Shown here one piece after another: positions 1 through 64,000 of a DNA stretch of 64,000 bases. A model generated the notes under the pieces. It was given only the letters and a program-made list of their open reading frames with translations, was not told where the DNA came from and ran no database searches. The stretch is from a virus. Lineage: Duplodnaviria > Caudoviricetes. Made by a program: the position numbers and the translations under genes. The DNA lies in IMG/VR virus record IMGVR_UViG_3300028805_000048; one strand, 5' to 3'. Positions within the stretch are counted from its first letter, which is position 1. The number at the start of each line of letters is the position of its first letter.

Positions 1-1179
1 GACACTATCAAAAAAGATGGTCACGAAATTCCAGGTATTAAAAGAATGTATGACATTGCTCTTGCAGTGAAAGATTCTATTATGCAATGGGGTGGTCCTG
101 GTATTGGTAAATCTCAAGCCGTTCAACAGTGGAATGCTGAAAAGGTTGCTGAACTTAATAAGCGTATTGCAGCTGGTGAAAAGGTTAAACCTTGGGATCC
201 AACAGTATGTGATATCCGTTTAAGTATGAAGGAGCCAGTTGATATGGTTGGTGTTCCTATGCCTTCTAAGGATGAACATGGTAACGTAGTTACTGTTTGG
301 GCTACACCATCTGTATGGCCAAAAGGTGATAAGTTTTCTGGTGGTACAATCCACTTGGATGAAATGAACCAAGGTCAAGCAGCTATTCTTAATGCAGCTT
401 TCCAGCTGATTCAAGATAGACAGCTTGGTGAATACAAAGTACCTGAAGGGTATTTGATTATTGCATCATCTAACCCTCCAGCTTTCAATAACACAGTAAC
501 AGAATTATCTATTCCGTTATCAAACAGATTCAGTCACTTCAACATCGCTCCAGATTTTGATTCTTGGTTGAATTACAGAATGAATAACGGTGGTAATCTT
601 GATGTTATGACATTCTTAAAGACTCAAGGGTCACAGATGTTATACGACAATGATACCATGAAACAAAGAATTGGTTCTGAAGCTGATGCTTTGTATACAG
701 ATATTGCTGTTACACCAAGATCTTGGGAAGTAGTTGAAAAGGTATTAGCTTTGCCTGATGGATCTAAAGAAACAGGTGGATTCAGTATCGATGAAAAACA
801 AAGATATTGTACAGGTCGTTTAGGTCTTATATTGACAGCTAAAGTCTTTAACTATATTAAAGAGAAAGCTAAATATCAAGATTGGCGTGAAATCTTGGTT
901 GAAGGTAAAGACTTCAAATCTGAGGATATGAATGTATTCTGGGCTGTTCAGATGGCTTGTATGTCAGCAATGATTAACGAAAAGGATAATGATAAATGTC
1001 GTCAATATATCTTGAACTTCATTAAGGCTACAAGAAATCTTAAGTCTGATGCAAACAAGGTAATTAATGTATCAAGCTTAGCTAGAGCTGATAGAATTAC
1101 TTCAACTCCAGGTTTATTCGCTCCTCTTAAGGATTGCTTAGACTTGATTCAATTAGCTACAAAGGCTATTAAATCATAA
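1..1179 (+). CDS. MoxR-like AAA+ ATPase (frame open from window start, probably 5'-partial)
   Basis: Walker A GGPGIGKS, Walker B HLDEMN, SNPP and LSNRF motifs, TPRSWE; next to a VWA gene. Confidence 0.85.
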   Translation, partial: DTIKKDGHEIPGIKRMYDIALAVKDSIMQWGGPGIGKSQAVQQWNAEKVAELNKRIAAGEKVKPWDPTVCDIRLSMKEPVDMVGVPMPSKDEHGNVVTVWATPSVWPKGDKFSGGTIHLDEMNQGQAAILNAAFQLIQDRQLGEYKVPEGYLIIASSNPPAFNNTVTELSIPLSNRFSHFNIAPDFDSWLNYRMNNGGNLDVMTFLKTQGSQMLYDNDTMKQRIGSEADALYTDIAVTPRSWEVVEKVLALPDGSKETGGFSIDEKQRYCTGRLGLILTAKVFNYIKEKAKYQDWREILVEGKDFKSEDMNVFWAVQMACMSAMINEKDNDKCRQYILNFIKATRNLKSDANKVINVSSLARADRITSTPGLFAPLKDCLDLIQLATKAIKS

Positions 1180-1206
1180 TCAATAAATAAGTCTTTATGT
1201 TAAAAC

Positions 1207-1241
1207 GTGAAGAGATTGGATACATCGTCTAATCTCTTCAC
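1207..1241 (+). terminator. Stem-loop after the AAA gene
   Basis: gtgaagagattgga...tctaatctcttcac inverted repeat; weak U tail. Confidence 0.5.
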
Positions 1242-1276
1242 ATACTTTCTAACCACAAAACGAAAGGAACAAAATC

Positions 1277-1699
1277 ATGTATATGGATGTTAATCAAGAT
1301 GAATATGTTGTAAGACAGAATGATCATCTTCTAATCTTTCAGTGCTATATAAATGACATGACACTGGAGGAGAATACATTTACGCGACCATGTGCATCTA
1401 TTTATAAAGCAACTAAGTTTAGTTCTGTTGAAGAAGCTAAAAACGAAATAAACAAAGTAAAAGCACAAGATTTATCTGATATTGAAGTTGTGCAGATAAA
1501 AGATATTGTTGCTGAACAAAAAGCTAAAGCTGATAAAGAGTCAGATGAAATGATTAAGAATGCTTGGCGAAATACTTCTAGAGCTAAACAAGAAGAAATG
1601 CTTGAAAACCTTAGAAATAATAAAGGTGAAGAAGCAGTTCAAGAATGGCTTGATAAATATGGTCCATTAAATGAAATCGATGATTCAGAAACAGTATAA
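1277..1699 (+). CDS. Hypothetical protein
   Basis: 140 aa ORF with GAAAGGA RBS. Confidence 0.75.
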   Translation: MYMDVNQDEYVVRQNDHLLIFQCYINDMTLEENTFTRPCASIYKATKFSSVEEAKNEINKVKAQDLSDIEVVQIKDIVAEQKAKADKESDEMIKNAWRNTSRAKQEEMLENLRNNKGEEAVQEWLDKYGPLNEIDDSETV

Positions 1700-1713
1700 G
1701 AAAGGAGGTTACA

Positions 1714-3141
1714 ATGAGTGGTAATGTATCTAAACTCGTTAATGATGCTATGATTGAAATGATTGTATTGTTTCCAACATTAGCATATACAATGTCAAGA
1801 ATAGGTATTAACGTTGTAAACAAACCAGAAATAAATGCTTGTGCTTATACTGATGGTACAGGAATTTATATCAATGAGTATGCTATTGAAAAGATGAATG
1901 AAATGGGAACTGAAGTTGGTAATAACGGTAAAACATATAATGTTACTATCAACAAAGGTAATGTCATCTTCATATTAGCTCATGAATTGATGCACTTGTT
2001 GAATAATACTTGGTCAAGAGGTGAAGCAATTGGTGTTTATTCAGATGACTTTAGTGCTAAAGGTAAAGCTAGAAATGAATTATGGAATATAGCTACAGAC
2101 TATGAAATTAATTCATTGCTTTATCATAATCAATCTACTGATAGTTTAGGTAGAAGTTCGAGTAAACCTGTTGGTAATAAACCAGAATGGTGTTTGTATG
2201 ATGATAAATATAGAGATGTTCCTGCTGAAAAGATTTTTGCTGAACTTCTTAATAACATGCAAACTAACAGTAATGGTTCAATGTCATTAGAATCTGGTGG
2301 GATGTCATTTACGTTTGATGATGATCAGAACAATGGTCAAGGTCAATCTAACAGTCAATCTGGTCAAGGTCAAAATAATAACGGTCAACAAGGTAATGGT
2401 AAAAAGCAATCTAATGGTTTAACATATGGTCTTGATAAGCACATGCCTTACGTTGATGAACAGACTAAAGCTGAAGTTGCTGCTAAGATTGGTGATGCTT
2501 TAGCTCAATCTGGAAATGGTCAAGGAACAGGTATGTCTGCTTTTGATAGAGCATTAGAGATTCTGTTTAAACCACAACCATTCAATTGGAGACGTGCTCT
2601 TACAAGATATATGAAGTCTTTTGTTAAAGATAATTATACTTGGAATAAACCTTCAAGAGCTGGTATTGCTAATAACCTTATCTTGCCTTCATCTTCAAAG
2701 ATGCCTAAATTACATGTTGCGATAGCAGTTGATACTTCTGGTTCAATTGGTAATCCTGAATTAACATTGTTGTTAAATCATGTATTTACAATCTTAAATC
2801 AATTCAAAGCATTTCAAGTAGATGTATGGTGTTGTAGTACACAGGTTCATGAAGAAACCTTTACAACATATACATCTGCTAACAAGAATGAATTAAGGAA
2901 TTTCAAGATGGCATCAGATGGTGGTACAGATATGTCTGCAAATCTTCCGTTCATTAAGAAGAAATATTCTGGACAAATGCCTGATGTTGTAATGATATTT
3001 ACGGATGGGTTCGATGATTTATCTGGTGATACAACTACTAGAACAAATTATCCAATCTTATGGTTGATTGTTGATAACAAAAACTTCAAGAAACCAGCAT
3101 TGATTCCAGGTGCTGTTTATGAATTCAACACCGATGCTTAG
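1714..3141 (+). CDS. Metallopeptidase-like plus VWA domain protein (DUF2201-like)
   Basis: AYTDG, HELMH zinc motif, WNIATDYEIN, G/Q/N-rich linker, MIDAS DTSGS, GGTD, FTDG. Confidence 0.85.
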   Translation: MSGNVSKLVNDAMIEMIVLFPTLAYTMSRIGINVVNKPEINACAYTDGTGIYINEYAIEKMNEMGTEVGNNGKTYNVTINKGNVIFILAHELMHLLNNTWSRGEAIGVYSDDFSAKGKARNELWNIATDYEINSLLYHNQSTDSLGRSSSKPVGNKPEWCLYDDKYRDVPAEKIFAELLNNMQTNSNGSMSLESGGMSFTFDDDQNNGQGQSNSQSGQGQNNNGQQGNGKKQSNGLTYGLDKHMPYVDEQTKAEVAAKIGDALAQSGNGQGTGMSAFDRALEILFKPQPFNWRRALTRYMKSFVKDNYTWNKPSRAGIANNLILPSSSKMPKLHVAIAVDTSGSIGNPELTLLLNHVFTILNQFKAFQVDVWCCSTQVHEETFTTYTSANKNELRNFKMASDGGTDMSANLPFIKKKYSGQMPDVVMIFTDGFDDLSGDTTTRTNYPILWLIVDNKNFKKPALIPGAVYEFNTDA

Positions 3142-3149
3142 GATAAACA

Positions 3150-3182
3150 AGAAGGTATCAGGTTTAATGCTTGATACCTTCT
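3150..3182 (+). terminator. Terminator-like hairpin
   Basis: agaaggtatcagg...cttgataccttct. Confidence 0.55.
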
Positions 3183-3201
3183 AACTTTAAACTGAAGGAG
3201 A

Positions 3202-3753
3202 ATGGTTATGACGTCAGAAGTTAAAGAAGTAGTTTTAAGTACATGGAAAAGAATATATGAAGCTTGGAAAAACCATAATCTTAAATCATTAGATGAATAT
3301 GATTTAAGATATCGTATTATTGCTTTTCATACTTTCCATGAGATAGTAGATTCTTATGCTGATTGGATAGCACACAATGGTAAGAAAATAGATTGTGCTC
3401 CAGATACTCAGAAGATATATAAAGATTGTTATGAATGTACATATCGTACTCTCAAAATAGAGAAAGAAGAAAAGATGCGTCAAGTTATCTGTCAGTACAA
3501 TAATTCCATGGATGAAGTCCTTGAAGAATTTGGTATAGGTCGTATTACTTATGGTAATAACATATCTTATAGAGTAACAAATCTAAATAAGTTTTTCTTA
3601 AAAGTATGGGATGAGTATTTAGACAAACGTATCCAAGAACTTGGTATCAAAGGTCTTAAACTTAAAGATAGAAAGAAAGTAACTTGTAATTCACACGAGT
3701 TATTTGATTTCAAAGATGCTGAATTTGGTGTAACTGAAACTAAGGAGGAATGA
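3202..3753 (+). CDS. Hypothetical protein
   Basis: 183 aa ORF with RBS. Confidence 0.7.
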   Translation: MVMTSEVKEVVLSTWKRIYEAWKNHNLKSLDEYDLRYRIIAFHTFHEIVDSYADWIAHNGKKIDCAPDTQKIYKDCYECTYRTLKIEKEEKMRQVICQYNNSMDEVLEEFGIGRITYGNNISYRVTNLNKFFLKVWDEYLDKRIQELGIKGLKLKDRKKVTCNSHELFDFKDAEFGVTETKEE

Positions 3754-4049
3754 CTATGGAAAATAATTCCGATATAGAAAAGCTTAAAAATTATCTTGAA
3801 AAAAGAATTAACAATGAACTTCGTGACCTTCATGCTAGTTATTTTGTTAAAATTGAAAAAAATTTATATAATAAGTTTTGGCGTATTAAAGTATATCCTG
3901 TAATAAATGAAAGACAAAATGTTGAATTTGGTTATTGTGCATTAGAAGATATATTAAGTGAAAACAATGTGACTAAAATGTTAGGTGAGTTTACTGTTGA
4001 TGAATTGAATAACTATATAACTCTATTAAAAATGAAAGGAGAAATTTAA
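3750..4049 (+). CDS. Small protein, C-terminal LxTxxKMKG motif family
   Basis: Ends NNYITLLKMKGEI. Confidence 0.75.
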   Translation: MTMENNSDIEKLKNYLEKRINNELRDLHASYFVKIEKNLYNKFWRIKVYPVINERQNVEFGYCALEDILSENNVTKMLGEFTVDELNNYITLLKMKGEI

Positions 4050-4064
4050 TAATTAGAAATTAAT

Positions 4065-4096
4065 GGCTTTACTTTATCTAATAAGTAGTTTATTTT
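4065..4096 (+). promoter_or_regulatory. Sigma70-like early promoter
   Basis: GGC-TTTACT-N17-TATTTT. Confidence 0.65.
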
Positions 4097-4121
4097 AATA
4101 ATCATTGAAAGGAGAAAACAT

Positions 4122-4808
4122 ATGGCTTTAAGCGATGAAATAGAAGCAAAGCAAAGAGCTAAAGATCTTTTTAATAGTCTTTGGGATAAAGCTTCTGAAG
4201 ATGAACGTAGATATTTAATACAGCATACTCTAGATACAGAAGGTCCTGATGCTGTTAAAGAATTATTTAGTCCAGCGTTTGTAGGAATAGTTGAAAGTAT
4301 GATTACTGCTGTTCCAGCTAAAGAAGAAGTAAAAGAAAATGAACCTAAAATATCATTGAATGGGATACCTGTAACTCTTGATCAATTGAAAGAAATATTA
4401 CCTTCTCATGAATGTGATGAAGATGGTAATGAAATCTATGTCAAAGAAGAATATCTTAAAGTAGATGATTCTGTTGACAAAGACAATACTTATGTTGTTC
4501 TTGGTTGGATGGATTGGCCAGGTGGTGAATCATTCATTAAAGATATAGATTTAAATAATCTTAAAGCTCAAATTGACAATGGAATTCGTGATTCAGAAGT
4601 TTTAATAGCTAACATTGAATTAACTGATGAAGCTTCTGATGGAGGTTTCTTACAAGCTAAACATTTTACAAAAAATGAAGCAGAAGATATTGTCAATCTT
4701 TTGAATAGTGTAACATGTACTGACACAGCAAATCCAATAATGCTTGGTGAAAATGATAACGCTGCTATTAGTATAGCAGATTATCTTAAAGAAGCCAATA
4801 GTATTTAG
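4122..4808 (+). CDS. Acidic hypothetical protein
   Basis: 228 aa ORF with strong RBS. Confidence 0.75.
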   Translation: MALSDEIEAKQRAKDLFNSLWDKASEDERRYLIQHTLDTEGPDAVKELFSPAFVGIVESMITAVPAKEEVKENEPKISLNGIPVTLDQLKEILPSHECDEDGNEIYVKEEYLKVDDSVDKDNTYVVLGWMDWPGGESFIKDIDLNNLKAQIDNGIRDSEVLIANIELTDEASDGGFLQAKHFTKNEAEDIVNLLNSVTCTDTANPIMLGENDNAAISIADYLKEANSI

Positions 4809-4865
4809 ATATTGTTTATTATTATGTTTTTGTTTTAATTTAATTTTATTGAAAGGAAATATATC

Positions 4866-5276
4866 ATGTTTAATGTAATTCGTAAAAATGGTTCTCAAAT
4901 CAAAGCTTCTTTTAAAACAGAAGATGAAGCTAAACAGTTTTTAGCTGATATGGGAATGCAGCGTAACTTCTTTAAAGTCGAAGAAGTAAAAGAACCTGTA
5001 TCCACAAAGAAAAAGATTTCAGTATCTTCTATAAGCGATGATGTATTCACAGATGCTGTAGAGATTACAAGAGCTAACGTTAAATACTTTTATAAGAAAG
5101 AAGGTCTTATTCGCGTTGTAAATCAGAATGGTAAAGTACTACATACTGGTAAGACAACTAATATGGGTAAGGTCTTTAGTAACTACGTAAATTGTGCAAG
5201 ATATAATCAATCATATGATTTTAATCTTGAAGGTGGAGACAGATTATTCTTTAAAGAAATGTCTCTTGAATCATAA
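4866..5276 (+). CDS. Hypothetical protein
   Basis: 136 aa ORF with RBS. Confidence 0.75.
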   Translation: MFNVIRKNGSQIKASFKTEDEAKQFLADMGMQRNFFKVEEVKEPVSTKKKISVSSISDDVFTDAVEITRANVKYFYKKEGLIRVVNQNGKVLHTGKTTNMGKVFSNYVNCARYNQSYDFNLEGGDRLFFKEMSLES

Positions 5277-5295
5277 TTTAAGATAATAAAATTTA

Positions 5296-5364
5296 ACCGT
5301 AGAATAGTCAAGTTTGGTTTTATGTAGGTTTTAACATGGAAATCAAATAAGATTATTCTACGGT
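5296..5364 (+). repeat. Long intergenic hairpin related to the one at 56137-56218
   Basis: accgtagaatagtc...gattattctacggt. Confidence 0.7.
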
Positions 5365-5398
5365 AAAAAAAAATCTAATTCTTAGAAAGGAGTTTATC

Positions 5399-5692
5399 AT
5401 GGCACTTTTAGATACATATAAACCAATGCAAGAATACATTACAAATTATCTTAATTCAAAGACTGGTTTTAATTTTAAGATTGTTGTTTTTAGTAAACTT
5501 AATCGAATTGCGATATGTATTGATTGTTATGATTCTAACAAGCCTTTTAACTATTTTATAGAGAAACTTCAAGAATTAAAAATAGACTTTGTAATTGAAC
5601 CAAACAATGGTTTTGAAGATGAGTATATTACATTAACAGAAGATGAATATCTTAAACTATATACTTCATGTAGTTTACAAAATAAACTTTAA
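5399..5692 (+). CDS. Small protein, C-terminal motif family (divergent)
   Basis: Ends YLKLYTSCSLQNKL. Confidence 0.7.
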   Translation: MALLDTYKPMQEYITNYLNSKTGFNFKIVVFSKLNRIAICIDCYDSNKPFNYFIEKLQELKIDFVIEPNNGFEDEYITLTEDEYLKLYTSCSLQNKL

Positions 5693-5701
5693 AAAAGAGA
5701 G

Positions 5702-6040
5702 GTGATGATCATGTGGCTTACATATACTACTGGTTTACGTGAAGAAGATAGATTATGTAGATCTGCTAATCAATTATTCTTTAATGTTACAAATATGCCA
5801 ACAGATGTTTTTAGACGTGGTACAAGATATACTGATTGTATTAGTAATCCAAATATGTTTGTGATCATACCTGGTTATTGTAGTACAGAAACAATGAAAA
5901 TCTGTGCTGTTCAGCAATTAAGAAGCAGAATATATAATGAGTGTGGAATGCTTCTTGGAGGAAGTGAAACAGCTTTTCTTGAATGTACAAAAGAACAGCT
6001 TGAAGAAATATTAACTGTCTTTAAAATGAAAGGATACTGA
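5702..6040 (+). CDS. Small protein, C-terminal motif family
   Basis: Ends EEILTVFKMKGY. Confidence 0.75.
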   Translation: MMIMWLTYTTGLREEDRLCRSANQLFFNVTNMPTDVFRRGTRYTDCISNPNMFVIIPGYCSTETMKICAVQQLRSRIYNECGMLLGGSETAFLECTKEQLEEILTVFKMKGY

Positions 6041-6041
6041 T

Positions 6042-6404
6042 ATGGATGACAAAGATTATGTTATAAAGAAATGGTATCTTAATAATGATGGTATTTCTTT
6101 AACAATATATTTTAGAAGAAACGATATATTTTATGGATTTAATTGGTCAATGAAATTAGGCTTTGATTACTTATCAGGTAATATTATATTTCCTGCATCT
6201 AATTTTGGTTGTGTTTCTTCTGAAGCTGGAACATATAGAAAACATCACACTAAAGAAGAAACTGAAAATTTCTATAAAGAATTATTAAATCATATGGATA
6301 TTACCGAATACGAATATCATGATGGAGATAAACCTTATTGTATTATAAGTACAGATGTTTATAAAAATCTTTTAACTATCTGGAAAATGAAAGGAAGGTG
6401 TTGA
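6042..6404 (+). CDS. Small protein, C-terminal motif family
   Basis: Ends KNLLTIWKMKGRC. Confidence 0.75.
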   Translation: MDDKDYVIKKWYLNNDGISLTIYFRRNDIFYGFNWSMKLGFDYLSGNIIFPASNFGCVSSEAGTYRKHHTKEETENFYKELLNHMDITEYEYHDGDKPYCIISTDVYKNLLTIWKMKGRC

Positions 6405-6405
6405 T

Positions 6406-6726
6406 ATGACTGGTAAAGAATTTGAAGCTTGTGTTTTGTTAGAAAATGTTTTTCATCAAACACTGCGCACTATATGTCCCGATATTTCTCAACATCATTA
6501 TGATATACTTACAGACGATTGTGATGAATACATAAAATTTAAACTTTATGTTAGTGGAGGATTTAAACAAGTATGGTATTCACGAAAATTAATTCAATAT
6601 TTAAATAAAGAATTAAGTGGTATACATATGGATTATGATAAAGATAATTATCTCAAAGGATTTCTCATTAAAAGAAAAGATATTTATAATGTTGTAACAT
6701 ATTACAGAATGCGAGATGTAATATGA
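6406..6726 (+). CDS. Small protein, C-terminal motif family
   Basis: Ends YNVVTYYRMRDVI. Confidence 0.7.
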   Translation: MTGKEFEACVLLENVFHQTLRTICPDISQHHYDILTDDCDEYIKFKLYVSGGFKQVWYSRKLIQYLNKELSGIHMDYDKDNYLKGFLIKRKDIYNVVTYYRMRDVI

Positions 6727-7016
6727 ATATATATAAATTTAAAATGAGTATTAATAAAACCATTTGTGCTGTTGTAAGCCATCGCATATTATCTTTTTAT
6801 ATACAAAAGAGCTTTGATGATATTGGATATTTAACTTGGGATAATAATATTCGAGGTTTTAAATTATATTATCAAAACGAAGATAATAAAATGGATTTGT
6901 TAGCTTTTTTAGAAACAATTTGTGGTATACAAACTAAATATGATTCATACAACGTATGGATTACTTACGAAGATTATTTAAATCTTTTAACATTTCTTAA
7001 ATTGAAAGGAGAATAG
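6723..7016 (+). CDS. Small protein, C-terminal motif family
   Basis: Ends LNLLTFLKLKGE. Confidence 0.75.
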   Translation: MNIYKFKMSINKTICAVVSHRILSFYIQKSFDDIGYLTWDNNIRGFKLYYQNEDNKMDLLAFLETICGIQTKYDSYNVWITYEDYLNLLTFLKLKGE

Positions 7017-7018
7017 AG

Positions 7019-7852
7019 ATGGCTATTTGGATTGTAAATGGAAGTGAAAAGAAAAGATTAATTCAATGTAAGCGTAATGATATTGTTAATCGCAGTGATT
7101 CCAATATCGGAACTAGATTATGTTATTCTATATCAAGTATTTATGACAATGGGATATCTTATGGATCTGCTTATTTTAAAGATGACGCGTCAGAAGATGA
7201 AATGACTTATGGAAAATATGATTTTTTCGAATGTCAACAAATTGAATTAAAATTTAGTGATGAAGAATATTATAAGATTGGTACTAGTCAAAATGGATTA
7301 GGTGAATATGCTAATGTGCTAAATTATATATCGAAATCTGTTGGTAAAGATTTACTTTGTATTTATACAGAAAATACATTTGGGATGTTTATAGGTTTTT
7401 ATAGAGAACATGGTTTGAAAAGAAAACATAGGATTTTCGGTATCATTAAGGATTCTGTTAAATTTATACCCAATAAAAATAACAATGTTCCTGTAATAAC
7501 AAAAACACATAACCATAAGACATTTAAAGAATTCATTGCTCCAACCCTTTTAAATGATTTAAATTTGTTTAATGTGATTAATCACTCAGATGTTTCTAGA
7601 TTTAAATTTGAAAATGAGAATTTTATAAAAATTTATGTTGGAGGTAATAATGTTTGGCCACATGAAATACAAAAAGCTATCATTGAATGTTTACCAATGA
7701 TTAAAGAAAAATTATTTGCTGGTAAATTTAAGAAATTCTGTGAAGATTATAACGTCACTGATATTTCTTTATTAAAGAATATCATTGGCGAAGATAGAGA
7801 TCTAGAATTTGATATTTCAAATCTTGGAAAGGAGGAAGAAAATGAATCATGA
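7019..7852 (+). CDS. Hypothetical protein
   Basis: 277 aa ORF in operon. Confidence 0.75.
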   Translation: MAIWIVNGSEKKRLIQCKRNDIVNRSDSNIGTRLCYSISSIYDNGISYGSAYFKDDASEDEMTYGKYDFFECQQIELKFSDEEYYKIGTSQNGLGEYANVLNYISKSVGKDLLCIYTENTFGMFIGFYREHGLKRKHRIFGIIKDSVKFIPNKNNNVPVITKTHNHKTFKEFIAPTLLNDLNLFNVINHSDVSRFKFENENFIKIYVGGNNVWPHEIQKAIIECLPMIKEKLFAGKFKKFCEDYNVTDISLLKNIIGEDRDLEFDISNLGKEEENES

Positions 7853-8111
7853 TGTTTTAATGTTTGTTGAATTAAATCAAAGAATTAACTTTAATAATGA
7901 TTCATATAAACCTGGTATCATTTTAGATAAAGGTATATATGAAGTTATGGAATGGTCGCATCATAACCAAACACACGGTGAATATAAATATGATTATGTA
8001 GATCTTATTAAGGTTGATACTCGTGAACGTATTCACTTCATGTTATATCATCCAGAAAACTATAGTAATCTATTTACAGTTCATACAGAGTTTGTACCTG
8101 TATGTAGTTAA
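7842..8111 (+). CDS. Hypothetical protein
   Basis: Start moved to the ATG after AGGAGG RBS. Confidence 0.65.
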   Translation: MNHDVLMFVELNQRINFNNDSYKPGIILDKGIYEVMEWSHHNQTHGEYKYDYVDLIKVDTRERIHFMLYHPENYSNLFTVHTEFVPVCS

Positions 8112-8168
8112 ATGCTTGATATTATTATGTTTTTTTTAATTCTAACCACGTTTGAGAGGAGAAACACT

Positions 8169-8708
8169 ATGGGACAAAGAACACAACTCGTTGTAAAAGT
8201 TACTGAATGTATCGTATCTTATAACAATCCTAAACCAGAATTTAAAACACATACTGCATCATATCATAATCAATGGGGATTAGCTAAGATGCAACTTAAA
8301 GATATCATTAATCTCTTAAATAGTTATATAGATTACAATGAGTATAAATTTCCTGATAAATTACATAAAGGATGGAAGTTAGATGAAGATGAGAAATGTA
8401 CTGATCTTACTCCAGAAGGTGTAGCAGAATATCTATCTCATCAAGATAATAATGATGGAGGAGCTTTCTTAGAAATAAATGTTAAACAAGGTGAAATTGT
8501 AAACGGTAATCTTATCTTATATTCAGATCCAGAATCTGAAAGAAGTTGTAAAATATATGGAGATAATATAGTACCTTATGTATCTCTTAAAAATTATATT
8601 AAGTTTCATCCTCATTATTATGATAAAGGATTTTATATGATGTTTCTTACAACATTAAAATATCATAACATCAAAATCATTACAAAACCTATTGACGAAG
8701 GAGAATAG
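8169..8708 (+). CDS. Hypothetical phage protein
   Basis: Start MGQRTQ after GAGAGGAG RBS. Confidence 0.7.
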   Translation: MGQRTQLVVKVTECIVSYNNPKPEFKTHTASYHNQWGLAKMQLKDIINLLNSYIDYNEYKFPDKLHKGWKLDEDEKCTDLTPEGVAEYLSHQDNNDGGAFLEINVKQGEIVNGNLILYSDPESERSCKIYGDNIVPYVSLKNYIKFHPHYYDKGFYMMFLTTLKYHNIKIITKPIDEGE

Positions 8709-8710
8709 AC

Positions 8711-9253
8711 ATGAGTTATGAAATCTATAAATCAGTAAAGCAATTAGTAGATGGTACTTTTGAAGTTGTATCTTCTTCTAGCAATGTGTATCCAAAAGAT
8801 TTTAGACAATGGAATATGAATTATTTCAACAAAGAATTTCCAACAGTTACTAATGAAGAGAAAAGAGCTCTTTGGATGCTTTTTTCAAGACATTGGGGTG
8901 ATAAGTTTTATCAATCTAATTGGAAGAATGATCAGAAACTTGCTAGTAAATTCTGTCAAGAAAAAGGATATGATACCTGGGAAGTAGCTCGTACAGATAA
9001 AGATCTATTTCTCAAATATGCTCAAGAGTTTATCGAATGGAAAAAAGATAAAGCTAAAATAAAGAAGCATGAATATGTTGTATCCATGATATTTGGCTTT
9101 TCTAGAGAATATGTTGGTAAGAAATCATCTAGACGTGTATGGCCTTCTTATAGCAAGAATGGTGCTAAAGTATTTAAAGCTGAAACATCTCAAGATGTTT
9201 TAAATCTTTTTTCTGGATATAGTTTATATGAACCACAAGTTGAGGAGATTTAA
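8711..9253 (+). CDS. Hypothetical protein
   Basis: 180 aa ORF with RBS. Confidence 0.75.
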   Translation: MSYEIYKSVKQLVDGTFEVVSSSSNVYPKDFRQWNMNYFNKEFPTVTNEEKRALWMLFSRHWGDKFYQSNWKNDQKLASKFCQEKGYDTWEVARTDKDLFLKYAQEFIEWKKDKAKIKKHEYVVSMIFGFSREYVGKKSSRRVWPSYSKNGAKVFKAETSQDVLNLFSGYSLYEPQVEEI

Positions 9254-9254
9254 T

Positions 9255-10139
9255 ATGACAAACAATATATTTTCTGGATATGATGAGAAAAGAATCAAAT
9301 ATGCTTTGTATTTTCATCGTGAAGGTCTTCGTGGAATAAACCAAGATGATCAATCGTTATATCGTGCTTTAGCTTTACACGTTGCTAAATCCCTTAATAG
9401 TAATTCAATATATACTTCTTCTGCTAATCCTGATTATAGAAGTGGTGAAGACGGTTTTGTATTCGAAGCTGTTCGTCTTAATATAGATAGAGAATATACT
9501 AAAACTTTACTTAAGAGTAATTATATGTCAGATTTTAGATCTAATCTAAAAAGTGTGTTAGATGAAGCCAAAAAAATTAATCCTAATATCATAGCTGTTG
9601 TATTAAAAAGTGATTGCGATATTTGTGATCTAAATGATATAGAAAACAAAGTGATTTATAGTAAAAGACCTTCTATTGTTTATGGAATTCTTGATACACC
9701 AGCGAAGTATTTAGAATCAAATGATAAGAATATAAAACCTGCAATATCTACATTTTCTAATATAGAAATGTATAAATCTTTAGTTTTATCTTCATTAGTA
9801 AACGATTTAAATAAATACAATGTATTTAATGAAAATTCATTTCAGCTAAAAGATGAAGATCTTAAACCTGAAGATATAGATATTGGTCAAGATAAATATG
9901 GTAATTTATATTTTCCTTTAGCTATGTCTGAAGAAATGCACAATGCTATACGTAATTATCTTAAAGATCAATTAAATACATTTATACGTTTATATAAAGA
10001 AGGTGAACTTTGTAATATCTTAGATAGACAAGGAATAGATGTTGAAAGATTTATATCTGACATTAGTAATTGCTATATACACAACAGACACTGTTGCGTA
10101 TCTCTTTTTATAGATATAAATAAAGTAATCAATAACTAA
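9255..10139 (+). CDS. Hypothetical protein
   Basis: Long ORF; start after GAGGAG RBS. Confidence 0.75.
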   Translation: MTNNIFSGYDEKRIKYALYFHREGLRGINQDDQSLYRALALHVAKSLNSNSIYTSSANPDYRSGEDGFVFEAVRLNIDREYTKTLLKSNYMSDFRSNLKSVLDEAKKINPNIIAVVLKSDCDICDLNDIENKVIYSKRPSIVYGILDTPAKYLESNDKNIKPAISTFSNIEMYKSLVLSSLVNDLNKYNVFNENSFQLKDEDLKPEDIDIGQDKYGNLYFPLAMSEEMHNAIRNYLKDQLNTFIRLYKEGELCNILDRQGIDVERFISDISNCYIHNRHCCVSLFIDINKVINN

Positions 10140-10171
10140 GGCTTTACTTTATCCCAAGTATAGTTTATTAT
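10140..10171 (+). promoter_or_regulatory. Sigma70-like early promoter
   Basis: GGC-TTTACT-N17-TATTAT. Confidence 0.7.
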
Positions 10172-10256
10172 TAGTATATCAAAAGATATGATATAATCTC
10201 CAAACAATTATTATGTTATTGTTTTAATTTAATTTTTTAGAAAGGAAGGTATTAAT

Positions 10257-18315: not shown

Positions 18316-19191
18316 CTATAATCTACGAGATGGATAATTAATAGTTTTAATTTCTGGTAATTCATTTATTTGATTGTTTTTTAATAAAGCTTTATGTCCT
18401 TTTTCATCTCGCAAATATACCGGTAAATTAGGATACATACCTTTAAACATTTTTATATTTCCATTTATTTCTTTAACAATATCATTTAATTTATTTTTAT
18501 CATAATGTGTCTCAACTTCTGATGGATATCTGATTATTAAACCAATTAAATATTTATTCAAATTATTTATAGACAATGGTTCAACTAAATCGTTAGAATA
18601 TTCATCATTCCATATAAAAATCTTATCAACTAAATTTTTAAATTTATTAAATTCAGCCAAATGATCTAAACTTGATGAATCGAAATGCTTTTTAAAAAAT
18701 TGTTTACGAGCTTTATCCATTTCATTACTCATATTTTCATAAGGAATTTTTAGTTCACCTGTTTCATTATCTGTATAACTATATGTTTGTTGTGAATTTA
18801 TATATTCATATAGTTCTTCTTTGGATATTTTAAATTTTTCTAATATTTTTTTTAATTCTTTTTCAAAAGTACGCTTTTCTTGATGAGGCGGTATAACTTT
18901 AAATTCACCAGCACTTTGTCTAGATTGATATATTTTATAATTATCTGATAGTTTATCACCATCAAATATTAATGTATAATAACTAAAACGATGCCAACCG
19001 CGATCGTTAAACCAACCCTCATTCTTATCAAAAGATATACCACTGCTAGTTTTAGCCTTTAATGAATCATTTTTAAGTATTTCTACTAAGTTTGGGGTAT
19101 TATGATATAATAATCCAACTTGTTTGGCCTCATCTAAAATAATATTGTTTTCTTGCAATATATTTTCTACGATTTTTTCCCATTGTGACAT
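18316..19191 (-). CDS. Putative internal head protein, leader B plus ADP-ribosyltransferase-like domain
   Basis: ILDE leader; LYHNT, GISF, DGDKLSDNYK. Confidence 0.55.
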   Translation of the reverse strand: MSQWEKIVENILQENNIILDEAKQVGLLYHNTPNLVEILKNDSLKAKTSSGISFDKNEGWFNDRGWHRFSYYTLIFDGDKLSDNYKIYQSRQSAGEFKVIPPHQEKRTFEKELKKILEKFKISKEELYEYINSQQTYSYTDNETGELKIPYENMSNEMDKARKQFFKKHFDSSSLDHLAEFNKFKNLVDKIFIWNDEYSNDLVEPLSINNLNKYLIGLIIRYPSEVETHYDKNKLNDIVKEINGNIKMFKGMYPNLPVYLRDEKGHKALLKNNQINELPEIKTINYPSRRL

Positions 19192-19746
19192 TTATCTATC
19201 GCCTGTTATTATTTTACCATTTAAACGTAAATCCCAATTGTCATTATTAAATGTATCTGAATCTAATATCCATTTATATAATTGTTTTGCTTCTTCCTCA
19301 GAATTCAGTGTTATTTTACCATTTTTAGATATTTCAGTAAAAGCTTTTTCGACAGTATTTGCTATTTTAAATTCTTCAGGTCTATCGACAAACAATTGTG
19401 TAAATTTTGGATCATCTGAATATCCTTCAAGTTCTAAAGTATTTTCAAAATCTTCCCATTGTACGAACATTAATATATTTATACCAGCTTCATATAAATA
19501 CTTACCTATTTGATAATGAGTTCCATAATCAGCATCCCAAACATAGGTATTACCATCATCACCGTAAATACCACGAACAGAATTATATTTAGTATTTTTC
19601 TTAAAATTTTTATAATCATTATAATTAAGATTTTTTAATATACGTATTAATTCATTATTTTTACCATATACCTTTATAATACTTTCTATTAAAGTAATAT
19701 CATTTTCTTTCAATATATTTTCTACTATTCTTTCCCATTCAGACAT
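19192..19746 (-). CDS. Putative internal head protein, leader B plus YVWDA domain
   Basis: MSEWERIVENILKENDITLIE; AGTTCTA at 19780-19786. Confidence 0.6.
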   Translation of the reverse strand: MSEWERIVENILKENDITLIESIIKVYGKNNELIRILKNLNYNDYKNFKKNTKYNSVRGIYGDDGNTYVWDADYGTHYQIGKYLYEAGINILMFVQWEDFENTLELEGYSDDPKFTQLFVDRPEEFKIANTVEKAFTEISKNGKITLNSEEEAKQLYKWILDSDTFNNDNWDLRLNGKIITGDR

Positions 19747-19828
19747 GTTTTCTTTATTTCCTTAAATAATGATATGATATAGAACTTTATAATTAACAAA
19801 TTAATTTAATATATAAACATATTTTAAT

Positions 19829-19860
19829 GGCTTTACTTTATGATTCATATAGTTTATTAT
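19829..19860 (+). promoter_or_regulatory. Sigma70-like early promoter
   Basis: GGC-TTTACT-N17-TATTAT. Confidence 0.7.
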
Positions 19861-19933
19861 ATAATTATATTAATTAATGAAAAGATTTTATAATGCAATT
19901 AAGTTATTTAAGAAAAAGAGGGATTGACGAATA

Positions 19934-20245
19934 ATGAAAATTCAACACGAAAAAGCAAACGGATTTTGTCTTGCTATATTAAAAGAATGCACATTATTAG
20001 ATGAACTTGGTAAAGTAAGATATGATTGTAAAAAGCCAGGCATAATATTTTATACAGCAACTTCTGGTTATAGTAATAATACTCTTTATAGACATATAAA
20101 ATTTGGACTTGGAGGTAAGAATGTTTTAGATTATTTTGATATAAAACTCTATAAAACATCTATACATGTTAATCTCAAAAAAGAATATATAAATCATATA
20201 GATGATCTAGAAATATTATTAGAATTACAGAATTTTTGGAGTTGA
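19934..20245 (+). CDS. Small protein, C-terminal motif family (HExANxFCL subfamily)
   Basis: Paralog of 20250 and 21599; ends DDLEILLELQNFWS. Confidence 0.75.
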   Translation: MKIQHEKANGFCLAILKECTLLDELGKVRYDCKKPGIIFYTATSGYSNNTLYRHIKFGLGGKNVLDYFDIKLYKTSIHVNLKKEYINHIDDLEILLELQNFWS

Positions 20246-20249
20246 TAAT

Positions 20250-20576
20250 ATGATTTCATGGAATGTATCAGAAGATTTACAATGGAAGCATGAGCTAGCT
20301 AATCATTTTTGTTTAAGATTTTTAAGTAAATTTATTAATTGGGCATCCTTCGATGATGTTAAATATAATAACCTTGTTCCTGGGGTTATAATCATATGTG
20401 ATAATACTGGATTCAATTATATAGATGTAGTTAATAATACTCTAAAACATTATAACATTAATTCTTATTTTAATGTGAAAGAATATAAGTATTCAATACA
20501 AATTAATCTTAAAAAAGAATATATCAATAAAATAGATGAATTAAAAACTTTACTTAAAATTAGAAATATATTATAA
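20250..20576 (+). CDS. Small protein, C-terminal motif family (HExANxFCL subfamily)
   Basis: Ends DELKTLLKIRNIL. Confidence 0.75.
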   Translation: MISWNVSEDLQWKHELANHFCLRFLSKFINWASFDDVKYNNLVPGVIIICDNTGFNYIDVVNNTLKHYNINSYFNVKEYKYSIQINLKKEYINKIDELKTLLKIRNIL

Positions 20577-20577
20577 T

Positions 20578-20609
20578 GGCTTTACTTTATCATTTGTATA
20601 GCTTATAAT
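20578..20609 (+). promoter_or_regulatory. Sigma70-like early promoter
   Basis: GGC-TTTACT-N17-TATAAT. Confidence 0.75.
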
Positions 20610-20635
20610 ATAATTATAGTTTAAATGAGGAATAT

Positions 20636-20977
20636 ATGATATTACGAAATTTTGATATACACGTTAAAAATTTATTAAAAAGTGAATTTCCTAAATGTGA
20701 ATTCGTTGTACACATTTATACACATAAAGATTCTGGATTTGTAACTAGAGGTTATCATATAGTAACTAAAAATACTAATATCTATGAAATTAGAAATTTT
20801 GCAAGAAAATATCCATATTTCGATGGTGTAGTAGGAAATCCATTTCTAAATTATTCTCAACATGATCTCGAAGAATCAATTGTTGTACCTGATTATATTA
20901 TGCTTAAAAAAGAATATAACAATCATGAAAGTATATGTAATTTAGTTACTTTATGGAAGATGAAAGGACTTTTGTAA
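20636..20977 (+). CDS. Small protein, C-terminal motif family
   Basis: Ends CNLVTLWKMKGLL. Confidence 0.75.
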   Translation: MILRNFDIHVKNLLKSEFPKCEFVVHIYTHKDSGFVTRGYHIVTKNTNIYEIRNFARKYPYFDGVVGNPFLNYSQHDLEESIVVPDYIMLKKEYNNHESICNLVTLWKMKGLL

Positions 20978-21588
20978 TGTTTGCTCAAATTAACGATTTA
21001 GATTATATAAAGTATTTAGATGGTGTACGTAAAGAATTTAAATTAACATCATCTAATTATATACTTGATATTGAAGAATGGGAAAATAAAGAATTCACAT
21101 TATATGTTTGGGATAGAAAAGGAAATGATAGTAGATATGCTAAAAGTATAATTCAAAAGACTGGAAGTAAACTTGTTGAAAAATTAGAATTTCTTAAAGA
21201 TAGACAATGTGATGCTCATTGGGTAATTCCGAAAGATTTATATAATTATTTTCTTAATAAAGGTGAAATTACAAAAGCTGGTTTAAGAAGTCTTATAGAA
21301 AGGTATTTAGAATCAGAAATTAGAGAAAATCTTAATTTAAAATCATTTGCAACATATGATATGATATGGATAGATGAAATGTTTTATTATAAAAACTATA
21401 ATGAATTTAAAAATGATTATCTTTGTATGAATCTTCAATACACAAGTGAGAATAAAATTAAACGGATAATAGATTTTTTAAAAACTAATTACAATATAGA
21501 ATACATAAAAACTGAAAAAGAAAAATCTTGGTTTAAAATAAACGATATTGATATGGTTTATACATTAATTAAATTAAAAAATGGATAA
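20977..21588 (+). CDS. Protein of C-terminal motif family (double length)
   Basis: Ends DMVYTLIKLKNG; TAATG coupling to the previous gene. Confidence 0.7.
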   Translation: MFAQINDLDYIKYLDGVRKEFKLTSSNYILDIEEWENKEFTLYVWDRKGNDSRYAKSIIQKTGSKLVEKLEFLKDRQCDAHWVIPKDLYNYFLNKGEITKAGLRSLIERYLESEIRENLNLKSFATYDMIWIDEMFYYKNYNEFKNDYLCMNLQYTSENKIKRIIDFLKTNYNIEYIKTEKEKSWFKINDIDMVYTLIKLKNG

Positions 21589-21598
21589 GGAATAAATA

Positions 21599-21940
21599 AT
21601 GTTTTCTGAAAAAGTATCAGAAGAAATATGTTTTAAGCATGAACAAGCAAATCATTTTTGTCTCGCTGTTTTAGAACAAGTACATTTAACACCATATATT
21701 TTGAATAATATAATTAATATTGATTACAATAATAATATTCCTGGTCTTATTATCGTTTTTAAAGAAGAAATAATAGATTTTATATATTATGAAATAAGAA
21801 AATTATACAGAGATAAAAATTTGATTAATTATTTTAATTGGAAAAGATTTAATAAATCGATACACATTGATTTGAAAAAAGAATACATAAATAAACTAGA
21901 AGAATTAGAGACACTTTTTAAAATGCAAAATATATTTTAA
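21599..21940 (+). CDS. Small protein, C-terminal motif family (HExANxFCL subfamily)
   Basis: Ends EELETLFKMQNIF. Confidence 0.75.
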   Translation: MFSEKVSEEICFKHEQANHFCLAVLEQVHLTPYILNNIINIDYNNNIPGLIIVFKEEIIDFIYYEIRKLYRDKNLINYFNWKRFNKSIHIDLKKEYINKLEELETLFKMQNIF

Positions 21941-21954
21941 TGGAGATAATATAA

Positions 21955-22290
21955 ATGACATTTAAATATTTTAATCAAATGATTGAATTGCTGTATTTAA
22001 TCGTGGAAATAAATTTTAATAATAAAAATGGATTTATAACAAAATTAGGATTTTTATATACATATACAGAATATATTCGTGATAGAAAACATAATGGTGC
22101 GTGTGAAAATTGTAAACAACTATATAACAAATTTAATGAATATTTAAAAAATAAAGGATTTGATAAATACATTCGTGTTAGATATCCTTATATGAATTCA
22201 GAAAGAAAAATTGCAATAGATTTCAATGAAAAAATAGATATGAATGCTGAATTAGAATTTATAACACTTTGTAAACTATATAATATATGA
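21955..22290 (+). CDS. Small protein, C-terminal motif family
   Basis: Ends LEFITLCKLYNI. Confidence 0.7.
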   Translation: MTFKYFNQMIELLYLIVEINFNNKNGFITKLGFLYTYTEYIRDRKHNGACENCKQLYNKFNEYLKNKGFDKYIRVRYPYMNSERKIAIDFNEKIDMNAELEFITLCKLYNI

Positions 22291-22302
22291 AAGGAATATA
22301 TA

Positions 22303-22962
22303 ATGCTTATAGTTGATAATACGAAAAAATTAAAAGACATCATAGAATTTAAAGACGGTACTTATTACAAGTTTGTATGTCTTTTAAGAACTAAAGATTA
22401 TAAAGATTCTGATGAAGAACCAATGCTTAAGTGCATGGAGAAGCAAGAAATTCTTGTTAAAGACTGGTTGATCGATAGTCAAGAAATGTTAGATAAAACT
22501 TTACCTGACATGCTTAAATTTACAGAAACATTTAAATGCAGACTGTATATGTGTACAGATAGAAAATCTGTTGTGAAGACTTTAAAGACTATGCGAGATA
22601 TAGTACAGAATTATCTTGATCCTTTTATTGGTAATTCTAATGTGAATTGTTCTGTGAGAGCAATTAAGAAAATTTGTTCTTCTGCCACAAATAAAAGTGA
22701 ATCATCTGATAGAGAAGGAAGAAAATGGTTATTTGATGTTGATTCAAAAGCAAATATTAATATATTAAATGATTTAGATAAAGTCTTGAAAGATAAACTT
22801 TTAGCTAAATTAGAAACAAAGAATGGTTATCATTATATCACGAAGAAAGATTTTGATGCTTATAAAGTTTTAGAAGATTTGTGTTATATTTATAATCGTG
22901 TTGGAGAAGATTTTCCTGTTGAATTAAAAGATAATGCTATGACTTTGATAGCAATGGGATAA
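22303..22962 (+). CDS. Phage protein, possible AEP (primase-polymerase) superfamily
   Basis: WLFDVD and TKNGYH resemble AEP motifs I and II. Confidence 0.4.
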   Translation: MLIVDNTKKLKDIIEFKDGTYYKFVCLLRTKDYKDSDEEPMLKCMEKQEILVKDWLIDSQEMLDKTLPDMLKFTETFKCRLYMCTDRKSVVKTLKTMRDIVQNYLDPFIGNSNVNCSVRAIKKICSSATNKSESSDREGRKWLFDVDSKANINILNDLDKVLKDKLLAKLETKNGYHYITKKDFDAYKVLEDLCYIYNRVGEDFPVELKDNAMTLIAMG

Positions 22963-22967
22963 AGACA

Positions 22968-23303
22968 ATGGTGTATGATATGAGAGATGCTTTAAAATGC
23001 AATGACAAGATGTACTTAGTTTTAAACGATCTTTTAAAACAAGTTAATCGTTATTCGAATGATGGAAATACATATGATAATGTTATTCACTATCAATATC
23101 TTACATATTCACATTTACAAATATATAGTGAAATAGTAAGACAATGGTTTAATAAATATGAATTTTTAAAAGAATATTTTGAATTAGAAATTACTCCTTC
23201 TATTTATGATTTAAAAATATACATGAAGGAAGAATATTTTAACGAAGAAACGTTGGATAATATCATAACTGTCATGAGGATAAAAGGAATGATTGAAGAA
23301 TAA
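22968..23303 (+). CDS. Small protein, C-terminal motif family
   Basis: Ends DNIITVMRIKGMIEE. Confidence 0.75.
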   Translation: MVYDMRDALKCNDKMYLVLNDLLKQVNRYSNDGNTYDNVIHYQYLTYSHLQIYSEIVRQWFNKYEFLKEYFELEITPSIYDLKIYMKEEYFNEETLDNIITVMRIKGMIEE

Positions 23304-23341
23304 AAAAACTCCAATCTAATTAAAGAAAGGAGCTAGTTTTT
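23302..23341. terminator. Bidirectional terminator, inverted copy of 16779-16804
   Basis: 26 nt perfect reverse-complement match. Confidence 0.7.
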
Positions 23342-23364
23342 ATTTTTACAAATTTAAATATTAA

Positions 23365-24111
23365 TTATTTATTTAGATAATCATAATCAGCATTTTGGAA
23401 ATCATATTCTGGTTCAATATGATTATAATGTGATGTACTCACAAACTCATTTCTATCTAAATTTTTATTTCTTTCGCCAGACAAATACATATCAGCATCA
23501 TATAATAAATCTTTTACTTTTTTTAATTTTTTATTATCTTCATATTCACGATATAAGTCATATGCAATCACATAAACATCTTGAACCTTTCTCATAAGAT
23601 TCCAAAATCTATCATCGTGTTTCATTTGATCGTTATCCATATCATAATCTATAGCTTGTAATAAACCAGGATTACCATCATCCTCTTCTAATTTTTCTAC
23701 AGCTTCTCTAAAAGACTTAATATATTTGTTAGAAAATTTATCTTTATTATTGACACTTTCATATAAAGAATTAATCCAATAATTATAATATTCTGGTGTA
23801 AATTCTCCACCATCATTGCTAAGATCGAGATATTTTTTTATATCATTAATATCATAACCTGTTTTAACTACAAGTTTCGTACGAAGTAAGTATCTAGAAT
23901 ATTCATCTAAAGTTTTATAAAATTTTAAAAAAGCACGTAAATCACGGGTAGCAGAATAACCATCGCTATTATCGTAACCTAACTGATCAAGTCGACTTTG
24001 TTCACCTTCTATTTCACCCTTATCATTTTTAATAGGATGTAATTCGAAGATATTCTCTATTTTATGTATCGCTTTATTTATGTAACTTGTATCCAATTTC
24101 TTTTTTTCCAT
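23365..24111 (-). CDS. Putative internal head polyprotein with an internal leader A copy
   Basis: Internal NKYIKSFREAVEKLEE; AGTTCTA at 24158-24164. Confidence 0.6.
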   Translation of the reverse strand: MEKKKLDTSYINKAIHKIENIFELHPIKNDKGEIEGEQSRLDQLGYDNSDGYSATRDLRAFLKFYKTLDEYSRYLLRTKLVVKTGYDINDIKKYLDLSNDGGEFTPEYYNYWINSLYESVNNKDKFSNKYIKSFREAVEKLEEDDGNPGLLQAIDYDMDNDQMKHDDRFWNLMRKVQDVYVIAYDLYREYEDNKKLKKVKDLLYDADMYLSGERNKNLDRNEFVSTSHYNHIEPEYDFQNADYDYLNK

Positions 24112-24173
24112 AATTTCTCTATTCCTTATAGACGTATAAAATATTAACTTTGATAATTAGAACTTACATAAAA

Positions 24174-24204
24174 GCTTTACTTTTTTGTTTTAATACTATA
24201 TATT
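24174..24204 (+). promoter_or_regulatory. Sigma70-like early promoter
   Basis: GC-TTTACT-N17-TATATT. Confidence 0.6.
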
Positions 24205-24242
24205 TAATAAATATAAAGGAGTATTTATGAAAGGATACGATT

Positions 24243-24599
24243 GTGATTTATAAAGGAATTAGTATAGTTGATTTACTTTTTTATTTATTATATGATTTAT
24301 TTGAAATATATAAATATAAACATTTTTTATATATTGCTTGTGAAAATAAATCAATAAGTTTATGTGCAGATAAATATTTTAAGCAATTTAAAACAAATAT
24401 GAAAGATTTTAAAAACAATTTAATCGAATGTATTAATAAAAATGAATATGATAAATTGTTAATAATAAACTTTAACAATTTTGATGAAACACATGAGATT
24501 GTTTATGGAGATACATTATGTAATATATCATTAAATTTAGAGAATGAAAATAAAATTGATCAATTAATTACTTTATATAAAATAAAGGAATATTTATAA
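24243..24599 (+). CDS. Small protein, C-terminal motif family
   Basis: Paralog of 24920; ends DQLITLYKIKEYL. Confidence 0.75.
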   Translation: MIYKGISIVDLLFYLLYDLFEIYKYKHFLYIACENKSISLCADKYFKQFKTNMKDFKNNLIECINKNEYDKLLIINFNNFDETHEIVYGDTLCNISLNLENENKIDQLITLYKIKEYL

Positions 24600-24600
24600 T

Positions 24601-24927
24601 ATGTTTGAATTTATATTAAACGGAATGTTTAAAGATTTTTCTTTAATAAAAGAAGGTATTGTTTCTATATATAATTCACCAAACGAAATTCGCATGATCG
24701 CACAAGAATGGATTAGTAGATATTATATTGAATATGAAGTAAATAATTATTTAGAAGAAAAAGGTTTTGAAAATTATATACATATGATATATCTTATTAA
24801 TACAGATTCTCATACTATATATAAATCTGGAGAAGTGATAGCTGAAATTAGATTGAGTCATGAAGGAATAAGTAAATGTCAAGAATTAGAAACCTTATTT
24901 AAGATGGAAGGACTTTGCTATGTATGA
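24601..24927 (+). CDS. Small protein, C-terminal motif family
   Basis: Ends QELETLFKMEGLCYV. Confidence 0.75.
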   Translation: MFEFILNGMFKDFSLIKEGIVSIYNSPNEIRMIAQEWISRYYIEYEVNNYLEEKGFENYIHMIYLINTDSHTIYKSGEVIAEIRLSHEGISKCQELETLFKMEGLCYV

Positions 24928-25288
24928 TGGTAGAGAAATACGTTATAGCGATTTGCTTTTATGTATGTTAAAGGATTTTAAACCAAATGGAAATAATCAC
25001 TTTATATTTCTTAATACTTATGATGAATTAATAAGTATATGTGCAGATGCTTATTTTGATGATAAATATATTAAAATGACTATGAAAGTGTTTAAAAACG
25101 AATTAATGAAATATCTTCATCAAAATGGATATATGGAAGTATTAATAATACATTTTAACTTCGCTGATGAAAATCATAAAATTTTTGCAGCTGATATGCT
25201 TTGTGATATATCATTCAACGAAGAAAAGGAAGATGAAATTAATCAAATCGTTACTGTTTTGAGAATGAAAGGATTAATTAATGCTTAA
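24920..25288 (+). CDS. Small protein, C-terminal motif family
   Basis: Ends NQIVTVLRMKGLINA. Confidence 0.75.
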   Translation: MYDGREIRYSDLLLCMLKDFKPNGNNHFIFLNTYDELISICADAYFDDKYIKMTMKVFKNELMKYLHQNGYMEVLIIHFNFADENHKIFAADMLCDISFNEEKEDEINQIVTVLRMKGLINA

Positions 25289-25514
25289 ATTAAATTATAA
25301 TCAAAAAGTATCACTTAAATATCTTAGAAGATTAGTTAAACCATGTAAATGCTGTGGAAATACTAATCCTCGTTTTGATAATCTTAGAGGATGGACAAAT
25401 GTAACAATTGTTTGTAATAAATGTTGGAAACAAAAAGCCGTTAGATCAACTGTTGAAGAAGCAATAGAAGCTTGGAATAAATTAAATAGAGAAGATCAAT
25501 CATGTCATATGTAA
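25281..25514 (+). CDS. Lar-like zinc-ribbon protein (restriction alleviation family)
   Basis: KPCKCCG...VCNKC...EEAIEAWN. Confidence 0.65.
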   Translation: MLKLNYNQKVSLKYLRRLVKPCKCCGNTNPRFDNLRGWTNVTIVCNKCWKQKAVRSTVEEAIEAWNKLNREDQSCHM

Positions 25515-25927
25515 ACGAATTGATAGAAAATAAAGATTATCAAGAGATAACAAAAGCTTTAAATATTTTACGTGACATTATTCAATTAAAAGGGTTAGAA
25601 ATTACGGATAGAGCAATTTCTATTTCTCAGTCATTTGAAGATTGTAATATAGAATTTTCTGTTTATGCTAAGAGTAGTTCTGATAATGTCAAAAGTGGTT
25701 TTACTGTTGTTGGTAGTTATGATTATTGCTTATCAAATAAATTATACAGACATATAAAAAAGTGTTTAAAAGAAACTGGATTAAACAAGTATTTAAGAAT
25801 TCATCCTAAAAGTTTTAGTTCAACAGCATCTTTAGAATGTATATTTTTTTATGTTTTAGAAATAAAAAGAACGTTAACGAAAACACAATTTTATGAATTA
25901 ATGACATATGGAAATCTTTATAAATAA
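25502..25927 (+). CDS. Protein with divergent C-terminal motif
   Basis: Ends YELMTYGNLYK. Confidence 0.65.
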   Translation: MSYVNELIENKDYQEITKALNILRDIIQLKGLEITDRAISISQSFEDCNIEFSVYAKSSSDNVKSGFTVVGSYDYCLSNKLYRHIKKCLKETGLNKYLRIHPKSFSSTASLECIFFYVLEIKRTLTKTQFYELMTYGNLYK

Positions 25928-25933
25928 TAGAAA

Positions 25934-25969
25934 AATGGCTTTACTTAATCAAAGTAAAGCCATTATAAT
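25934..25969 (+). promoter_or_regulatory. Early promoter inside a 13 bp perfect inverted repeat
   Basis: aatggctttactt-aatca-aagtaaagccatt overlapping TATAAT. Confidence 0.65.
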
Positions 25970-26031
25970 ATAGATATAATTAAAATAAAAATATTATTGT
26001 ATTATTTCAACGTTAAAGAAAGGAAAATATC

Positions 26032-27177
26032 ATGAAAGAAATTGAAAATCTGACAAGAAATATAGAAACCTTGTCTTATAAAGAACTCAAAGAAGCTTTA
26101 AATAAATTAACAACTTATGATTCTAAAGAAATAACAAGATTGAAAGAGAATGCAGTTTTGAGAGCTGAATATATTAAAGAATTAGAAAGTAAAAGTAATA
26201 AAACTCAAGAAGATAAAAAACTTTTAGAAATAGCTAAAGATGAATATTTTAAAACATCATTGGTATTAAATCATTATAACTATATGATTCCTACAACATA
26301 TACTCAAGCTGATTGGTTGGTATATTATTGTCATATATCAATGCCAAAAGAGCAATTTGATACTTTAGTTACAAAAGCCAATGAGATGTTAACTGATTAT
26401 ATGACAATGCATAAAGACGTTATGTATAAAGAAAATAGAAAACTAAAATTAACAATGGAAGAATGTGTTGAAGGTGCATTAAATAATCCTATAAAAGAAA
26501 CATTACGTAAATATGGTAAAGAATTAGTAAAATTAAGTCTTGAAAGAAAAATAATTGAAGAAAGATATAAACCTGAAGATTTAAAAAGTATTATTGTACA
26601 AACAGAACGTAAACGTGCATTAATGAGTGTAAATAAAAAATTTATAACTTTATCTCAAGAAAGATTAAATCTTAAAAAAGATCATGATGAAACAATTATG
26701 TGTACAACAGCTTATTGGTTTGAGCAAGTAATTTATAAATATTGTCCACAAGATGAATCTAGTAAATTATTTACAGGTGCCAAACGCTATTATCATATTA
26801 ATATTGATAAAATGACTAAAAGAAAAATCATTTCCGAAACAATTAAAAAGAAAACTGATAATAAACAAACAATTAGTAAAAAAGAAACAAAACAAAAAGA
26901 AGTTGTTAAAGAAATAGTAGAAAAGAAAGTAGAAAAAGAAATAGAATGTCCTTTGAGTAAAACTACAGATGAATTGATTTCTTTATCTGAGAAATATAAA
27001 GACTTCTTAAAGCAGAAAGATGAATTAGAAAAACAAATCTTTTCAAAAGTAAAATTTGTTTATAACAAATTAGATTCAAACAAAGATGGCATGACTAAAG
27101 ACGATTTTATTGATTTTGTAGAAGACATTTTTGATATTCCATCTGGAACAATAAATAGAAAACTGAAAGGATTATAA
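26032..27177 (+). CDS. Hypothetical helical Lys/Glu-rich protein
   Basis: 381 aa ORF with strong RBS. Confidence 0.8.
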   Translation: MKEIENLTRNIETLSYKELKEALNKLTTYDSKEITRLKENAVLRAEYIKELESKSNKTQEDKKLLEIAKDEYFKTSLVLNHYNYMIPTTYTQADWLVYYCHISMPKEQFDTLVTKANEMLTDYMTMHKDVMYKENRKLKLTMEECVEGALNNPIKETLRKYGKELVKLSLERKIIEERYKPEDLKSIIVQTERKRALMSVNKKFITLSQERLNLKKDHDETIMCTTAYWFEQVIYKYCPQDESSKLFTGAKRYYHINIDKMTKRKIISETIKKKTDNKQTISKKETKQKEVVKEIVEKKVEKEIECPLSKTTDELISLSEKYKDFLKQKDELEKQIFSKVKFVYNKLDSNKDGMTKDDFIDFVEDIFDIPSGTINRKLKGL

Positions 27178-27519
27178 ATGAGTATTATTTATCAAATTTC
27201 ACAAAAAGATAGGTTTATAATTAAATTATTCAACAATATATTCAATAGTGTTTTTAATAAAATGAATTTTAGTTTTAGATATACAAAAATAGCGAATTAT
27301 CAAGAACCTTCATTAGGTATACATTTGAATAAATTTGATAAAGTATCAATTAAAGATTTTTATAAACTTCATCAAGAAATATTAAATTATTTAAATAAAA
27401 ATTTATTTGATAATCAAATTTATATAAGTAATATAAATACTAATTTTTATTTTAAACTTTATTTAAAACATGAATTGTCTGACAATTTGATTACGTTTTT
27501 TAAAATGAAAGGATTGTGA
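27178..27519 (+). CDS. Small protein, C-terminal motif family
   Basis: Ends DNLITFFKMKGL. Confidence 0.75.
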   Translation: MSIIYQISQKDRFIIKLFNNIFNSVFNKMNFSFRYTKIANYQEPSLGIHLNKFDKVSIKDFYKLHQEILNYLNKNLFDNQIYISNINTNFYFKLYLKHELSDNLITFFKMKGL

Positions 27520-27836
27520 TTATGAGTGAAGAGAAAGTTTTAGGTAGACCTTGTAGAATGGCTGGAATGAGCCATATTTATATTATTGATAGTTTATGGT
27601 ATACACATTCTTTATATCCAAGTATTTATGGATCAACTGGTGATTTTAATTTTGTTACAATCGGTGTTGTTAAAACATATGACACAATTACAAAGGAATA
27701 TAAAACATATATTGGTGTTGGTAAAGGCGACGATATGGAAATGGATGAAGATAGAATTGCTGGATGTGGAACAAGTTTTACTAATCCTGTAAGTTTCGAT
27801 GATATGAAAACTTGGTTAAAAATGAAAGAAAAATAA
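27516..27836 (+). CDS. Small protein, C-terminal motif family
   Basis: Ends DDMKTWLKMKEK. Confidence 0.75.
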   Translation: MIMSEEKVLGRPCRMAGMSHIYIIDSLWYTHSLYPSIYGSTGDFNFVTIGVVKTYDTITKEYKTYIGVGKGDDMEMDEDRIAGCGTSFTNPVSFDDMKTWLKMKEK

Positions 27837-27839
27837 ATA

Positions 27840-28154
27840 ATGATTTTCTATACAGAGTTTAAAAATAGAATGAAACTAAGTGAGTTTTTATATGAAATTT
27901 TTTATAAAGAAAATTGTATTAGATATCAAATATCATTGATTTTACCTGGTTGTATAAAATTTAATTATTTACAGCAATACCAAATACATAGAATTGAAGA
28001 AATTTTAAAAAATGTTTATTTATATGATTATTTTGAAATCTATCAATCAAATGATCGTAAAAAAATGGTTGTTGAATTAAAAAATGAATATAACAATGAA
28101 GAAAAGGTAGAAAATATTATATTAATTCTCAAATTAAAAGGATTATTTTTATAA
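27840..28154 (+). CDS. Small protein, C-terminal motif family
   Basis: Ends ENIILILKLKGLFL. Confidence 0.75.
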   Translation: MIFYTEFKNRMKLSEFLYEIFYKENCIRYQISLILPGCIKFNYLQQYQIHRIEEILKNVYLYDYFEIYQSNDRKKMVVELKNEYNNEEKVENIILILKLKGLFL

Positions 28155-28192
28155 AACTCACGATTTCAAAAATTGCAAAGGGTAATAAATTA

Positions 28193-28549
28193 ATGATTAA
28201 TTATAAAAAATATGATGAAATAGTTAGAATGTTGAACAATTTAGTGAATAAATATTTTCCTAAAGAAAATGATTCTATCGATTCACCTGTTTTTATTGTT
28301 CAAAACTGTTTAAAATATTCAGAAAAAACACTTGCTAGTGTACCTACATATATATGGTTTAAAGTTTATAATAACAATGACGTTTTTGCTTTTTATAATC
28401 CAAAGAATAGAAAAGAAACAGTGGAGTATTTCATAAATAATTGGAATTTTATATGTCAAGAAGAAAATTATACACGTAGAAAATATATTACCTTTAAAGT
28501 AAATGATGTTGATGAATTATATATGTCATTAAAATTATTAATTTCTTAA
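28193..28549 (+). CDS. Small protein, C-terminal motif family (divergent)
   Basis: Ends DELYMSLKLLIS. Confidence 0.7.
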   Translation: MINYKKYDEIVRMLNNLVNKYFPKENDSIDSPVFIVQNCLKYSEKTLASVPTYIWFKVYNNNDVFAFYNPKNRKETVEYFINNWNFICQEENYTRRKYITFKVNDVDELYMSLKLLIS

Positions 28550-28557
28550 AAACAAAA

Positions 28558-28588
28558 GCTTTACTTTTTATATTTTTAACTATATTAT
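28558..28588 (+). promoter_or_regulatory. Sigma70-like early promoter
   Basis: GC-TTTACT-N17-TATTAT. Confidence 0.65.
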
Positions 28589-28628
28589 ATAAATAGTTAA
28601 AATACGAAAAGGTGTAAAGGTATAAATA

Positions 28629-28991
28629 ATGAAATTGCGTCAAGGAGATATAGTTTATATACAAAAAGAAGACAATAGTGATCCAGATAAGTGGCATAAA
28701 TCTAATGAAATTTATGTTATAAGAGATCAAAGTGAACAATCTGTACATTTAAAAGTAACACATAAAATAAGTGATGATGATTTTGTTGAATATAAAGAAT
28801 TAATATATGCTAAATTGAGTAAAATATTTTTATATTTTGCCGGTTATGGAAGAATGAAAGAATTAGATTATTTAGAATTAAATTTAATTTGCGCAGAATT
28901 AGAAATACCAAGTCAAGTCGTTGAAAAGTTTGTAAACGTCTGTAATGGTGAAAAGATTAATAAAAGCAAAATACATTATGTATACCTATAA
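28629..28991 (+). CDS. Small protein, second C-terminal motif family
   Basis: LDYLEL...LEIPSQVVEKFVNVCN. Confidence 0.75.
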   Translation: MKLRQGDIVYIQKEDNSDPDKWHKSNEIYVIRDQSEQSVHLKVTHKISDDDFVEYKELIYAKLSKIFLYFAGYGRMKELDYLELNLICAELEIPSQVVEKFVNVCNGEKINKSKIHYVYL

Positions 28992-29014
28992 AACTATTTA
29001 TGAGGAAATAAAAA

Positions 29015-29356
29015 GTGACAATGTTAGCTGATAAATACTTTCAAATAAGACCAGATTTCAGAATAGAATTGTTTGGTAATGATAACCAAGGTTGGGGTGA
29101 TGGTAGAATATTTTTAACTGGTACAAAAATATTAGATGATAGTCTACGCTTAGTAGAAAATCAATATACGTTTATATATGATATATATCAAAATAGTTAT
29201 AAACTGCGTTTATATAATAACATTGACAATAGTCAAGTATTAGATTATTTTCAAACATTAATTGAACTTAAAAAATTCAATATACCAGACGAAATCGGTA
29301 ATGAATTTTTAGAATTGTGCAATAAAGCTCGTTCTGATTTAATTATAGTTAAATGA
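29015..29356 (+). CDS. Small protein, second C-terminal motif family
   Basis: LDYFQT...FNIPDEIGNEFLELCN. Confidence 0.75.
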   Translation: MTMLADKYFQIRPDFRIELFGNDNQGWGDGRIFLTGTKILDDSLRLVENQYTFIYDIYQNSYKLRLYNNIDNSQVLDYFQTLIELKKFNIPDEIGNEFLELCNKARSDLIIVK

Positions 29357-29383
29357 GGCAATGCTTATTAAAGGTTATAAAAA

Positions 29384-29713
29384 ATGACTATACGAATACT
29401 TGATACAGATATAATCTTTCACGATAAAAAAGAAAAAAATCGTTTATTGATGATTAGAAAAACATATATTAAATTATATGATACATACGTTATATATCTT
29501 ATGAGCTTATATAAGCATACTTGTTATGGATATAGACAAGAATTTGAAATAATGAAAAATAATGAAAATGCTTATTGTTTAAATTTTCCTAGTTTAGGAA
29601 GAATTTACACTTTTGATTATTTAGAAATATTGTTAAAATCACAGCAGATGAATATACCTGATAATGTGATGAATGAATTTATAAATATCTGTAACAAATA
29701 TCATAATAGATAG
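29384..29713 (+). CDS. Small protein, second C-terminal motif family
   Basis: FDYLEI...MNIPDNVMNEFINICN. Confidence 0.75.
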   Translation: MTIRILDTDIIFHDKKEKNRLLMIRKTYIKLYDTYVIYLMSLYKHTCYGYRQEFEIMKNNENAYCLNFPSLGRIYTFDYLEILLKSQQMNIPDNVMNEFINICNKYHNR

Positions 29714-29720
29714 TTATGAT

Positions 29721-30599
29721 TTATTGTTGCTTTTCATACCATTTCATAAATTCTTCAAGAGTCCAAAATTCTAGCCAGTTAAGATTATTCTTTTTAGCAG
29801 TTTCACGTTTTAATGGATCAGAAACAGTCCAGACGCATATCGCTACATCATAACTTTTATAACCTTCTTTGGCTTTTTGTTTCCATTTTCTTAACGTTTC
29901 TCTATGAATTTCATTATTTTCATCAAAAGGTCCAAGTGGTTTATTTAATATCCATCCATGGGTCCAATAACCTTGATATTCGATCCAAGTATCAACTTCT
30001 GGAATATAAAAATCACAAGCAAATGGATATTTTTCTGTATTGTATTGTCTTTTTGTAAACGGATAAATGACTTTTAATAATTCATATATGTAATCTTCAG
30101 TTTTAGATTTTTTAAATAAATTGTGTTTTTTCTTTGTTTCAAATGCCTTTTTCCAGATGTTTTTATTTTGCATATTGTGTTCGACGCCATATCGATTTAA
30201 ATTAGTTTGTTTTATTTTGTTTTTAACCTCATCTAATTGAAATACATTAATTATTTCATTATCATTCAAATACTTATCCATTTTTTCTTTATAATCTTTT
30301 GTTTTGAAATATATATCATCACCATATTTCTCTTTACAAGTATGTTTAATCTTTTTTAATGTTTCTGGAATACCTCCTGCATTCGTTGTACCATATTTTT
30401 CTAAACATATTTTTTCTGTATTTTTTACACGTAAAGAAATAGGTTTGCGTATATTCAATTCAGCTATTCGTTCTTTAAGTAAGGCTTCTGAAACTTCAAA
30501 ATATTTAGCTAATTCTTTTCTTGTTTTATTTTCAACTATGTAAAGTTGATATAATTCATCATAATGAATTTTATTACGTAAATTTTTCATGTTTTTCAT
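29721..30599 (-). CDS. Putative endonuclease (HTH, KYG repeats, Vsr/DUF559-like domain)
   Basis: RKELAKYFEVS HTH; repeated EKYG/RYG units; CDFYIP..WIEYQGYWTHG. Confidence 0.65.
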   Translation of the reverse strand: MKNMKNLRNKIHYDELYQLYIVENKTRKELAKYFEVSEALLKERIAELNIRKPISLRVKNTEKICLEKYGTTNAGGIPETLKKIKHTCKEKYGDDIYFKTKDYKEKMDKYLNDNEIINVFQLDEVKNKIKQTNLNRYGVEHNMQNKNIWKKAFETKKKHNLFKKSKTEDYIYELLKVIYPFTKRQYNTEKYPFACDFYIPEVDTWIEYQGYWTHGWILNKPLGPFDENNEIHRETLRKWKQKAKEGYKSYDVAICVWTVSDPLKRETAKKNNLNWLEFWTLEEFMKWYEKQQ

Positions 30600-30713
30600 C
30601 TAAACAATATTTTAACCATTTATATAGAACTATAAAAAATGGTTAGATAACATAAGCTATCTAACCAAATCGGTTAAAATATCACGTAAAACATGACCTT
30701 ATATAGAACTATA

Positions 30714-31520
30714 TTATGCCCATAAACCTTGTTTTAAAACAGCATGATTTTTTAAAGAATCTGTTTCTTCTTTGAGTTTTTCAAGACGTTTTTGTAATGC
30801 ATCTGTAGAAATTTGAAAATCTGCATCAAACTTAACACCATCGCGCGCTTGTATAATTGATTCGATAAAACGGTATGATATAAATTTACAAACTATATCA
30901 ACATTATCAAATTCAACATATTCTGGAGTATCATAACCCCAATATGTTTGAAAAGACATTTGACCAATACCAAATGCAGGATGAAGATAAACGCGTTCTT
31001 CTTCCGTCGATATAGTATATTGTGGTTGACCGGCAGATAATTCATCTAAAGTGTTATTGTATAACAAACCTAATACATCTTTATTTGTCGCACTCACTGA
31101 GCCAACATTCGCAACTCCTAGCATGGCCATATCCCAAATTGATGGATTGGCTAAAAGGGTCCATGGAGCTCTTTCCATTTTACCTAAACCTAAGAAATAT
31201 GCATGATCTAAATCTTTACATGCTGGAACAGAATATTCTAATATTTCATCAAATGTAAAATATGTTGCGCCATTTTCCTGATGAGGAGGTTTTACGCCAT
31301 TCCATACAAATCCAATTGTAGAATCTGAACCACTTGTTGTGCTATATGTTGTGATATACATACTGCGTCTTGGATAATAACGGTAATAGTCCATTGTTCC
31401 AAGCATGATAGCTCTTTCACGCAACAAACTTTCTTTTTGTGATATTTCTAAGTTTGGATTTGCTAAATCTAGATCTAAAGCAGCGTTAACGACTTTCATT
31501 ACAGGATTTAATTTTGTCAT
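30714..31520 (-). CDS. Putative neck / head-completion protein (T4 gp13-like)
   Basis: Size, N-terminal helix ending DYY and C-terminal helix-turn-coiled coil resemble gp13; in an AGTTCTA operon. Confidence 0.4.
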   Translation of the reverse strand: MTKLNPVMKVVNAALDLDLANPNLEISQKESLLRERAIMLGTMDYYRYYPRRSMYITTYSTTSGSDSTIGFVWNGVKPPHQENGATYFTFDEILEYSVPACKDLDHAYFLGLGKMERAPWTLLANPSIWDMAMLGVANVGSVSATNKDVLGLLYNNTLDELSAGQPQYTISTEEERVYLHPAFGIGQMSFQTYWGYDTPEYVEFDNVDIVCKFISYRFIESIIQARDGVKFDADFQISTDALQKRLEKLKEETDSLKNHAVLKQGLWA

Positions 31521-31538
31521 CTCATTATATCCTTTTTT

Positions 31539-31991
31539 TTAATAATCTGTAGTATGTAATTCAATTCTTCCTGAATTAATTAATTTCTGTGCTACTTGCT
31601 CTTTATAACCTTCTGGTAACATTTCTGTAATGTCAATCCAATTTGTTCTATCTTTAGCCCAATCTTCTAAATATATTTTAGAGACGGTTAATTCTTCATC
31701 ATATGGATAACCTTCAATTTCATATTCTATTTTACAGTCTAATTCACAAGTTGGAATAAGATTACCTTGTTCATCTTTAAGATCTTCATCTGAAAGAATG
31801 TTTGCGTTGATAATTGTTTGATATATCTGTTCATTTAATGGTAAATCTAATGTCCATATAATTTCATCATCACCTGTATGATCAAACGGATGTTGTGAAG
31901 CATATTTCAATTCACTTTCATCATCCCATTCTTTAAGATCTATATTATTTTCTTGTAAAACTTTGTGTACTAATTGTTCAAATTGATACAT
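31539..31991 (-). CDS. Putative internal head protein, leader B, acidic cargo
   Basis: MYQFEQLVHKVLQENNIDLKE; AGTTCTA at 32036-32042. Confidence 0.6.
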   Translation of the reverse strand: MYQFEQLVHKVLQENNIDLKEWDDESELKYASQHPFDHTGDDEIIWTLDLPLNEQIYQTIINANILSDEDLKDEQGNLIPTCELDCKIEYEIEGYPYDEELTVSKIYLEDWAKDRTNWIDITEMLPEGYKEQVAQKLINSGRIELHTTDY

Positions 31992-32048
31992 ATCTAAATA
32001 ACCTATATTTTTAATGAAGTTTAAACTTATATAATTAGAACTAGCATA

Positions 32049-32312
32049 TAAAACAACAGGTTCCTCTAGGTTAATTACTCCTATTGGAACCTGCTTTTTT
32101 CATGAAAAATACATAGAAGCCTTGACTTCGCTTATATTTCCCGGATTTGCACCGTACTACATATTTTTCTTAGCTATATCTACCTAATCAACTGGATACA
32201 TATATTGATCAAATACACTTACAGTCCGATACCGATATAAAGACAAGATACTGCCTTATCTTTGTTACCTGAAACATCTTTATGGCCACTCAATCAGGAC
32301 TCACCAAAGATA
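32049..32312 (-). ncRNA. Candidate structured ncRNA with T-loop hairpin
   Basis: Own GGCTTTACA promoter (32341-32349, minus), multiple helices, terminator caggttcc/ggaacctg, no ORF. Confidence 0.6.
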
Positions 32313-32395
32313 TATTTTATATATAATAAAGTGTTGGTTTTGTAAAGCCTTTTTATAAAGTTCTAAAAATTAAATATTTTTTAAGGATAATTATA

Positions 32396-32896
32396 ATGAT
32401 GACTTTAGAAGAAAGAATAGAAGATTTACGTCGTAAAGTTAATGAACTTTTAGGTGAAGATGTTTATCATTTTGATAAGTATCATACAGATAGAACAAAT
32501 ATAAACAATTTTATGAAAACATATAGTGGTATATTTATGCCACTCGATAAAAATAAAGATTATGAATATAAATCTCTTAAAAGCTTTGTGAAAAGAAATT
32601 TGAATAGAAATACATATTTCGCTAATAAAAATTTAAATAAAAATTATGTAGATTTAAATAATCAAAATGATGTAAACGAAATTACAAAAGCATTAAATGA
32701 TCTTAAAGAAGATACATATGCCTATGATGCTTTCAAAGATTTATCAAATAGATTAGGTTTGAGTGAAATAAATACTCTTTGTATTTTAATGAGTCTTTGT
32801 CATGGATTAGAATTAAGTAAAGTTGAAGAATATAAACTTAATACAGCTAATCAGTATGGATTAAGATACGGTCAAAAATCAACTAAAGTCGCATAA
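32396..32896 (+). CDS. Hypothetical late protein with possible leader ending LLGE
   Basis: AGTTCTA at 32359-32365. Confidence 0.65.
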   Translation: MMTLEERIEDLRRKVNELLGEDVYHFDKYHTDRTNINNFMKTYSGIFMPLDKNKDYEYKSLKSFVKRNLNRNTYFANKNLNKNYVDLNNQNDVNEITKALNDLKEDTYAYDAFKDLSNRLGLSEINTLCILMSLCHGLELSKVEEYKLNTANQYGLRYGQKSTKVA

Positions 32897-32898
32897 TT

Positions 32899-32930
32899 GG
32901 CTTTACTTTTAATTTGAAATAGTTTATTTG
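32899..32930 (+). promoter_or_regulatory. Sigma70-like early promoter
   Basis: GGC-TTTACT-N17-TATTTG. Confidence 0.55.
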
Positions 32931-32951
32931 TTATTTTAAAGGAAATAACAA

Positions 32952-33518
32952 ATGCTAAAAGATTTTATTTTAAACTTAACAAAAGCTGAATATAAAATTA
33001 ACCTTTTAATGCTTGGAAAAAAAGAAGCTTTAAAAGATAATAAATATTGTCTTTTTTCATTAACTGGACAAGAATGGCGAAATTGTTCTATTTTATCATA
33101 TACTGATTCTAGACAATTTGTTTCTGAAAAAGAAATAGTAGAATTATTTGAAGATAAAATAGAAAAAATATATCCTTCTCTTTGTAAAGTTGGATATTAC
33201 GATTTTGATAAAACAGGAATCTGTGGTATATATGAAGATAAACTCAGTGACTTTGTAAAAGATATTGAATTACCAAAAGAATACGAATATTTGCTCATAA
33301 AAAGATTTTTACAAGGATATCTTACTTTAACTTTAAATTCTACAAATACACTCACGCCAACTTTCAAACTAAGAAAAGCTTGGACAGATATAAATGATAT
33401 AAAAAGAATAGAAAAAGAATATCTTCTAAAACTTGTTAAAGAAACAGAATATGATTATGAATTAAAGATTTGTGAACCAGATGGTCTTCTTGGATTATTA
33501 ATGATGAAAGAAGACTAA
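32952..33518 (+). CDS. Hypothetical protein with divergent C-terminal motif
   Basis: Ends DGLLGLLMMKED. Confidence 0.7.
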   Translation: MLKDFILNLTKAEYKINLLMLGKKEALKDNKYCLFSLTGQEWRNCSILSYTDSRQFVSEKEIVELFEDKIEKIYPSLCKVGYYDFDKTGICGIYEDKLSDFVKDIELPKEYEYLLIKRFLQGYLTLTLNSTNTLTPTFKLRKAWTDINDIKRIEKEYLLKLVKETEYDYELKICEPDGLLGLLMMKED

Positions 33519-34117
33519 TCCTCTTTTACAGAATCATTTCCGTAAATATCCATCCCTCTTGCTTTTTGAGCAAAATATTCATCGCTATCGTATTGTAAAG
33601 ACTTTGGTGGATGTTTATATTCTTCATATGTCAATTCTGGATTAGCATACCAGTCGTTAAATTCGTCCATGTTAAATATCTCAACATATCGATAACCTAA
33701 CTCTTTAGCTATTTTACGCTTTAATGGCTCTAACTCTGTCCATGTATAAAGAACTTTCGCGTAATAATCACCTTTTTTAGACTTAAGCCATTCTACATCA
33801 GCTTGACAGCTTGGATCTTCTGGATCGTATGGACGTCTTCCATGACGCCAGTTTTTATTGATTTGAATCATCATCTTTTCAGATGGTACATAAGCATCTA
33901 CTTGCCACGGTCTATGATTAGAAGGATTGCGAAAATCATCAAAAGTCACAGATTTTTCTGCATCTGGCCATTTTTTCTTGATCAAATTCCAATAGTATTC
34001 TTCGTCTTCAGAGCTATTATATCCGCTATCTTTATCGAATATTTTTCCATCGCCTTCTTCGAGGTTATAACCGTAATTTTCTAATATGCTTTCTACAAGC
34101 TTTTCAAACTGAGACAT
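33515..34117 (-). CDS. Putative internal head protein, leader B plus Vsr/DUF559-like domain
   Basis: MSQFEKLVESILENYGYNLEE; VDAYVP..QINKNWRHG aligns with 29721. Confidence 0.6.
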   Translation of the reverse strand: MSQFEKLVESILENYGYNLEEGDGKIFDKDSGYNSSEDEEYYWNLIKKKWPDAEKSVTFDDFRNPSNHRPWQVDAYVPSEKMMIQINKNWRHGRRPYDPEDPSCQADVEWLKSKKGDYYAKVLYTWTELEPLKRKIAKELGYRYVEIFNMDEFNDWYANPELTYEEYKHPPKSLQYDSDEYFAQKARGMDIYGNDSVKED

Positions 34118-34187
34118 ATCTTAATAAATCCTATATTTCATGATGTTATTTAGAACTTAATTTTTGTAAATTAAGACAATGATAAAA

Positions 34188-34219
34188 GGCTTTACATGAT
34201 AAATGCAATATGATATTAT
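34188..34219 (+). promoter_or_regulatory. Sigma70-like early promoter
   Basis: GGC-TTTACA-N17-TATTAT. Confidence 0.65.
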
Positions 34220-34248
34220 TTATTATATTTGATGTAAAGGAATTTGTC

Positions 34249-34557
34249 ATGGGTCGATACACATTAAAAACTGCTAAAAATAAACATAAAAAAGAATTTT
34301 CTTGTGTTGAAAAATGGGATGGTGAAAGTGGTGATGTATTTTCAATAGAAATAATTGGTAATAATTTAAAAGATACATATATTTCGTATGACGTGTATCA
34401 TGATTTTATCATATCTATCAATAAAGATAAATCGTTACGTTATGAGCATTTCGATTTGTTAAAGCTGTTAGTATTTATAGAGATGTATGATATTCCTAAA
34501 AAAGTCGTAGAAAAATTTATTTCAAAAATAACAGCTATAAGACAAAAAATTAACTAA
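34249..34557 (+). CDS. Small protein, second C-terminal motif family
   Basis: FDLLKL...YDIPKKVVEKFI. Confidence 0.7.
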   Translation: MGRYTLKTAKNKHKKEFSCVEKWDGESGDVFSIEIIGNNLKDTYISYDVYHDFIISINKDKSLRYEHFDLLKLLVFIEMYDIPKKVVEKFISKITAIRQKIN

Positions 34558-34618
34558 AGGTTTTACAATTTACTTCATGCATGGATAGTTAATATATAAA
34601 TTTAAAAAGAGATTAATC

Positions 34619-34936
34619 ATGATAACAGATCATATATACAAATACAAATCAGGTAAAACTTATCACATCGGCTATATTCCAAATATATATTTATATATTG
34701 AAATACGTAACAATAAATTTGTTGAATATTTCATTGATTATGATGCTTTACACATTGATAAAAAAATACATTGTAGGAAATATGATGAAAGTGTATGCAG
34801 TTTTATAATAGATGGTGTATTTTGTTTTGATTTCATGTTGATTGTTTATAAATTGGCTAAATTAAATATTCCAAAAAGAGTATCAAACGCCTTTTTGAAA
34901 AAAGCGCAAGAATTAAATCAATGTTTAAAAGGGTAA
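34619..34936 (+). CDS. Small protein, second C-terminal motif family
   Basis: FDFMLI...LNIPKRVSNAFL. Confidence 0.7.
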   Translation: MITDHIYKYKSGKTYHIGYIPNIYLYIEIRNNKFVEYFIDYDALHIDKKIHCRKYDESVCSFIIDGVFCFDFMLIVYKLAKLNIPKRVSNAFLKKAQELNQCLKG

Positions 34937-34941
34937 TTTGA

Positions 34942-35307
34942 ATGCATAGAATTAATTTTAAACTTCATTATCCTCAATACGATATATCTGAAATATCAGA
35001 TTATATAGTATTTAAAAATTTGATTTTAGATAATAAAGATAAACCGATTATATACAAAAATGATGAAATATATATAAATGATGATTGTACACGTTTATCG
35101 ATTTCATATACTATTTACGGTATGGATATGATGGTGCAAGAGAGTATAGAAGAAGCTATTAATAGAATAAAATATTATATAGTATTAAATGGTTTAGATG
35201 AATACATTAGTGTAAAACAAGATTATGAAACAAATATCATTTTACAATTTTTTGTAAAAAATATAAATGAATTGAAAGTAGATTTTAAATTGAGAGGAAT
35301 AATATAA
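34942..35307 (+). CDS. Small protein, C-terminal motif family
   Basis: Ends NELKVDFKLRGII. Confidence 0.7.
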   Translation: MHRINFKLHYPQYDISEISDYIVFKNLILDNKDKPIIYKNDEIYINDDCTRLSISYTIYGMDMMVQESIEEAINRIKYYIVLNGLDEYISVKQDYETNIILQFFVKNINELKVDFKLRGII

Positions 35308-35609
35308 TGAAAAAATTTACAAATGAACAAATATTTGAATTTCTTATGTTAATTTCTGAAGAATTAAAAGTGTTTATTCCATTTTCTAAAAGAATGGAAA
35401 TTTATCGTTTATATAAAGAAACATATTCTGAAAAGAGTACACCAAATATTAGATTACCTAAATATATATTAAAAGGAATAAAAGAATCTGATATAAAAGA
35501 TTTTGAAAACAAATATGGTTTAATGGTACTCAATAGCTATAATTATGATTTTATAATGTTTTTAGATTTTGATAATTTTTTCACATTTCTAAAATTGAAA
35601 GGTAAATAA
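35307..35609 (+). CDS. Small protein, C-terminal motif family
   Basis: Ends DNFFTFLKLKGK. Confidence 0.75.
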   Translation: MKKFTNEQIFEFLMLISEELKVFIPFSKRMEIYRLYKETYSEKSTPNIRLPKYILKGIKESDIKDFENKYGLMVLNSYNYDFIMFLDFDNFFTFLKLKGK

Positions 35610-36091
35610 TGTTGACGAAAGATGACGAATACATAATGATTGTACACGGTACATTAGGTAGAAAATTTATTAGATGGCTATCTAAACGTTGTGATGTGTT
35701 TGAAGTCAATAAAGTCTGTGATCATGCCATTAGATATGGTGTATATAATGATACAAAAAGATATTCTGATAAAAAGGTTATCGAAAATTTAAAATATAGT
35801 AGACCATACGTTATTAGATTTGAGTTAAATGAAGATATGAAAACTGTACTTCTTTTAGCAGGAATTAATTTAGAGAAATATATCAACGATATGTGGTGTC
35901 CAATATATATAAGTCACAATGCACCATATGGACGAAAGAATATGCGTAAATATTATGGAGCTGCTAATCGTAAAGATTTATGTATAGCAATATTAGCGTA
36001 TTGGTCTCATTCACACCCTAGATGTTTTCCTCATGATATAATTTATTATCATGATAGAAAGAAAGGAGTAGAAAATGGAAACATGGATTGA
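35609..36091 (+). CDS. Hypothetical protein
   Basis: Internal EDMKTVLLLAG resembles the family motif. Confidence 0.7.
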   Translation: MLTKDDEYIMIVHGTLGRKFIRWLSKRCDVFEVNKVCDHAIRYGVYNDTKRYSDKKVIENLKYSRPYVIRFELNEDMKTVLLLAGINLEKYINDMWCPIYISHNAPYGRKNMRKYYGAANRKDLCIAILAYWSHSHPRCFPHDIIYYHDRKKGVENGNMD

Positions 36092-36428
36092 AAACTTAGA
36101 TCATAAAATGCTTATGAATATAATGTTAAATAAGTATTTACTTGATAAAGTAAAAGAAGCTTTAGAAGTAGTCGATGTTGGACATTCTTATAAAGAAGAT
36201 CAAACGTTTCAACTTTGGATAGAATTACGCAAATTACCTAGTAAATCTGATTTACGTGTTAAAGCTATAATCAGAAATATAGGATTAGATAGATATATGA
36301 AAGTAAATTTTAACATAGATAAAAACTATTTATATATTGTATTTAATCTAGATCCAAATTTGACAAAAGAAGACATGGAATCTATATCCGGTATTCTACT
36401 TTTGCTAGGATATGGAAATAATATATAA
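36075..36428 (+). CDS. Small protein, divergent C-terminal motif
   Basis: Ends ESISGILLLLGYGNNI. Confidence 0.7.
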   Translation: METWIENLDHKMLMNIMLNKYLLDKVKEALEVVDVGHSYKEDQTFQLWIELRKLPSKSDLRVKAIIRNIGLDRYMKVNFNIDKNYLYIVFNLDPNLTKEDMESISGILLLLGYGNNI

Positions 36429-36476
36429 TGGCTTTACATTATTTTCTAGTTTTGTATAAATTAATTATATAAAATA

Positions 36477-36908
36477 ATGAAAGGTTATAATATGGCTTAT
36501 CGTTACGTTAAATTTAAAAAATGTTCTGGATATGATGGTATGTTGTGGGATATAGATTATATTGGATATTCTTCAAAATTAACATATGAAACAAAAGTAA
36601 CTGGAATTAAAACTGGAGAAGATTATTCTACGTATATTTTAAACATTGATAAAGGTTATATGGATATCTTAGATAAAAATGGTAGAATAATTTATGATAA
36701 CGACATAATAAAAACTGAAAAGAATGAACTTTTTATAGTTAAGAGAAAAAGAAATAGAAAAACACCAATTTTTATAAATATAAACGATTCGAAAATAAAA
36801 CATAGTATATTATATTTTGAAAATGTATCTTGGGAATTAGTGAGTAATGCTTATGTTTGTTTAGATACAATGTTTGATAAATCTTTAATTAAACAAACAC
36901 AAAATTAA
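36477..36908 (+). CDS. YopX-like protein
   Basis: LDKNGRIIYDNDII resembles YopX DKNGxEIYEGDI. Confidence 0.5.
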   Translation: MKGYNMAYRYVKFKKCSGYDGMLWDIDYIGYSSKLTYETKVTGIKTGEDYSTYILNIDKGYMDILDKNGRIIYDNDIIKTEKNELFIVKRKRNRKTPIFININDSKIKHSILYFENVSWELVSNAYVCLDTMFDKSLIKQTQN

Positions 36909-36930
36909 CTATAAATTAGAAATAATAAAT

Positions 36931-36963
36931 GGCTTTACAAAACACATTATTTTTGTCTATAAT
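36931..36963 (+). promoter_or_regulatory. Sigma70-like early promoter
   Basis: GGC-TTTACA-N18-TATAAT. Confidence 0.65.
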
Positions 36964-36999
36964 GTGTTTACAATAGTGAAAAATTGAAAGGAACTAATT

Positions 37000-37608
37000 A
37001 TGAAAAATTTTCCATCTGAATATTTATTTGTAGATGAAAACGCTAATACTTTTTATAAACGTTATGAAGAGAAAAAAGAAGCTTGTAATATAAATCCATA
37101 TACATTAGCATCTACACCAGTTGTTTTTTCAAACAAAGCAACTGTAAGAACATTGTTTGAATTAGTAAATAAAAATGAATATCTTAAACCTTTTTTATTT
37201 CATTTCAACGATTTTTTTAACGAATTAGATAATAAGAAAGAGCAAAATATTAATGGTTCGATTAGATTTAGTTGGTCTGAAATTGATTTAAGTGAGAATT
37301 ACTTCAATGTGAGTTTTCCAAAAATGGAAGTAGATGGTATCGATGAAAACAATGATATTTTTGGAATAGACTTTTTACCATGTAATGAAATCGCTGATTT
37401 ACCATTATTGTTTGATAATAATGTGATTGTTTTAGATCAAGATGGAAAAGAAATTAAGAAAATATATACACATCCTACTTTATTTCAAGTACTCTATGGT
37501 TTATTTTGGGAATTGAGTTTTTACGGAGATCCGCATACTAGAGATGAAAAAGGTAAAGAGTTACTCAATGAATTATATAAAAATAAGGAGAATAAATCCA
37601 ATGCGTGA
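37000..37608 (+). CDS. Hypothetical phage protein
   Basis: 202 aa ORF, TLFQVLYGLFWELSFYGDP..RD. Confidence 0.75.
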   Translation: MKNFPSEYLFVDENANTFYKRYEEKKEACNINPYTLASTPVVFSNKATVRTLFELVNKNEYLKPFLFHFNDFFNELDNKKEQNINGSIRFSWSEIDLSENYFNVSFPKMEVDGIDENNDIFGIDFLPCNEIADLPLLFDNNVIVLDQDGKEIKKIYTHPTLFQVLYGLFWELSFYGDPHTRDEKGKELLNELYKNKENKSNA

Positions 37609-37798
37609 AATAAAAAAATTTAAAACAGTTGGTGAATTAAAAGCTGTTTTAGAAAAATACGATTCTGATACTTCTTTACGAATTTTAAATGGTTTTAATT
37701 TATATGCTATAAGTATTATCGTTCCACAAAATAAAAATATGATTATTTTAACTCCGAACAAGAAATCTACAAGATGTGTGAAAGTAAGAAAATCTTAA
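37601..37798 (+). CDS. Hypothetical protein
   Basis: KTVGELKAVLEKYD; AAGGAG RBS. Confidence 0.6.
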   Translation: MREIKKFKTVGELKAVLEKYDSDTSLRILNGFNLYAISIIVPQNKNMIILTPNKKSTRCVKVRKS

Positions 37799-37974
37799 AA
37801 ATTAAATATATAATTAACAACACAGAATTTGTAAAAGAAATTGAAGTTCCTAATATCGATCAAGCTTCTGATGTTGAAACACAGATTATTCTTTTAGTAG
37901 ATAAATTTGTGTCAGATTATAATGAAGCCGCTGGTTTTAATATAATCAAATCGATAAATTGGGAATTAGTATAA
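37774..37974 (+). CDS. Hypothetical protein
   Basis: 66 aa ORF in operon. Confidence 0.55.
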   Translation: MCESKKILKIKYIINNTEFVKEIEVPNIDQASDVETQIILLVDKFVSDYNEAAGFNIIKSINWELV

Positions 37975-38337
37975 ATGAATGATAAAATAATTATTCATCT
38001 CGAAGATGAGATAGGTCCAAAAATGTTTTTTAGACATTTCTTTACAAAAAGAGGTTATACAGTATTAGATTTTTCAGATGCAAGTGAAGCAAATGATGCT
38101 AATCAATATCAAAATGCTAAAGTTATAATATCTGATTTTGATATGCCTGGTGAAAATGCTTTATCTATGTTAAGATTTTTACAAGACAACAATATTTCTA
38201 CTCCAGTAATAATGCATTCTGGAAATAAGTCTAATTATGATTTGATTAAATCTAAAGGTTTAGATAAAAATGTTATAATGTGGGCTGATAAAGATGAATC
38301 TTTAAAAAATATTTTAGAAAAAATAGAAAGTTTATAA
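37975..38337 (+). CDS. Stand-alone response-regulator receiver (CheY-like) domain
   Basis: LEDE, IISDFDMPG (phosphoacceptor Asp), VIMHSG, ADK. Confidence 0.8.
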   Translation: MNDKIIIHLEDEIGPKMFFRHFFTKRGYTVLDFSDASEANDANQYQNAKVIISDFDMPGENALSMLRFLQDNNISTPVIMHSGNKSNYDLIKSKGLDKNVIMWADKDESLKNILEKIESL

Positions 38338-38428
38338 AAATGGTTTTACTTTTTATTTTTGATAGTATATAAAAGTTTTTGTTAAAAGCAAACATTTTTT
38401 AAACATAATTTAGAAAGGAAACTTAATC

Positions 38429-39040
38429 ATGGCTCGTGCTAGAATTTTAGTTAGTGTTGATGGCGGTAAATTACGTAATGTTATGGATACTGCTGAAAAA
38501 TATAATGTGAAAGCTAATAGTTTATATATGGCTTTACACAATAATCAGAAATATTTTTTTGATTATCGAATTAACAAAATAGATAAATATACATACGATT
38601 TGATCACAAGTAAAGCTTCTTCAAAAGAAAGGAATTTATCTAAAAGAGCAGTCGGTGTCAAATGTGTAGATACAAATACTATTTATCCAAGCATTAGTGC
38701 TGCTGCTAAAGCTTGTGGTGAACACATGTGGACAATGTCTGTCAAAATGGAAGAAACAGGTAAATTTATCGATAAAGAAGGTAAAGAATATATTCGTTTA
38801 ACTCCAATGAATAAATTGACTGATCGTACATATGGTATTAAAGCATCTGCTATAACAAGAGATATTAAACCGTATAAAAAATCTACACAAAGTGTTGAAA
38901 ACGTTGAAACTCATGTTATTTCAGCAAAAGATAATATTATTCAATCTTTAATTAAATCAACAAATTTATTAATGGATAATAAAAATTATTCACAAGCTGC
39001 TCAAGTTTTAGCAATTTTAAATGAAATTGATAAGCAGTAA
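38429..39040 (+). CDS. NUMOD1-type DNA-binding protein
   Basis: VKCVDTNTIYPSISAAAKACG. Confidence 0.55.
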   Translation: MARARILVSVDGGKLRNVMDTAEKYNVKANSLYMALHNNQKYFFDYRINKIDKYTYDLITSKASSKERNLSKRAVGVKCVDTNTIYPSISAAAKACGEHMWTMSVKMEETGKFIDKEGKEYIRLTPMNKLTDRTYGIKASAITRDIKPYKKSTQSVENVETHVISAKDNIIQSLIKSTNLLMDNKNYSQAAQVLAILNEIDKQ

Positions 39041-39060
39041 ATAAAGTTTATTGTTGAACG

Positions 39061-39093
39061 AAAAGGCTATACATACAAAGTATAGCCTTTTTT
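39061..39093 (+). terminator. Intrinsic terminator
   Basis: aaaaggctatac...gtatagcctttttt. Confidence 0.75.
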
Positions 39094-39095
39094 AT

Positions 39096-39127
39096 GGCTT
39101 TACTTCATATAAAGTTTATAATATAAT
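39096..39127 (+). promoter_or_regulatory. Sigma70-like early promoter
   Basis: GGC-TTTACT-N17-TATAAT. Confidence 0.75.
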
Positions 39128-39151
39128 TATATTATAAATGAAAGGCTTAAC

Positions 39152-39718
39152 ATGGAATTTCCAAAAATTTTATATATTAGAAATCAATATGATCACTTCG
39201 CAAGTAAAACAATTGGCGTTTGTAAAAAAGCTAGAGTTAAAATAGAATTTGTAAAAACGATAAAAACACTAGACGATTTAAATGAAATAGAGACCTTAGC
39301 CAAAATGTCAGGACAAAAAATAGAAAAAGAAGGTAATACTTTTAGTACTCATAAAATAGGTCAATATGTTATATTACATTCTGTAGAAAAATCTACAATG
39401 CTTTATTTGACAGAATTAAATTCAGCCAGATTTCATTGGTGGGAATCATATCATGATTATGATTGTGAATATGCATTATATGTAGTAACTGAAAAAGATA
39501 TACCTAATCCAAAAAGAAAGGATATAGATATGAAAATAGCAAATACAAAAAACATAAAAAATGATGTAATTAAAAATAGTAAATATATTAGTTATTTAAC
39601 AAAAGACTATGTTTATTTAAAGAAAAGTCAATTGATGAAATTGATAGAGAATGAATTAAAAAAGCAAGGTTTTGAGTTAAATAATAAAATTAATATTTAT
39701 ATAGAAAACAACGAATAG
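39152..39718 (+). CDS. Hypothetical protein with internal family motif
   Basis: NEIETLAKMSG. Confidence 0.7.
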   Translation: MEFPKILYIRNQYDHFASKTIGVCKKARVKIEFVKTIKTLDDLNEIETLAKMSGQKIEKEGNTFSTHKIGQYVILHSVEKSTMLYLTELNSARFHWWESYHDYDCEYALYVVTEKDIPNPKRKDIDMKIANTKNIKNDVIKNSKYISYLTKDYVYLKKSQLMKLIENELKKQGFELNNKINIYIENNE

Positions 39719-39726
39719 GAAAAGAA

Positions 39727-39957
39727 ATGAAATTAAAAAAAGTAAATTTTGATGAAAGAGGAGCTGCACCTTGTAAATTTTGTAGCAAAAAGAATTTACA
39801 AGTTTATCCAGTTATTAAAGAAATCGATGAAATGTTTTATGCTCAATGTCCAAAGTGTAATAAACATAATCCTTATGAATTTTTAGGAATAACTGAGAAA
39901 AGAGCGATAGATCGTTGGAACAATTGTCAATGCTCTAGAGGTGACGATTTGTATTAA
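39727..39957 (+). CDS. Lar-like zinc-ribbon protein
   Basis: PCKFC...QCPKC...AIDRWN. Confidence 0.6.
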   Translation: MKLKKVNFDERGAAPCKFCSKKNLQVYPVIKEIDEMFYAQCPKCNKHNPYEFLGITEKRAIDRWNNCQCSRGDDLY

Positions 39958-40293
39958 GTGAAAGGTTTTACAATGTATCGTAAACAGTATATATACTATT
40001 GGAAAAGAGAAGAAGATAATAACAATGGATATATAATTCTATCATCTAACAAACCAGATGAAGTTGCTAAAGCGATGATTATATATGATTGTGATAATAA
40101 TATATATTATTATTCACAAGATAAAGAAGACTTAAATGCTCCAAGTAATCTAAAAAATGAACTTGAAGTAATTGAGATTTATAAAAATAAGTTTATTTAT
40201 CGAGAAAAAATAATAAATGAATTTTTTAATAACGTTAAAAAATATTTAGAAAAGGAAGAAATGTCATGCGAAAAGATATTATATCCATATTAG
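39958..40293 (+). CDS. Hypothetical protein
   Basis: ORF in operon. Confidence 0.65.
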   Translation: MKGFTMYRKQYIYYWKREEDNNNGYIILSSNKPDEVAKAMIIYDCDNNIYYYSQDKEDLNAPSNLKNELEVIEIYKNKFIYREKIINEFFNNVKKYLEKEEMSCEKILYPY

Positions 40294-42224
40294 AAAAATG
40301 TAATGAAACTTATTCTAAAGGCGAAGTATATTTTCTCAAAGATAATGAATATTCCATTATAGAACAAGAATTTAATATCACTTTGCCATATTTAGATGTA
40401 GATGATTCTTTATATGACATTATTTATTTTTGTGCTAAAGAAAAATGGCCAGATGATCCATTTTTTAACAAATTGACTTCAGAAAACGTTGGCTATGGAC
40501 AAGACATTATTCATGAAATACCAATGGGTAGCATGGAAGAATTAAAAGAAGGTGATTTGGAGAAGTGGATTGGAAATCACAAAGATTTTGTATTCTCGGA
40601 TAAATTAGATGGTTGTTCAGTTATCCTCACATATATTGATGGAAAATTGAACATGGCTGCTACTCGTGGTCATGGTACAAAAGGAAAAGATATCATGCGT
40701 CACATTAAACAAGTTCATAACGTACCAAAGAAAATAGATTATAAAGATAAACTAATAGTCCGTGGTGAATTAATTTTTAAAAAGAATATGATCAAATCAA
40801 TACTCGATAATATAGAATTGAAAACTGGTAAAAAGCAGAAAAACGGTCGTAATACAATAGCTGGCGCCTTAAATAGAAAAGAAACAGATAAAGACATCTT
40901 TAATAATTGTAAATTTGTTGCTTATTGGACTTCTAATAACCAAGGAACACTAGATGCATTTAAACAATTAGAATACTTAGGTTTTACAGTACCTTATTAT
41001 CAGGAATGTTCTAATGAAGTTTTGACAGATGAAAACTGTTTAGAAATAGTAAAAACTCGTTTGAAGTTTTCTGATTATGAATTGGATGGTATAATCATTA
41101 CTCAAAATGATTATAGTGATACAGGATTTGTAGGTGGAACAATAAATCCTAAATGCAGTCGTAAATTTAAAATGGGTATTCATGATAATGTTGCTGAATC
41201 TACAGTTACCAATATAAATTGGCAAATTAGTAGATGGGGTATTTTTACTCCAGTATTAGAAATCGAACCAGTTGAAGTAGCTGGAGCTTTGATTACTAAT
41301 ATCACGGCACATAATTATGAAAATGTAATTAAGTCAAGATGCGGTATTGGTGCTAAAATTAAATTTAAACGTGCTGGTTTAGTTATTCCTAAATTAGAAG
41401 AAGTATTGATACCATCTGAAAATTATAATTTACCAAAATGTAAAACTGAAATACAAGGTGTCGATTTAGTATATGTTTGGTCTAATGATACTCCACAATA
41501 TGCTAAAGAAATGGGAATTAGGCGTTTAGAATATTTTGGAAAAGTATTAGATATTGAACAGCTAGGTTATGGTAATTGTGCTAAAATATATGATAGATAT
41601 ATAAAAGATAATAAATTGAATCTTTATGATAATCCATATCGTATTTATGAACTTCCAGAAGGTGAAATTACAAAACTGATAGGTGAGAATGGGAAAAAGA
41701 TAGAAGCTAGTCTGAAAGCTAAAAAAAGTACTTTTACAGAAACACAATTTGCTGCGGCTTGTGGTAGTTTTGGTCCAGATATCGGTGAACGCGTTTTACA
41801 ATTAGTTTGGGATAAATACGGTACTTTAGAAAATATGACTGAAGATATGTTAAAAAATATAGACGGTTTTGGACAAGCTCGTATTGAACAATATATTGAA
41901 TATCAACATTTGTGGTATATGACTAAAATCCATATGCAATTTTATGGTTATTGTATAGAATTTGTTGATGCTAAAAAGAAAATAGAATCTGACAAATTTA
42001 AAGACTATATTGTTTGTTTTACTGGCGTTAGAGATAAAGCTTTAGCTCAATATATCACAGACAACGGTGGACAAGCTGGAGATAATTGGACAAAAAATAC
42101 AAATTGTTTAATTGTTAAAGATAAAAACAGTACTTCAACTAAAATGAAAAAGGCTTTACAATTAGGAATCAAAATTTTATCTTTAAATGAAGCTTATGGG
42201 GAGTTTAATTTTGAAAGGAAATAA
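40266..42224 (+). CDS. ligA: NAD-dependent DNA ligase
   Basis: KLDG, ATRG.G..G.DI, VRGE, LDGII, OB fold, HhH, C-terminal BRCT (VCFTG). Confidence 0.92.
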   Translation: MRKDIISILEKCNETYSKGEVYFLKDNEYSIIEQEFNITLPYLDVDDSLYDIIYFCAKEKWPDDPFFNKLTSENVGYGQDIIHEIPMGSMEELKEGDLEKWIGNHKDFVFSDKLDGCSVILTYIDGKLNMAATRGHGTKGKDIMRHIKQVHNVPKKIDYKDKLIVRGELIFKKNMIKSILDNIELKTGKKQKNGRNTIAGALNRKETDKDIFNNCKFVAYWTSNNQGTLDAFKQLEYLGFTVPYYQECSNEVLTDENCLEIVKTRLKFSDYELDGIIITQNDYSDTGFVGGTINPKCSRKFKMGIHDNVAESTVTNINWQISRWGIFTPVLEIEPVEVAGALITNITAHNYENVIKSRCGIGAKIKFKRAGLVIPKLEEVLIPSENYNLPKCKTEIQGVDLVYVWSNDTPQYAKEMGIRRLEYFGKVLDIEQLGYGNCAKIYDRYIKDNKLNLYDNPYRIYELPEGEITKLIGENGKKIEASLKAKKSTFTETQFAAACGSFGPDIGERVLQLVWDKYGTLENMTEDMLKNIDGFGQARIEQYIEYQHLWYMTKIHMQFYGYCIEFVDAKKKIESDKFKDYIVCFTGVRDKALAQYITDNGGQAGDNWTKNTNCLIVKDKNSTSTKMKKALQLGIKILSLNEAYGEFNFERK

Positions 42225-42226
42225 TA

Positions 42227-42565
42227 ATGCATCCAGATAAACTTATTCCAGGTTCAATGTTTAATTTTGATGGTATAAATTATACTGTTGGAAATGAAAA
42301 TGAGTTGCTCAAATTGATAGAGTTAGATACTTCTAGTTTATATCCATCGATTTTTTCAACTTCGAATGAAGAAAGTAGACTTCCTTTTGATAACGCTTGT
42401 TTATATCGCAATATATTTTTAAATCTTTGTGACGAAAATGAAGATAAAAAAGCAGATTATGAAACATTATTGATATTGAATGATAATGATTACCGACGCA
42501 CAGTTTTGCAAATCGAATACGAAAGAGGATCAGCGATCAATACAAACAATGTTTCAGATTTATAG
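42227..42565 (+). CDS. Hypothetical protein, paralog of 42817
   Basis: KADYETLLILNDNDY. Confidence 0.65.
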   Translation: MHPDKLIPGSMFNFDGINYTVGNENELLKLIELDTSSLYPSIFSTSNEESRLPFDNACLYRNIFLNLCDENEDKKADYETLLILNDNDYRRTVLQIEYERGSAINTNNVSDL

Positions 42566-42577
42566 GAATTTATCATA

Positions 42578-42817
42578 ATGAATAATGTGTTTAAACAATG
42601 TACTAAATTAACTACTCTCGATTGGATAAACATGAAAAAAAATATATCAATTGAAGCTTGTTATCGTGTATTATTTGATAAACTTTGTGAAAGATTTCCA
42701 CAATATGTTGATGATTTCGTGACAATTAAAAGACTATATAATGAAACAAATCAATTAGAAAATGAAAACGTAGTAATTCAAATAATAGCTTTTTTGATTA
42801 AGGAAGGAAAACTTTAA
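42578..42817 (+). CDS. Hypothetical protein
   Basis: Ends IIAFLIKEGKL. Confidence 0.65.
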   Translation: MNNVFKQCTKLTTLDWINMKKNISIEACYRVLFDKLCERFPQYVDDFVTIKRLYNETNQLENENVVIQIIAFLIKEGKL

Positions 42818-43191
42818 TGGTAACATCTAATAAAGTGTTTATATCTGCAACATCATCTTCTTCACCTTTAGCACAAACAGTAACGCTTAACAATAATCAA
42901 ACTGTTAATGGTTATAAAACATCTATAAGCACTACTACTTTTACTAATCAACTTTATCTTCAAAATCACGATAAAATGGAAATGATTTTGAGTGAAGGAA
43001 ATATAAACAAAATAGAAGAAAATAATCGTGCTAAAATAATGTATGATTTAATATCTGTTTGCTTAACGAACGAAGAAAAACAAGATATAGAAACAGTTTT
43101 AAAATTGAACAATGATAATTATAAAGCTATTTTACGTTCTGTATTAAAGTTATTATTACAAGATGAAATATCTACCATTGACGGTAAGTAA
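42817..43191 (+). CDS. Hypothetical protein, paralog of 42227
   Basis: KQDIETVLKLNNDNY. Confidence 0.65.
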   Translation: MVTSNKVFISATSSSSPLAQTVTLNNNQTVNGYKTSISTTTFTNQLYLQNHDKMEMILSEGNINKIEENNRAKIMYDLISVCLTNEEKQDIETVLKLNNDNYKAILRSVLKLLLQDEISTIDGK

Positions 43192-44155
43192 TATTTTTAC
43201 TTTCTCCAAGACGGAAAGGCTGTTGAATTGTGAAGTCTGTTACTGCTGTGCCGTCACCTGCAAAGTTTATTAATGGTGTGTACCAAGTTTGTGCTAAAGT
43301 GTTTGCTGTTATAACAGCATTTTGATTTTTTATATAACAACCAACACCGCCTGTTACATCAACATCTTCAATAGTGTTGTATTCCCTATATCTTCCATTA
43401 GATATAATTCCGTTACTAAATAATCTTACATACCAATCTTTAGATGTTCCAGTTCCACCTAGTTCAACTATTTGTAAACTATTTGTAATTGTTTGTCTTG
43501 ATTTCAAATTTCCATTCGTATTGTATCTATCAGAAACAAGTGCTTTAATCCCAGGATATACGAAAGCATGATGCCCGATGAATCCTGCACCATTAAATAT
43601 CATGTCACGCCCATTAGAGTCTTTGGCAAAACTTGCTACACCATCTACGACATCAATTACACATAACGGTGCACAATATCGCCCACCTGCTTCACCTGTA
43701 CCTGAATAATTTATAATCGTTTGTGCACTTGTATCAAATGCAAAACCGCCACTTGCTGTTGCTCCAGAACCACTAACACAACTTAAAATGTTTCTTGCAA
43801 ATAAAGAAGAACCAGCAAAACTCATACAAACTACAAATTTGGCAGTATTTGTCGGCAAATCTAAAGTTAAATCACTCGAATTGCTTACTTCTGAGTATGT
43901 ATTGCCATTCGGGTACCAACAAGAACTTCCAGCCTTCAAGGTCAGCACATTATTTTCTACTATGGCATTAATTTTTTGCGGAATTTCTAAAATACAATTA
44001 GATATAGTGCCATTTTGAGTAGCAAATACATTACTTATGTCTTTAATCTCATAAAGTTGCGTATTATCATAAGTATTTGTATCTATAACATCTTCATATT
44101 TATCATAAGACAATTTATTAATTATTAAGTCTGAAATAGGGGTATCTGTACTCAT
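43172..44155 (-). CDS. Putative tail fibre / receptor-binding protein
   Basis: Gly/Thr/Asn-rich beta composition, NCILEIPQ..LTLKAGS..PNG segment; AGTTCTA at 44194-44200. Confidence 0.55.
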   Translation of the reverse strand: MSTDTPISDLIINKLSYDKYEDVIDTNTYDNTQLYEIKDISNVFATQNGTISNCILEIPQKINAIVENNVLTLKAGSSCWYPNGNTYSEVSNSSDLTLDLPTNTAKFVVCMSFAGSSLFARNILSCVSGSGATASGGFAFDTSAQTIINYSGTGEAGGRYCAPLCVIDVVDGVASFAKDSNGRDMIFNGAGFIGHHAFVYPGIKALVSDRYNTNGNLKSRQTITNSLQIVELGGTGTSKDWYVRLFSNGIISNGRYREYNTIEDVDVTGGVGCYIKNQNAVITANTLAQTWYTPLINFAGDGTAVTDFTIQQPFRLGESKNITYRQW

Positions 44156-44235
44156 TATATATAAACCTGTAAAATTTTAACAATATTTATTTATAGAACT
44201 AATTTGTTGTTATAATCACATTGTTTTCATTCAAT

Positions 44236-44267
44236 GGCTTTACTTTTTGTATGATAATAGCTATATT
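44236..44267 (+). promoter_or_regulatory. Sigma70-like early promoter
   Basis: GGC-TTTACT-N17-TATATT. Confidence 0.65.
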
Positions 44268-44308
44268 TACAATATAATAAATTACATATTAAAAATTTTC
44301 AAAGGAGA

Positions 44309-44767
44309 GTGTTTATGACCATCAAAACTATAAAAGATAAAGCTGCTTTACGTAAAAGTAAGCAAAAAACAATAAAATTAGGAAGAAGAAGTATAAATGA
44401 TATAATAAAAAGTAAAAGTTTATCATTTCCTGAAAAAATCGATTATATTCGTCATCATTACACATACTATGAAGGAAATGCTAATCTATTTGATAACCAA
44501 TATGAATACAGACGTTCTTGGTTAAATAAGTTAATAGAAGGTGTAATAAATAGAAAATACCAACCTTGTGTTTTGAAAAGTTTTAATAGAATCATAATGA
44601 AATGGCGTAAAAATCCAAATTATAAACCAAAACGAAGTGAAATATATATAGAAAAGCGATATGCTGATTTATGTAATTCTATAGATTTTTTTGATTTAAT
44701 TGAGTTGCAAAATTATATATCAAATGATAATAAGGAGAATTTGCAAGAAAATGTTATTGCCTTATAA
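44309..44767 (+). CDS. Basic hypothetical protein
   Basis: YIRHHYTYYE segment; RBS. Confidence 0.7.
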   Translation: MFMTIKTIKDKAALRKSKQKTIKLGRRSINDIIKSKSLSFPEKIDYIRHHYTYYEGNANLFDNQYEYRRSWLNKLIEGVINRKYQPCVLKSFNRIIMKWRKNPNYKPKRSEIYIEKRYADLCNSIDFFDLIELQNYISNDNKENLQENVIAL

Positions 44768-45284
44768 TTCTAATAAATTATATTTTTTCATGACACGTGG
44801 TATTCCTGGTTGTGGTAAAAGTACTTTTGTAAAAGAATATATGTCTAAGATATCAAAAGTTGTAGAATCAGATGTAATACGTGAAGCTATAAATGGAAGA
44901 TGCTTAGAAAACGGTCGTGAATTTATAAATCAAAACAACGGAGCAGCTGTTTGGGTTATTGTTGATAAAGAAATTGAAATGACTTTACAAAACAATCAAT
45001 CAGTTACGCTAGATGCAACAAATATTAATTTTTGGCAGCTTGATAAATATAAAAAGATAGCTGAAAAGTATAAAGCTGAATATATTGTTATAGATTTTTC
45101 AAATGTTTCGTTAGAAGAAGCATTAATGAGAAATTCTTTAAGATTACCGGAATATAAAAGAGTTCCAGATAAAGTAATAGAACGGATGTATAGAGATATC
45201 ATTAAAGAAAATGATAAATTAATCACATTTAAGGCTTTACATAATAAAAATGAAGTTTTAGATTGGTTATCGAATGTAATTTAG
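44751..45284 (+). CDS. Polynucleotide kinase-like P-loop protein (AAA_33)
   Basis: GIPGCGKST, SDVIR, LDATN, RN..R...VP..VI.RM. Confidence 0.8.
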   Translation: MLLPYNSNKLYFFMTRGIPGCGKSTFVKEYMSKISKVVESDVIREAINGRCLENGREFINQNNGAAVWVIVDKEIEMTLQNNQSVTLDATNINFWQLDKYKKIAEKYKAEYIVIDFSNVSLEEALMRNSLRLPEYKRVPDKVIERMYRDIIKENDKLITFKALHNKNEVLDWLSNVI

Positions 45285-45298
45285 GATACTTAATATAA

Positions 45299-45466
45299 AT
45301 GAATACAAGTGAAAGCAATGATCAAGAAGACGTAAAAGATGATGATCTTGTTGAATATTCGGATGCTGAAAAAGAAGAAAAGATAAAACTCATATCTAAG
45401 CGTAAAAAAGAGTATATTTCTTCTAAGTTGTTATTTGAATTAACTTGTAGAGGTGCACACGATTAA
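45299..45466 (+). CDS. 55 aa small protein
   Basis: Not in ORF track; fills the operon gap; ends KLLFELTCRGAHD. Confidence 0.5.
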   Translation: MNTSESNDQEDVKDDDLVEYSDAEKEEKIKLISKRKKEYISSKLLFELTCRGAHD

Positions 45467-45478
45467 GAAAGGAAAAAC

Positions 45479-46069
45479 ATGACCTGTTGTATAGCTTATA
45501 AGATTGAAAATAAAGGTGTAGTATTAGCAGCTGACACGGCTGGAACTGATAATTGTGATAATCAACTTACTAGAGTTGATCCAAAACTTTTTAGTCGTGA
45601 TGACTTCATGTTTGCTGTTGCTGGATCTTTTAGATTACGTGATGTTTTAATGTATGATTTCGATATTCCTAAAAAACCAAAAAATGTATCAATTGATAAA
45701 TATATGAGAACCAAATTTATCAATGCTCTTCGTAACACATGCATTGATAAAGGTTTAATTAAAAAGAATGACGATACAAATGAAGAAGAATTGATTGGTG
45801 AATTTTTAATTTGCTATAAAGATAAGATTTATAAAATAGAAAGTGATCTTCAGGTCGGTGAATCTGTAGATAATTTTTATATTGTTGGTAGTGGTGAACA
45901 ATTAGCAATCGGAGCTTTAGCTATTCTTGAAAAAAGAACACCTCAAGCCTTTAATATTAAAAACATTAAAAATACTTTATTTGATGTATTGTCTACAGTT
46001 TCTAAATATAAATCGTCTGTGAGAGGTCCTTATATAACAATAAATAATCTTGGAGAAGAAAATGAATAA
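45479..46069 (+). CDS. HslV/proteasome-beta-like Ntn hydrolase
   Basis: M-T-C-C-I-A start (N-terminal Thr), AAD, PK, GS..R, VGSG. Confidence 0.7.
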   Translation: MTCCIAYKIENKGVVLAADTAGTDNCDNQLTRVDPKLFSRDDFMFAVAGSFRLRDVLMYDFDIPKKPKNVSIDKYMRTKFINALRNTCIDKGLIKKNDDTNEEELIGEFLICYKDKIYKIESDLQVGESVDNFYIVGSGEQLAIGALAILEKRTPQAFNIKNIKNTLFDVLSTVSKYKSSVRGPYITINNLGEENE

Positions 46070-47270
46070 TTGGCAACCACTTTTAGATATCTTAAAACAA
46101 GATGATTGGCAACAACAACTTGAAAGTGAACCAAGATATATAAGTATAAAAAGATGTCCTTATAAAGATATTGCTGGTAATTTACTTTATCCAGAATTAT
46201 ATATGCTATCATACGGTGAAGAATCTGATTTTAATGATCCTGTTGTTAGATGTTGCCGAGGTAGCATTGTTTCATTCGATGATAAAATTAATCCAAAAGT
46301 AGTATGCCAAACATTTCTTAAATTCGGTAATTATGGACAAGATTTTTGTCCAGAGATAGATTGGTCATCAGCAACGGTTCAAGATAAAAGAGATGGTTGT
46401 TTGATTAAGCTCTTCAATTACAAAAATGCTTGGTTTTGGGTAACTAATAATGGTTGGAACATTGATCTTGCTGCAAAAGAAATAACAATGTTACCATCAA
46501 AGTTTGAAGAACCAGAAACTGATAGTTGTGTAACATTTATGAATCTAATAAATTATTCAATGAATAAAGTTGGTTTTGACTATACGAAATTAGAAAAAAC
46601 ATATACGTATATGTTTGAATTATGCTCACCAAAATTACGTATTTTAGTAGATAATCCTAAAACAGAACTTGTTTATTTAGGTTCAAGAAATAACGTCACT
46701 ACACTCGAACTGAATCTTGAAGAAGCGTATCTTGTAAATCCAGAATTACAGAAACTTAAAACTGTAGAATATTTTGATTTACATAATATAACTGATACTT
46801 TAAAATTGTGTGATTCTTATGACGATGATACAAAAGAAGGTGTAGTTATCTGTGATAAATACTTTAATCGTGTTAAAATCAAATGTAAGCATTATGTAGA
46901 GTTGAAATATATTAGAAACAGTACAGCGACAAAAGAAGATAAAATCTTCGATATGGTTGTTATGAATACCGTTGATGATTTGTTCAGTGTTTTTCCTGAA
47001 CTTATTCCAACGATAGATTCTATTAAACAAGATTATAATGATTATTTAAAGTATTTACGTTGGCATATTGAAAACGCAAAAAAGAATTTTTTAAAGATTA
47101 AACAAGTAAATCAGATCGATCCTAAAAAAGCCTTTGCTGCGTGGGTTTTAGATAATTATCCAAATCAAAGTTATATTTACTTTAAGGTTGTTGACTTGTA
47201 TTGTATGATCAATTATGATACTATTAAGAAATTAAAAGAAACAGGTGAATTATATAAATTAGAGGATTAA
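46062..47270 (+). CDS. RNA ligase, T4 Rnl1-like
   Basis: CRG, KFGN, KRDG motif I, FELCSP, EGVV, RVKIK. Confidence 0.85.
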   Translation: MNNWQPLLDILKQDDWQQQLESEPRYISIKRCPYKDIAGNLLYPELYMLSYGEESDFNDPVVRCCRGSIVSFDDKINPKVVCQTFLKFGNYGQDFCPEIDWSSATVQDKRDGCLIKLFNYKNAWFWVTNNGWNIDLAAKEITMLPSKFEEPETDSCVTFMNLINYSMNKVGFDYTKLEKTYTYMFELCSPKLRILVDNPKTELVYLGSRNNVTTLELNLEEAYLVNPELQKLKTVEYFDLHNITDTLKLCDSYDDDTKEGVVICDKYFNRVKIKCKHYVELKYIRNSTATKEDKIFDMVVMNTVDDLFSVFPELIPTIDSIKQDYNDYLKYLRWHIENAKKNFLKIKQVNQIDPKKAFAAWVLDNYPNQSYIYFKVVDLYCMINYDTIKKLKETGELYKLED

Positions 47271-47275
47271 ATAAG

Positions 47276-47701
47276 ATGTTTAATTTTGTTAAAAAGATCT
47301 TCAATAAAACTAAATCGGATTCAGTTATTATAAAAATAGACTATTCTTTATTAGAAAAACAAAAAGATATACTTAATTATGAAGATGTTTATAAAAAGAT
47401 TGGTATATGGAATTATATCATTCAAATGGCTGAAGAAAATGAATTTAAAAAATTTCATTATAAAAATATTCAAGCTAATACTAAAACGTATGAAAAATTA
47501 CAAGAAATATTAAAAGATAATTTACTACATACAAAGAATAGATTTAGTCGTATGTATAAAGAGAAATATCTTTTAAATTCACATGCTTTAGATAGTTTGC
47601 AATGGTCACCATATACAAATAACAAACTGAATGATGATGAAATTAAAATCATATTACCAAATAACCCAGAATTTGTTAAAGTCACAAAGGAGATGATGTA
47701 A
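47276..47701 (+). CDS. Hypothetical protein
   Basis: 141 aa ORF. Confidence 0.7.
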   Translation: MFNFVKKIFNKTKSDSVIIKIDYSLLEKQKDILNYEDVYKKIGIWNYIIQMAEENEFKKFHYKNIQANTKTYEKLQEILKDNLLHTKNRFSRMYKEKYLLNSHALDSLQWSPYTNNKLNDDEIKIILPNNPEFVKVTKEMM

Positions 47702-47889
47702 TGACTGAAGAAAACAAGCAAGATGAAAATAAAACAGAAAATGAGAAATCTTTATCTGATATATTAGGTATGTCATTTGATGAAAATGGTAATTGGTCAG
47801 CAAAAGATGTTGGTAATGTTCCTGTAATGCGTAAATTAAATCGTAAAGAAAGACGTAAAAGAAATGCTTTGGATAGAAAGGCTAAATAA
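47701..47889 (+). CDS. Small hypothetical protein
   Basis: LNRKERRK; RBS. Confidence 0.65.
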   Translation: MTEENKQDENKTENEKSLSDILGMSFDENGNWSAKDVGNVPVMRKLNRKERRKRNALDRKAK

Positions 47890-48348
47890 ATGAGTACTTA
47901 TGTAAATGTAAATTCTTTACAAGAAGTAGATTTAGATTTTTCACATGACAATTGTGATATAATTCTTGAAAAATTTAAAAAATGGAATAATGTATCTAAA
48001 AAATACAATGCTGAAGATTTAGAAAAACTTGATGATGCTTTATATATGTTAAATGAAAGTAATATAACATTTTGTGTTGATGCTGATGTAGATGAAATTG
48101 AAATGTCAGATGATGAAATAGATGAAGCTTATGCTGATATACATGCATTTGATAATGACGGTACATATGATGACGGTTATGATGCAAAAGTAGAAGAATT
48201 AGAAAAACGCCAAAAACAATTGGAATTATATTATTTTAATCTTTTTAATAAATTAGAAAGAATATCAAACAATTTTGAAAGTGAAAAATCTTTAACTGTA
48301 GAAGAAATTAGACAATTACGTGATATACTTAAAGAGGAATTATCTTAA
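47890..48348 (+). CDS. Acidic hypothetical protein
   Basis: 152 aa ORF. Confidence 0.7.
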   Translation: MSTYVNVNSLQEVDLDFSHDNCDIILEKFKKWNNVSKKYNAEDLEKLDDALYMLNESNITFCVDADVDEIEMSDDEIDEAYADIHAFDNDGTYDDGYDAKVEELEKRQKQLELYYFNLFNKLERISNNFESEKSLTVEEIRQLRDILKEELS

Positions 48349-48350
48349 AA

Positions 48351-49340
48351 ATGACCAAATTACGCATAATGTCAGATATACATTATACAAGTAGAATAAA
48401 TGGACCAGATTATGGTAATCCATTTAATACTTCGTTGTTTTACGAAAAGTATTATAAAGATTTACAAAAAGATACTAATTGTGTAAACCTTATTGCTGGT
48501 GATATTGCGGCGGGTATCGATAAGCATAAGGAATTTTTAGAAGGATTTTTCTCTAATCAGCAAGTAATATTTGTTGATGGCAACCATCTAGTTTATGAAT
48601 ATACGAAAGACAATAAACATCCAATATTATCAGAATTGAAACAAGAGCTTAAAAAAGAATTTCCAATTACTAATTTATTTTGGAAATACTTGGAAAACGA
48701 TTGGTGTTGGATTGATGAAAATACAGCTATTATTGGAAGTACATTTTATACAGATTATAATTACTGTGATCTAACACTTGAAGAATTTAATGAAAAATTA
48801 CAACTATGGCATCTTTGGACTAAACTTTATTGTCTTCCTAGTAAATATGAACCTGTAAAAAAACTAACTAAGCAAATTATACGCAATGAAACAATGGCTG
48901 AAGCTGGTAGTCGAATGAATGATTTTAGGTGGGGTAAAGAAAATAAATATACTTATCTTTCACCACAATATTATTTAGAATTACACAAACTAGCTAAAAA
49001 AGAAGTAAAAAGATGTCATGATGAAATTTTAAAAATAAATCCTAATGCCAAAATCATACTCATGACTCATCACGGGCTGTCACCCCAAATGATAAGTGAA
49101 AAATATAAAAAAGGTTTATTAAATGCGAGTTATGTTTCGAATCTAGAAAAATGGATAGATAAAGATTTACCTGGAATAAGATTAGTTATTTCAGGACACG
49201 TACATAATAGATGTGATTTTACTTTTGGCAAAAGAAATGTACGTTACATTGTTAATCCTTGTGGTTATATTCCTTATAACGAAGATAAAAATGAGCTACC
49301 TTTTAATCCAAACTTGATAATTGATACAAATAATTTGTAA
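48351..49340 (+). CDS. Calcineurin-like metallophosphoesterase
   Basis: SDIH, AGD, GNH, THH, GHVH. Confidence 0.85.
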   Translation: MTKLRIMSDIHYTSRINGPDYGNPFNTSLFYEKYYKDLQKDTNCVNLIAGDIAAGIDKHKEFLEGFFSNQQVIFVDGNHLVYEYTKDNKHPILSELKQELKKEFPITNLFWKYLENDWCWIDENTAIIGSTFYTDYNYCDLTLEEFNEKLQLWHLWTKLYCLPSKYEPVKKLTKQIIRNETMAEAGSRMNDFRWGKENKYTYLSPQYYLELHKLAKKEVKRCHDEILKINPNAKIILMTHHGLSPQMISEKYKKGLLNASYVSNLEKWIDKDLPGIRLVISGHVHNRCDFTFGKRNVRYIVNPCGYIPYNEDKNELPFNPNLIIDTNNL

Positions 49341-49422
49341 AAATAGAAAATTTTTTGACGTAGAAATCCTGTTATTTAATATTCTATATAATAGGATTTT
49401 TATTTTATATGAAAGGAAAGAT

Positions 49423-49605
49423 ATGGAAATAGAAATATCTAAAACCGATGATTTTTGGCATTTAACTGTAAATATCTTTGGTAAAAAATGGACATTTACT
49501 GCATCAAAAAAAGAATTAAGTTATGAACAAATAACTGATATTGTATGTAATTTGTGTAAATTCAAAGATATATCTGTAAAAGTAGATTTTACAACAAAAC
49601 ACTAA
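49423..49605 (+). CDS. Small hypothetical protein
   Basis: Start after GAAAGGA RBS. Confidence 0.6.
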   Translation: MEIEISKTDDFWHLTVNIFGKKWTFTASKKELSYEQITDIVCNLCKFKDISVKVDFTTKH

Positions 49606-49619
49606 GGAAGGAAACAATT

Positions 49620-50198
49620 ATGACTGAAGAAGAACAATGGTATTATGATCAATTAGATGAAGAAAACAGAAAAAATGTTGATCTTATAGCTGAAGAATTA
49701 AAGGCTTATGTCAAAGATGATTTTAGTTTATTAACCGATTTAGATCAAGATATAATTTCTAAATTTTTACATGATAATGATATAATGATTTATAATTCGT
49801 ATAAAGATCAAATTAAAAACGTTTTTAGTATATCTAAATATGTAATGTTATATAAACAAGAAATGGATTTGATTAAGTTGCTAAATGAATATCTTGATAT
49901 ACATGATTCTAAAAAAGAATTAGACTACATAATATCAAGAAATTTTACAAACGAAATAGTTTTTAATGCTAAAAATAAAGGTGAATTGAAAGTAAAATAT
50001 TTATATGATTATGAAAATGAAAAATTTAGTTTTTATTTAATAGGTAATCGTAAAAATTTTCTAATAGATTTCGTAGATATAAAAATGCTTTTGACAGGTA
50101 AAATAGTGAAAGATATACCATTTGTTAGAAATAGTAAAAATGAAGATAATATATCTTTAACATATAATGGCATGAAAATAACAATTCAAAAACAATGA
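49620..50198 (+). CDS. Hypothetical protein
   Basis: 192 aa ORF with RBS. Confidence 0.7.
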   Translation: MTEEEQWYYDQLDEENRKNVDLIAEELKAYVKDDFSLLTDLDQDIISKFLHDNDIMIYNSYKDQIKNVFSISKYVMLYKQEMDLIKLLNEYLDIHDSKKELDYIISRNFTNEIVFNAKNKGELKVKYLYDYENEKFSFYLIGNRKNFLIDFVDIKMLLTGKIVKDIPFVRNSKNEDNISLTYNGMKITIQKQ

Positions 50199-50309
50199 TT
50201 TAAAATTAATATAAACTATTTAGAAAATTATTTTTTATATCTAATAAAATTGGTTTTTCTTTTATATTATTTTAATATATGTTGTAATCGATGTTGAAAT
50301 TATTTTATT

Positions 50310-50720
50310 ATGGAGATTAAATTAATGGCATATGTTAAGATTTGTATGAGAACATGGAGTAGACTTAGTAATCGAGAAACTAAGTTTAAGCGTGGTATTG
50401 CACCTCGTGAAAGTTTCATTGAAATGAACGATAAGAAAGAGGTGACATTAAAACCAGGAAATGTAAAATGGAAAACTTTTGATACAAGTATATCAAGAAT
50501 CGGTGATAAATCTTATATCTCTGATAAAAAGAAAATGTATGAAGGTTTATGTTTTAAAAATAGAAAAGATGCAGAATTATTCATGTCTAAACATAAAAAT
50601 GAATTGGATAAATTTGCTGCAAGCAATCCTTTATTTGATCATTGGTCAATAATGAACGTTATAAAACGTTTTGAACCAGATAAAAAGGTTTTATATGGTA
50701 AAGACATAATAGAAGATTGA
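50310..50720 (+). CDS. Hypothetical protein
   Basis: ORF; probable start at MAYVK. Confidence 0.7.
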   Translation: MEIKLMAYVKICMRTWSRLSNRETKFKRGIAPRESFIEMNDKKEVTLKPGNVKWKTFDTSISRIGDKSYISDKKKMYEGLCFKNRKDAELFMSKHKNELDKFAASNPLFDHWSIMNVIKRFEPDKKVLYGKDIIED

Positions 50721-50749
50721 TTAAATAATTAAAATGAAGGAGAATATAA

Positions 50750-51142
50750 ATGAGTGTTATGGGATATAAGCAAATAATAAAGCATGAAAACGATTTACCT
50801 AAAATAAAAACAAAAATAGCAGATTTATCAACGTTATGTAGATATAAAAGCGCCAAAACTAATAAAGTCCATGAACCAGATAGATATTATTTCGATATTA
50901 CATTAAATGGAAGTGGATTGTTGTCGGCTTATAAACATGTGTGTTATTTTGATGATAAAGAAAAGGCAGAAAGTATATATAAAGAATTACGTTTAAAATT
51001 ATATGATCAAGAAACTAAACCGTTTTTAAATAAGATAGCTTCAAATTATCGTTTAACAACAAATGATAAAGAAAGAATATATAAGATATTTAATAAATTC
51101 GAAAAATTAAAAAAGATAGAAGAAGTAACAGTATATAAATAG
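50750..51142 (+). CDS. Hypothetical protein
   Basis: 130 aa ORF with RBS. Confidence 0.7.
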   Translation: MSVMGYKQIIKHENDLPKIKTKIADLSTLCRYKSAKTNKVHEPDRYYFDITLNGSGLLSAYKHVCYFDDKEKAESIYKELRLKLYDQETKPFLNKIASNYRLTTNDKERIYKIFNKFEKLKKIEEVTVYK

Positions 51143-51166
51143 TTTTATGGGGATGAAAGAGTAGCT

Positions 51167-51463
51167 TCATTGCTGCTCTTTCTTTTTCTTATTTCTTTCT
51201 TCTCTCATTTCTATCGCTTCTTTAAATTTCTTTTTATTTTCTGGATTTTTATACCATTTACTACGTGTTTCTGCACCTTTTTTAGCAGCTTCAACATTAC
51301 CTATTGTTCCAGCATACATGTCATGACGTATAAAAGCATCATCTTCACCTTTATTATGTTGGAATTTAGATTTTCTTAAACTACCTAAACTTTTAAAATG
51401 ATTACCGTTTTCTTCAGCTTCAAGAACTTCAAGAAGTTCATCTAATACTTGTCTCAATCTCAT
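51167..51463 (-). CDS. Basic late protein with acidic leader (possible internal head protein)
   Basis: MRLRQVLDELLEVLEAEE followed by a Lys-rich body. Confidence 0.6.
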   Translation of the reverse strand: MRLRQVLDELLEVLEAEENGNHFKSLGSLRKSKFQHNKGEDDAFIRHDMYAGTIGNVEAAKKGAETRSKWYKNPENKKKFKEAIEMREERNKKKKEQQ

Positions 51464-51474
51464 TTGCTATTTCC

Positions 51475-52017
51475 TTAATATAGATTATCATTTCCACCTT
51501 TATAATAACGACCCATAAATCCTTTTTTAAAATCTTTATCCCATACAAAAAACACTTTCCAACCTCTTGTGACTAAAAATCTAAATCTATTTATTGTTTC
51601 ATTATATAATTGTCTTGGTGTTTTACCTAACCATGTTGGTCTATCCCATTTTTCTCTAGGATAACAACGAACATCGTGAAATGCTGAACCTAAATATTCA
51701 TAAACAGTACCTTTATCATAATCTATACCATCTACAACAGCTACTTTACCATTATATCCAAATATTGGTTTTTGTCTATTTATAATTCCCAATTTATTTA
51801 ACCATATATCTTCTTCTTTAGAAGTACCACATTTATAAGTTTTATTTCCTATTTTAAAGGTAGCTAAATTTACTTTTTTATGACTTTTATGCATTAATGG
51901 TAAATTAGTTTTCTTTCTAGTTGTATGATTATGATAATATCTACCTCTTCTATCTGTTACGAAATTAGGCATAACCCAATCTACCTCCATATAACAACCT
52001 TCTCTTCTTGTTGCCAA
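51475..52017 (-). CDS. Vsr/DUF559-like nuclease-domain protein
   Basis: VDG.D....VYEYLGSAFH...GWKVFFVWD; AGTTCTA at 52096-52102. Confidence 0.6.
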   Translation of the reverse strand: MATRREGCYMEVDWVMPNFVTDRRGRYYHNHTTRKKTNLPLMHKSHKKVNLATFKIGNKTYKCGTSKEEDIWLNKLGIINRQKPIFGYNGKVAVVDGIDYDKGTVYEYLGSAFHDVRCYPREKWDRPTWLGKTPRQLYNETINRFRFLVTRGWKVFFVWDKDFKKGFMGRYYKGGNDNLY

Positions 52018-52213
52018 TTCTTAAAATCCTTTCATAATCAAATAATTTTATTAATTATAACAAGATTATTCTGTTTGTACATATCAATATTTATATAGAA
52101 CTAGAAAATAAAGGCTTTACTTTTTGGAAAATATGTTGTTCTATATAATTGTATGATGTCACAAAAGTGAGTCTACAAAGAACTTTAATTGCTAACAAAT
52201 AGGATTAAATAAA

Positions 52214-52693
52214 ATGTCAAATAATACTTTAGTGTTACGTAATACTCGTAACTATTTAGATCGAATGATGGATTCACCATTCAATTCTTTAATTGATGAA
52301 TTTTTTAATAATTCTTTTCCAACAACTTTAATCAAACAAGAATTTCCAAAATATAACATTAAACGTCTTTATAGTGAAAAAGGCGATCCTAACACATATG
52401 ATAACGGTTTTGTTATCGAAATGGCTCTTGCTGGTTGGGATAAAGATAGAATCCAAGTAGAAACAGAAGAAGGAATGCTTTATGTTGGAAGTAAAGATCA
52501 GGAAACAGACGTTTGTGAAGAAGCCAACGATTATTTTTATCAAGGTATCACAAACCAAAGTTTTAGATGGAAAATGTCTCTTCCAAAATACGCTGTAATT
52601 AAAGAAGTAACTTTTAAAAACGGTTTACTTTCAATTACAGTTAAAGTAGAAGTTCCAGAAGAACAAAAACGTAAAATGATTGAAATTAAATAA
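52214..52693 (+). CDS. Small heat shock protein (Hsp20/IbpA-like)
   Basis: FPKYNI, IEMALAG, QGI...SF, NGLLSI. Confidence 0.9.
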   Translation: MSNNTLVLRNTRNYLDRMMDSPFNSLIDEFFNNSFPTTLIKQEFPKYNIKRLYSEKGDPNTYDNGFVIEMALAGWDKDRIQVETEEGMLYVGSKDQETDVCEEANDYFYQGITNQSFRWKMSLPKYAVIKEVTFKNGLLSITVKVEVPEEQKRKMIEIK

Positions 52694-52705
52694 AAAAGGA
52701 GTGAA

Positions 52706-52771
52706 AAAGCCGTTAAGCATTATGTTTTTTTTGTTTAACGGCTTTACTTTTCAGATTTAATATATTATATT
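52706..52771 (+). terminator. Hairpin overlapping the next early promoter
   Basis: aaagccgttaagca...tgtttaacggcttt; GGCTTTACT-N17-TATATT. Confidence 0.55.
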
Positions 52772-52802
52772 TTATATAAAGTTAATTTTTGAAAGAAACA
52801 TC

Positions 52803-53228
52803 ATGCTAAAAGATTTTTTTAATAAATTGAAATACAAATTTTCTAATAAAAAGTTAGATAGTGATTGGTTTATTAAAAGACTACCAAAATCAATCACAAC
52901 AAAAAAAGAAGCCGATAGCTTAATGACTATATTAGAAACACTAAACTCAGAATTCACGACAGAACAATTCATATTATATACAAAATATGAATCTAGAGAA
53001 AAACGTTTAAAATTATCAGAGCAAATGAAAAATTTAATAGATTCATATCTTCAATATAATTTAGATATAACATTTAAAATGGATAATTTTCTACAAACGA
53101 TGCCTATGTATAAATTGACAGAAGATACTGTTGATAAGCTAGCAGAATTCGGTGAAAAAAATTTAGAACATGTAAAAAATACTGTAGAAACATATCGTAA
53201 CTTAATTACACACATTTCATATTATTGA
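52803..53228 (+). CDS. Hypothetical protein
   Basis: 141 aa ORF. Confidence 0.7.
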   Translation: MLKDFFNKLKYKFSNKKLDSDWFIKRLPKSITTKKEADSLMTILETLNSEFTTEQFILYTKYESREKRLKLSEQMKNLIDSYLQYNLDITFKMDNFLQTMPMYKLTEDTVDKLAEFGEKNLEHVKNTVETYRNLITHISYY

Positions 53229-53256
53229 TTTCATTTAAGAAAGGAATATATTCAAA

Positions 53257-54171
53257 ATGGCAATTAATCCAAATGGTAATCCAAACTTTAATCCAATGTG
53301 GATAAAAATAACTGGTCCAGTAGATCCTAAAGCTATAGACCCAAAAATAGCAGATTTCATACCACCTGAAATAATGCATGCTTTATTACGTGATATGGAA
53401 AATGGATCAAACGGTATACCAAAAGAACCAGAAAAAGAAGAAAAAGAAGAACAAGAAGAACCTAAAGCTAAGATAAAATATGACTTCAAGATGGTTAACT
53501 GTAACTATGATCTTAAAGAATTAGTAAAGAAACTCAAAGCATCAAAAAGGACAGATTACGGTATTCTTCTTTACGGAGTATCAGGAAGCGGAAAAAGTTA
53601 TTTCGGACAATATCTTGCTCAAGAGCTTGGGATGAAATTTATAAAGAAGCGTGCTAGCGATATGATCGCAAAATTTGTGGGTGAAACAGAACAAAATATA
53701 GCAGCAGCTTTTAAAGAAGCTAAAGAAAAGAAAGCTATTCTTTTATTGGATGAAGGAGACTCATTTTTATTCGACAGGAAATTTGCTAGACAAGATTTTC
53801 AAGCTGCATCTGTGAATGAATTGTTAACTAACATGGAAGATCATCCTTATCCATTTATTATAACAACAAACCTTCGTGATAAAATTGATCCAGCAGCAAA
53901 TAGACGTTTTGTCTTTAAATGGAAATTTGAATATATGACGAAGGATAATATTAAGGCTGGTTTAAAAACATATTTTGGTAAAGGTATTAAATTTACAGAT
54001 GAACAATATAACAAATTAAAATATATTACTGCTGGTGATTTTAAAACAGCAAAACATAAATTAGATATTCTTGAAGATGGTAAATATACATCTCAAAATG
54101 TTTTTGAATACTTAATGTATGAACAAAAGGAGAAAGATCTTGACAAAGGCAGTAAAGCAATCAACTTCTAA
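53257..54171 (+). CDS. AAA+ ATPase (classic clade)
   Basis: GVSGSGKS, KFVGETE pore loop, LLDEGD, TTN, DPAANRRF. Confidence 0.88.
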   Translation: MAINPNGNPNFNPMWIKITGPVDPKAIDPKIADFIPPEIMHALLRDMENGSNGIPKEPEKEEKEEQEEPKAKIKYDFKMVNCNYDLKELVKKLKASKRTDYGILLYGVSGSGKSYFGQYLAQELGMKFIKKRASDMIAKFVGETEQNIAAAFKEAKEKKAILLLDEGDSFLFDRKFARQDFQAASVNELLTNMEDHPYPFIITTNLRDKIDPAANRRFVFKWKFEYMTKDNIKAGLKTYFGKGIKFTDEQYNKLKYITAGDFKTAKHKLDILEDGKYTSQNVFEYLMYEQKEKDLDKGSKAINF

Positions 54172-54463
54172 AACTAAGTCTAAGAAGGTAAAGTTTGAAT
54201 CTTTTAACAACAATGAACCTGATTATGAAAGCGATTTATATTTTGAACCAAAAATGACTTGGACAGATTTTATCAAATGGTGTGATGATAAAAACATTGC
54301 CTATAAATTAGATAAAAACATGTTCGGTAATTATGTCCTTATTGATTGTATCGAATTTTATGAAAGCGGTAAAGTAAAAGTTAAAGATACAGTAGGATCA
54401 TTAGCACATAATCTTAGTTTTGAAAGATTTAAAGAATTAATTTCTATCTTGAAAGGCTTATAA
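54119..54463 (+). CDS. Hypothetical protein
   Basis: Ends KELISILKGL; start uncertain. Confidence 0.6.
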   Translation: MNKRRKILTKAVKQSTSKTKSKKVKFESFNNNEPDYESDLYFEPKMTWTDFIKWCDDKNIAYKLDKNMFGNYVLIDCIEFYESGKVKVKDTVGSLAHNLSFERFKELISILKGL

Positions 54464-54464
54464 T

Positions 54465-54764
54465 ATGGTAAAAAGAACAGGTTGTCAATGTTTTACATGT
54501 CGTCACAGTGATGAACCTAGAGTTGTCGCTGGGTATTTACAAGGTTATATAGATGCTTCTAATTGGTTTTTGAATTGGGCTAAACGTCATGATATTAAGC
54601 AAGGATCTATAGCTGATGATGATTTAGGCGGTATAGTTGCACAAATGGATTGTAATTGCGTAGAAAGCTCTTGTATATTACCAGAATTACCGGATTTAGA
54701 AAATGAAGATATTGAAAGGGAAATGCTATTATGGCAAAAAAGACAAAGAAAATTAAAAAAGTAG
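54465..54764 (+). CDS. Cys-rich hypothetical protein
   Basis: CQCFTC. Confidence 0.65.
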   Translation: MVKRTGCQCFTCRHSDEPRVVAGYLQGYIDASNWFLNWAKRHDIKQGSIADDDLGGIVAQMDCNCVESSCILPELPDLENEDIEREMLLWQKRQRKLKK

Positions 54765-56131
54765 AAACGAAGAAAATAGACTTATCAGATATTATATCGT
54801 CAGATACCATATTAGCTAAACAAACATTATCAGAAGAACAACAGAAAGCTTTTGATTTAATTCAAAATACAAAGAGAAATGTTTTCATACAAGGTTCGGC
54901 AGGTAGTGGTAAAAGCACTTTTATTATGTATATGAAAGAGCATTTAACGAAAAGTATGATTGTATGCTCACCAACAGCCATTGCAGCTATTAATGTTGGC
55001 GGTCAAACATTACATTCGTTTTTTAAATTACCTGTTTCTGATTTTATAGATGAAGAAATGTTATACAAAACAGATCGTAGAAAGATAGCAGAGATCTTAT
55101 TGAAGACAGAAGTTTTGGTTATAGATGAGATATCAATGGTAAGACCAGACATATTAGATGCTATCGATATAATATGTAAGAGATTAAGAAAAAACAAAAC
55201 TAAAGCTTTTGGTGGATTACAAGTGTTATTGATAGGTGATTTATATCAGCTACCATCAATTGTTAAAAATCAAGCACAACAACTGTTTTTAAACGAATAT
55301 GGTACATCTGATCCATTTTTCTTTGATTCTTATGTTTATCACGAGGCTAATTTTGAAAAAATAGAATTTACGCATATATATAGACAGACAGATGATAATC
55401 TTTTAGAAAATTTAACAAAGTTACGTAAAAACGAAGATTTACCAAATGTTATAAAATATTTTAATAATTGTAAAATAAATGATAAAGATATGCTAGATAC
55501 TGCTATAACGATTACACCATATAGAAACGTGGCAGATGAAATAAATAAATCTAAACTAAAAGCACTTTCTGGTGAATTGAAAAGATATAAAGCTGATTAT
55601 AATGGTTCTTTTATTAAATCTAAAAATTTTCCTGTCCAAGAGTATTTAGAATTAAAACCAGGTGCACTAGTCATTTTCTGTAAAAATCATCAACCAGAAT
55701 GGATAAATGGATCTAGTGGTATAGTAATAAGCATGTGTGATGATTTTATAACGGTCAAATTATTATCAAATGGTAAAACAGTATTTGTCGAACGTGAAGA
55801 ATGGGAAAACAAAGAATATGAAATAATAGAAGAAAAGGTTTGGGATGAAGAATTGAAAGCTAATACTGTAATAAAAAAGACAAAAGAAAAAATAACAGGT
55901 ACATTTCGTCAATTTCCATTACAACTAGGTTGGGCTTGTACAATACACAGAGCTCAAGGAAAAACATTAGATAAGGTTAAGATAGATATAGGAAGAGGTG
56001 CTTTTGCACATGGACAACTTTATGTAGCATTATCAAGAACAAAAAGTTACAAAGATATGCACATTATACGTCCATTACATCTTAAAGATTCAATAATAAA
56101 CAATAGAATATTAAAATTTATATCTAATTAG
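54731..56131 (+). CDS. PIF1/RecD-like SF1 helicase
   Basis: GSAGSGKS, DEISM, GDLYQL, RQ, TIHRAQG, YVALSR. Confidence 0.9.
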   Translation: MAKKTKKIKKVETKKIDLSDIISSDTILAKQTLSEEQQKAFDLIQNTKRNVFIQGSAGSGKSTFIMYMKEHLTKSMIVCSPTAIAAINVGGQTLHSFFKLPVSDFIDEEMLYKTDRRKIAEILLKTEVLVIDEISMVRPDILDAIDIICKRLRKNKTKAFGGLQVLLIGDLYQLPSIVKNQAQQLFLNEYGTSDPFFFDSYVYHEANFEKIEFTHIYRQTDDNLLENLTKLRKNEDLPNVIKYFNNCKINDKDMLDTAITITPYRNVADEINKSKLKALSGELKRYKADYNGSFIKSKNFPVQEYLELKPGALVIFCKNHQPEWINGSSGIVISMCDDFITVKLLSNGKTVFVEREEWENKEYEIIEEKVWDEELKANTVIKKTKEKITGTFRQFPLQLGWACTIHRAQGKTLDKVKIDIGRGAFAHGQLYVALSRTKSYKDMHIIRPLHLKDSIINNRILKFISN

Positions 56132-56136
56132 TCCAT

Positions 56137-56218
56137 TTTTTTGACCGTGGAGTGATTATCTTTTCATAATCCCATTCCTTAATTATTTAAAAAACATAAT
56201 TATTCTACGGTCAAAAAA
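56137..56218 (+). repeat. Long hairpin between convergent genes
   Basis: 23 bp stem with three G-U pairs. Confidence 0.7.
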
Positions 56219-56222
56219 CCAA

Positions 56223-57254
56223 TCAGTTTGGTTTTGCTCCAGAAAATTTAAATGGACGTAATATTTTATTATTTATCGAAAATAACTTCTTTTTCTTTCT
56301 AGGTTGTATTTTAATTTCTTCTTTTGTTAAAATTGTTTCTTTAGGCTTATATTCTTCTAAAGCTTTTTCTAATTTGACATTTTCTTTTTTAATTTTATCA
56401 ATTTCAACATTATGTTTTCTAATTTCTTTAGAAAAATGTGTATTTTTTTGTTCATTTTCTTTAGAATTTTGTGTATTTTCTATAACTTTTTTCTTATTTT
56501 TACGAGTATTAACGGCTAATATGATAGCTATTTGTAAATAATCTGTACCTATGATGACTAATATGATAACTATAGTCAATGAATTTTGTAAATTATCATA
56601 TGTGTCGCAAGATTTTTGAGTTAATTTACATATAGTCATTAAAACGTTAGCAATTTCATTTCTGTTTTCGACGTTTATTTTAGTCTTAGCCTCAACCATA
56701 TCTAATGATTCATCTGCTTTAGCTAAAGCTTCTTTTAATGCTATAGAAGCCTTATTGTCTAATGCTCTTTTTGTATTGTTACATCTATTTTCAGCATTTT
56801 TATTACCACGAGCTCTCGCTATACAATTTTGAAGATCATTGCGATTCCAATCTAAAGCGTTTCTGTATTCCTCTTGTGCTATTTTTGCTAAGTCTTCAGA
56901 TCTATCTTGTTTTACTTTAGCATTGGCATTCGCTTTGTTGTAAACAACAGTATTTACCATAGCTTGTTTTGTTTCAGGCGTAACCAAAGAATCTAATTTT
57001 GAATATACACCAACAGCAGAATATCCAAATAATAAAATTAATATTATGACTATGAAATATTTAACTTTTCTAAGATTATGCCATTCGTTAACTGTAAAGT
57101 TAAATAGTAAAAACCTACCAAGATCTATGATTATAAATAGAGCCAAGATAAATATTCCAGCAGCATCAAATAAATCAACCATACCAAAAGCTGTCATAGC
57201 TGAACTCATCAATGCTAAAATTGCAGCAATCATAAGCATTATAGCATAACTCAT
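56223..57254 (-). CDS. Multi-pass membrane protein with coiled-coil loop
   Basis: Three N-terminal hydrophobic helices plus one distal; AGTTCTA at 57303-57309. Confidence 0.75.
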   Translation of the reverse strand: MSYAIMLMIAAILALMSSAMTAFGMVDLFDAAGIFILALFIIIDLGRFLLFNFTVNEWHNLRKVKYFIVIILILLFGYSAVGVYSKLDSLVTPETKQAMVNTVVYNKANANAKVKQDRSEDLAKIAQEEYRNALDWNRNDLQNCIARARGNKNAENRCNNTKRALDNKASIALKEALAKADESLDMVEAKTKINVENRNEIANVLMTICKLTQKSCDTYDNLQNSLTIVIILVIIGTDYLQIAIILAVNTRKNKKKVIENTQNSKENEQKNTHFSKEIRKHNVEIDKIKKENVKLEKALEEYKPKETILTKEEIKIQPRKKKKLFSINNKILRPFKFSGAKPN

Positions 57255-57345
57255 GATGAAGAATACCTCTCTAATTGTTTGATAAAAAATCACCTGTCAA
57301 ATTAGAACTTGACAGGTGACGGGAGGGAGAAACTTATCTAGTTTA

Positions 57346-57579
57346 TTATGATAAACGTGTTATACATATTATCTTTATAAAATCTTTTAACGATTTAAAT
57401 TCTGCTCCTTTATGCGTATAAAGCGAAAGTTGTGTATATCTTCTTCCTGGAAATTTCTTTACAATAGTATGAATATTATCACTACAATAACCATTAGATT
57501 TATCTACAAAGATCTCATCTCCAATATTCATATTTTCTAACTTAGTTAGTAAACTTTCAGGTGATCTAGGTTTGGGCAT
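57346..57579 (-). CDS. Hypothetical protein
   Basis: GAAAAGGA RBS and GGTTTTACA promoter at 57636-57644. Confidence 0.65.
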   Translation of the reverse strand: MPKPRSPESLLTKLENMNIGDEIFVDKSNGYCSDNIHTIVKKFPGRRYTQLSLYTHKGAEFKSLKDFIKIICITRLS

Positions 57580-57658
57580 AATATGAATTCCTTTTCTAAT
57601 AAATTAAATATATTTTATATAAACTTTTATGAAAATGTAAAACCTTTTTTATAAATAG

Positions 57659-58261
57659 TTAATAATTTTCATCAAACCATGTTAATAAGTCTTCAAAATT
57701 TATTGGTGTGAACGGTTTAGTATTTGGATATTTATCTGACGTATCAAGACCAACATGCGCTGCTCTAAATCCTAAATCTTGATATATTTCATCATAATCG
57801 TTCATGTTATGAATATGTCCGTAAAAATGACATGTTGGACCAATTTTTCCAGCAATAGGCTTGTTAAAAACGTGATTCGGTTCAAGAATAGGATAATGAA
57901 ATAATATACACTCATAAACTCTACCAACTTTATCTTCTAGTTTGATAGAAGCATAATCTTTCATCTCTTTTAGTAATCCAGAATTTAAAAATTTAGCATA
58001 TATCTTTGGTCTATCATGATTACCTAAGATAAGATATTTGTTTCCATTTAATGCTTTTAACCTATTTTCTATCTCTTCTGTACTAAGATTTAAAGATATA
58101 TCACCAATAATATAAACATCATCTTCTTGTTTAACAACCGAATTCCAGTTATCTATAATAGCTTGATCATGTTCTTCTATAGTAGAAAATGGTCTAGGTT
58201 TAGCAAATTTTAATATATTTTTATGTCCGAAATGTAAATCTGATGTAAAAAACTTATTCAT
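57659..58261 (-). CDS. Calcineurin-like metallophosphoesterase
   Basis: SDLHFGH, GD, GNHD, HYP, GHIH. Confidence 0.88.
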   Translation of the reverse strand: MNKFFTSDLHFGHKNILKFAKPRPFSTIEEHDQAIIDNWNSVVKQEDDVYIIGDISLNLSTEEIENRLKALNGNKYLILGNHDRPKIYAKFLNSGLLKEMKDYASIKLEDKVGRVYECILFHYPILEPNHVFNKPIAGKIGPTCHFYGHIHNMNDYDEIYQDLGFRAAHVGLDTSDKYPNTKPFTPINFEDLLTWFDENY

Positions 58262-58262
58262 T

Positions 58263-58556
58263 TCAACAATCTACCTTTACTATCTCATCAGGATATTCTT
58301 CACACGCTTTTATAATATCTTTCATAAATTTTTTCCAAGAAGATATCGTACCCCAACCATTTCCTGGCATATAATGAGTATACAATTCACCTTTATCATT
58401 CAATTCGTTATACACTTTTAAAGCTAACAAATTAACATCTTTTGCTGTCATACCATCAAAATTTTTTGGAGTCATGCCGATTATTTCATCACAAGCTTCA
58501 CAGCCGTTAAATGTATGATTTATCCAGCTTTCACCTATATATACATCATAAGACAT
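58263..58556 (-). CDS. Hypothetical phage protein
   Basis: MSYDV...NHTFN...PGNGWG. Confidence 0.7.
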   Translation of the reverse strand: MSYDVYIGESWINHTFNGCEACDEIIGMTPKNFDGMTAKDVNLLALKVYNELNDKGELYTHYMPGNGWGTISSWKKFMKDIIKACEEYPDEIVKVDC

Positions 58557-58807
58557 TATTTTTTCTTACCCTCATCTTTAAATTTACATGATATACCTCC
58601 AGCAGCACCATTACCACCACCAACTACATCTTCTGATATATAGCATATCACTTCATCATTTTCACAGCGAATTATATAATCTACAAATCCAGCTGGTAAT
58701 TTTACTACTTCGCAAGTAAAAGCTGTTACAAATAGTGCACAAATCGATAACACATATTTATTCATCATTTTTACCTTCACAGCGTATTGGTTTACCATTA
58801 GAATCAA
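58556..58807 (-). CDS. Small protein with signal-like N-terminus
   Basis: RCEN.EVICY...GGISC; start probably MMNKY. Confidence 0.6.
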   Translation of the reverse strand: MILMVNQYAVKVKMMNKYVLSICALFVTAFTCEVVKLPAGFVDYIIRCENDEVICYISEDVVGGGNGAAGGISCKFKDEGKKK

Positions 58808-59018
58808 TGTTGAATATCACATCATTACGTATAACTATAACTTCCTTATTCTCTAAACAAGCTTTGCTATAAAGTCTTTTAGGAAATGAAACTCGTTGTT
58901 CATTTGTAATTGTTTCTGGTTCTGCATCTAATACATATATGATACCACTAAATATTGATAAGACAAGTATCAAAAGTATCATTTCTAAAAAGTTTTGAAC
59001 AAGATTACGATATATCAT
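58758..59018 (-). CDS. Small membrane-anchored protein
   Basis: N-terminal TM helix; two Cys. Confidence 0.65.
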   Translation of the reverse strand: MIYRNLVQNFLEMILLILVLSIFSGIIYVLDAEPETITNEQRVSFPKRLYSKACLENKEVIVIRNDVIFNIDSNGKPIRCEGKNDE

Positions 59019-59033
59019 TTTTATCCTTTCAAA

Positions 59034-59129
59034 TTAACTGTTTAACATTAATGTAATGATTGCTAGCGTGAACATCCACATAACACCGACAACAAAACCT
59101 TTAAGAAAAACAAAACTATCATTAGACAT
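59034..59129 (-). CDS. 31 aa hydrophobic peptide
   Basis: Not in ORF track; MSNDSFVFLKGFVVGVMWMFTLAIITLMLNS fills the operon gap. Confidence 0.4.
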   Translation of the reverse strand: MSNDSFVFLKGFVVGVMWMFTLAIITLMLNS

Positions 59130-59376
59130 TTTCTAATTCTTTCACGCTTAATCTATAACTTTCATCTACTTCTATACCGTCCATCAAGAAAGTAATACTT
59201 AACGAAATGCATCCACCGTCTATTAAACAAACTTTATTTATTCTATATGGAACGCTTTGATATTCTGTATCTTTAACCTTGTTACGAATCCAACTCATAG
59301 CAGCATTCCAAAGGTTAGCTTGAAGCATAAAATACTTATATACGTCTTCACTATTCATAATCTTGCTCTTCCTCAT
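59122..59376 (-). CDS. Hypothetical protein
   Basis: ORF in operon. Confidence 0.6.
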   Translation of the reverse strand: MRKSKIMNSEDVYKYFMLQANLWNAAMSWIRNKVKDTEYQSVPYRINKVCLIDGGCISLSITFLMDGIEVDESYRLSVKELENV

Positions 59377-59569
59377 CTTTAGAATTAATATCTTTTAACG
59401 CTCTTAGTAAAGCTTCACGTTTTTTAATGTATGTAGGATTTTGTCCAAGATAATCATCACGATCATAAAATCCACACTTTACATCAAGCTCTGCAGCTCG
59501 CTCTACATAATTTTCAAGATCAAAATTATCTCTTTTGAGACGCTTTGGTGTCCTAATGTTCCGTATCAT
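59351..59569 (-). CDS. Hypothetical protein
   Basis: RBS; GGCTTTACA at 59623-59631 (minus). Confidence 0.65.
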   Translation of the reverse strand: MIRNIRTPKRLKRDNFDLENYVERAAELDVKCGFYDRDDYLGQNPTYIKKREALLRALKDINSKDEEEQDYE

Positions 59570-59708
59570 TTCTTCCCTTTCATTTCAATTTATATTATAA
59601 AAATAAAATAAACTACGCTAATTGTAAAGCCATTAAAAATCCTCTTATAATTCTAACATCATTTTATTAGAACCATAAGAGGATAAATTTAATTAAAAAG
59701 ATTAAAAA

Positions 59709-61886
59709 TTATTTGCCTAATTGATCTTTCAATTCTTCTTTTGTGATAAATGTACGTTTTTTCCAATCATTTTCTCTACGGATTGGATTAATGTTATCCA
59801 TGACAACAAAGAAACCAACAACACGTGATAAATGTTCAACTTTTTCAGAATGACAATGAGGACATTCTTTCCAATTTGCTTTTTCAACTGCTCCGCATTC
59901 TTTGCAACGCGAATATACAGCATTGAGAGCAAAGTGTTCACATCCAGCTTCTACAGATTGCATGATAATTTCCTTAGCTTGACTAGGTGTTAAATCAGAA
60001 CCAATCTGTATATGCGCGATTGCCCCGCCGTCCATATAATTATCGTATTTACCTTCCTCAGTAAATTTCTCTTTAATAGTTGTATGTACCCATGTTGGAA
60101 CAAATTGATTAGCATACATATTAGGAAAGTTGTATGGATTTCCAAACAATAAATTATCTGATTTGAATAATTTTGGACTCATACTTTCAACTGGAGTTTG
60201 TTCAGAATTCGCTACAATATTTTCTCTTTTTGCAGCTTCTTTATAAAAATTATTAAAATTAATTAAAATATCTTTTTTATAATCATCTACAACATTACCA
60301 AATTTTTCTTTTAAAATTATGTTAGATTCATAAAGTCCATTTACGCCAAAAGTACTAAATAATCTTTCTAATATTACCCATCCACGATTAACAAATGGTT
60401 CCAATCCCATATCTGTCAATTTGTAAAGTAATACTTTGTGTGCTTTAAGAATTTTTGCACAATCATCAATTCTTTCTTTTAGTATTCTCAAATAATCTTC
60501 ATAAGAAGTAGCTTCGTAAGCTATACGAACAAAATTAATTGTGATAGCACGATGAGATCCTAATGATGCACCACCTGAACCACCAAACGAATTAACCGTT
60601 GAACCTAGTTCATCCATCATCTCTTTATTATTAATCATACGACAACAACTTGCAATTTTTGTACCAGCTGATGTAAATAAGTTATATCGTGCAATATCTT
60701 TTTTTATTATATAATTAAGTAATTCATTATCTTTATCTAAACAATATTTATTTATTTTCTCATCTAATTTTTTAGTCATGTTCGGTGTTGTTACAGGAAA
60801 ACGATATTGCATTCCGTTTTGACTTGGATCACCTTTATCAAAGAAATCAATAAATATTTTTTGAATTTCTGTAATATAATCTACGATAAAATCATCAAAC
60901 TCTTCACGACTAATTTTACCGTTTTCACCACCTAATTCATTATCGGCCAAGACTTTAATATTTTTTGGAAAATACCATTGATAATTATCTGGACCAATCA
61001 AACCATGCAATTTTTCCTTATCAAAAATAGATACATTTGTAAAACAACTTTCAATACTATCTCTCGTTGGATGATTTACTGAATGAATAAATTTTTGAAA
61101 TCTATTTTCTAGATATTTACGAGTTGTTTTGTCGGTTTTAACTTTTTCTAATGGAATACGCTGTTTATATATTAATAAATGGGTTATATCAAGAAATAGC
61201 GTGGCAAGAGCAATAGCCCCAGCTAAATGATTACCAAGCTCTGGAATACTATCACATAAACAATCTAAAAAAGAATCTACACTTTTAGCAGGCTTTGATG
61301 GAAGAACACCGAAAGGTCTACCTTCCATAACTAACTTTGTAGTATCGAGAGCCCAACAATATGGAATTAAAATTTTTGTAGAGTCATGCATTCCTAAAGA
61401 ATAATCATATAATAATCCCATAAGTCTTTGAGCTTCTGTTTTTCCATAAATTTCTTTAGTGGTACGATATAAATAATCGTAACCAATCAGTTTATCAAAT
61501 GACAATTCAGCTTCTTTGATAATACCTTTAATAGCTTTACCATTATCATCACCTTTATTTCCATTATCATCAATAGATTTATCATTAGTTTTTGTAGAAA
61601 TCATATCGGAGAAATTTTTCATAGGATCAAAATTTTCATCAGATAATCCATGAATTTTTAAAAAAGCATTTACTTTTTCAGTTAACTCATTTTTATCTTT
61701 AATACCATGAACGTTACGTAATCTTTTAGCAAGGCATGTTTTGATATGCTTCAACGTGTTTGTAGTAGAAGCATTAGCAAATGATTCTGCTGTTAATTTA
61801 GCTAATTCCTCTTCATAGATATTATCAGCATTTATTTCAGTTTGATAATTTTTTGGATAATTTACCTTAATGATATCTGGACTCAT
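59709..61886 (-). CDS. nrdD: Anaerobic (class III) ribonucleotide reductase
   Basis: HD..YC, FPV.T, SCCR finger loop, P.ES, GG.I.H, CxxC..CxxC, SRVVGF glycyl-radical loop. Confidence 0.92.
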   Translation of the reverse strand: MSPDIIKVNYPKNYQTEINADNIYEEELAKLTAESFANASTTNTLKHIKTCLAKRLRNVHGIKDKNELTEKVNAFLKIHGLSDENFDPMKNFSDMISTKTNDKSIDDNGNKGDDNGKAIKGIIKEAELSFDKLIGYDYLYRTTKEIYGKTEAQRLMGLLYDYSLGMHDSTKILIPYCWALDTTKLVMEGRPFGVLPSKPAKSVDSFLDCLCDSIPELGNHLAGAIALATLFLDITHLLIYKQRIPLEKVKTDKTTRKYLENRFQKFIHSVNHPTRDSIESCFTNVSIFDKEKLHGLIGPDNYQWYFPKNIKVLADNELGGENGKISREEFDDFIVDYITEIQKIFIDFFDKGDPSQNGMQYRFPVTTPNMTKKLDEKINKYCLDKDNELLNYIIKKDIARYNLFTSAGTKIASCCRMINNKEMMDELGSTVNSFGGSGGASLGSHRAITINFVRIAYEATSYEDYLRILKERIDDCAKILKAHKVLLYKLTDMGLEPFVNRGWVILERLFSTFGVNGLYESNIILKEKFGNVVDDYKKDILINFNNFYKEAAKRENIVANSEQTPVESMSPKLFKSDNLLFGNPYNFPNMYANQFVPTWVHTTIKEKFTEEGKYDNYMDGGAIAHIQIGSDLTPSQAKEIIMQSVEAGCEHFALNAVYSRCKECGAVEKANWKECPHCHSEKVEHLSRVVGFFVVMDNINPIRRENDWKKRTFITKEELKDQLGK

Positions 61887-61904
61887 GGTTCTTTTTACCT
61901 TCCC

Positions 61905-62411
61905 TTAAAATGTTAAAATTCCGTTTTCAGACAACTTGTTATAGTTGCCATCGTAAAAGTCTTGATTCGGAGATGCTAAAACATACTCTTTGTCAGTCTT
62001 TTTCGATTGTCTTGATTTTGTTTGATCATATGTTCCGCATTTCCAATATTTTACACCGTCTATATTTAATTTCTTAACATATTCAATACTATAACCTGTA
62101 AAAATACAAATGTCAAATTCATCTTTTAAGTTATTAACAAGATATGTCGTTAATTCTAAATTATTTTTTATATATAGCGGGTCTCCACCAAGAAATACCA
62201 GCTTGTTAGTATCTGCTCGGTGTGCATACGTCTTTATTCTTGAAAGCATGGTTTCTTTATCTTCGTCATATGATAATGATTTTTGCAATGCTGGACTATG
62301 ACATCCTGGACATTTATGTTCACATCCAGTCATGTATATAATCACAGCGTTACCATCTGGTGACGGATAATCTAACCATGTTTCTTCTAATATCAATCCG
62401 TAAGTTTCCAT
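61905..62411 (-). CDS. nrdG: Class III RNR activase (radical SAM)
   Basis: GCEHKCPGCHS, LGGDP, FTGY, SPNQ; adjacent to nrdD. Confidence 0.9.
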   Translation of the reverse strand: METYGLILEETWLDYPSPDGNAVIIYMTGCEHKCPGCHSPALQKSLSYDEDKETMLSRIKTYAHRADTNKLVFLGGDPLYIKNNLELTTYLVNNLKDEFDICIFTGYSIEYVKKLNIDGVKYWKCGTYDQTKSRQSKKTDKEYVLASPNQDFYDGNYNKLSENGILTF

Positions 62412-62559
62412 CCTTTTTTGTCCAATTTGTGATTAAATTTTTGATCGAAAGTAAGGTTTAGAACTTGACCAAAATTTGAAATGTTGTTAAGAATATTTGC
62501 ATTTTTACTAATTCTTTCGAAGCCATTTTTTAGCTACAAAATACTATAAAATACACCGT

Positions 62560-63321
62560 TTAATCTAAGCCGTTGTCATCGTTGTGTTTTAGTCTTATGC
62601 TGTCTTCATCTATGATGCAATCAGTCCATTTTATGCTTCTTGTTTTAGATAGTTTACAGTCAAAACCAGCTTCATATAAATCTTTTATTATAGATTTTTC
62701 AAATAAATCTCTAACTACTTTTGTGTATTCTTTATAATTTTTGAAATATATTCCTCCATTTGGAGATCTTTTTTCAAGTCCATATTTTTGTAAAACCATA
62801 TTCAAAGACGGTAAAAGCATACTGTTGATTACCTCTAAATCAGCTTTTTGTGATTTTATTTCTTCTATCTCTTTTAATTCTTGTTTACTAAATGGTACTT
62901 CTTCAGCATCTTCTAAGTCAAAATAATAAAAAGGTGGTTCTAAAGTAATTCTTTTTGTAATACTACTAGCAGAATATATCGCGAAATGGTCAGATGGTCT
63001 ATAATATATCTCTTCGTTTTCACAAAAAGGTACTTCATAACTATTAAAATCGAATGTGTCATGTTGTGTAACTTTTTTAATGAATTTACGATATTGATTT
63101 TGAGCAAAAAAATCGATTTTATTTAATATTTCATTTTTATAACTTTCTACTTCGTTGCTGTTTAGATTTAATTCTCTATAATTTTTGAATTTATATATGT
63201 GATGTGTTACTCTTTTTCTTTTCGGTTTATTATCATATACAGCGTAAAATAACCAGGCATCATCAAAAGCATTATCTGATACTATATAAACAGTTTTGCA
63301 AGGTATCTTTTTTGTTTCCAT
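62560..63321 (-). CDS. Hypothetical protein
   Basis: 253 aa ORF. Confidence 0.7.
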   Translation of the reverse strand: METKKIPCKTVYIVSDNAFDDAWLFYAVYDNKPKRKRVTHHIYKFKNYRELNLNSNEVESYKNEILNKIDFFAQNQYRKFIKKVTQHDTFDFNSYEVPFCENEEIYYRPSDHFAIYSASSITKRITLEPPFYYFDLEDAEEVPFSKQELKEIEEIKSQKADLEVINSMLLPSLNMVLQKYGLEKRSPNGGIYFKNYKEYTKVVRDLFEKSIIKDLYEAGFDCKLSKTRSIKWTDCIIDEDSIRLKHNDDNGLD

Positions 63322-63326
63322 GATTT

Positions 63327-63989
63327 TTAATTTCCTTTCTTAGAAAGATATTGTTCCCACAAATCATCAAATACAACAGGAATTTTTTCATGAAATAACT
63401 CTAACGTAGGATCCATAATCTCTTTAATACATGGTCTAGCATGTCCTGTGGCTGCAATAGATGACCGTAGAAAAAGAATATGACGCCATTCGCGTAAGTT
63501 AGCACAAATGTTGAATTCCGCTGCTGTAGAATGAGGGAGAACTAAAGAAAGCTGATCTGGTTTTGCTCCAAGTTTAGCCATCGCCATATAATTATCTTCT
63601 GCTGCTTGCATTGCATTACACCAAAGTTTATATTCTTCGGATGGAGCTTCGATTTCAACAGGATCAAGAAATTTCAATTCATTACCGAATTTATCTTTGC
63701 TATAATTTGCATATCTTGTACTTTCAATGGCATAGCTTCCGTGTCTGTGACGTGTCAAATCCTTATAACTCGCCACGTTTGATATATAATTCATTGTAAT
63801 TGAATAAAATTCTAACATAGCATGATGACCAGATCCAATAAGTGCACTAACAATTCGTTTAGCACTTTCTATATCATCACAATCTTTATATGACTTATAA
63901 CATGTTTTCGCCACTCTTTGAATTGTTAACAAAGCTTCTTCGCCATTTATTTCAGTAATTGGTTTAACTTCTGCTTTAATTATTTGCAT
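63327..63989 (-). CDS. thyX: Flavin-dependent thymidylate synthase
   Basis: GHHAMLE, RHRH.S...ESTRY, NLREWRH...LR. Confidence 0.92.
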   Translation of the reverse strand: MQIIKAEVKPITEINGEEALLTIQRVAKTCYKSYKDCDDIESAKRIVSALIGSGHHAMLEFYSITMNYISNVASYKDLTRHRHGSYAIESTRYANYSKDKFGNELKFLDPVEIEAPSEEYKLWCNAMQAAEDNYMAMAKLGAKPDQLSLVLPHSTAAEFNICANLREWRHILFLRSSIAATGHARPCIKEIMDPTLELFHEKIPVVFDDLWEQYLSKKGN

Positions 63990-64000
63990 TCTAATTCTCC

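Follow-up and report, generated by a model that had tools for sequence, protein, structure and literature searches.

Small genes in T4-type phages are reportedly gathered in hyperplastic early regions, where small ORFan genes stand behind repeated early promoters; in T4, the ORFs of these regions are mostly unrelated singletons. Viral adaptor multigene families, such as the poxvirus ankyrin/PRANC F-box-like proteins and the F-box and BTB expansions of giant viruses, consist of many paralogs whose bodies vary while the C-terminal element stays constant; this element is an independently folding helical domain of ~40–50 aa with a known hub, Skp1/cullin. In Bacillus phage G, about 35 Zn-ribbon copies form a lineage-specific expansion (Iyer et al. 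2021, PMC7824862).

The window analysed here, a stretch of 64,000 nucleotides, comes from an uncultured, AT-rich (~26% GC), T4-like jumbo phage which encodes NrdD, NAD ligase, Rnl1, a PIF1 helicase and a Gp23 capsid protein whose identity to the capsid proteins of cultured phages does not exceed 37%. It carries, within 33 kb, about 25–28 copies of a family of small proteins (~100–120 aa each; genes are designated below by their start positions and lie on the plus strand). The family is new and previously undescribed, and it is restricted to one uncultured phage clade: no relatives were found in Pfam, PHROG or PDB, and a search of 1.84e9 representative proteins returned only 26 matches. A 24-position HMM of the tail has 17 C-terminal matches in the window, 14 and 10 in the related phages G001 and G002, and about one in G003. 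As with the Zn-ribbons of phage G, dozens of small-domain paralogs of unknown specific function are present per large phage genome, in an expansion thought to serve host conflict or regulation. However, the fold is different, metal ligands are absent, the genes form tandem early-promoter arrays, the C-terminal strand–helix doubles as a ribosome-binding site and the distribution is confined to the uncultured clade. The T4-type hyperplastic regions are similar in their Gp23 backbone, in the repeated GTTTAC-type -35 promoters that precede small early genes, in strain-level gain and loss and in the placement of one promoter inside a stem-loop; but in contrast to the singletons of T4, a single family accounts here for a quarter of the window ORFs.

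The original prediction described these proteins as diversified domains sharing a C-terminal motif of ~10 aa. All the ORFs and C-termini that it listed are present at the positions given, and the large, unnamed family does exist, its members joined by a constant C-terminal element and otherwise very divergent. Counted over the final 16 residues of each of 114 non-overlapping ORFs, the strict pattern h-x-[TV]-h-h-[KR]-[LIVM]-[KQRE]-[GNE] has 16 matches, against a mean of 0.014 and a maximum of 1 in 500 composition-preserving shuffles, and is therefore not a composition artefact; no match was found at internal positions of the 114 ORFs or in 75 off-frame ORFs. A helix-core pattern without K-G gives 19 matches. 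The tail is thus real, but its true length is ~24 aa, an ungapped block of a β-strand, an N-cap/acidic turn, the amphipathic helix h-x-T-h-h-K-h and a G/N cap. It reads as largely a textbook capped amphipathic helix, with conserved polar Thr and Lys. The residues that follow are variable in number (0–4, up to 8), and the extreme C-terminus is unconserved. Between orthologues, conservation of the tail is slightly higher than that of the body (68% vs 60%); tails of G001 retain LYTLxKh and mostly lack K-G.

Read in frame, the usual Shine-Dalgarno site of the phage, TGAAAGGA, gives the terminal [ML]-K-G: xTG-AAA-GGA encodes these residues and is the preferred Shine-Dalgarno of the abutting downstream gene. 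In 20636, for example, AAAGGA sits 9 nt upstream of the ATG at 20977. GAAAGGA is found upstream of 24 of the 114 genes, and ATGAAAGGATAC serves also in a non-coding leader (repeat D14), as the ribosome-binding site of 24243. Three unrelated, non-family proteins (26032, 34619 and 54119) likewise end in LKG(L). Gly at +3 occurs in 14 of the 21 members with an abutting next gene vs 9 of 28 otherwise (p=0.022); 22968 retains K-G with no following gene on the same strand. Dual coding of the Shine-Dalgarno site substantially explains the terminal h-K-G.

The bodies had been considered mostly unalignable, which does not hold for about half of the members. A jackhmmer search seeded with 21599 (21599..21940, 113 aa, tail LETLFKMQN), the reference member of subfamily A, links 11 proteins of the window and five from related contigs. 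Gene 19934 (19934..20245, 103 aa), noticed before only as a weak member with the degenerate tail LEILLELQN, is homologous over its full length to 20250 and 21599 (BLAST 1e-18; jackhmmer 1e-34). Gene 20250 (20250..20576, 108 aa, LKTLLKIRN), recovered by the strict pattern, BLAST and jackhmmer, has an orthologue in G001 (61%), and 20636 (20636..20977, 113 aa, LVTLWKMKG) has the top tail-HMM score (29.6 bits; jackhmmer 7e-18 across HMM positions 26–112). The same search includes 21955 (21955..22290, 111 aa, FITLCKLYN; 1.6e-11, positions 52–112), 24601 (24601..24927, 108 aa, LETLFKMEG; 4e-21), 24920 (24920..25288, 122 aa, IVTVLRMKG; also BLAST and body HMM), 27840 (27840..28154, 104 aa, IILILKLKG; 3e-19), which is separated from the following gene by 38 nt, and the divergent 25502 (25502..25927, 141 aa, degenerate tail YELMTYGNLYK; mid-region 1.7e-8, body HMM 7e-4). 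The other two of the 11 were joined by BLAST, body HMM or hhalign: 24243 (24243..24599, 118 aa, LITLYKIKE), 41% identical to 24920 (body HMM 3e-11), and 22968 (22968..23303, 111 aa, IITVMRIKG), with an hhalign probability against the A profile of 85% for the body alone and 97% at full length. The alignment has in common α1, β1-β2, α2, G-h-D-x-Y and β3-β4. As judged by these alignments, about 12 members, approximately half of the family, are homologues along their entire length and share one predicted fold. Gene 27178 (27178..27519, 113 aa, LITFFKMKG) probably has this fold too, its hhalign alignment being co-linear over 99 columns (E 4e-5).

A mid-region (α2-β3-β4) HMM connects three further members to subfamily A through their bodies: 36075 (36075..36428, 117 aa, degenerate tail ISGILLLLGYG), with 9.8 bits, a score reached by none of 200 shuffles; 34942 (p=0.01), which together with 35307 forms a neighbouring pair (34942..35609, tails KVDFKLRG and FFTFLKLKG, tail pattern/HMM); and 3750 (3750..4049, 99 aa, YITLLKMKG, strict pattern; p=0.025), also linked with 11078 and lying 72 nt before the following gene. 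For about 11 members (5399, 5702, 6042, 6406, 6723, 11078, 11382, 20953, 27516, 28193 and 35307), the earlier description stands: profile comparisons, hhalign and the mid-region HMM detected nothing in common beyond the ~24-aa module. Tail searches identified the first five of these, 5399 to 6723, in tandem (5399..7016; weak tail in 5399, RMRD in 6406), and no homology of their bodies to subfamily A was demonstrable by hhalign or the mid-region HMM. The neighbours 11078 and 11382 (11078..11726, FVLFHKMKG and LFTIFKIQN) were found in the same way. Gene 27516 (27516..27836, 106 aa, likely start ATG 27522, MKTWLKMKE) has a β-rich body and two homologues only among 5.8e9 proteins. In a longer protein (20977..21588, 203 aa from ATG 20977, VYTLIKLKN), the family domain is represented by the C-terminal ~90 aa, and in G002 a 102-aa member corresponds to the C-terminal half (4e-33).

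The AlphaFold2 model of 21599 (pLDDT 93) is an α-β-β-α-β-β-α arrangement (helix 4–27, strands 38–43 and 49–54, helix 59–72, strands 79–83 and 87–92, helix 100–109) in which the tail helix comes last, with pLDDT ~95. Its topology and two-layer packing are those of permuted ferredoxin-like α-β-β ×2 domains, exemplified by the periplasmic domains of GspL/EpsL and PilO, the SecD P1 base, RRF domain II and HAD cap domains. The match to the SecD/GspL clusters (TM 0.55–0.60) is in the range of common arrangements, and no sequence similarity of 21599 to these domains was found; they are parts of membrane or ribosomal proteins, and most lack a C-terminal helix. Most structural neighbours align only to residue ~93–99, and therefore the tail helix would be an addition to the common core. 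The idea of a shared fold fared less well with 27516, modelled with moderate confidence (pLDDT 74): this protein lacks the N-terminal helix, has long β-strands (21–31, 47–56, 61–69 and 86–88; helices 74–84 and 94–105) and differs from 21599 in N-terminal topology. Its structural neighbours are weak and unlike those of 21599. The best one, for the succession of β-strands and a C-terminal helix, is IraM (8twd_B), with PmrD lower in the list; these connector/anti-adaptor proteins of ~85–100 aa, similar to 27516 in size, act by partner binding.

The family genes are grouped, as originally predicted, in arrays headed by repeated early-type promoter elements. One such element, TGGCTTTACTT, 17 nt, TATTAT/TATAAT (19806..19869), was recognised from repeats, motif listing and hexamer spacing; other copies start near 4066, 10141, 13148, 20579, 24174, 25938, 28558, 32900, 34189 and 36431 and fall in repeat families D2, D5 and D8–D10. 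One promoter lies within a stem-loop (25934–25964). These promoter-like repeats suggest that the arrays are expressed early. Comparison with the strain contig L001 revealed purifying selection in five of six testable members (omega 0.07–0.30; among them 5702, 0.20; 6042, 0.30; 6406 and 13442, 0.11), the remaining one being 5399 (0.75). Three members, 3750, 6723 and 11382, are absent from L001, and a recognisable G001 orthologue exists for 6 of 28 members vs 25 of 43 other small genes.

We favour, with some reservation, the view that early binder proteins, probably directed at the host, underwent a lineage-specific expansion in hyperplastic regions. Copies would have arisen mainly by local duplication followed by very fast divergence, with at least 12 keeping full-length homology as a two-layer α-β-β-α-β-β sandwich closed by the C-terminal helix. 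The tail would be the final strand plus the closing helix, the slowest-evolving piece of the domain, with an N-cap/acidic start, a conserved hydrophobic stripe and Thr, and towards its C-terminal end a basic residue followed by a Gly/Asn C-cap; the K-G ending would be additionally fixed by the DNA as the Shine-Dalgarno of the abutting gene. The proteins, presumably produced immediately after infection, would probably each recognise a host protein of their own, whether a target of takeover or a protein of host defence, by variable surfaces (the pI of members spans 4.7 to 9.6, indicating diverse surfaces), and their gain, loss and divergence among strains would mirror an arms race.

The original prediction envisaged instead an adaptor library, in which the constant tail docks varied target-binding bodies onto one hub, an AAA+/protease or a host machine. 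Conservation of the tail among paralogs with unalignable bodies, its presence in 27516 despite the different predicted topology and within larger proteins, its position outside the core of most structural neighbours, and the polar Thr and Lys, which structure alone need not explain, are in favour of this unlikely and weakly supported interpretation. However, in half of the family the helix belongs to a single fold and is modelled with high confidence as an integral part of it, the motif fits helix capping and packing, and K-G is largely a ribosome-site by-product, lost in G001. No hub was identified, and no candidate for one co-varies with the family. The neighbouring MoxR-like/VWA pair persists in G003, which has about one tail match. 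Between orthologues, the tail is only slightly more conserved than the body. Unlike the tails of viral adaptor families, the element consists of a single strand and a single helix built into a domain of ~110 aa, and the host is bacterial. It has the look of a fold's conserved terminus and not of a proven docking tag. A common partner of the family members is nevertheless possible, because ~11 members are tail-only, one has a different predicted topology, and Thr and Lys are polar. The original reading was thus partly supported.

A 3' cassette of tail codons, Shine-Dalgarno and junction could also recombine among early genes, so that unrelated ORFs gain a common C-terminus and the family partly reflects an artefact of gene junctions instead of common descent. 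In T4-type phages, repeated promoter/stem-loop cassettes are reportedly the sites at which early ORFs are shuffled. The LKG(L) endings of 26032, 34619 and 54119, which arise from an embedded ribosome-binding site, the 24–42 nt DNA repeats of 69–88% identity covering the tails (D3, D7, D16) and the strain presence/absence changes exactly at these junctions are in line with such mosaicism. We consider it improbable, as the common part continues for ~24 aa ahead of the ribosome-binding site, synonymous or conservative differences are many, long identical DNA was not found, the strand–cap–helix pattern is held at the protein level, and the helix core is retained in G001 and G002, where the K-G/SD sequence is missing. 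C-terminal position and hydrophobic–basic character would suit a degron or sorting tag for host Clp/Lon protease, export or packaging, but this is very improbable given the unconserved extreme C-terminus, the predicted ordered, helical state of the segment and the absence of signal-peptide and transmembrane features; virion cargo is unlikely because the genes stand behind early-type promoters. Apart from K-G, which is tied to the ribosome-binding site, practically nothing speaks for a chance product of AT-rich composition and ribosome-site overlap: the enrichment test and full-length homology of ~12 members refute a chance origin of the helix core, which is shared by related phages, and members are under purifying selection.

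At the margins of the family, the degenerate tails of 5399, 6406, 28193 and 13442 are recognisable. Gene 13442 (13442..13792, 116 aa) has the tail RITALKLLG and, after it, an acidic extension of 8 aa, and 28193 (28193..28549, 118 aa, ELYMSLKLLIS; tail HMM 4.1 bits) is similar to G001 tails such as DLYMICKMTEI. Gene 32952 (32952..33518, 188 aa, LLGLLMMKED) is doubtful, as the tail HMM did not match it; orthologues of its own are present in G001 and L011. The strand–helix module is somewhat portable, since it is found also inside two larger proteins, as predicted: weakly at about residues 68–90 of a 160-aa protein (35609..36091, VIRFELNEDMKTVLLLAG), and at about residues 30–55 of a 188-aa protein (39152..39718, LNEIETLAKMSG), where another domain follows and where the module is kept in the G001 and G002 orthologues.

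A new family of small proteins, probably expressed early, has expanded in the window; the expansion is real, unusual and probably lineage-specific. For the constant tail of these proteins the best explanation is that it forms the last strand and helix of a domain, both conserved, and that its K-G end owes its shape to a ribosome-binding site encoded by the same bases. All the ORFs and C-termini listed in the original prediction were found where it had placed them (ORFs and proteins are named here by their start coordinates), and the enrichment of the tail over shuffled controls was borne out. When the final 16 residues of each of the window's 114 non-overlapping ORFs are searched, the strict tail pattern occurs 16 times, against a mean of 0.014 in composition-preserving shuffles of the sequences; it has no internal occurrence in these ORFs and none in 75 off-frame ORFs. 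The helix core also ends ORFs of approximately 100–120 aa in related phages. Ungapped alignment on the motif extends the conserved unit beyond the originally described stretch, to approximately 24 residues comprising an alternating hydrophobic strand, a turn [T/S/N/D]-x-x-[E/D] and a helix h-x-x-h-x-T-h-h-[KR]-h-x-[GN]. The motif is followed by 0–4 residues, once by 8, which differ in both number and identity. Helices commonly begin with an N-cap and acidic residues, carry hydrophobic residues at i, i+3/4 and i+7 and basic ones near the C-terminal end, and close with a Gly or Asn C-cap. Read by these rules, most of the conserved tail positions look like structural features of a helix; the conserved Thr is the one position that they do not readily explain.

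The bodies upstream of the tail had been described as mostly not alignable by eye. By sequence, this holds for 11 members and fails for about half, which are joined by BLAST or HMM links. BLAST connects small groups over their full length, and an iterative HMM search from 21599 extends such links along most of the sequence in nine proteins of the window (19934, 20250, 20636, 21599, 21955, 24601, 24920, 25502 and 27840), together with five relatives from the related phage G001 and from L012. BLAST, a body-only HMM and hhalign add 24243 and 22968 to this set, which we call subfamily A; in all, about 12 window proteins are homologous over most of their length. The nearest paralogs adjoin in the genome (19934/20250/21599 and 24243/24920). 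Common elements run along the whole subfamily A alignment, including a second motif formed by a helix, G-[FLY]-[DE]-x-Y and a strand, and a profile deprived of the tail still retrieves the subfamily, its best out-of-sample matches being other tail-bearing proteins. By hhalign, 27178 is co-linear with the subfamily A profile over 99 columns (E 4e-5), and 36075, 34942 and, weakly, 3750 score above shuffles with a profile of alpha2-beta3-beta4. Nothing beyond the module of approximately 24 aa was found by sequence in 5399, 5702, 6042, 6406, 6723, 11078, 11382, 20953, 27516, 28193 and 35307. The tests on these 11 members are weak because each has only 1–4 homologues anywhere. Body-only hhalign with such thin alignments is too insensitive, as even members already joined by the HMM search scored low; the failed links of members related by tail only are therefore weak evidence.

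An AlphaFold2 model of 21599 (pLDDT 93, pTM 0.83; 33-sequence alignment) has the order alpha1 (residues 4–27), beta1 (38–43), beta2 (49–54), alpha2 (59–72), beta3 (79–83), beta4 (87–92) and tail helix (100–109), the last with a pLDDT of approximately 95. Structure prediction, originally proposed as a way of seeing whether the bodies share a fold, gave a divided answer. Subfamily A is predicted to be one fold; the N-terminal topology of the 27516 model differs. All claimed members may descend from one ancestor; about 11 of them have only the 24-aa module in common. Across the whole family the structure of the N-terminal half may vary, with the C-terminal helix-strand-helix end kept. Foldseek returned no match at E<=0.001 in PDB or BFVD, and no strong structural match to 21599 was found in PDB, BFVD or the ESM Atlas; a feature search of the last, in which the 21599 sequence is present, gave no usable match. 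The 21599 model resembles SecD P1 and GspL, generic two-layer domains with alpha-beta-beta repeated twice, at TM 0.55–0.60, and we read such neighbours of the model as common arrangements. Most of them align only to residue ~93–99; the tail helix would therefore be an addition to a common core. The LAGLIDADG homing endonuclease fold (alpha-beta-beta-alpha-beta-beta-alpha) has the same nominal topology. It was dropped because the I-DmoI rows scored low (probability <=0.21, TM <=0.30) and no LAGLIDADG-like motif is visible in the subfamily A alignment.

A ribosome-binding site that overlaps the last three tail residues is a further cause of their identity. For its ribosome-binding sites this phage usually has (T)GAAAGGA: in 24 of the 114 genes the 22 nt ahead of the gene contain GAAAGGA, TGAAAGGA precedes 15 genes, and ATGAAAGGATAC is a free-standing site in the non-coding leader of 24243 (repeat family D14). 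Read in the frame xTG-AAA-GGA, it encodes [M/L]-K-G, 5–10 nt ahead of an abutting downstream start. Three unrelated proteins, 26032–27177 (KLKGL), 34619–34936 (CLKG) and 54119–54463 (ILKGL), have ends of the LKG(L) type because the TGAAAGG of the downstream gene lies in frame in their last codons. Among 49 tail-bearing genes of the window and of phages G001 and G002, Gly occupies the last position of K-G in 14 of 21 genes if the next gene is within 5 nt, versus 9 of 28 if it is >=10 nt away (Fisher p=0.022; p=0.003 for Gly or Glu); at the larger distance, Asn is as common as Gly. Phage G001 retains the helix core LYTLxKh, mostly without K-G. K-G is present in three window genes without an adjacent downstream gene (3750, 22968 and 27840); a Gly cap is therefore tolerated, or even preferred, by the protein itself, and the DNA role reinforces it. 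The overlap illustrates dual coding cleanly: the same bases specify the conserved C-terminus of one protein and the ribosome-binding site of the next gene. Inferences from motifs in compact, AT-rich genomes call for corresponding caution.

The original prediction had seen in the tail the docking element of an adaptor library, F-box-like, or a degron. An independently folding docking domain does not agree with a constant part consisting of one strand and a helix of approximately 10–12 residues inside a domain model of approximately 110 aa. An ssrA-like degron is disfavoured: instead of conserved, unstructured residues at the extreme C-terminus we found 0–8 residues variable in number and identity, and the segment is predicted to be helical. 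The search for a common hub partner yielded no candidate. A MoxR-like gene (no Pfam match at E<=0.001) paired with a DUF2201 metallopeptidase-VWA gene adjoins the first array (window 46–3141), and this adjacency is the sole link of the pair to the tail family; the two genes are kept in G001, G002 and G003 at 68–76% and 41–66% identity, thus also in G003, a phage nearly without the family. A two-copy co-fold of 21599 (alignment A4) scored 0.00, which counts neither for nor against binding. We regard as improbable a version in which the strand-helix of 24 aa would serve as a portable module for docking and recruit a library of early proteins to one host or phage partner. The module would then be carried by structurally different bodies, namely those of alpha/beta subfamily A and of the beta-rich 27516 type, and by larger proteins with internal copies. 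An adaptor library may still apply to the members with unalignable bodies, but nothing positive speaks for it. If the portable-module reading is true, the module would be a bacterial-virus analogue of the adaptor multigene families of eukaryotic viruses.

The last strand and helix of a domain remain our preferred reading of the tail, in a family that is restricted to one lineage, with its paralogs clustered in the genome. In a Pfam scan of all 28 members no family reached the cut-off and none was common to two members; PHROGs gave just two single stray matches and no family match, and the A4 profile reached at best E 0.44 against PDB sequences. An alignment of all 28 members (A1) retrieved from 5.8e9 proteins only the copy of 6406 in L001, a close strain contig from an ENA assembly, and a related-locus search with 20250 alone found nothing. 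Subfamily A has 26 representatives among 1.84e9 clustered proteins, all of approximately 100–120 aa with the same tail. Three near-complete relatives were compared in full, G001, G002 and G003 (capsid identity 89, 77 and 71%); a tail HMM counts 17 proteins in the window, 14 in G001, 10 in G002 and about 1 in G003. A recognisable G001 orthologue exists for 6 of the 28 members, versus 25 of 43 other small genes, and none of the 28 has an orthologue in G002 or G003. Among orthologues the tail is modestly better conserved than the body (68 vs 60%). Compared with L001, 3750, 6723 and 11382 are absent there, and 5399 and 6042 are 60 and 73% identical, against 90–99% for flanking genes. Omega against L001 is 0.07–0.30 in five of six testable members, as in neighbouring genes, and 0.75 in 5399; the members are real genes under selection. 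A DNA-mimic role was rejected, as member pI spans 4.7–9.6 with no acidic bias.

Two other small expansions were observed. Proteins 28629, 29015, 29384, 34619 and perhaps 34210 (window 28629–29713 and 34210–34936) are similar in their C-terminal ~30–40 aa only (BLAST 1e-7 to 6e-3) and lie in promoter-led arrays adjoining the KMKG family. The second (window 42227–43191; G001 28.6–30.3 kb; G002 156.6 and 195.6–196.2 kb; jackhmmer up to 1e-41) has several members with an internal E-Y-x-T-L-L-K-L-N-x-x-D-Y-[KR], a tail-like helix followed by ~25–30 residues.

The arrays are headed by a repeated element of 25–69 nt (TGGCTTTACTT, 17 nt, TATAAT), and GGCTTTAC are their candidate promoters. The -35 box of T4 early promoters is GTTTAC. 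Early expression of the arrays seems likely because the -35 part of the element resembles this box; a generic sigma-70 scan is uninformative in the AT-rich window (100 sites vs 91 expected). At 25934–25964 a 13-bp hairpin has the early-promoter -35 element (AATGGCTTTACTT) as its 5' arm, and its 3' arm lies in the promoter spacer. The arrangement recalls the promoter/stem-loop cassettes of T4-type phages, and it may serve as a terminator for the upstream array and also as the starting point of the next.

Phage genomes seldom keep dozens of paralogs. An expansion amounting to about a quarter of the ORFs in the 64-kb window, with strain turnover and early-type promoters, indicates that selection has been strong and diversified, its most plausible source being a polymorphic host target or host defences. 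Our best guess, less secure than the expansion itself, is that the members are diversified binders of host proteins. No database searched contains a described family of this kind, and the fold is without a close structural relative. As neither the phage nor its host has been cultured, the finding is at present of limited practical use.

The window (GC ~26%) encodes a Gp23-family T4-type major capsid protein, an anaerobic ribonucleotide reductase, an NAD-dependent DNA ligase, a T4-type RNA ligase 1, a PIF1-like helicase and the metallopeptidase-VWA protein. No capsid protein of a cultured phage exceeds 37% identity to that of the window, and megablast of 19900–28200 against cultured phages gave no match. 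Capsid identity is 69–89% at 13 IMG/VR loci, some on contigs of 227–237 kb. From the T4-type gene content and the large related contigs, the source is an uncultured T4-like jumbo phage. ARAGORN detected no tRNA or tmRNA gene in window 1–64000. In L001, a 442-aa gene with a weak NUMOD3 match (homing-endonuclease-like) lies at 16703–18031, flanked by the homologue of 13442 and by the capsid gene; the window has the site without it. The minus-strand late genes at 16404–19746 and 23365–24111 include two protein sets alike at their N-terminal ends only: 16404, 17644 and 23365 (up to 88% identity over 17 aa), and 16849, 18316 and 19192 (43–51% over 40–86 aa). These ends, common to sets of late proteins encoded near the capsid gene, are possibly leaders on different proteins.

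Follow-up and report, generated by a model that had tools for sequence, protein, structure and literature searches.

The stretch of DNA analysed here (64 kb, hereafter the window) has a GC content of ~26% and uses the standard genetic code. Among the proteins it encodes are a gp23-type major capsid protein, the anaerobic ribonucleotide reductase NrdD, an NAD-dependent DNA ligase, an Rnl1-type RNA ligase, and a Dda/Pif1-type helicase, a set which points to a large T4-like myovirus of an anaerobe as the source. DNA of the window is present in sheep-gut metagenomes, and the closest relatives of its capsid protein (69-89% identity) belong to IMG/VR genomes and contigs, the largest of which measure 227-237 kb. 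The Prevotella Lak megaphages are the sole deposited phages matched by positions 28001-36000 of the window, and a homing-endonuclease-like gene located there (29721-30599, minus strand; DUF7487, PHROG "homing endonuclease") shows DNA matches of 65-74% to these megaphages.

ORF150 and ORF166 are separated by a gap of 404 nt (31992-32395), in a window where the median gap is 29 nt. Only five other gaps reach at least 200 nt, and two of them contain ORFs (small ORFs with ribosome-binding sites in gap 10140-10571, and an uncalled ORF of 152 aa in gap 44156-44699). In the 404-nt gap, neither strand holds an ORF of at least 30 aa, and stops are present in all six frames. The sole small ORF (MFQV..., 22 aa) is frameshifted after codon 4 by a 1-nt insertion in L024, one of the related contigs described below, while a 3-nt indel found among the variants sits in a junction. 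The possibility that the region is a remnant of the 366-aa ORF of the G001 type, whose C-terminus resembles ORF150, was discarded, as tblastn with the G001 protein finds nothing in the RNA region.

What the minus strand of this gap carries is a non-coding transcription unit (32349-32046) made up of a promoter, ~263 nt of putatively transcribed sequence, and an intrinsic terminator (Table 1). The initial annotation had described a stand-alone structured RNA gene of about 260 nt with its own promoter and terminator and no ORF; its length agrees with the one predicted from these signals, and its stand-alone and non-coding nature is borne out by the variants and by the stops in the six frames. The RNA body stands out in composition (35% GC, against 23% across all gaps of the window), and the RNA strand is G-rich, with a GC skew of +0.31.

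Table 1. Position of the RNA gene, its elements and other features in the window
Feature	Position	Strand	Basis or remark
gp23-type major capsid protein	14367-15926	minus	
ORF150 (150 aa)	31991-31539	minus	one flank of the RNA-bearing gap
AGTTCTA motif ahead of ORF 31991-31539	32036-32042	minus	separate promoter-like element, outside the RNA
Intrinsic terminator: stem 32095-32080 with 32070-32055, then UUGUUUUAU	32046-32095	minus	14-bp interrupted stem plus U-tract
Predicted noncoding transcript, ~263 nt	32048-32311	minus	ends predicted from promoter and terminator
Three-way junction closed by 13-bp stem (32169-32157 with 32116-32104)	32104-32169	minus	covariation
Second small hairpin (AAGC/GCUU; alternative GAAGU-CAAG-GCUUC)	32117-32133	minus	variation in loop or pairing-compatible
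Hairpin CGG-UGCAAAU-CCG with T-loop-like heptaloop	32142-32154	minus	stem invariant
Purine-rich linker UAGGUAGAUAUAGCUAA	32170-32186	minus	nearly invariant: single change, G to U in L035 (alignments A6, A7)
Central hairpin H3: AUCG-ACUG/CAGU-UGAU closing GUGUAUU/AAUAUAU	32187-32230	minus	covariation
Hairpin H2 (tentative): GGUA..AAAGAUAAGG / UCUUGUCUUU.UAUC	32234-32269	minus	RNAalifold
5' hairpin H1 (tentative): leader AUAUCUUUG.GU.GUCCU pairs with AG.UGGC.CAUAAAGAUGU	32274-32313	minus	RNAalifold
-10 hexamer TATATA, 17 nt past TTTACA	32318-32323	minus	read from sequence
Extended -35 GGCTTTAC (TTTACA = 32346-32341)	32342-32349	minus	recurrent motif, invariant in all variants
ORF166	32396-32896	plus	other flank of the RNA-bearing gap

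Promoter, terminator and adjacent signals

The 8-mer that forms the extended -35 element is present in 20 copies in the window, compared with 0.74 expected. Most of these copies have a TATAAT-like hexamer downstream of the embedded TTTAC(A/T), separated from it by 16-18 nt. Many copies are intergenic and precede ORFs. According to these features, the GGCTTTAC class reads as a sigma70-type promoter with an extended -35, and it probably represents the consensus for early promoters in this phage group, for which it offers a handle on early transcription. The sites include 4065, 10140, 19829, 20578, 32899, 36931, 39096, 44236, and 52740, as well as 32349 and 59631 on the minus strand, and the same promoter class is also found in the relatives L033, L035, L036, and L038. 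At the RNA gene, transcription would start near 32311. This promoter had been missed by a consensus scan because its -10 hexamer lacks the final T. Given that the GCTTTA core recalls the MotA box of T4, a MotA-type middle promoter was also considered; the idea was dropped, since the Pfam domain MotA_activ is absent from three near-complete relatives and a spacing of 17 nt agrees with an ordinary -35/-10 promoter.

Comparison of the variants demonstrates that the promoter is maintained as such. The -10 block ATTATATA is identical in every variant, the -35 and -10 hexamers are invariant, and no indel alters the spacing between them. On the contrary, 10 of the 13 columns located between GGCTTTAC and the -10 block vary, compared with 31 of the 206 columns of the RNA body (Fisher p = 4e-6; 0.002 without L024). 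At the other end, the pairs of the terminator stem change compatibly across the variants, one position appearing as C-G, U-G, or U-A and a second one as C-G or U-G. An A-tract upstream of the terminator gives it a two-way appearance, and it was overlooked by a consensus scan because its loop is 9 nt long. Sequence comparison therefore reveals the layout of a stand-alone sRNA gene, with its own promoter, its own intrinsic terminator, and no conserved reading frame.

The motif AGTTCTA, which follows the terminator, is found at a distance of 30-50 nt before the start of many ORFs, in most cases on the minus strand; it is also found at 32359-32365 (plus strand) and at 14 other sites. By count the motif is not enriched (16 in the window against 12.2 expected), and for this reason its designation as a count-supported late promoter was set aside and it is used here as a positional marker only. 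If AGTTCTA is a late-promoter element, the signal resides in its position rather than in its number. The phage is also contained in a sheep-gut metatranscriptome (X3), whose contigs cover the late genes next to the RNA, over 30687-31999, at 100% identity; the lack of cover over 32014-33023 is uninformative either way, as only assembled contigs are available. The end of the covered region at 31999 falls 37 nt downstream of AGTTCTA. Taken together, the motif just past the terminator and this contig end indicate that ORF150 seems to own separate start signals.

Variants, gene contexts and constraint

Variants of the RNA were reached through contigs that encode close relatives of the neighbouring proteins. 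Six full and three partial variants are available (among them contigs L024, L033, L035, L036, and L038; partial in L030, L031, and L032), all of them in gut metagenome contigs and all at least ~92% identical over the RNA. Outside this set, BLASTN of the 601-nt stretch against 50,697 phage records returns no match. In five related IMG/VR genomes, BLASTN and a covariance model (R1, 136 positions) yield chance matches only, the best model match falling within an ORF, and the flanking ORFs are not found in these genomes either. The covariance model detects no second copy in the window, and the RNA is absent from L034, a contig with a relative of the upstream ORF. Exact-pattern scans with conserved blocks of the RNA in viral, metagenome, and genome contig collections gave a single chance match, in the unrelated contig L029. 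What emerges is a genuine phage ncRNA gene that had not been classified before, representing a narrow family which, so far as these searches reach, is confined to one lineage of rumen T4-like phages.

The RNA unit occurs in three different gene contexts. In the window and in L024, AGTTCTA and ORF150 come next after the terminator. In L033, L035, L036, and L038, another GG(C/T)TTTAC promoter appears ~8 nt after the U-tract and precedes an unrelated gene of 268 aa, past which lie a late-type motif and a fusion of a SAM-lyase domain with ORF150. The upstream neighbour also changes: L036 and L038 carry a same-strand gene for a 327-aa beta-flower protein there, L024 has a different gene, and the window has ORF166, which is divergent. 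The whole island is contained in the 44-kb contig L038. The window differs from L038 in that three upstream genes have been exchanged and, downstream of the RNA, one gene (268 aa) and one domain (SAM-lyase) have been lost; the RNA itself is retained.

Several observations concern the island itself (L038 8110-15004, compared with window 29721-34117). In the window, two opposite-strand ORFs replace the three same-strand genes found upstream of the RNA in L038, and opposite-strand genes with AGTTCTA lie inside a block of small ORFs. In both L038 and the window, the DUF7487 gene ends the island. The ORF150 module moves between proteins. In the window it stands free (31539-31991, minus strand), while in L033 (1316-2275), L036, and L038 it is fused behind a SAM-lyase domain of the anti-restriction type (89% identity over 148 aa). 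ORF150 is also weakly similar to the C-terminal part of the 366-aa ORF in G001 (L023 2878-3978 is listed with the module), and its N-terminal peptide (MxQFExLV..) recurs on a nuclease-like ORF of the window (33515-34117, minus strand).

The RNA is better conserved than the adjacent gene at the larger divergences, with identities of 95.3% versus 86.2% for L033 and L036, and of 93.4% versus 87.2% for L035 and L036. In the close pair L033/L035, no difference is observed, both the RNA and the neighbouring gene being 94.9% identical. The best conserved part is the terminator region, with one change in ~104 nt between the window and L024. These comparisons indicate that the RNA is under purifying selection and has been retained through local rearrangement.

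Folding of the RNA

The whole stretch folds better than expected (z = -4.3), while the RNA body alone (32303-32100) reaches only z = -0.90. The former value is thus due to the terminator and to pairing of the AU-rich flanks, and the body lies only 1-1.4 SD below expectation when compared with a GC-corrected window background. With a body so close to background, thermodynamics by itself does not establish the fold. Regarding the strand, the initial annotation had proposed that G-U pairs favour the minus one. This holds, as A-U/G-U exchanges among variants are tolerated on that strand only, and region 32101-32300 folds with -42.7 kcal/mol on the minus strand versus -23.7 kcal/mol on the plus strand, a difference which partly reflects the G-richness of the former.

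More informative is the covariation. RNAalifold, applied to five full sequences, predicts 88 pairs, of which four are changed on both sides: two in the central hairpin, one in the closing pair of the 13-bp stem, and one in the terminator. Column shuffles produce 1.2 +/- 0.9 compensatory pairs (2/500 reach four), and slid partners 0-1. Since the structure was derived from the same alignment, a randomisation with refolding was added, in which the observed substitution columns were moved to random same-base columns and RNAalifold was re-run each time (n = 150). These refolded randomisations yield 0.45 compensatory pairs on average and a maximum of three, so that none of the 150 reaches the observed four. 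Broken cells are also fewer than in the randomisations (7 versus 12.3; P = 0.04). The check on homolog covariation that the initial annotation had suggested comes out in favour of a structured RNA (four compensatory pairs against 0.45 expected), although, with all copies at least ~92% identical and from one narrow phage lineage, this evidence amounts to a handful of events. Part of the fold is nevertheless demonstrated by these pairs.

The best documented element is the central hairpin H3, in which 32230-32222 pair with 32194-32187 and 32218-32212 with 32206-32200. Its covarying pairs change from U-A to A-U and among G-U, A-U, and G-C, with zero broken cells. The initial annotation had drawn other helices here, AGUCC(U)GAU/AUCGGACU and UUUGAUCAA/UUGAUUAGG, both without covariation, and each disrupted in one variant (by A.A in L024 and by U.U in L035, respectively). 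Both use strands of H3 and are therefore mutually exclusive with it, and they are probably either wrong or an alternative conformer. The stability of H3 roughly equals that of the competing helix, the two central folds being ~1 kcal/mol apart. When L038 is added, the energy term draws RNAalifold of the six sequences towards the competing central helix again, which then has two broken cells and no covariation; L038 also supplies extra wobble states in the terminator.

The 5' part is less well defined. In H1, the diverged leader of L024 introduces four one-sided compatible changes, and the hairpin has two broken cells and no compensatory pair. H2 presents two compatible changes and one A.C break. 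The helices AUAAAGAU/GUCUUUAU and AAGAUA/UAUCUU of the initial annotation, each with one compatible change and one break, compete with these RNAalifold 5' hairpins, H2 in particular. As compatible changes and a break are found in both versions, neither is preferred. Between H3 and the junction, the linker UAGGUAGAUAUAGCUAA is a candidate interaction site. Ten of its bases are paired by RNAalifold in a weak 5-bp hairpin, a pairing that is broken by the G to U change in L035.

The 13-bp stem is located where the initial annotation had placed it, and its pairing is backed by one compensatory pair and by compatible changes at two further pairs. The closing pair passes from G-C to A-U in L036 and L038, and the compatible changes consist of A-U/G-U and U-G/U-A exchanges. 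Against it, three cells are mismatched (G.G in L033 and L035, U.U in L036). In L038 the stem is fully paired, with G-U and A-U where L036 has U.U. The two small hairpins that this stem encloses also stand as they had been described, including CGG-UGCAAAU-CCG at the position originally assigned to it. The T-loop motif is a five-residue fold with a reverse-Hoogsteen pair between U1 and A5 and a base stacked between positions 4 and 5. In the heptaloop of the phage RNA only two positions vary, the second being G or U and the sixth A or G, while U1, C3, A4, A5, and U7 are identical in all variants, and the canonical UUCAAGU is found only in L035. Its sequence allows a T-loop, with U1 and A5 invariant, but the variants have diverged so little that the invariant loop bases prove nothing about it.

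Known RNAs and possible modes of action

The comparison with known families that the initial annotation had proposed supports its designation as an unclassified phage ncRNA, together with the conserved promoter and terminator and the covariation among relatives. Searches of the 64-kb window against Rfam 15 give no match at gathering scores; at E up to 10, three chance matches appear (19.5/50, 16.3/49, and 14.8/45 bits, two to eukaryotic snoRNA families and one to an Enterococcus sRNA), and the tRNA, tmRNA, Y-RNA, and T-box models yield nothing.

In T4, RNAC and RNAD (the stable RNAs "species 1 and 2") are 120-140 nt in length, map in the tRNA cluster, and are cut from a precursor. They have been classed as late RNAs and described as "RNAs of yet unknown functions" (PMC9697503). 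The phage RNA resembles them as a small noncoding RNA of a T4-type phage without assigned function. Unlike them, it measures ~263 nt, is framed by a terminator and an early-type promoter of its own, lies in a 64-kb window in which ARAGORN finds no tRNA gene, and lacks a sequence match among the 50,697 deposited phage records. Other large lytic phages also provide candidates, such as ncRNA1 and ncRNA2 of PAK_P3 and those of phiKZ, which are intergenic small RNAs with an unknown role; the ncRNA candidates of virulent phages have been defined by expression, and many derive from UTRs through processing (PMC10914365). In contrast, the rumen-phage RNA is defined by comparative sequence alone and looks like a primary transcript made from a promoter of its own.

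Some bacterial Y RNAs (YrlA) are encoded by phages (PMC4201824). The phage RNA shares with them a long stem and a module with a T-arm-like hairpin. However, it has no Rfam match and no D-arm or acceptor-like part, and its T-like stem is of 3 bp. Moreover, the long stem of Y RNAs is terminal, while that of the phage RNA closes the 3' domain only. No Ro60/Rsr (TROVE) protein is detected among the 25 window ORFs scanned against Pfam. The pRNA of phi29 is a protein-bound structural part of phi29-like podoviruses, of ~120-174 nt, which forms rings by loop-loop contacts. The phage RNA is similar to it in having its own promoter and a three-way junction, but comes from a T4-like myovirus with a gp23-type capsid and shows no similarity to it by Rfam.

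Two further resemblances were rejected. The T-loop box of cobalamin riboswitches (GGUGNNAAUCC) has in common with the phage RNA the string GGUGCAAAUCC. Other elements of these riboswitches are absent from the RNA, the Rfam model RF00174 finds nothing up to E = 10, and the likeness is regarded as an 11-nt coincidence. The chance match in the GC-rich JGI contig L029 (649-669), which fits a 21-nt T-loop pattern and is unrelated to the phage RNA, presumably also resembles the GGUGCAAAUCC box. A hammerhead-like CUGAUUGAG was dismissed by eye, as it contains one U too many, lacks a GAAA partner, and is not matched in Rfam.

The reading we favour, with a probability of about 0.6, is that the locus is a stand-alone gene for an early, trans-acting structured noncoding RNA of ~263 nt of a T4-like rumen phage. 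A host-type (sigma70-like) RNA polymerase would initiate at the early-class promoter (GGCTTTAC, 17 nt, TATATA) and stop at the intrinsic terminator near 32048. The transcript is predicted to fold into a 5' hairpin, the central hairpin (32230-32187), and a three-way junction that holds the T-loop-like hairpin inside the 13-bp stem. This RNA would act in trans, binding or scaffolding a host or phage protein early in infection. Transcription, early timing, and the whole mode of action are thus proposed from sequence features. Binding or scaffolding of a protein is preferred, with low confidence, over seed-type pairing with an mRNA, because conservation extends over the whole molecule rather than being limited to a short seed, and the search for antisense targets in the window found none.

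An unlikely alternative is that the RNA is an antisense sRNA. Base-pairing sRNAs are known in phages, such as OOP of lambda and sar of P22, and an unpaired conserved stretch, either the linker or the loop of the 5' hairpin, could pair with a phage or host mRNA and alter its translation or decay. The gene has the classical sRNA layout, with its own promoter and a Rho-independent terminator, and the invariant stretches are unpaired in most models. Nevertheless, the best RNAduplex score over 112 translation-start regions of the window (-30.0 kcal/mol) is equalled by 21% of the shuffled controls (-28.5 +/- 2.2), BLAST reveals no extended complementarity within the window, and conservation is spread over the 210-nt body with no seed focus. 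An unlikely explanation is also that of a functionless leftover, in which the promoter and terminator of a decayed small early gene have been kept as an insulator of the neighbouring late genes. The low folding signal of the body (z = -0.90), the lack of the RNA in the five related genomes, the mismatched pairs of the long stem, the equal identity of RNA and neighbouring gene in L033/L035, and the superior conservation of the terminator region would all be compatible with it. What it does not account for is a body ~5-fold less variable than the promoter spacer, an RNA that outconserves a coding gene at larger divergence, compensatory pairs in excess of all 150 randomisations, retention through two neighbour rearrangements, and a GC content well above the gap average (35% versus 23%). 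Control in cis, as an attenuator or riboswitch-like leader governing read-through into the downstream genes, is improbable, even though a terminator closes the RNA and same-strand genes always follow it. The downstream gene differs by context, and each time a promoter motif of its own follows within ~10 nt of the terminator; for these reasons the RNA is not regarded as a leader of ORF150. In such a leader, the 3' strand UAUGUAUUUUUC could pair with one of two partners, GAAAAAUAUGUAG, which is distal, and GGGAAAUAUA, which is nearby. Both exclusive partners are indeed compatible with the substitutions, and the central domain has two nearly isoenergetic folds, but the terminator stem lies outside the alternative pairings, a 13-bp closing stem makes a poor switch, and no riboswitch of Rfam is matched.

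The remaining explanations give weight to the T-loop-like hairpin or to replication. It would be a long shot to propose a new class of early phage RNA in which the three-way junction shows a tRNA-elbow-like T-loop to a host protein and thereby blocks this protein, which could be a tRNA-directed defence nuclease or some other defence sensor that binds RNA. If this were true, an RNA anti-defence factor would sit beside a SAM-lyase anti-restriction gene in a variable island. The initial annotation had suggested a tRNA mimic or a decoy for defence proteins. A decoy of this sort, whose T-loop hairpin and junction would imitate the tRNA elbow and divert a tRNA-targeting nuclease of the host or a tRNA enzyme of either phage or host, is very improbable. 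The invariant U1, C3, A4, A5, and U7, the UUCAAGU of L035, the Rnl1-type RNA ligase of the phage, which makes tRNA damage a theme, and the SAM-lyase anti-restriction domain located two genes away in relatives speak for it. Beyond the T-loop-like heptaloop, however, the suggestion finds no support in the RNA: ARAGORN and the tRNA-type models of Rfam detect nothing, and among variants of such low divergence the invariant loop bases carry no weight. The T-arm stem of tRNA has 5 bp, compared with 3 bp in the phage RNA. Likewise, the T arm of tRNA is placed just ahead of the acceptor stem's 3' strand, while the phage hairpin follows the 5' strand of the 13-bp stem, a topology which is the mirror of that of tRNA. 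The T loop of tRNA also reads U54-U55-C56-R57-A58, while UGCAAAU has a G at the place of U55 (except in L035). As for replication, at oriF, oriG, and oriE of T4 an RNA from an early or middle promoter stays hybridised to its template and primes DNA synthesis. An origin primer (R-loop) of this type is scarcely credible here, despite the T4-like nature of the phage, the early-type promoter, and a non-coding G-rich transcript with a GC content above its surroundings. Compensatory changes keep hairpins that an R-loop primer does not need, the terminator is strong, no AT-rich unwinding element or iterons were noticed adjoining the RNA gene, and the cumulative GC skew shows no switch beyond the effect of gene orientation.

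To our knowledge, few of the small RNAs made by large lytic phages have a defined gene structure, and almost none has a known function. The RNA gene of this uncultured rumen phage offers a clean case in which the promoter, the terminator, part of the fold, selection, and survival through gene shuffling all come from comparing variants. If it does bind a host or phage protein, an RNA-based early function would be added to the biology of T4-like phages. It is a well-supported candidate of narrow distribution, useful and at the same time unsurprising to a specialist. A similar arrangement on a smaller scale is observed elsewhere in the window (13935-14030, plus strand), where ~60 nt separate a GGCTTTAC promoter from a downstream hairpin, AAGCTTAGG...CCTAAGC, which leads into a T-run; the site lacks an ORF. 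Lying in a 574-nt gap beside the terminator of the capsid gene, it may be a second, very small RNA gene of ~55 nt.
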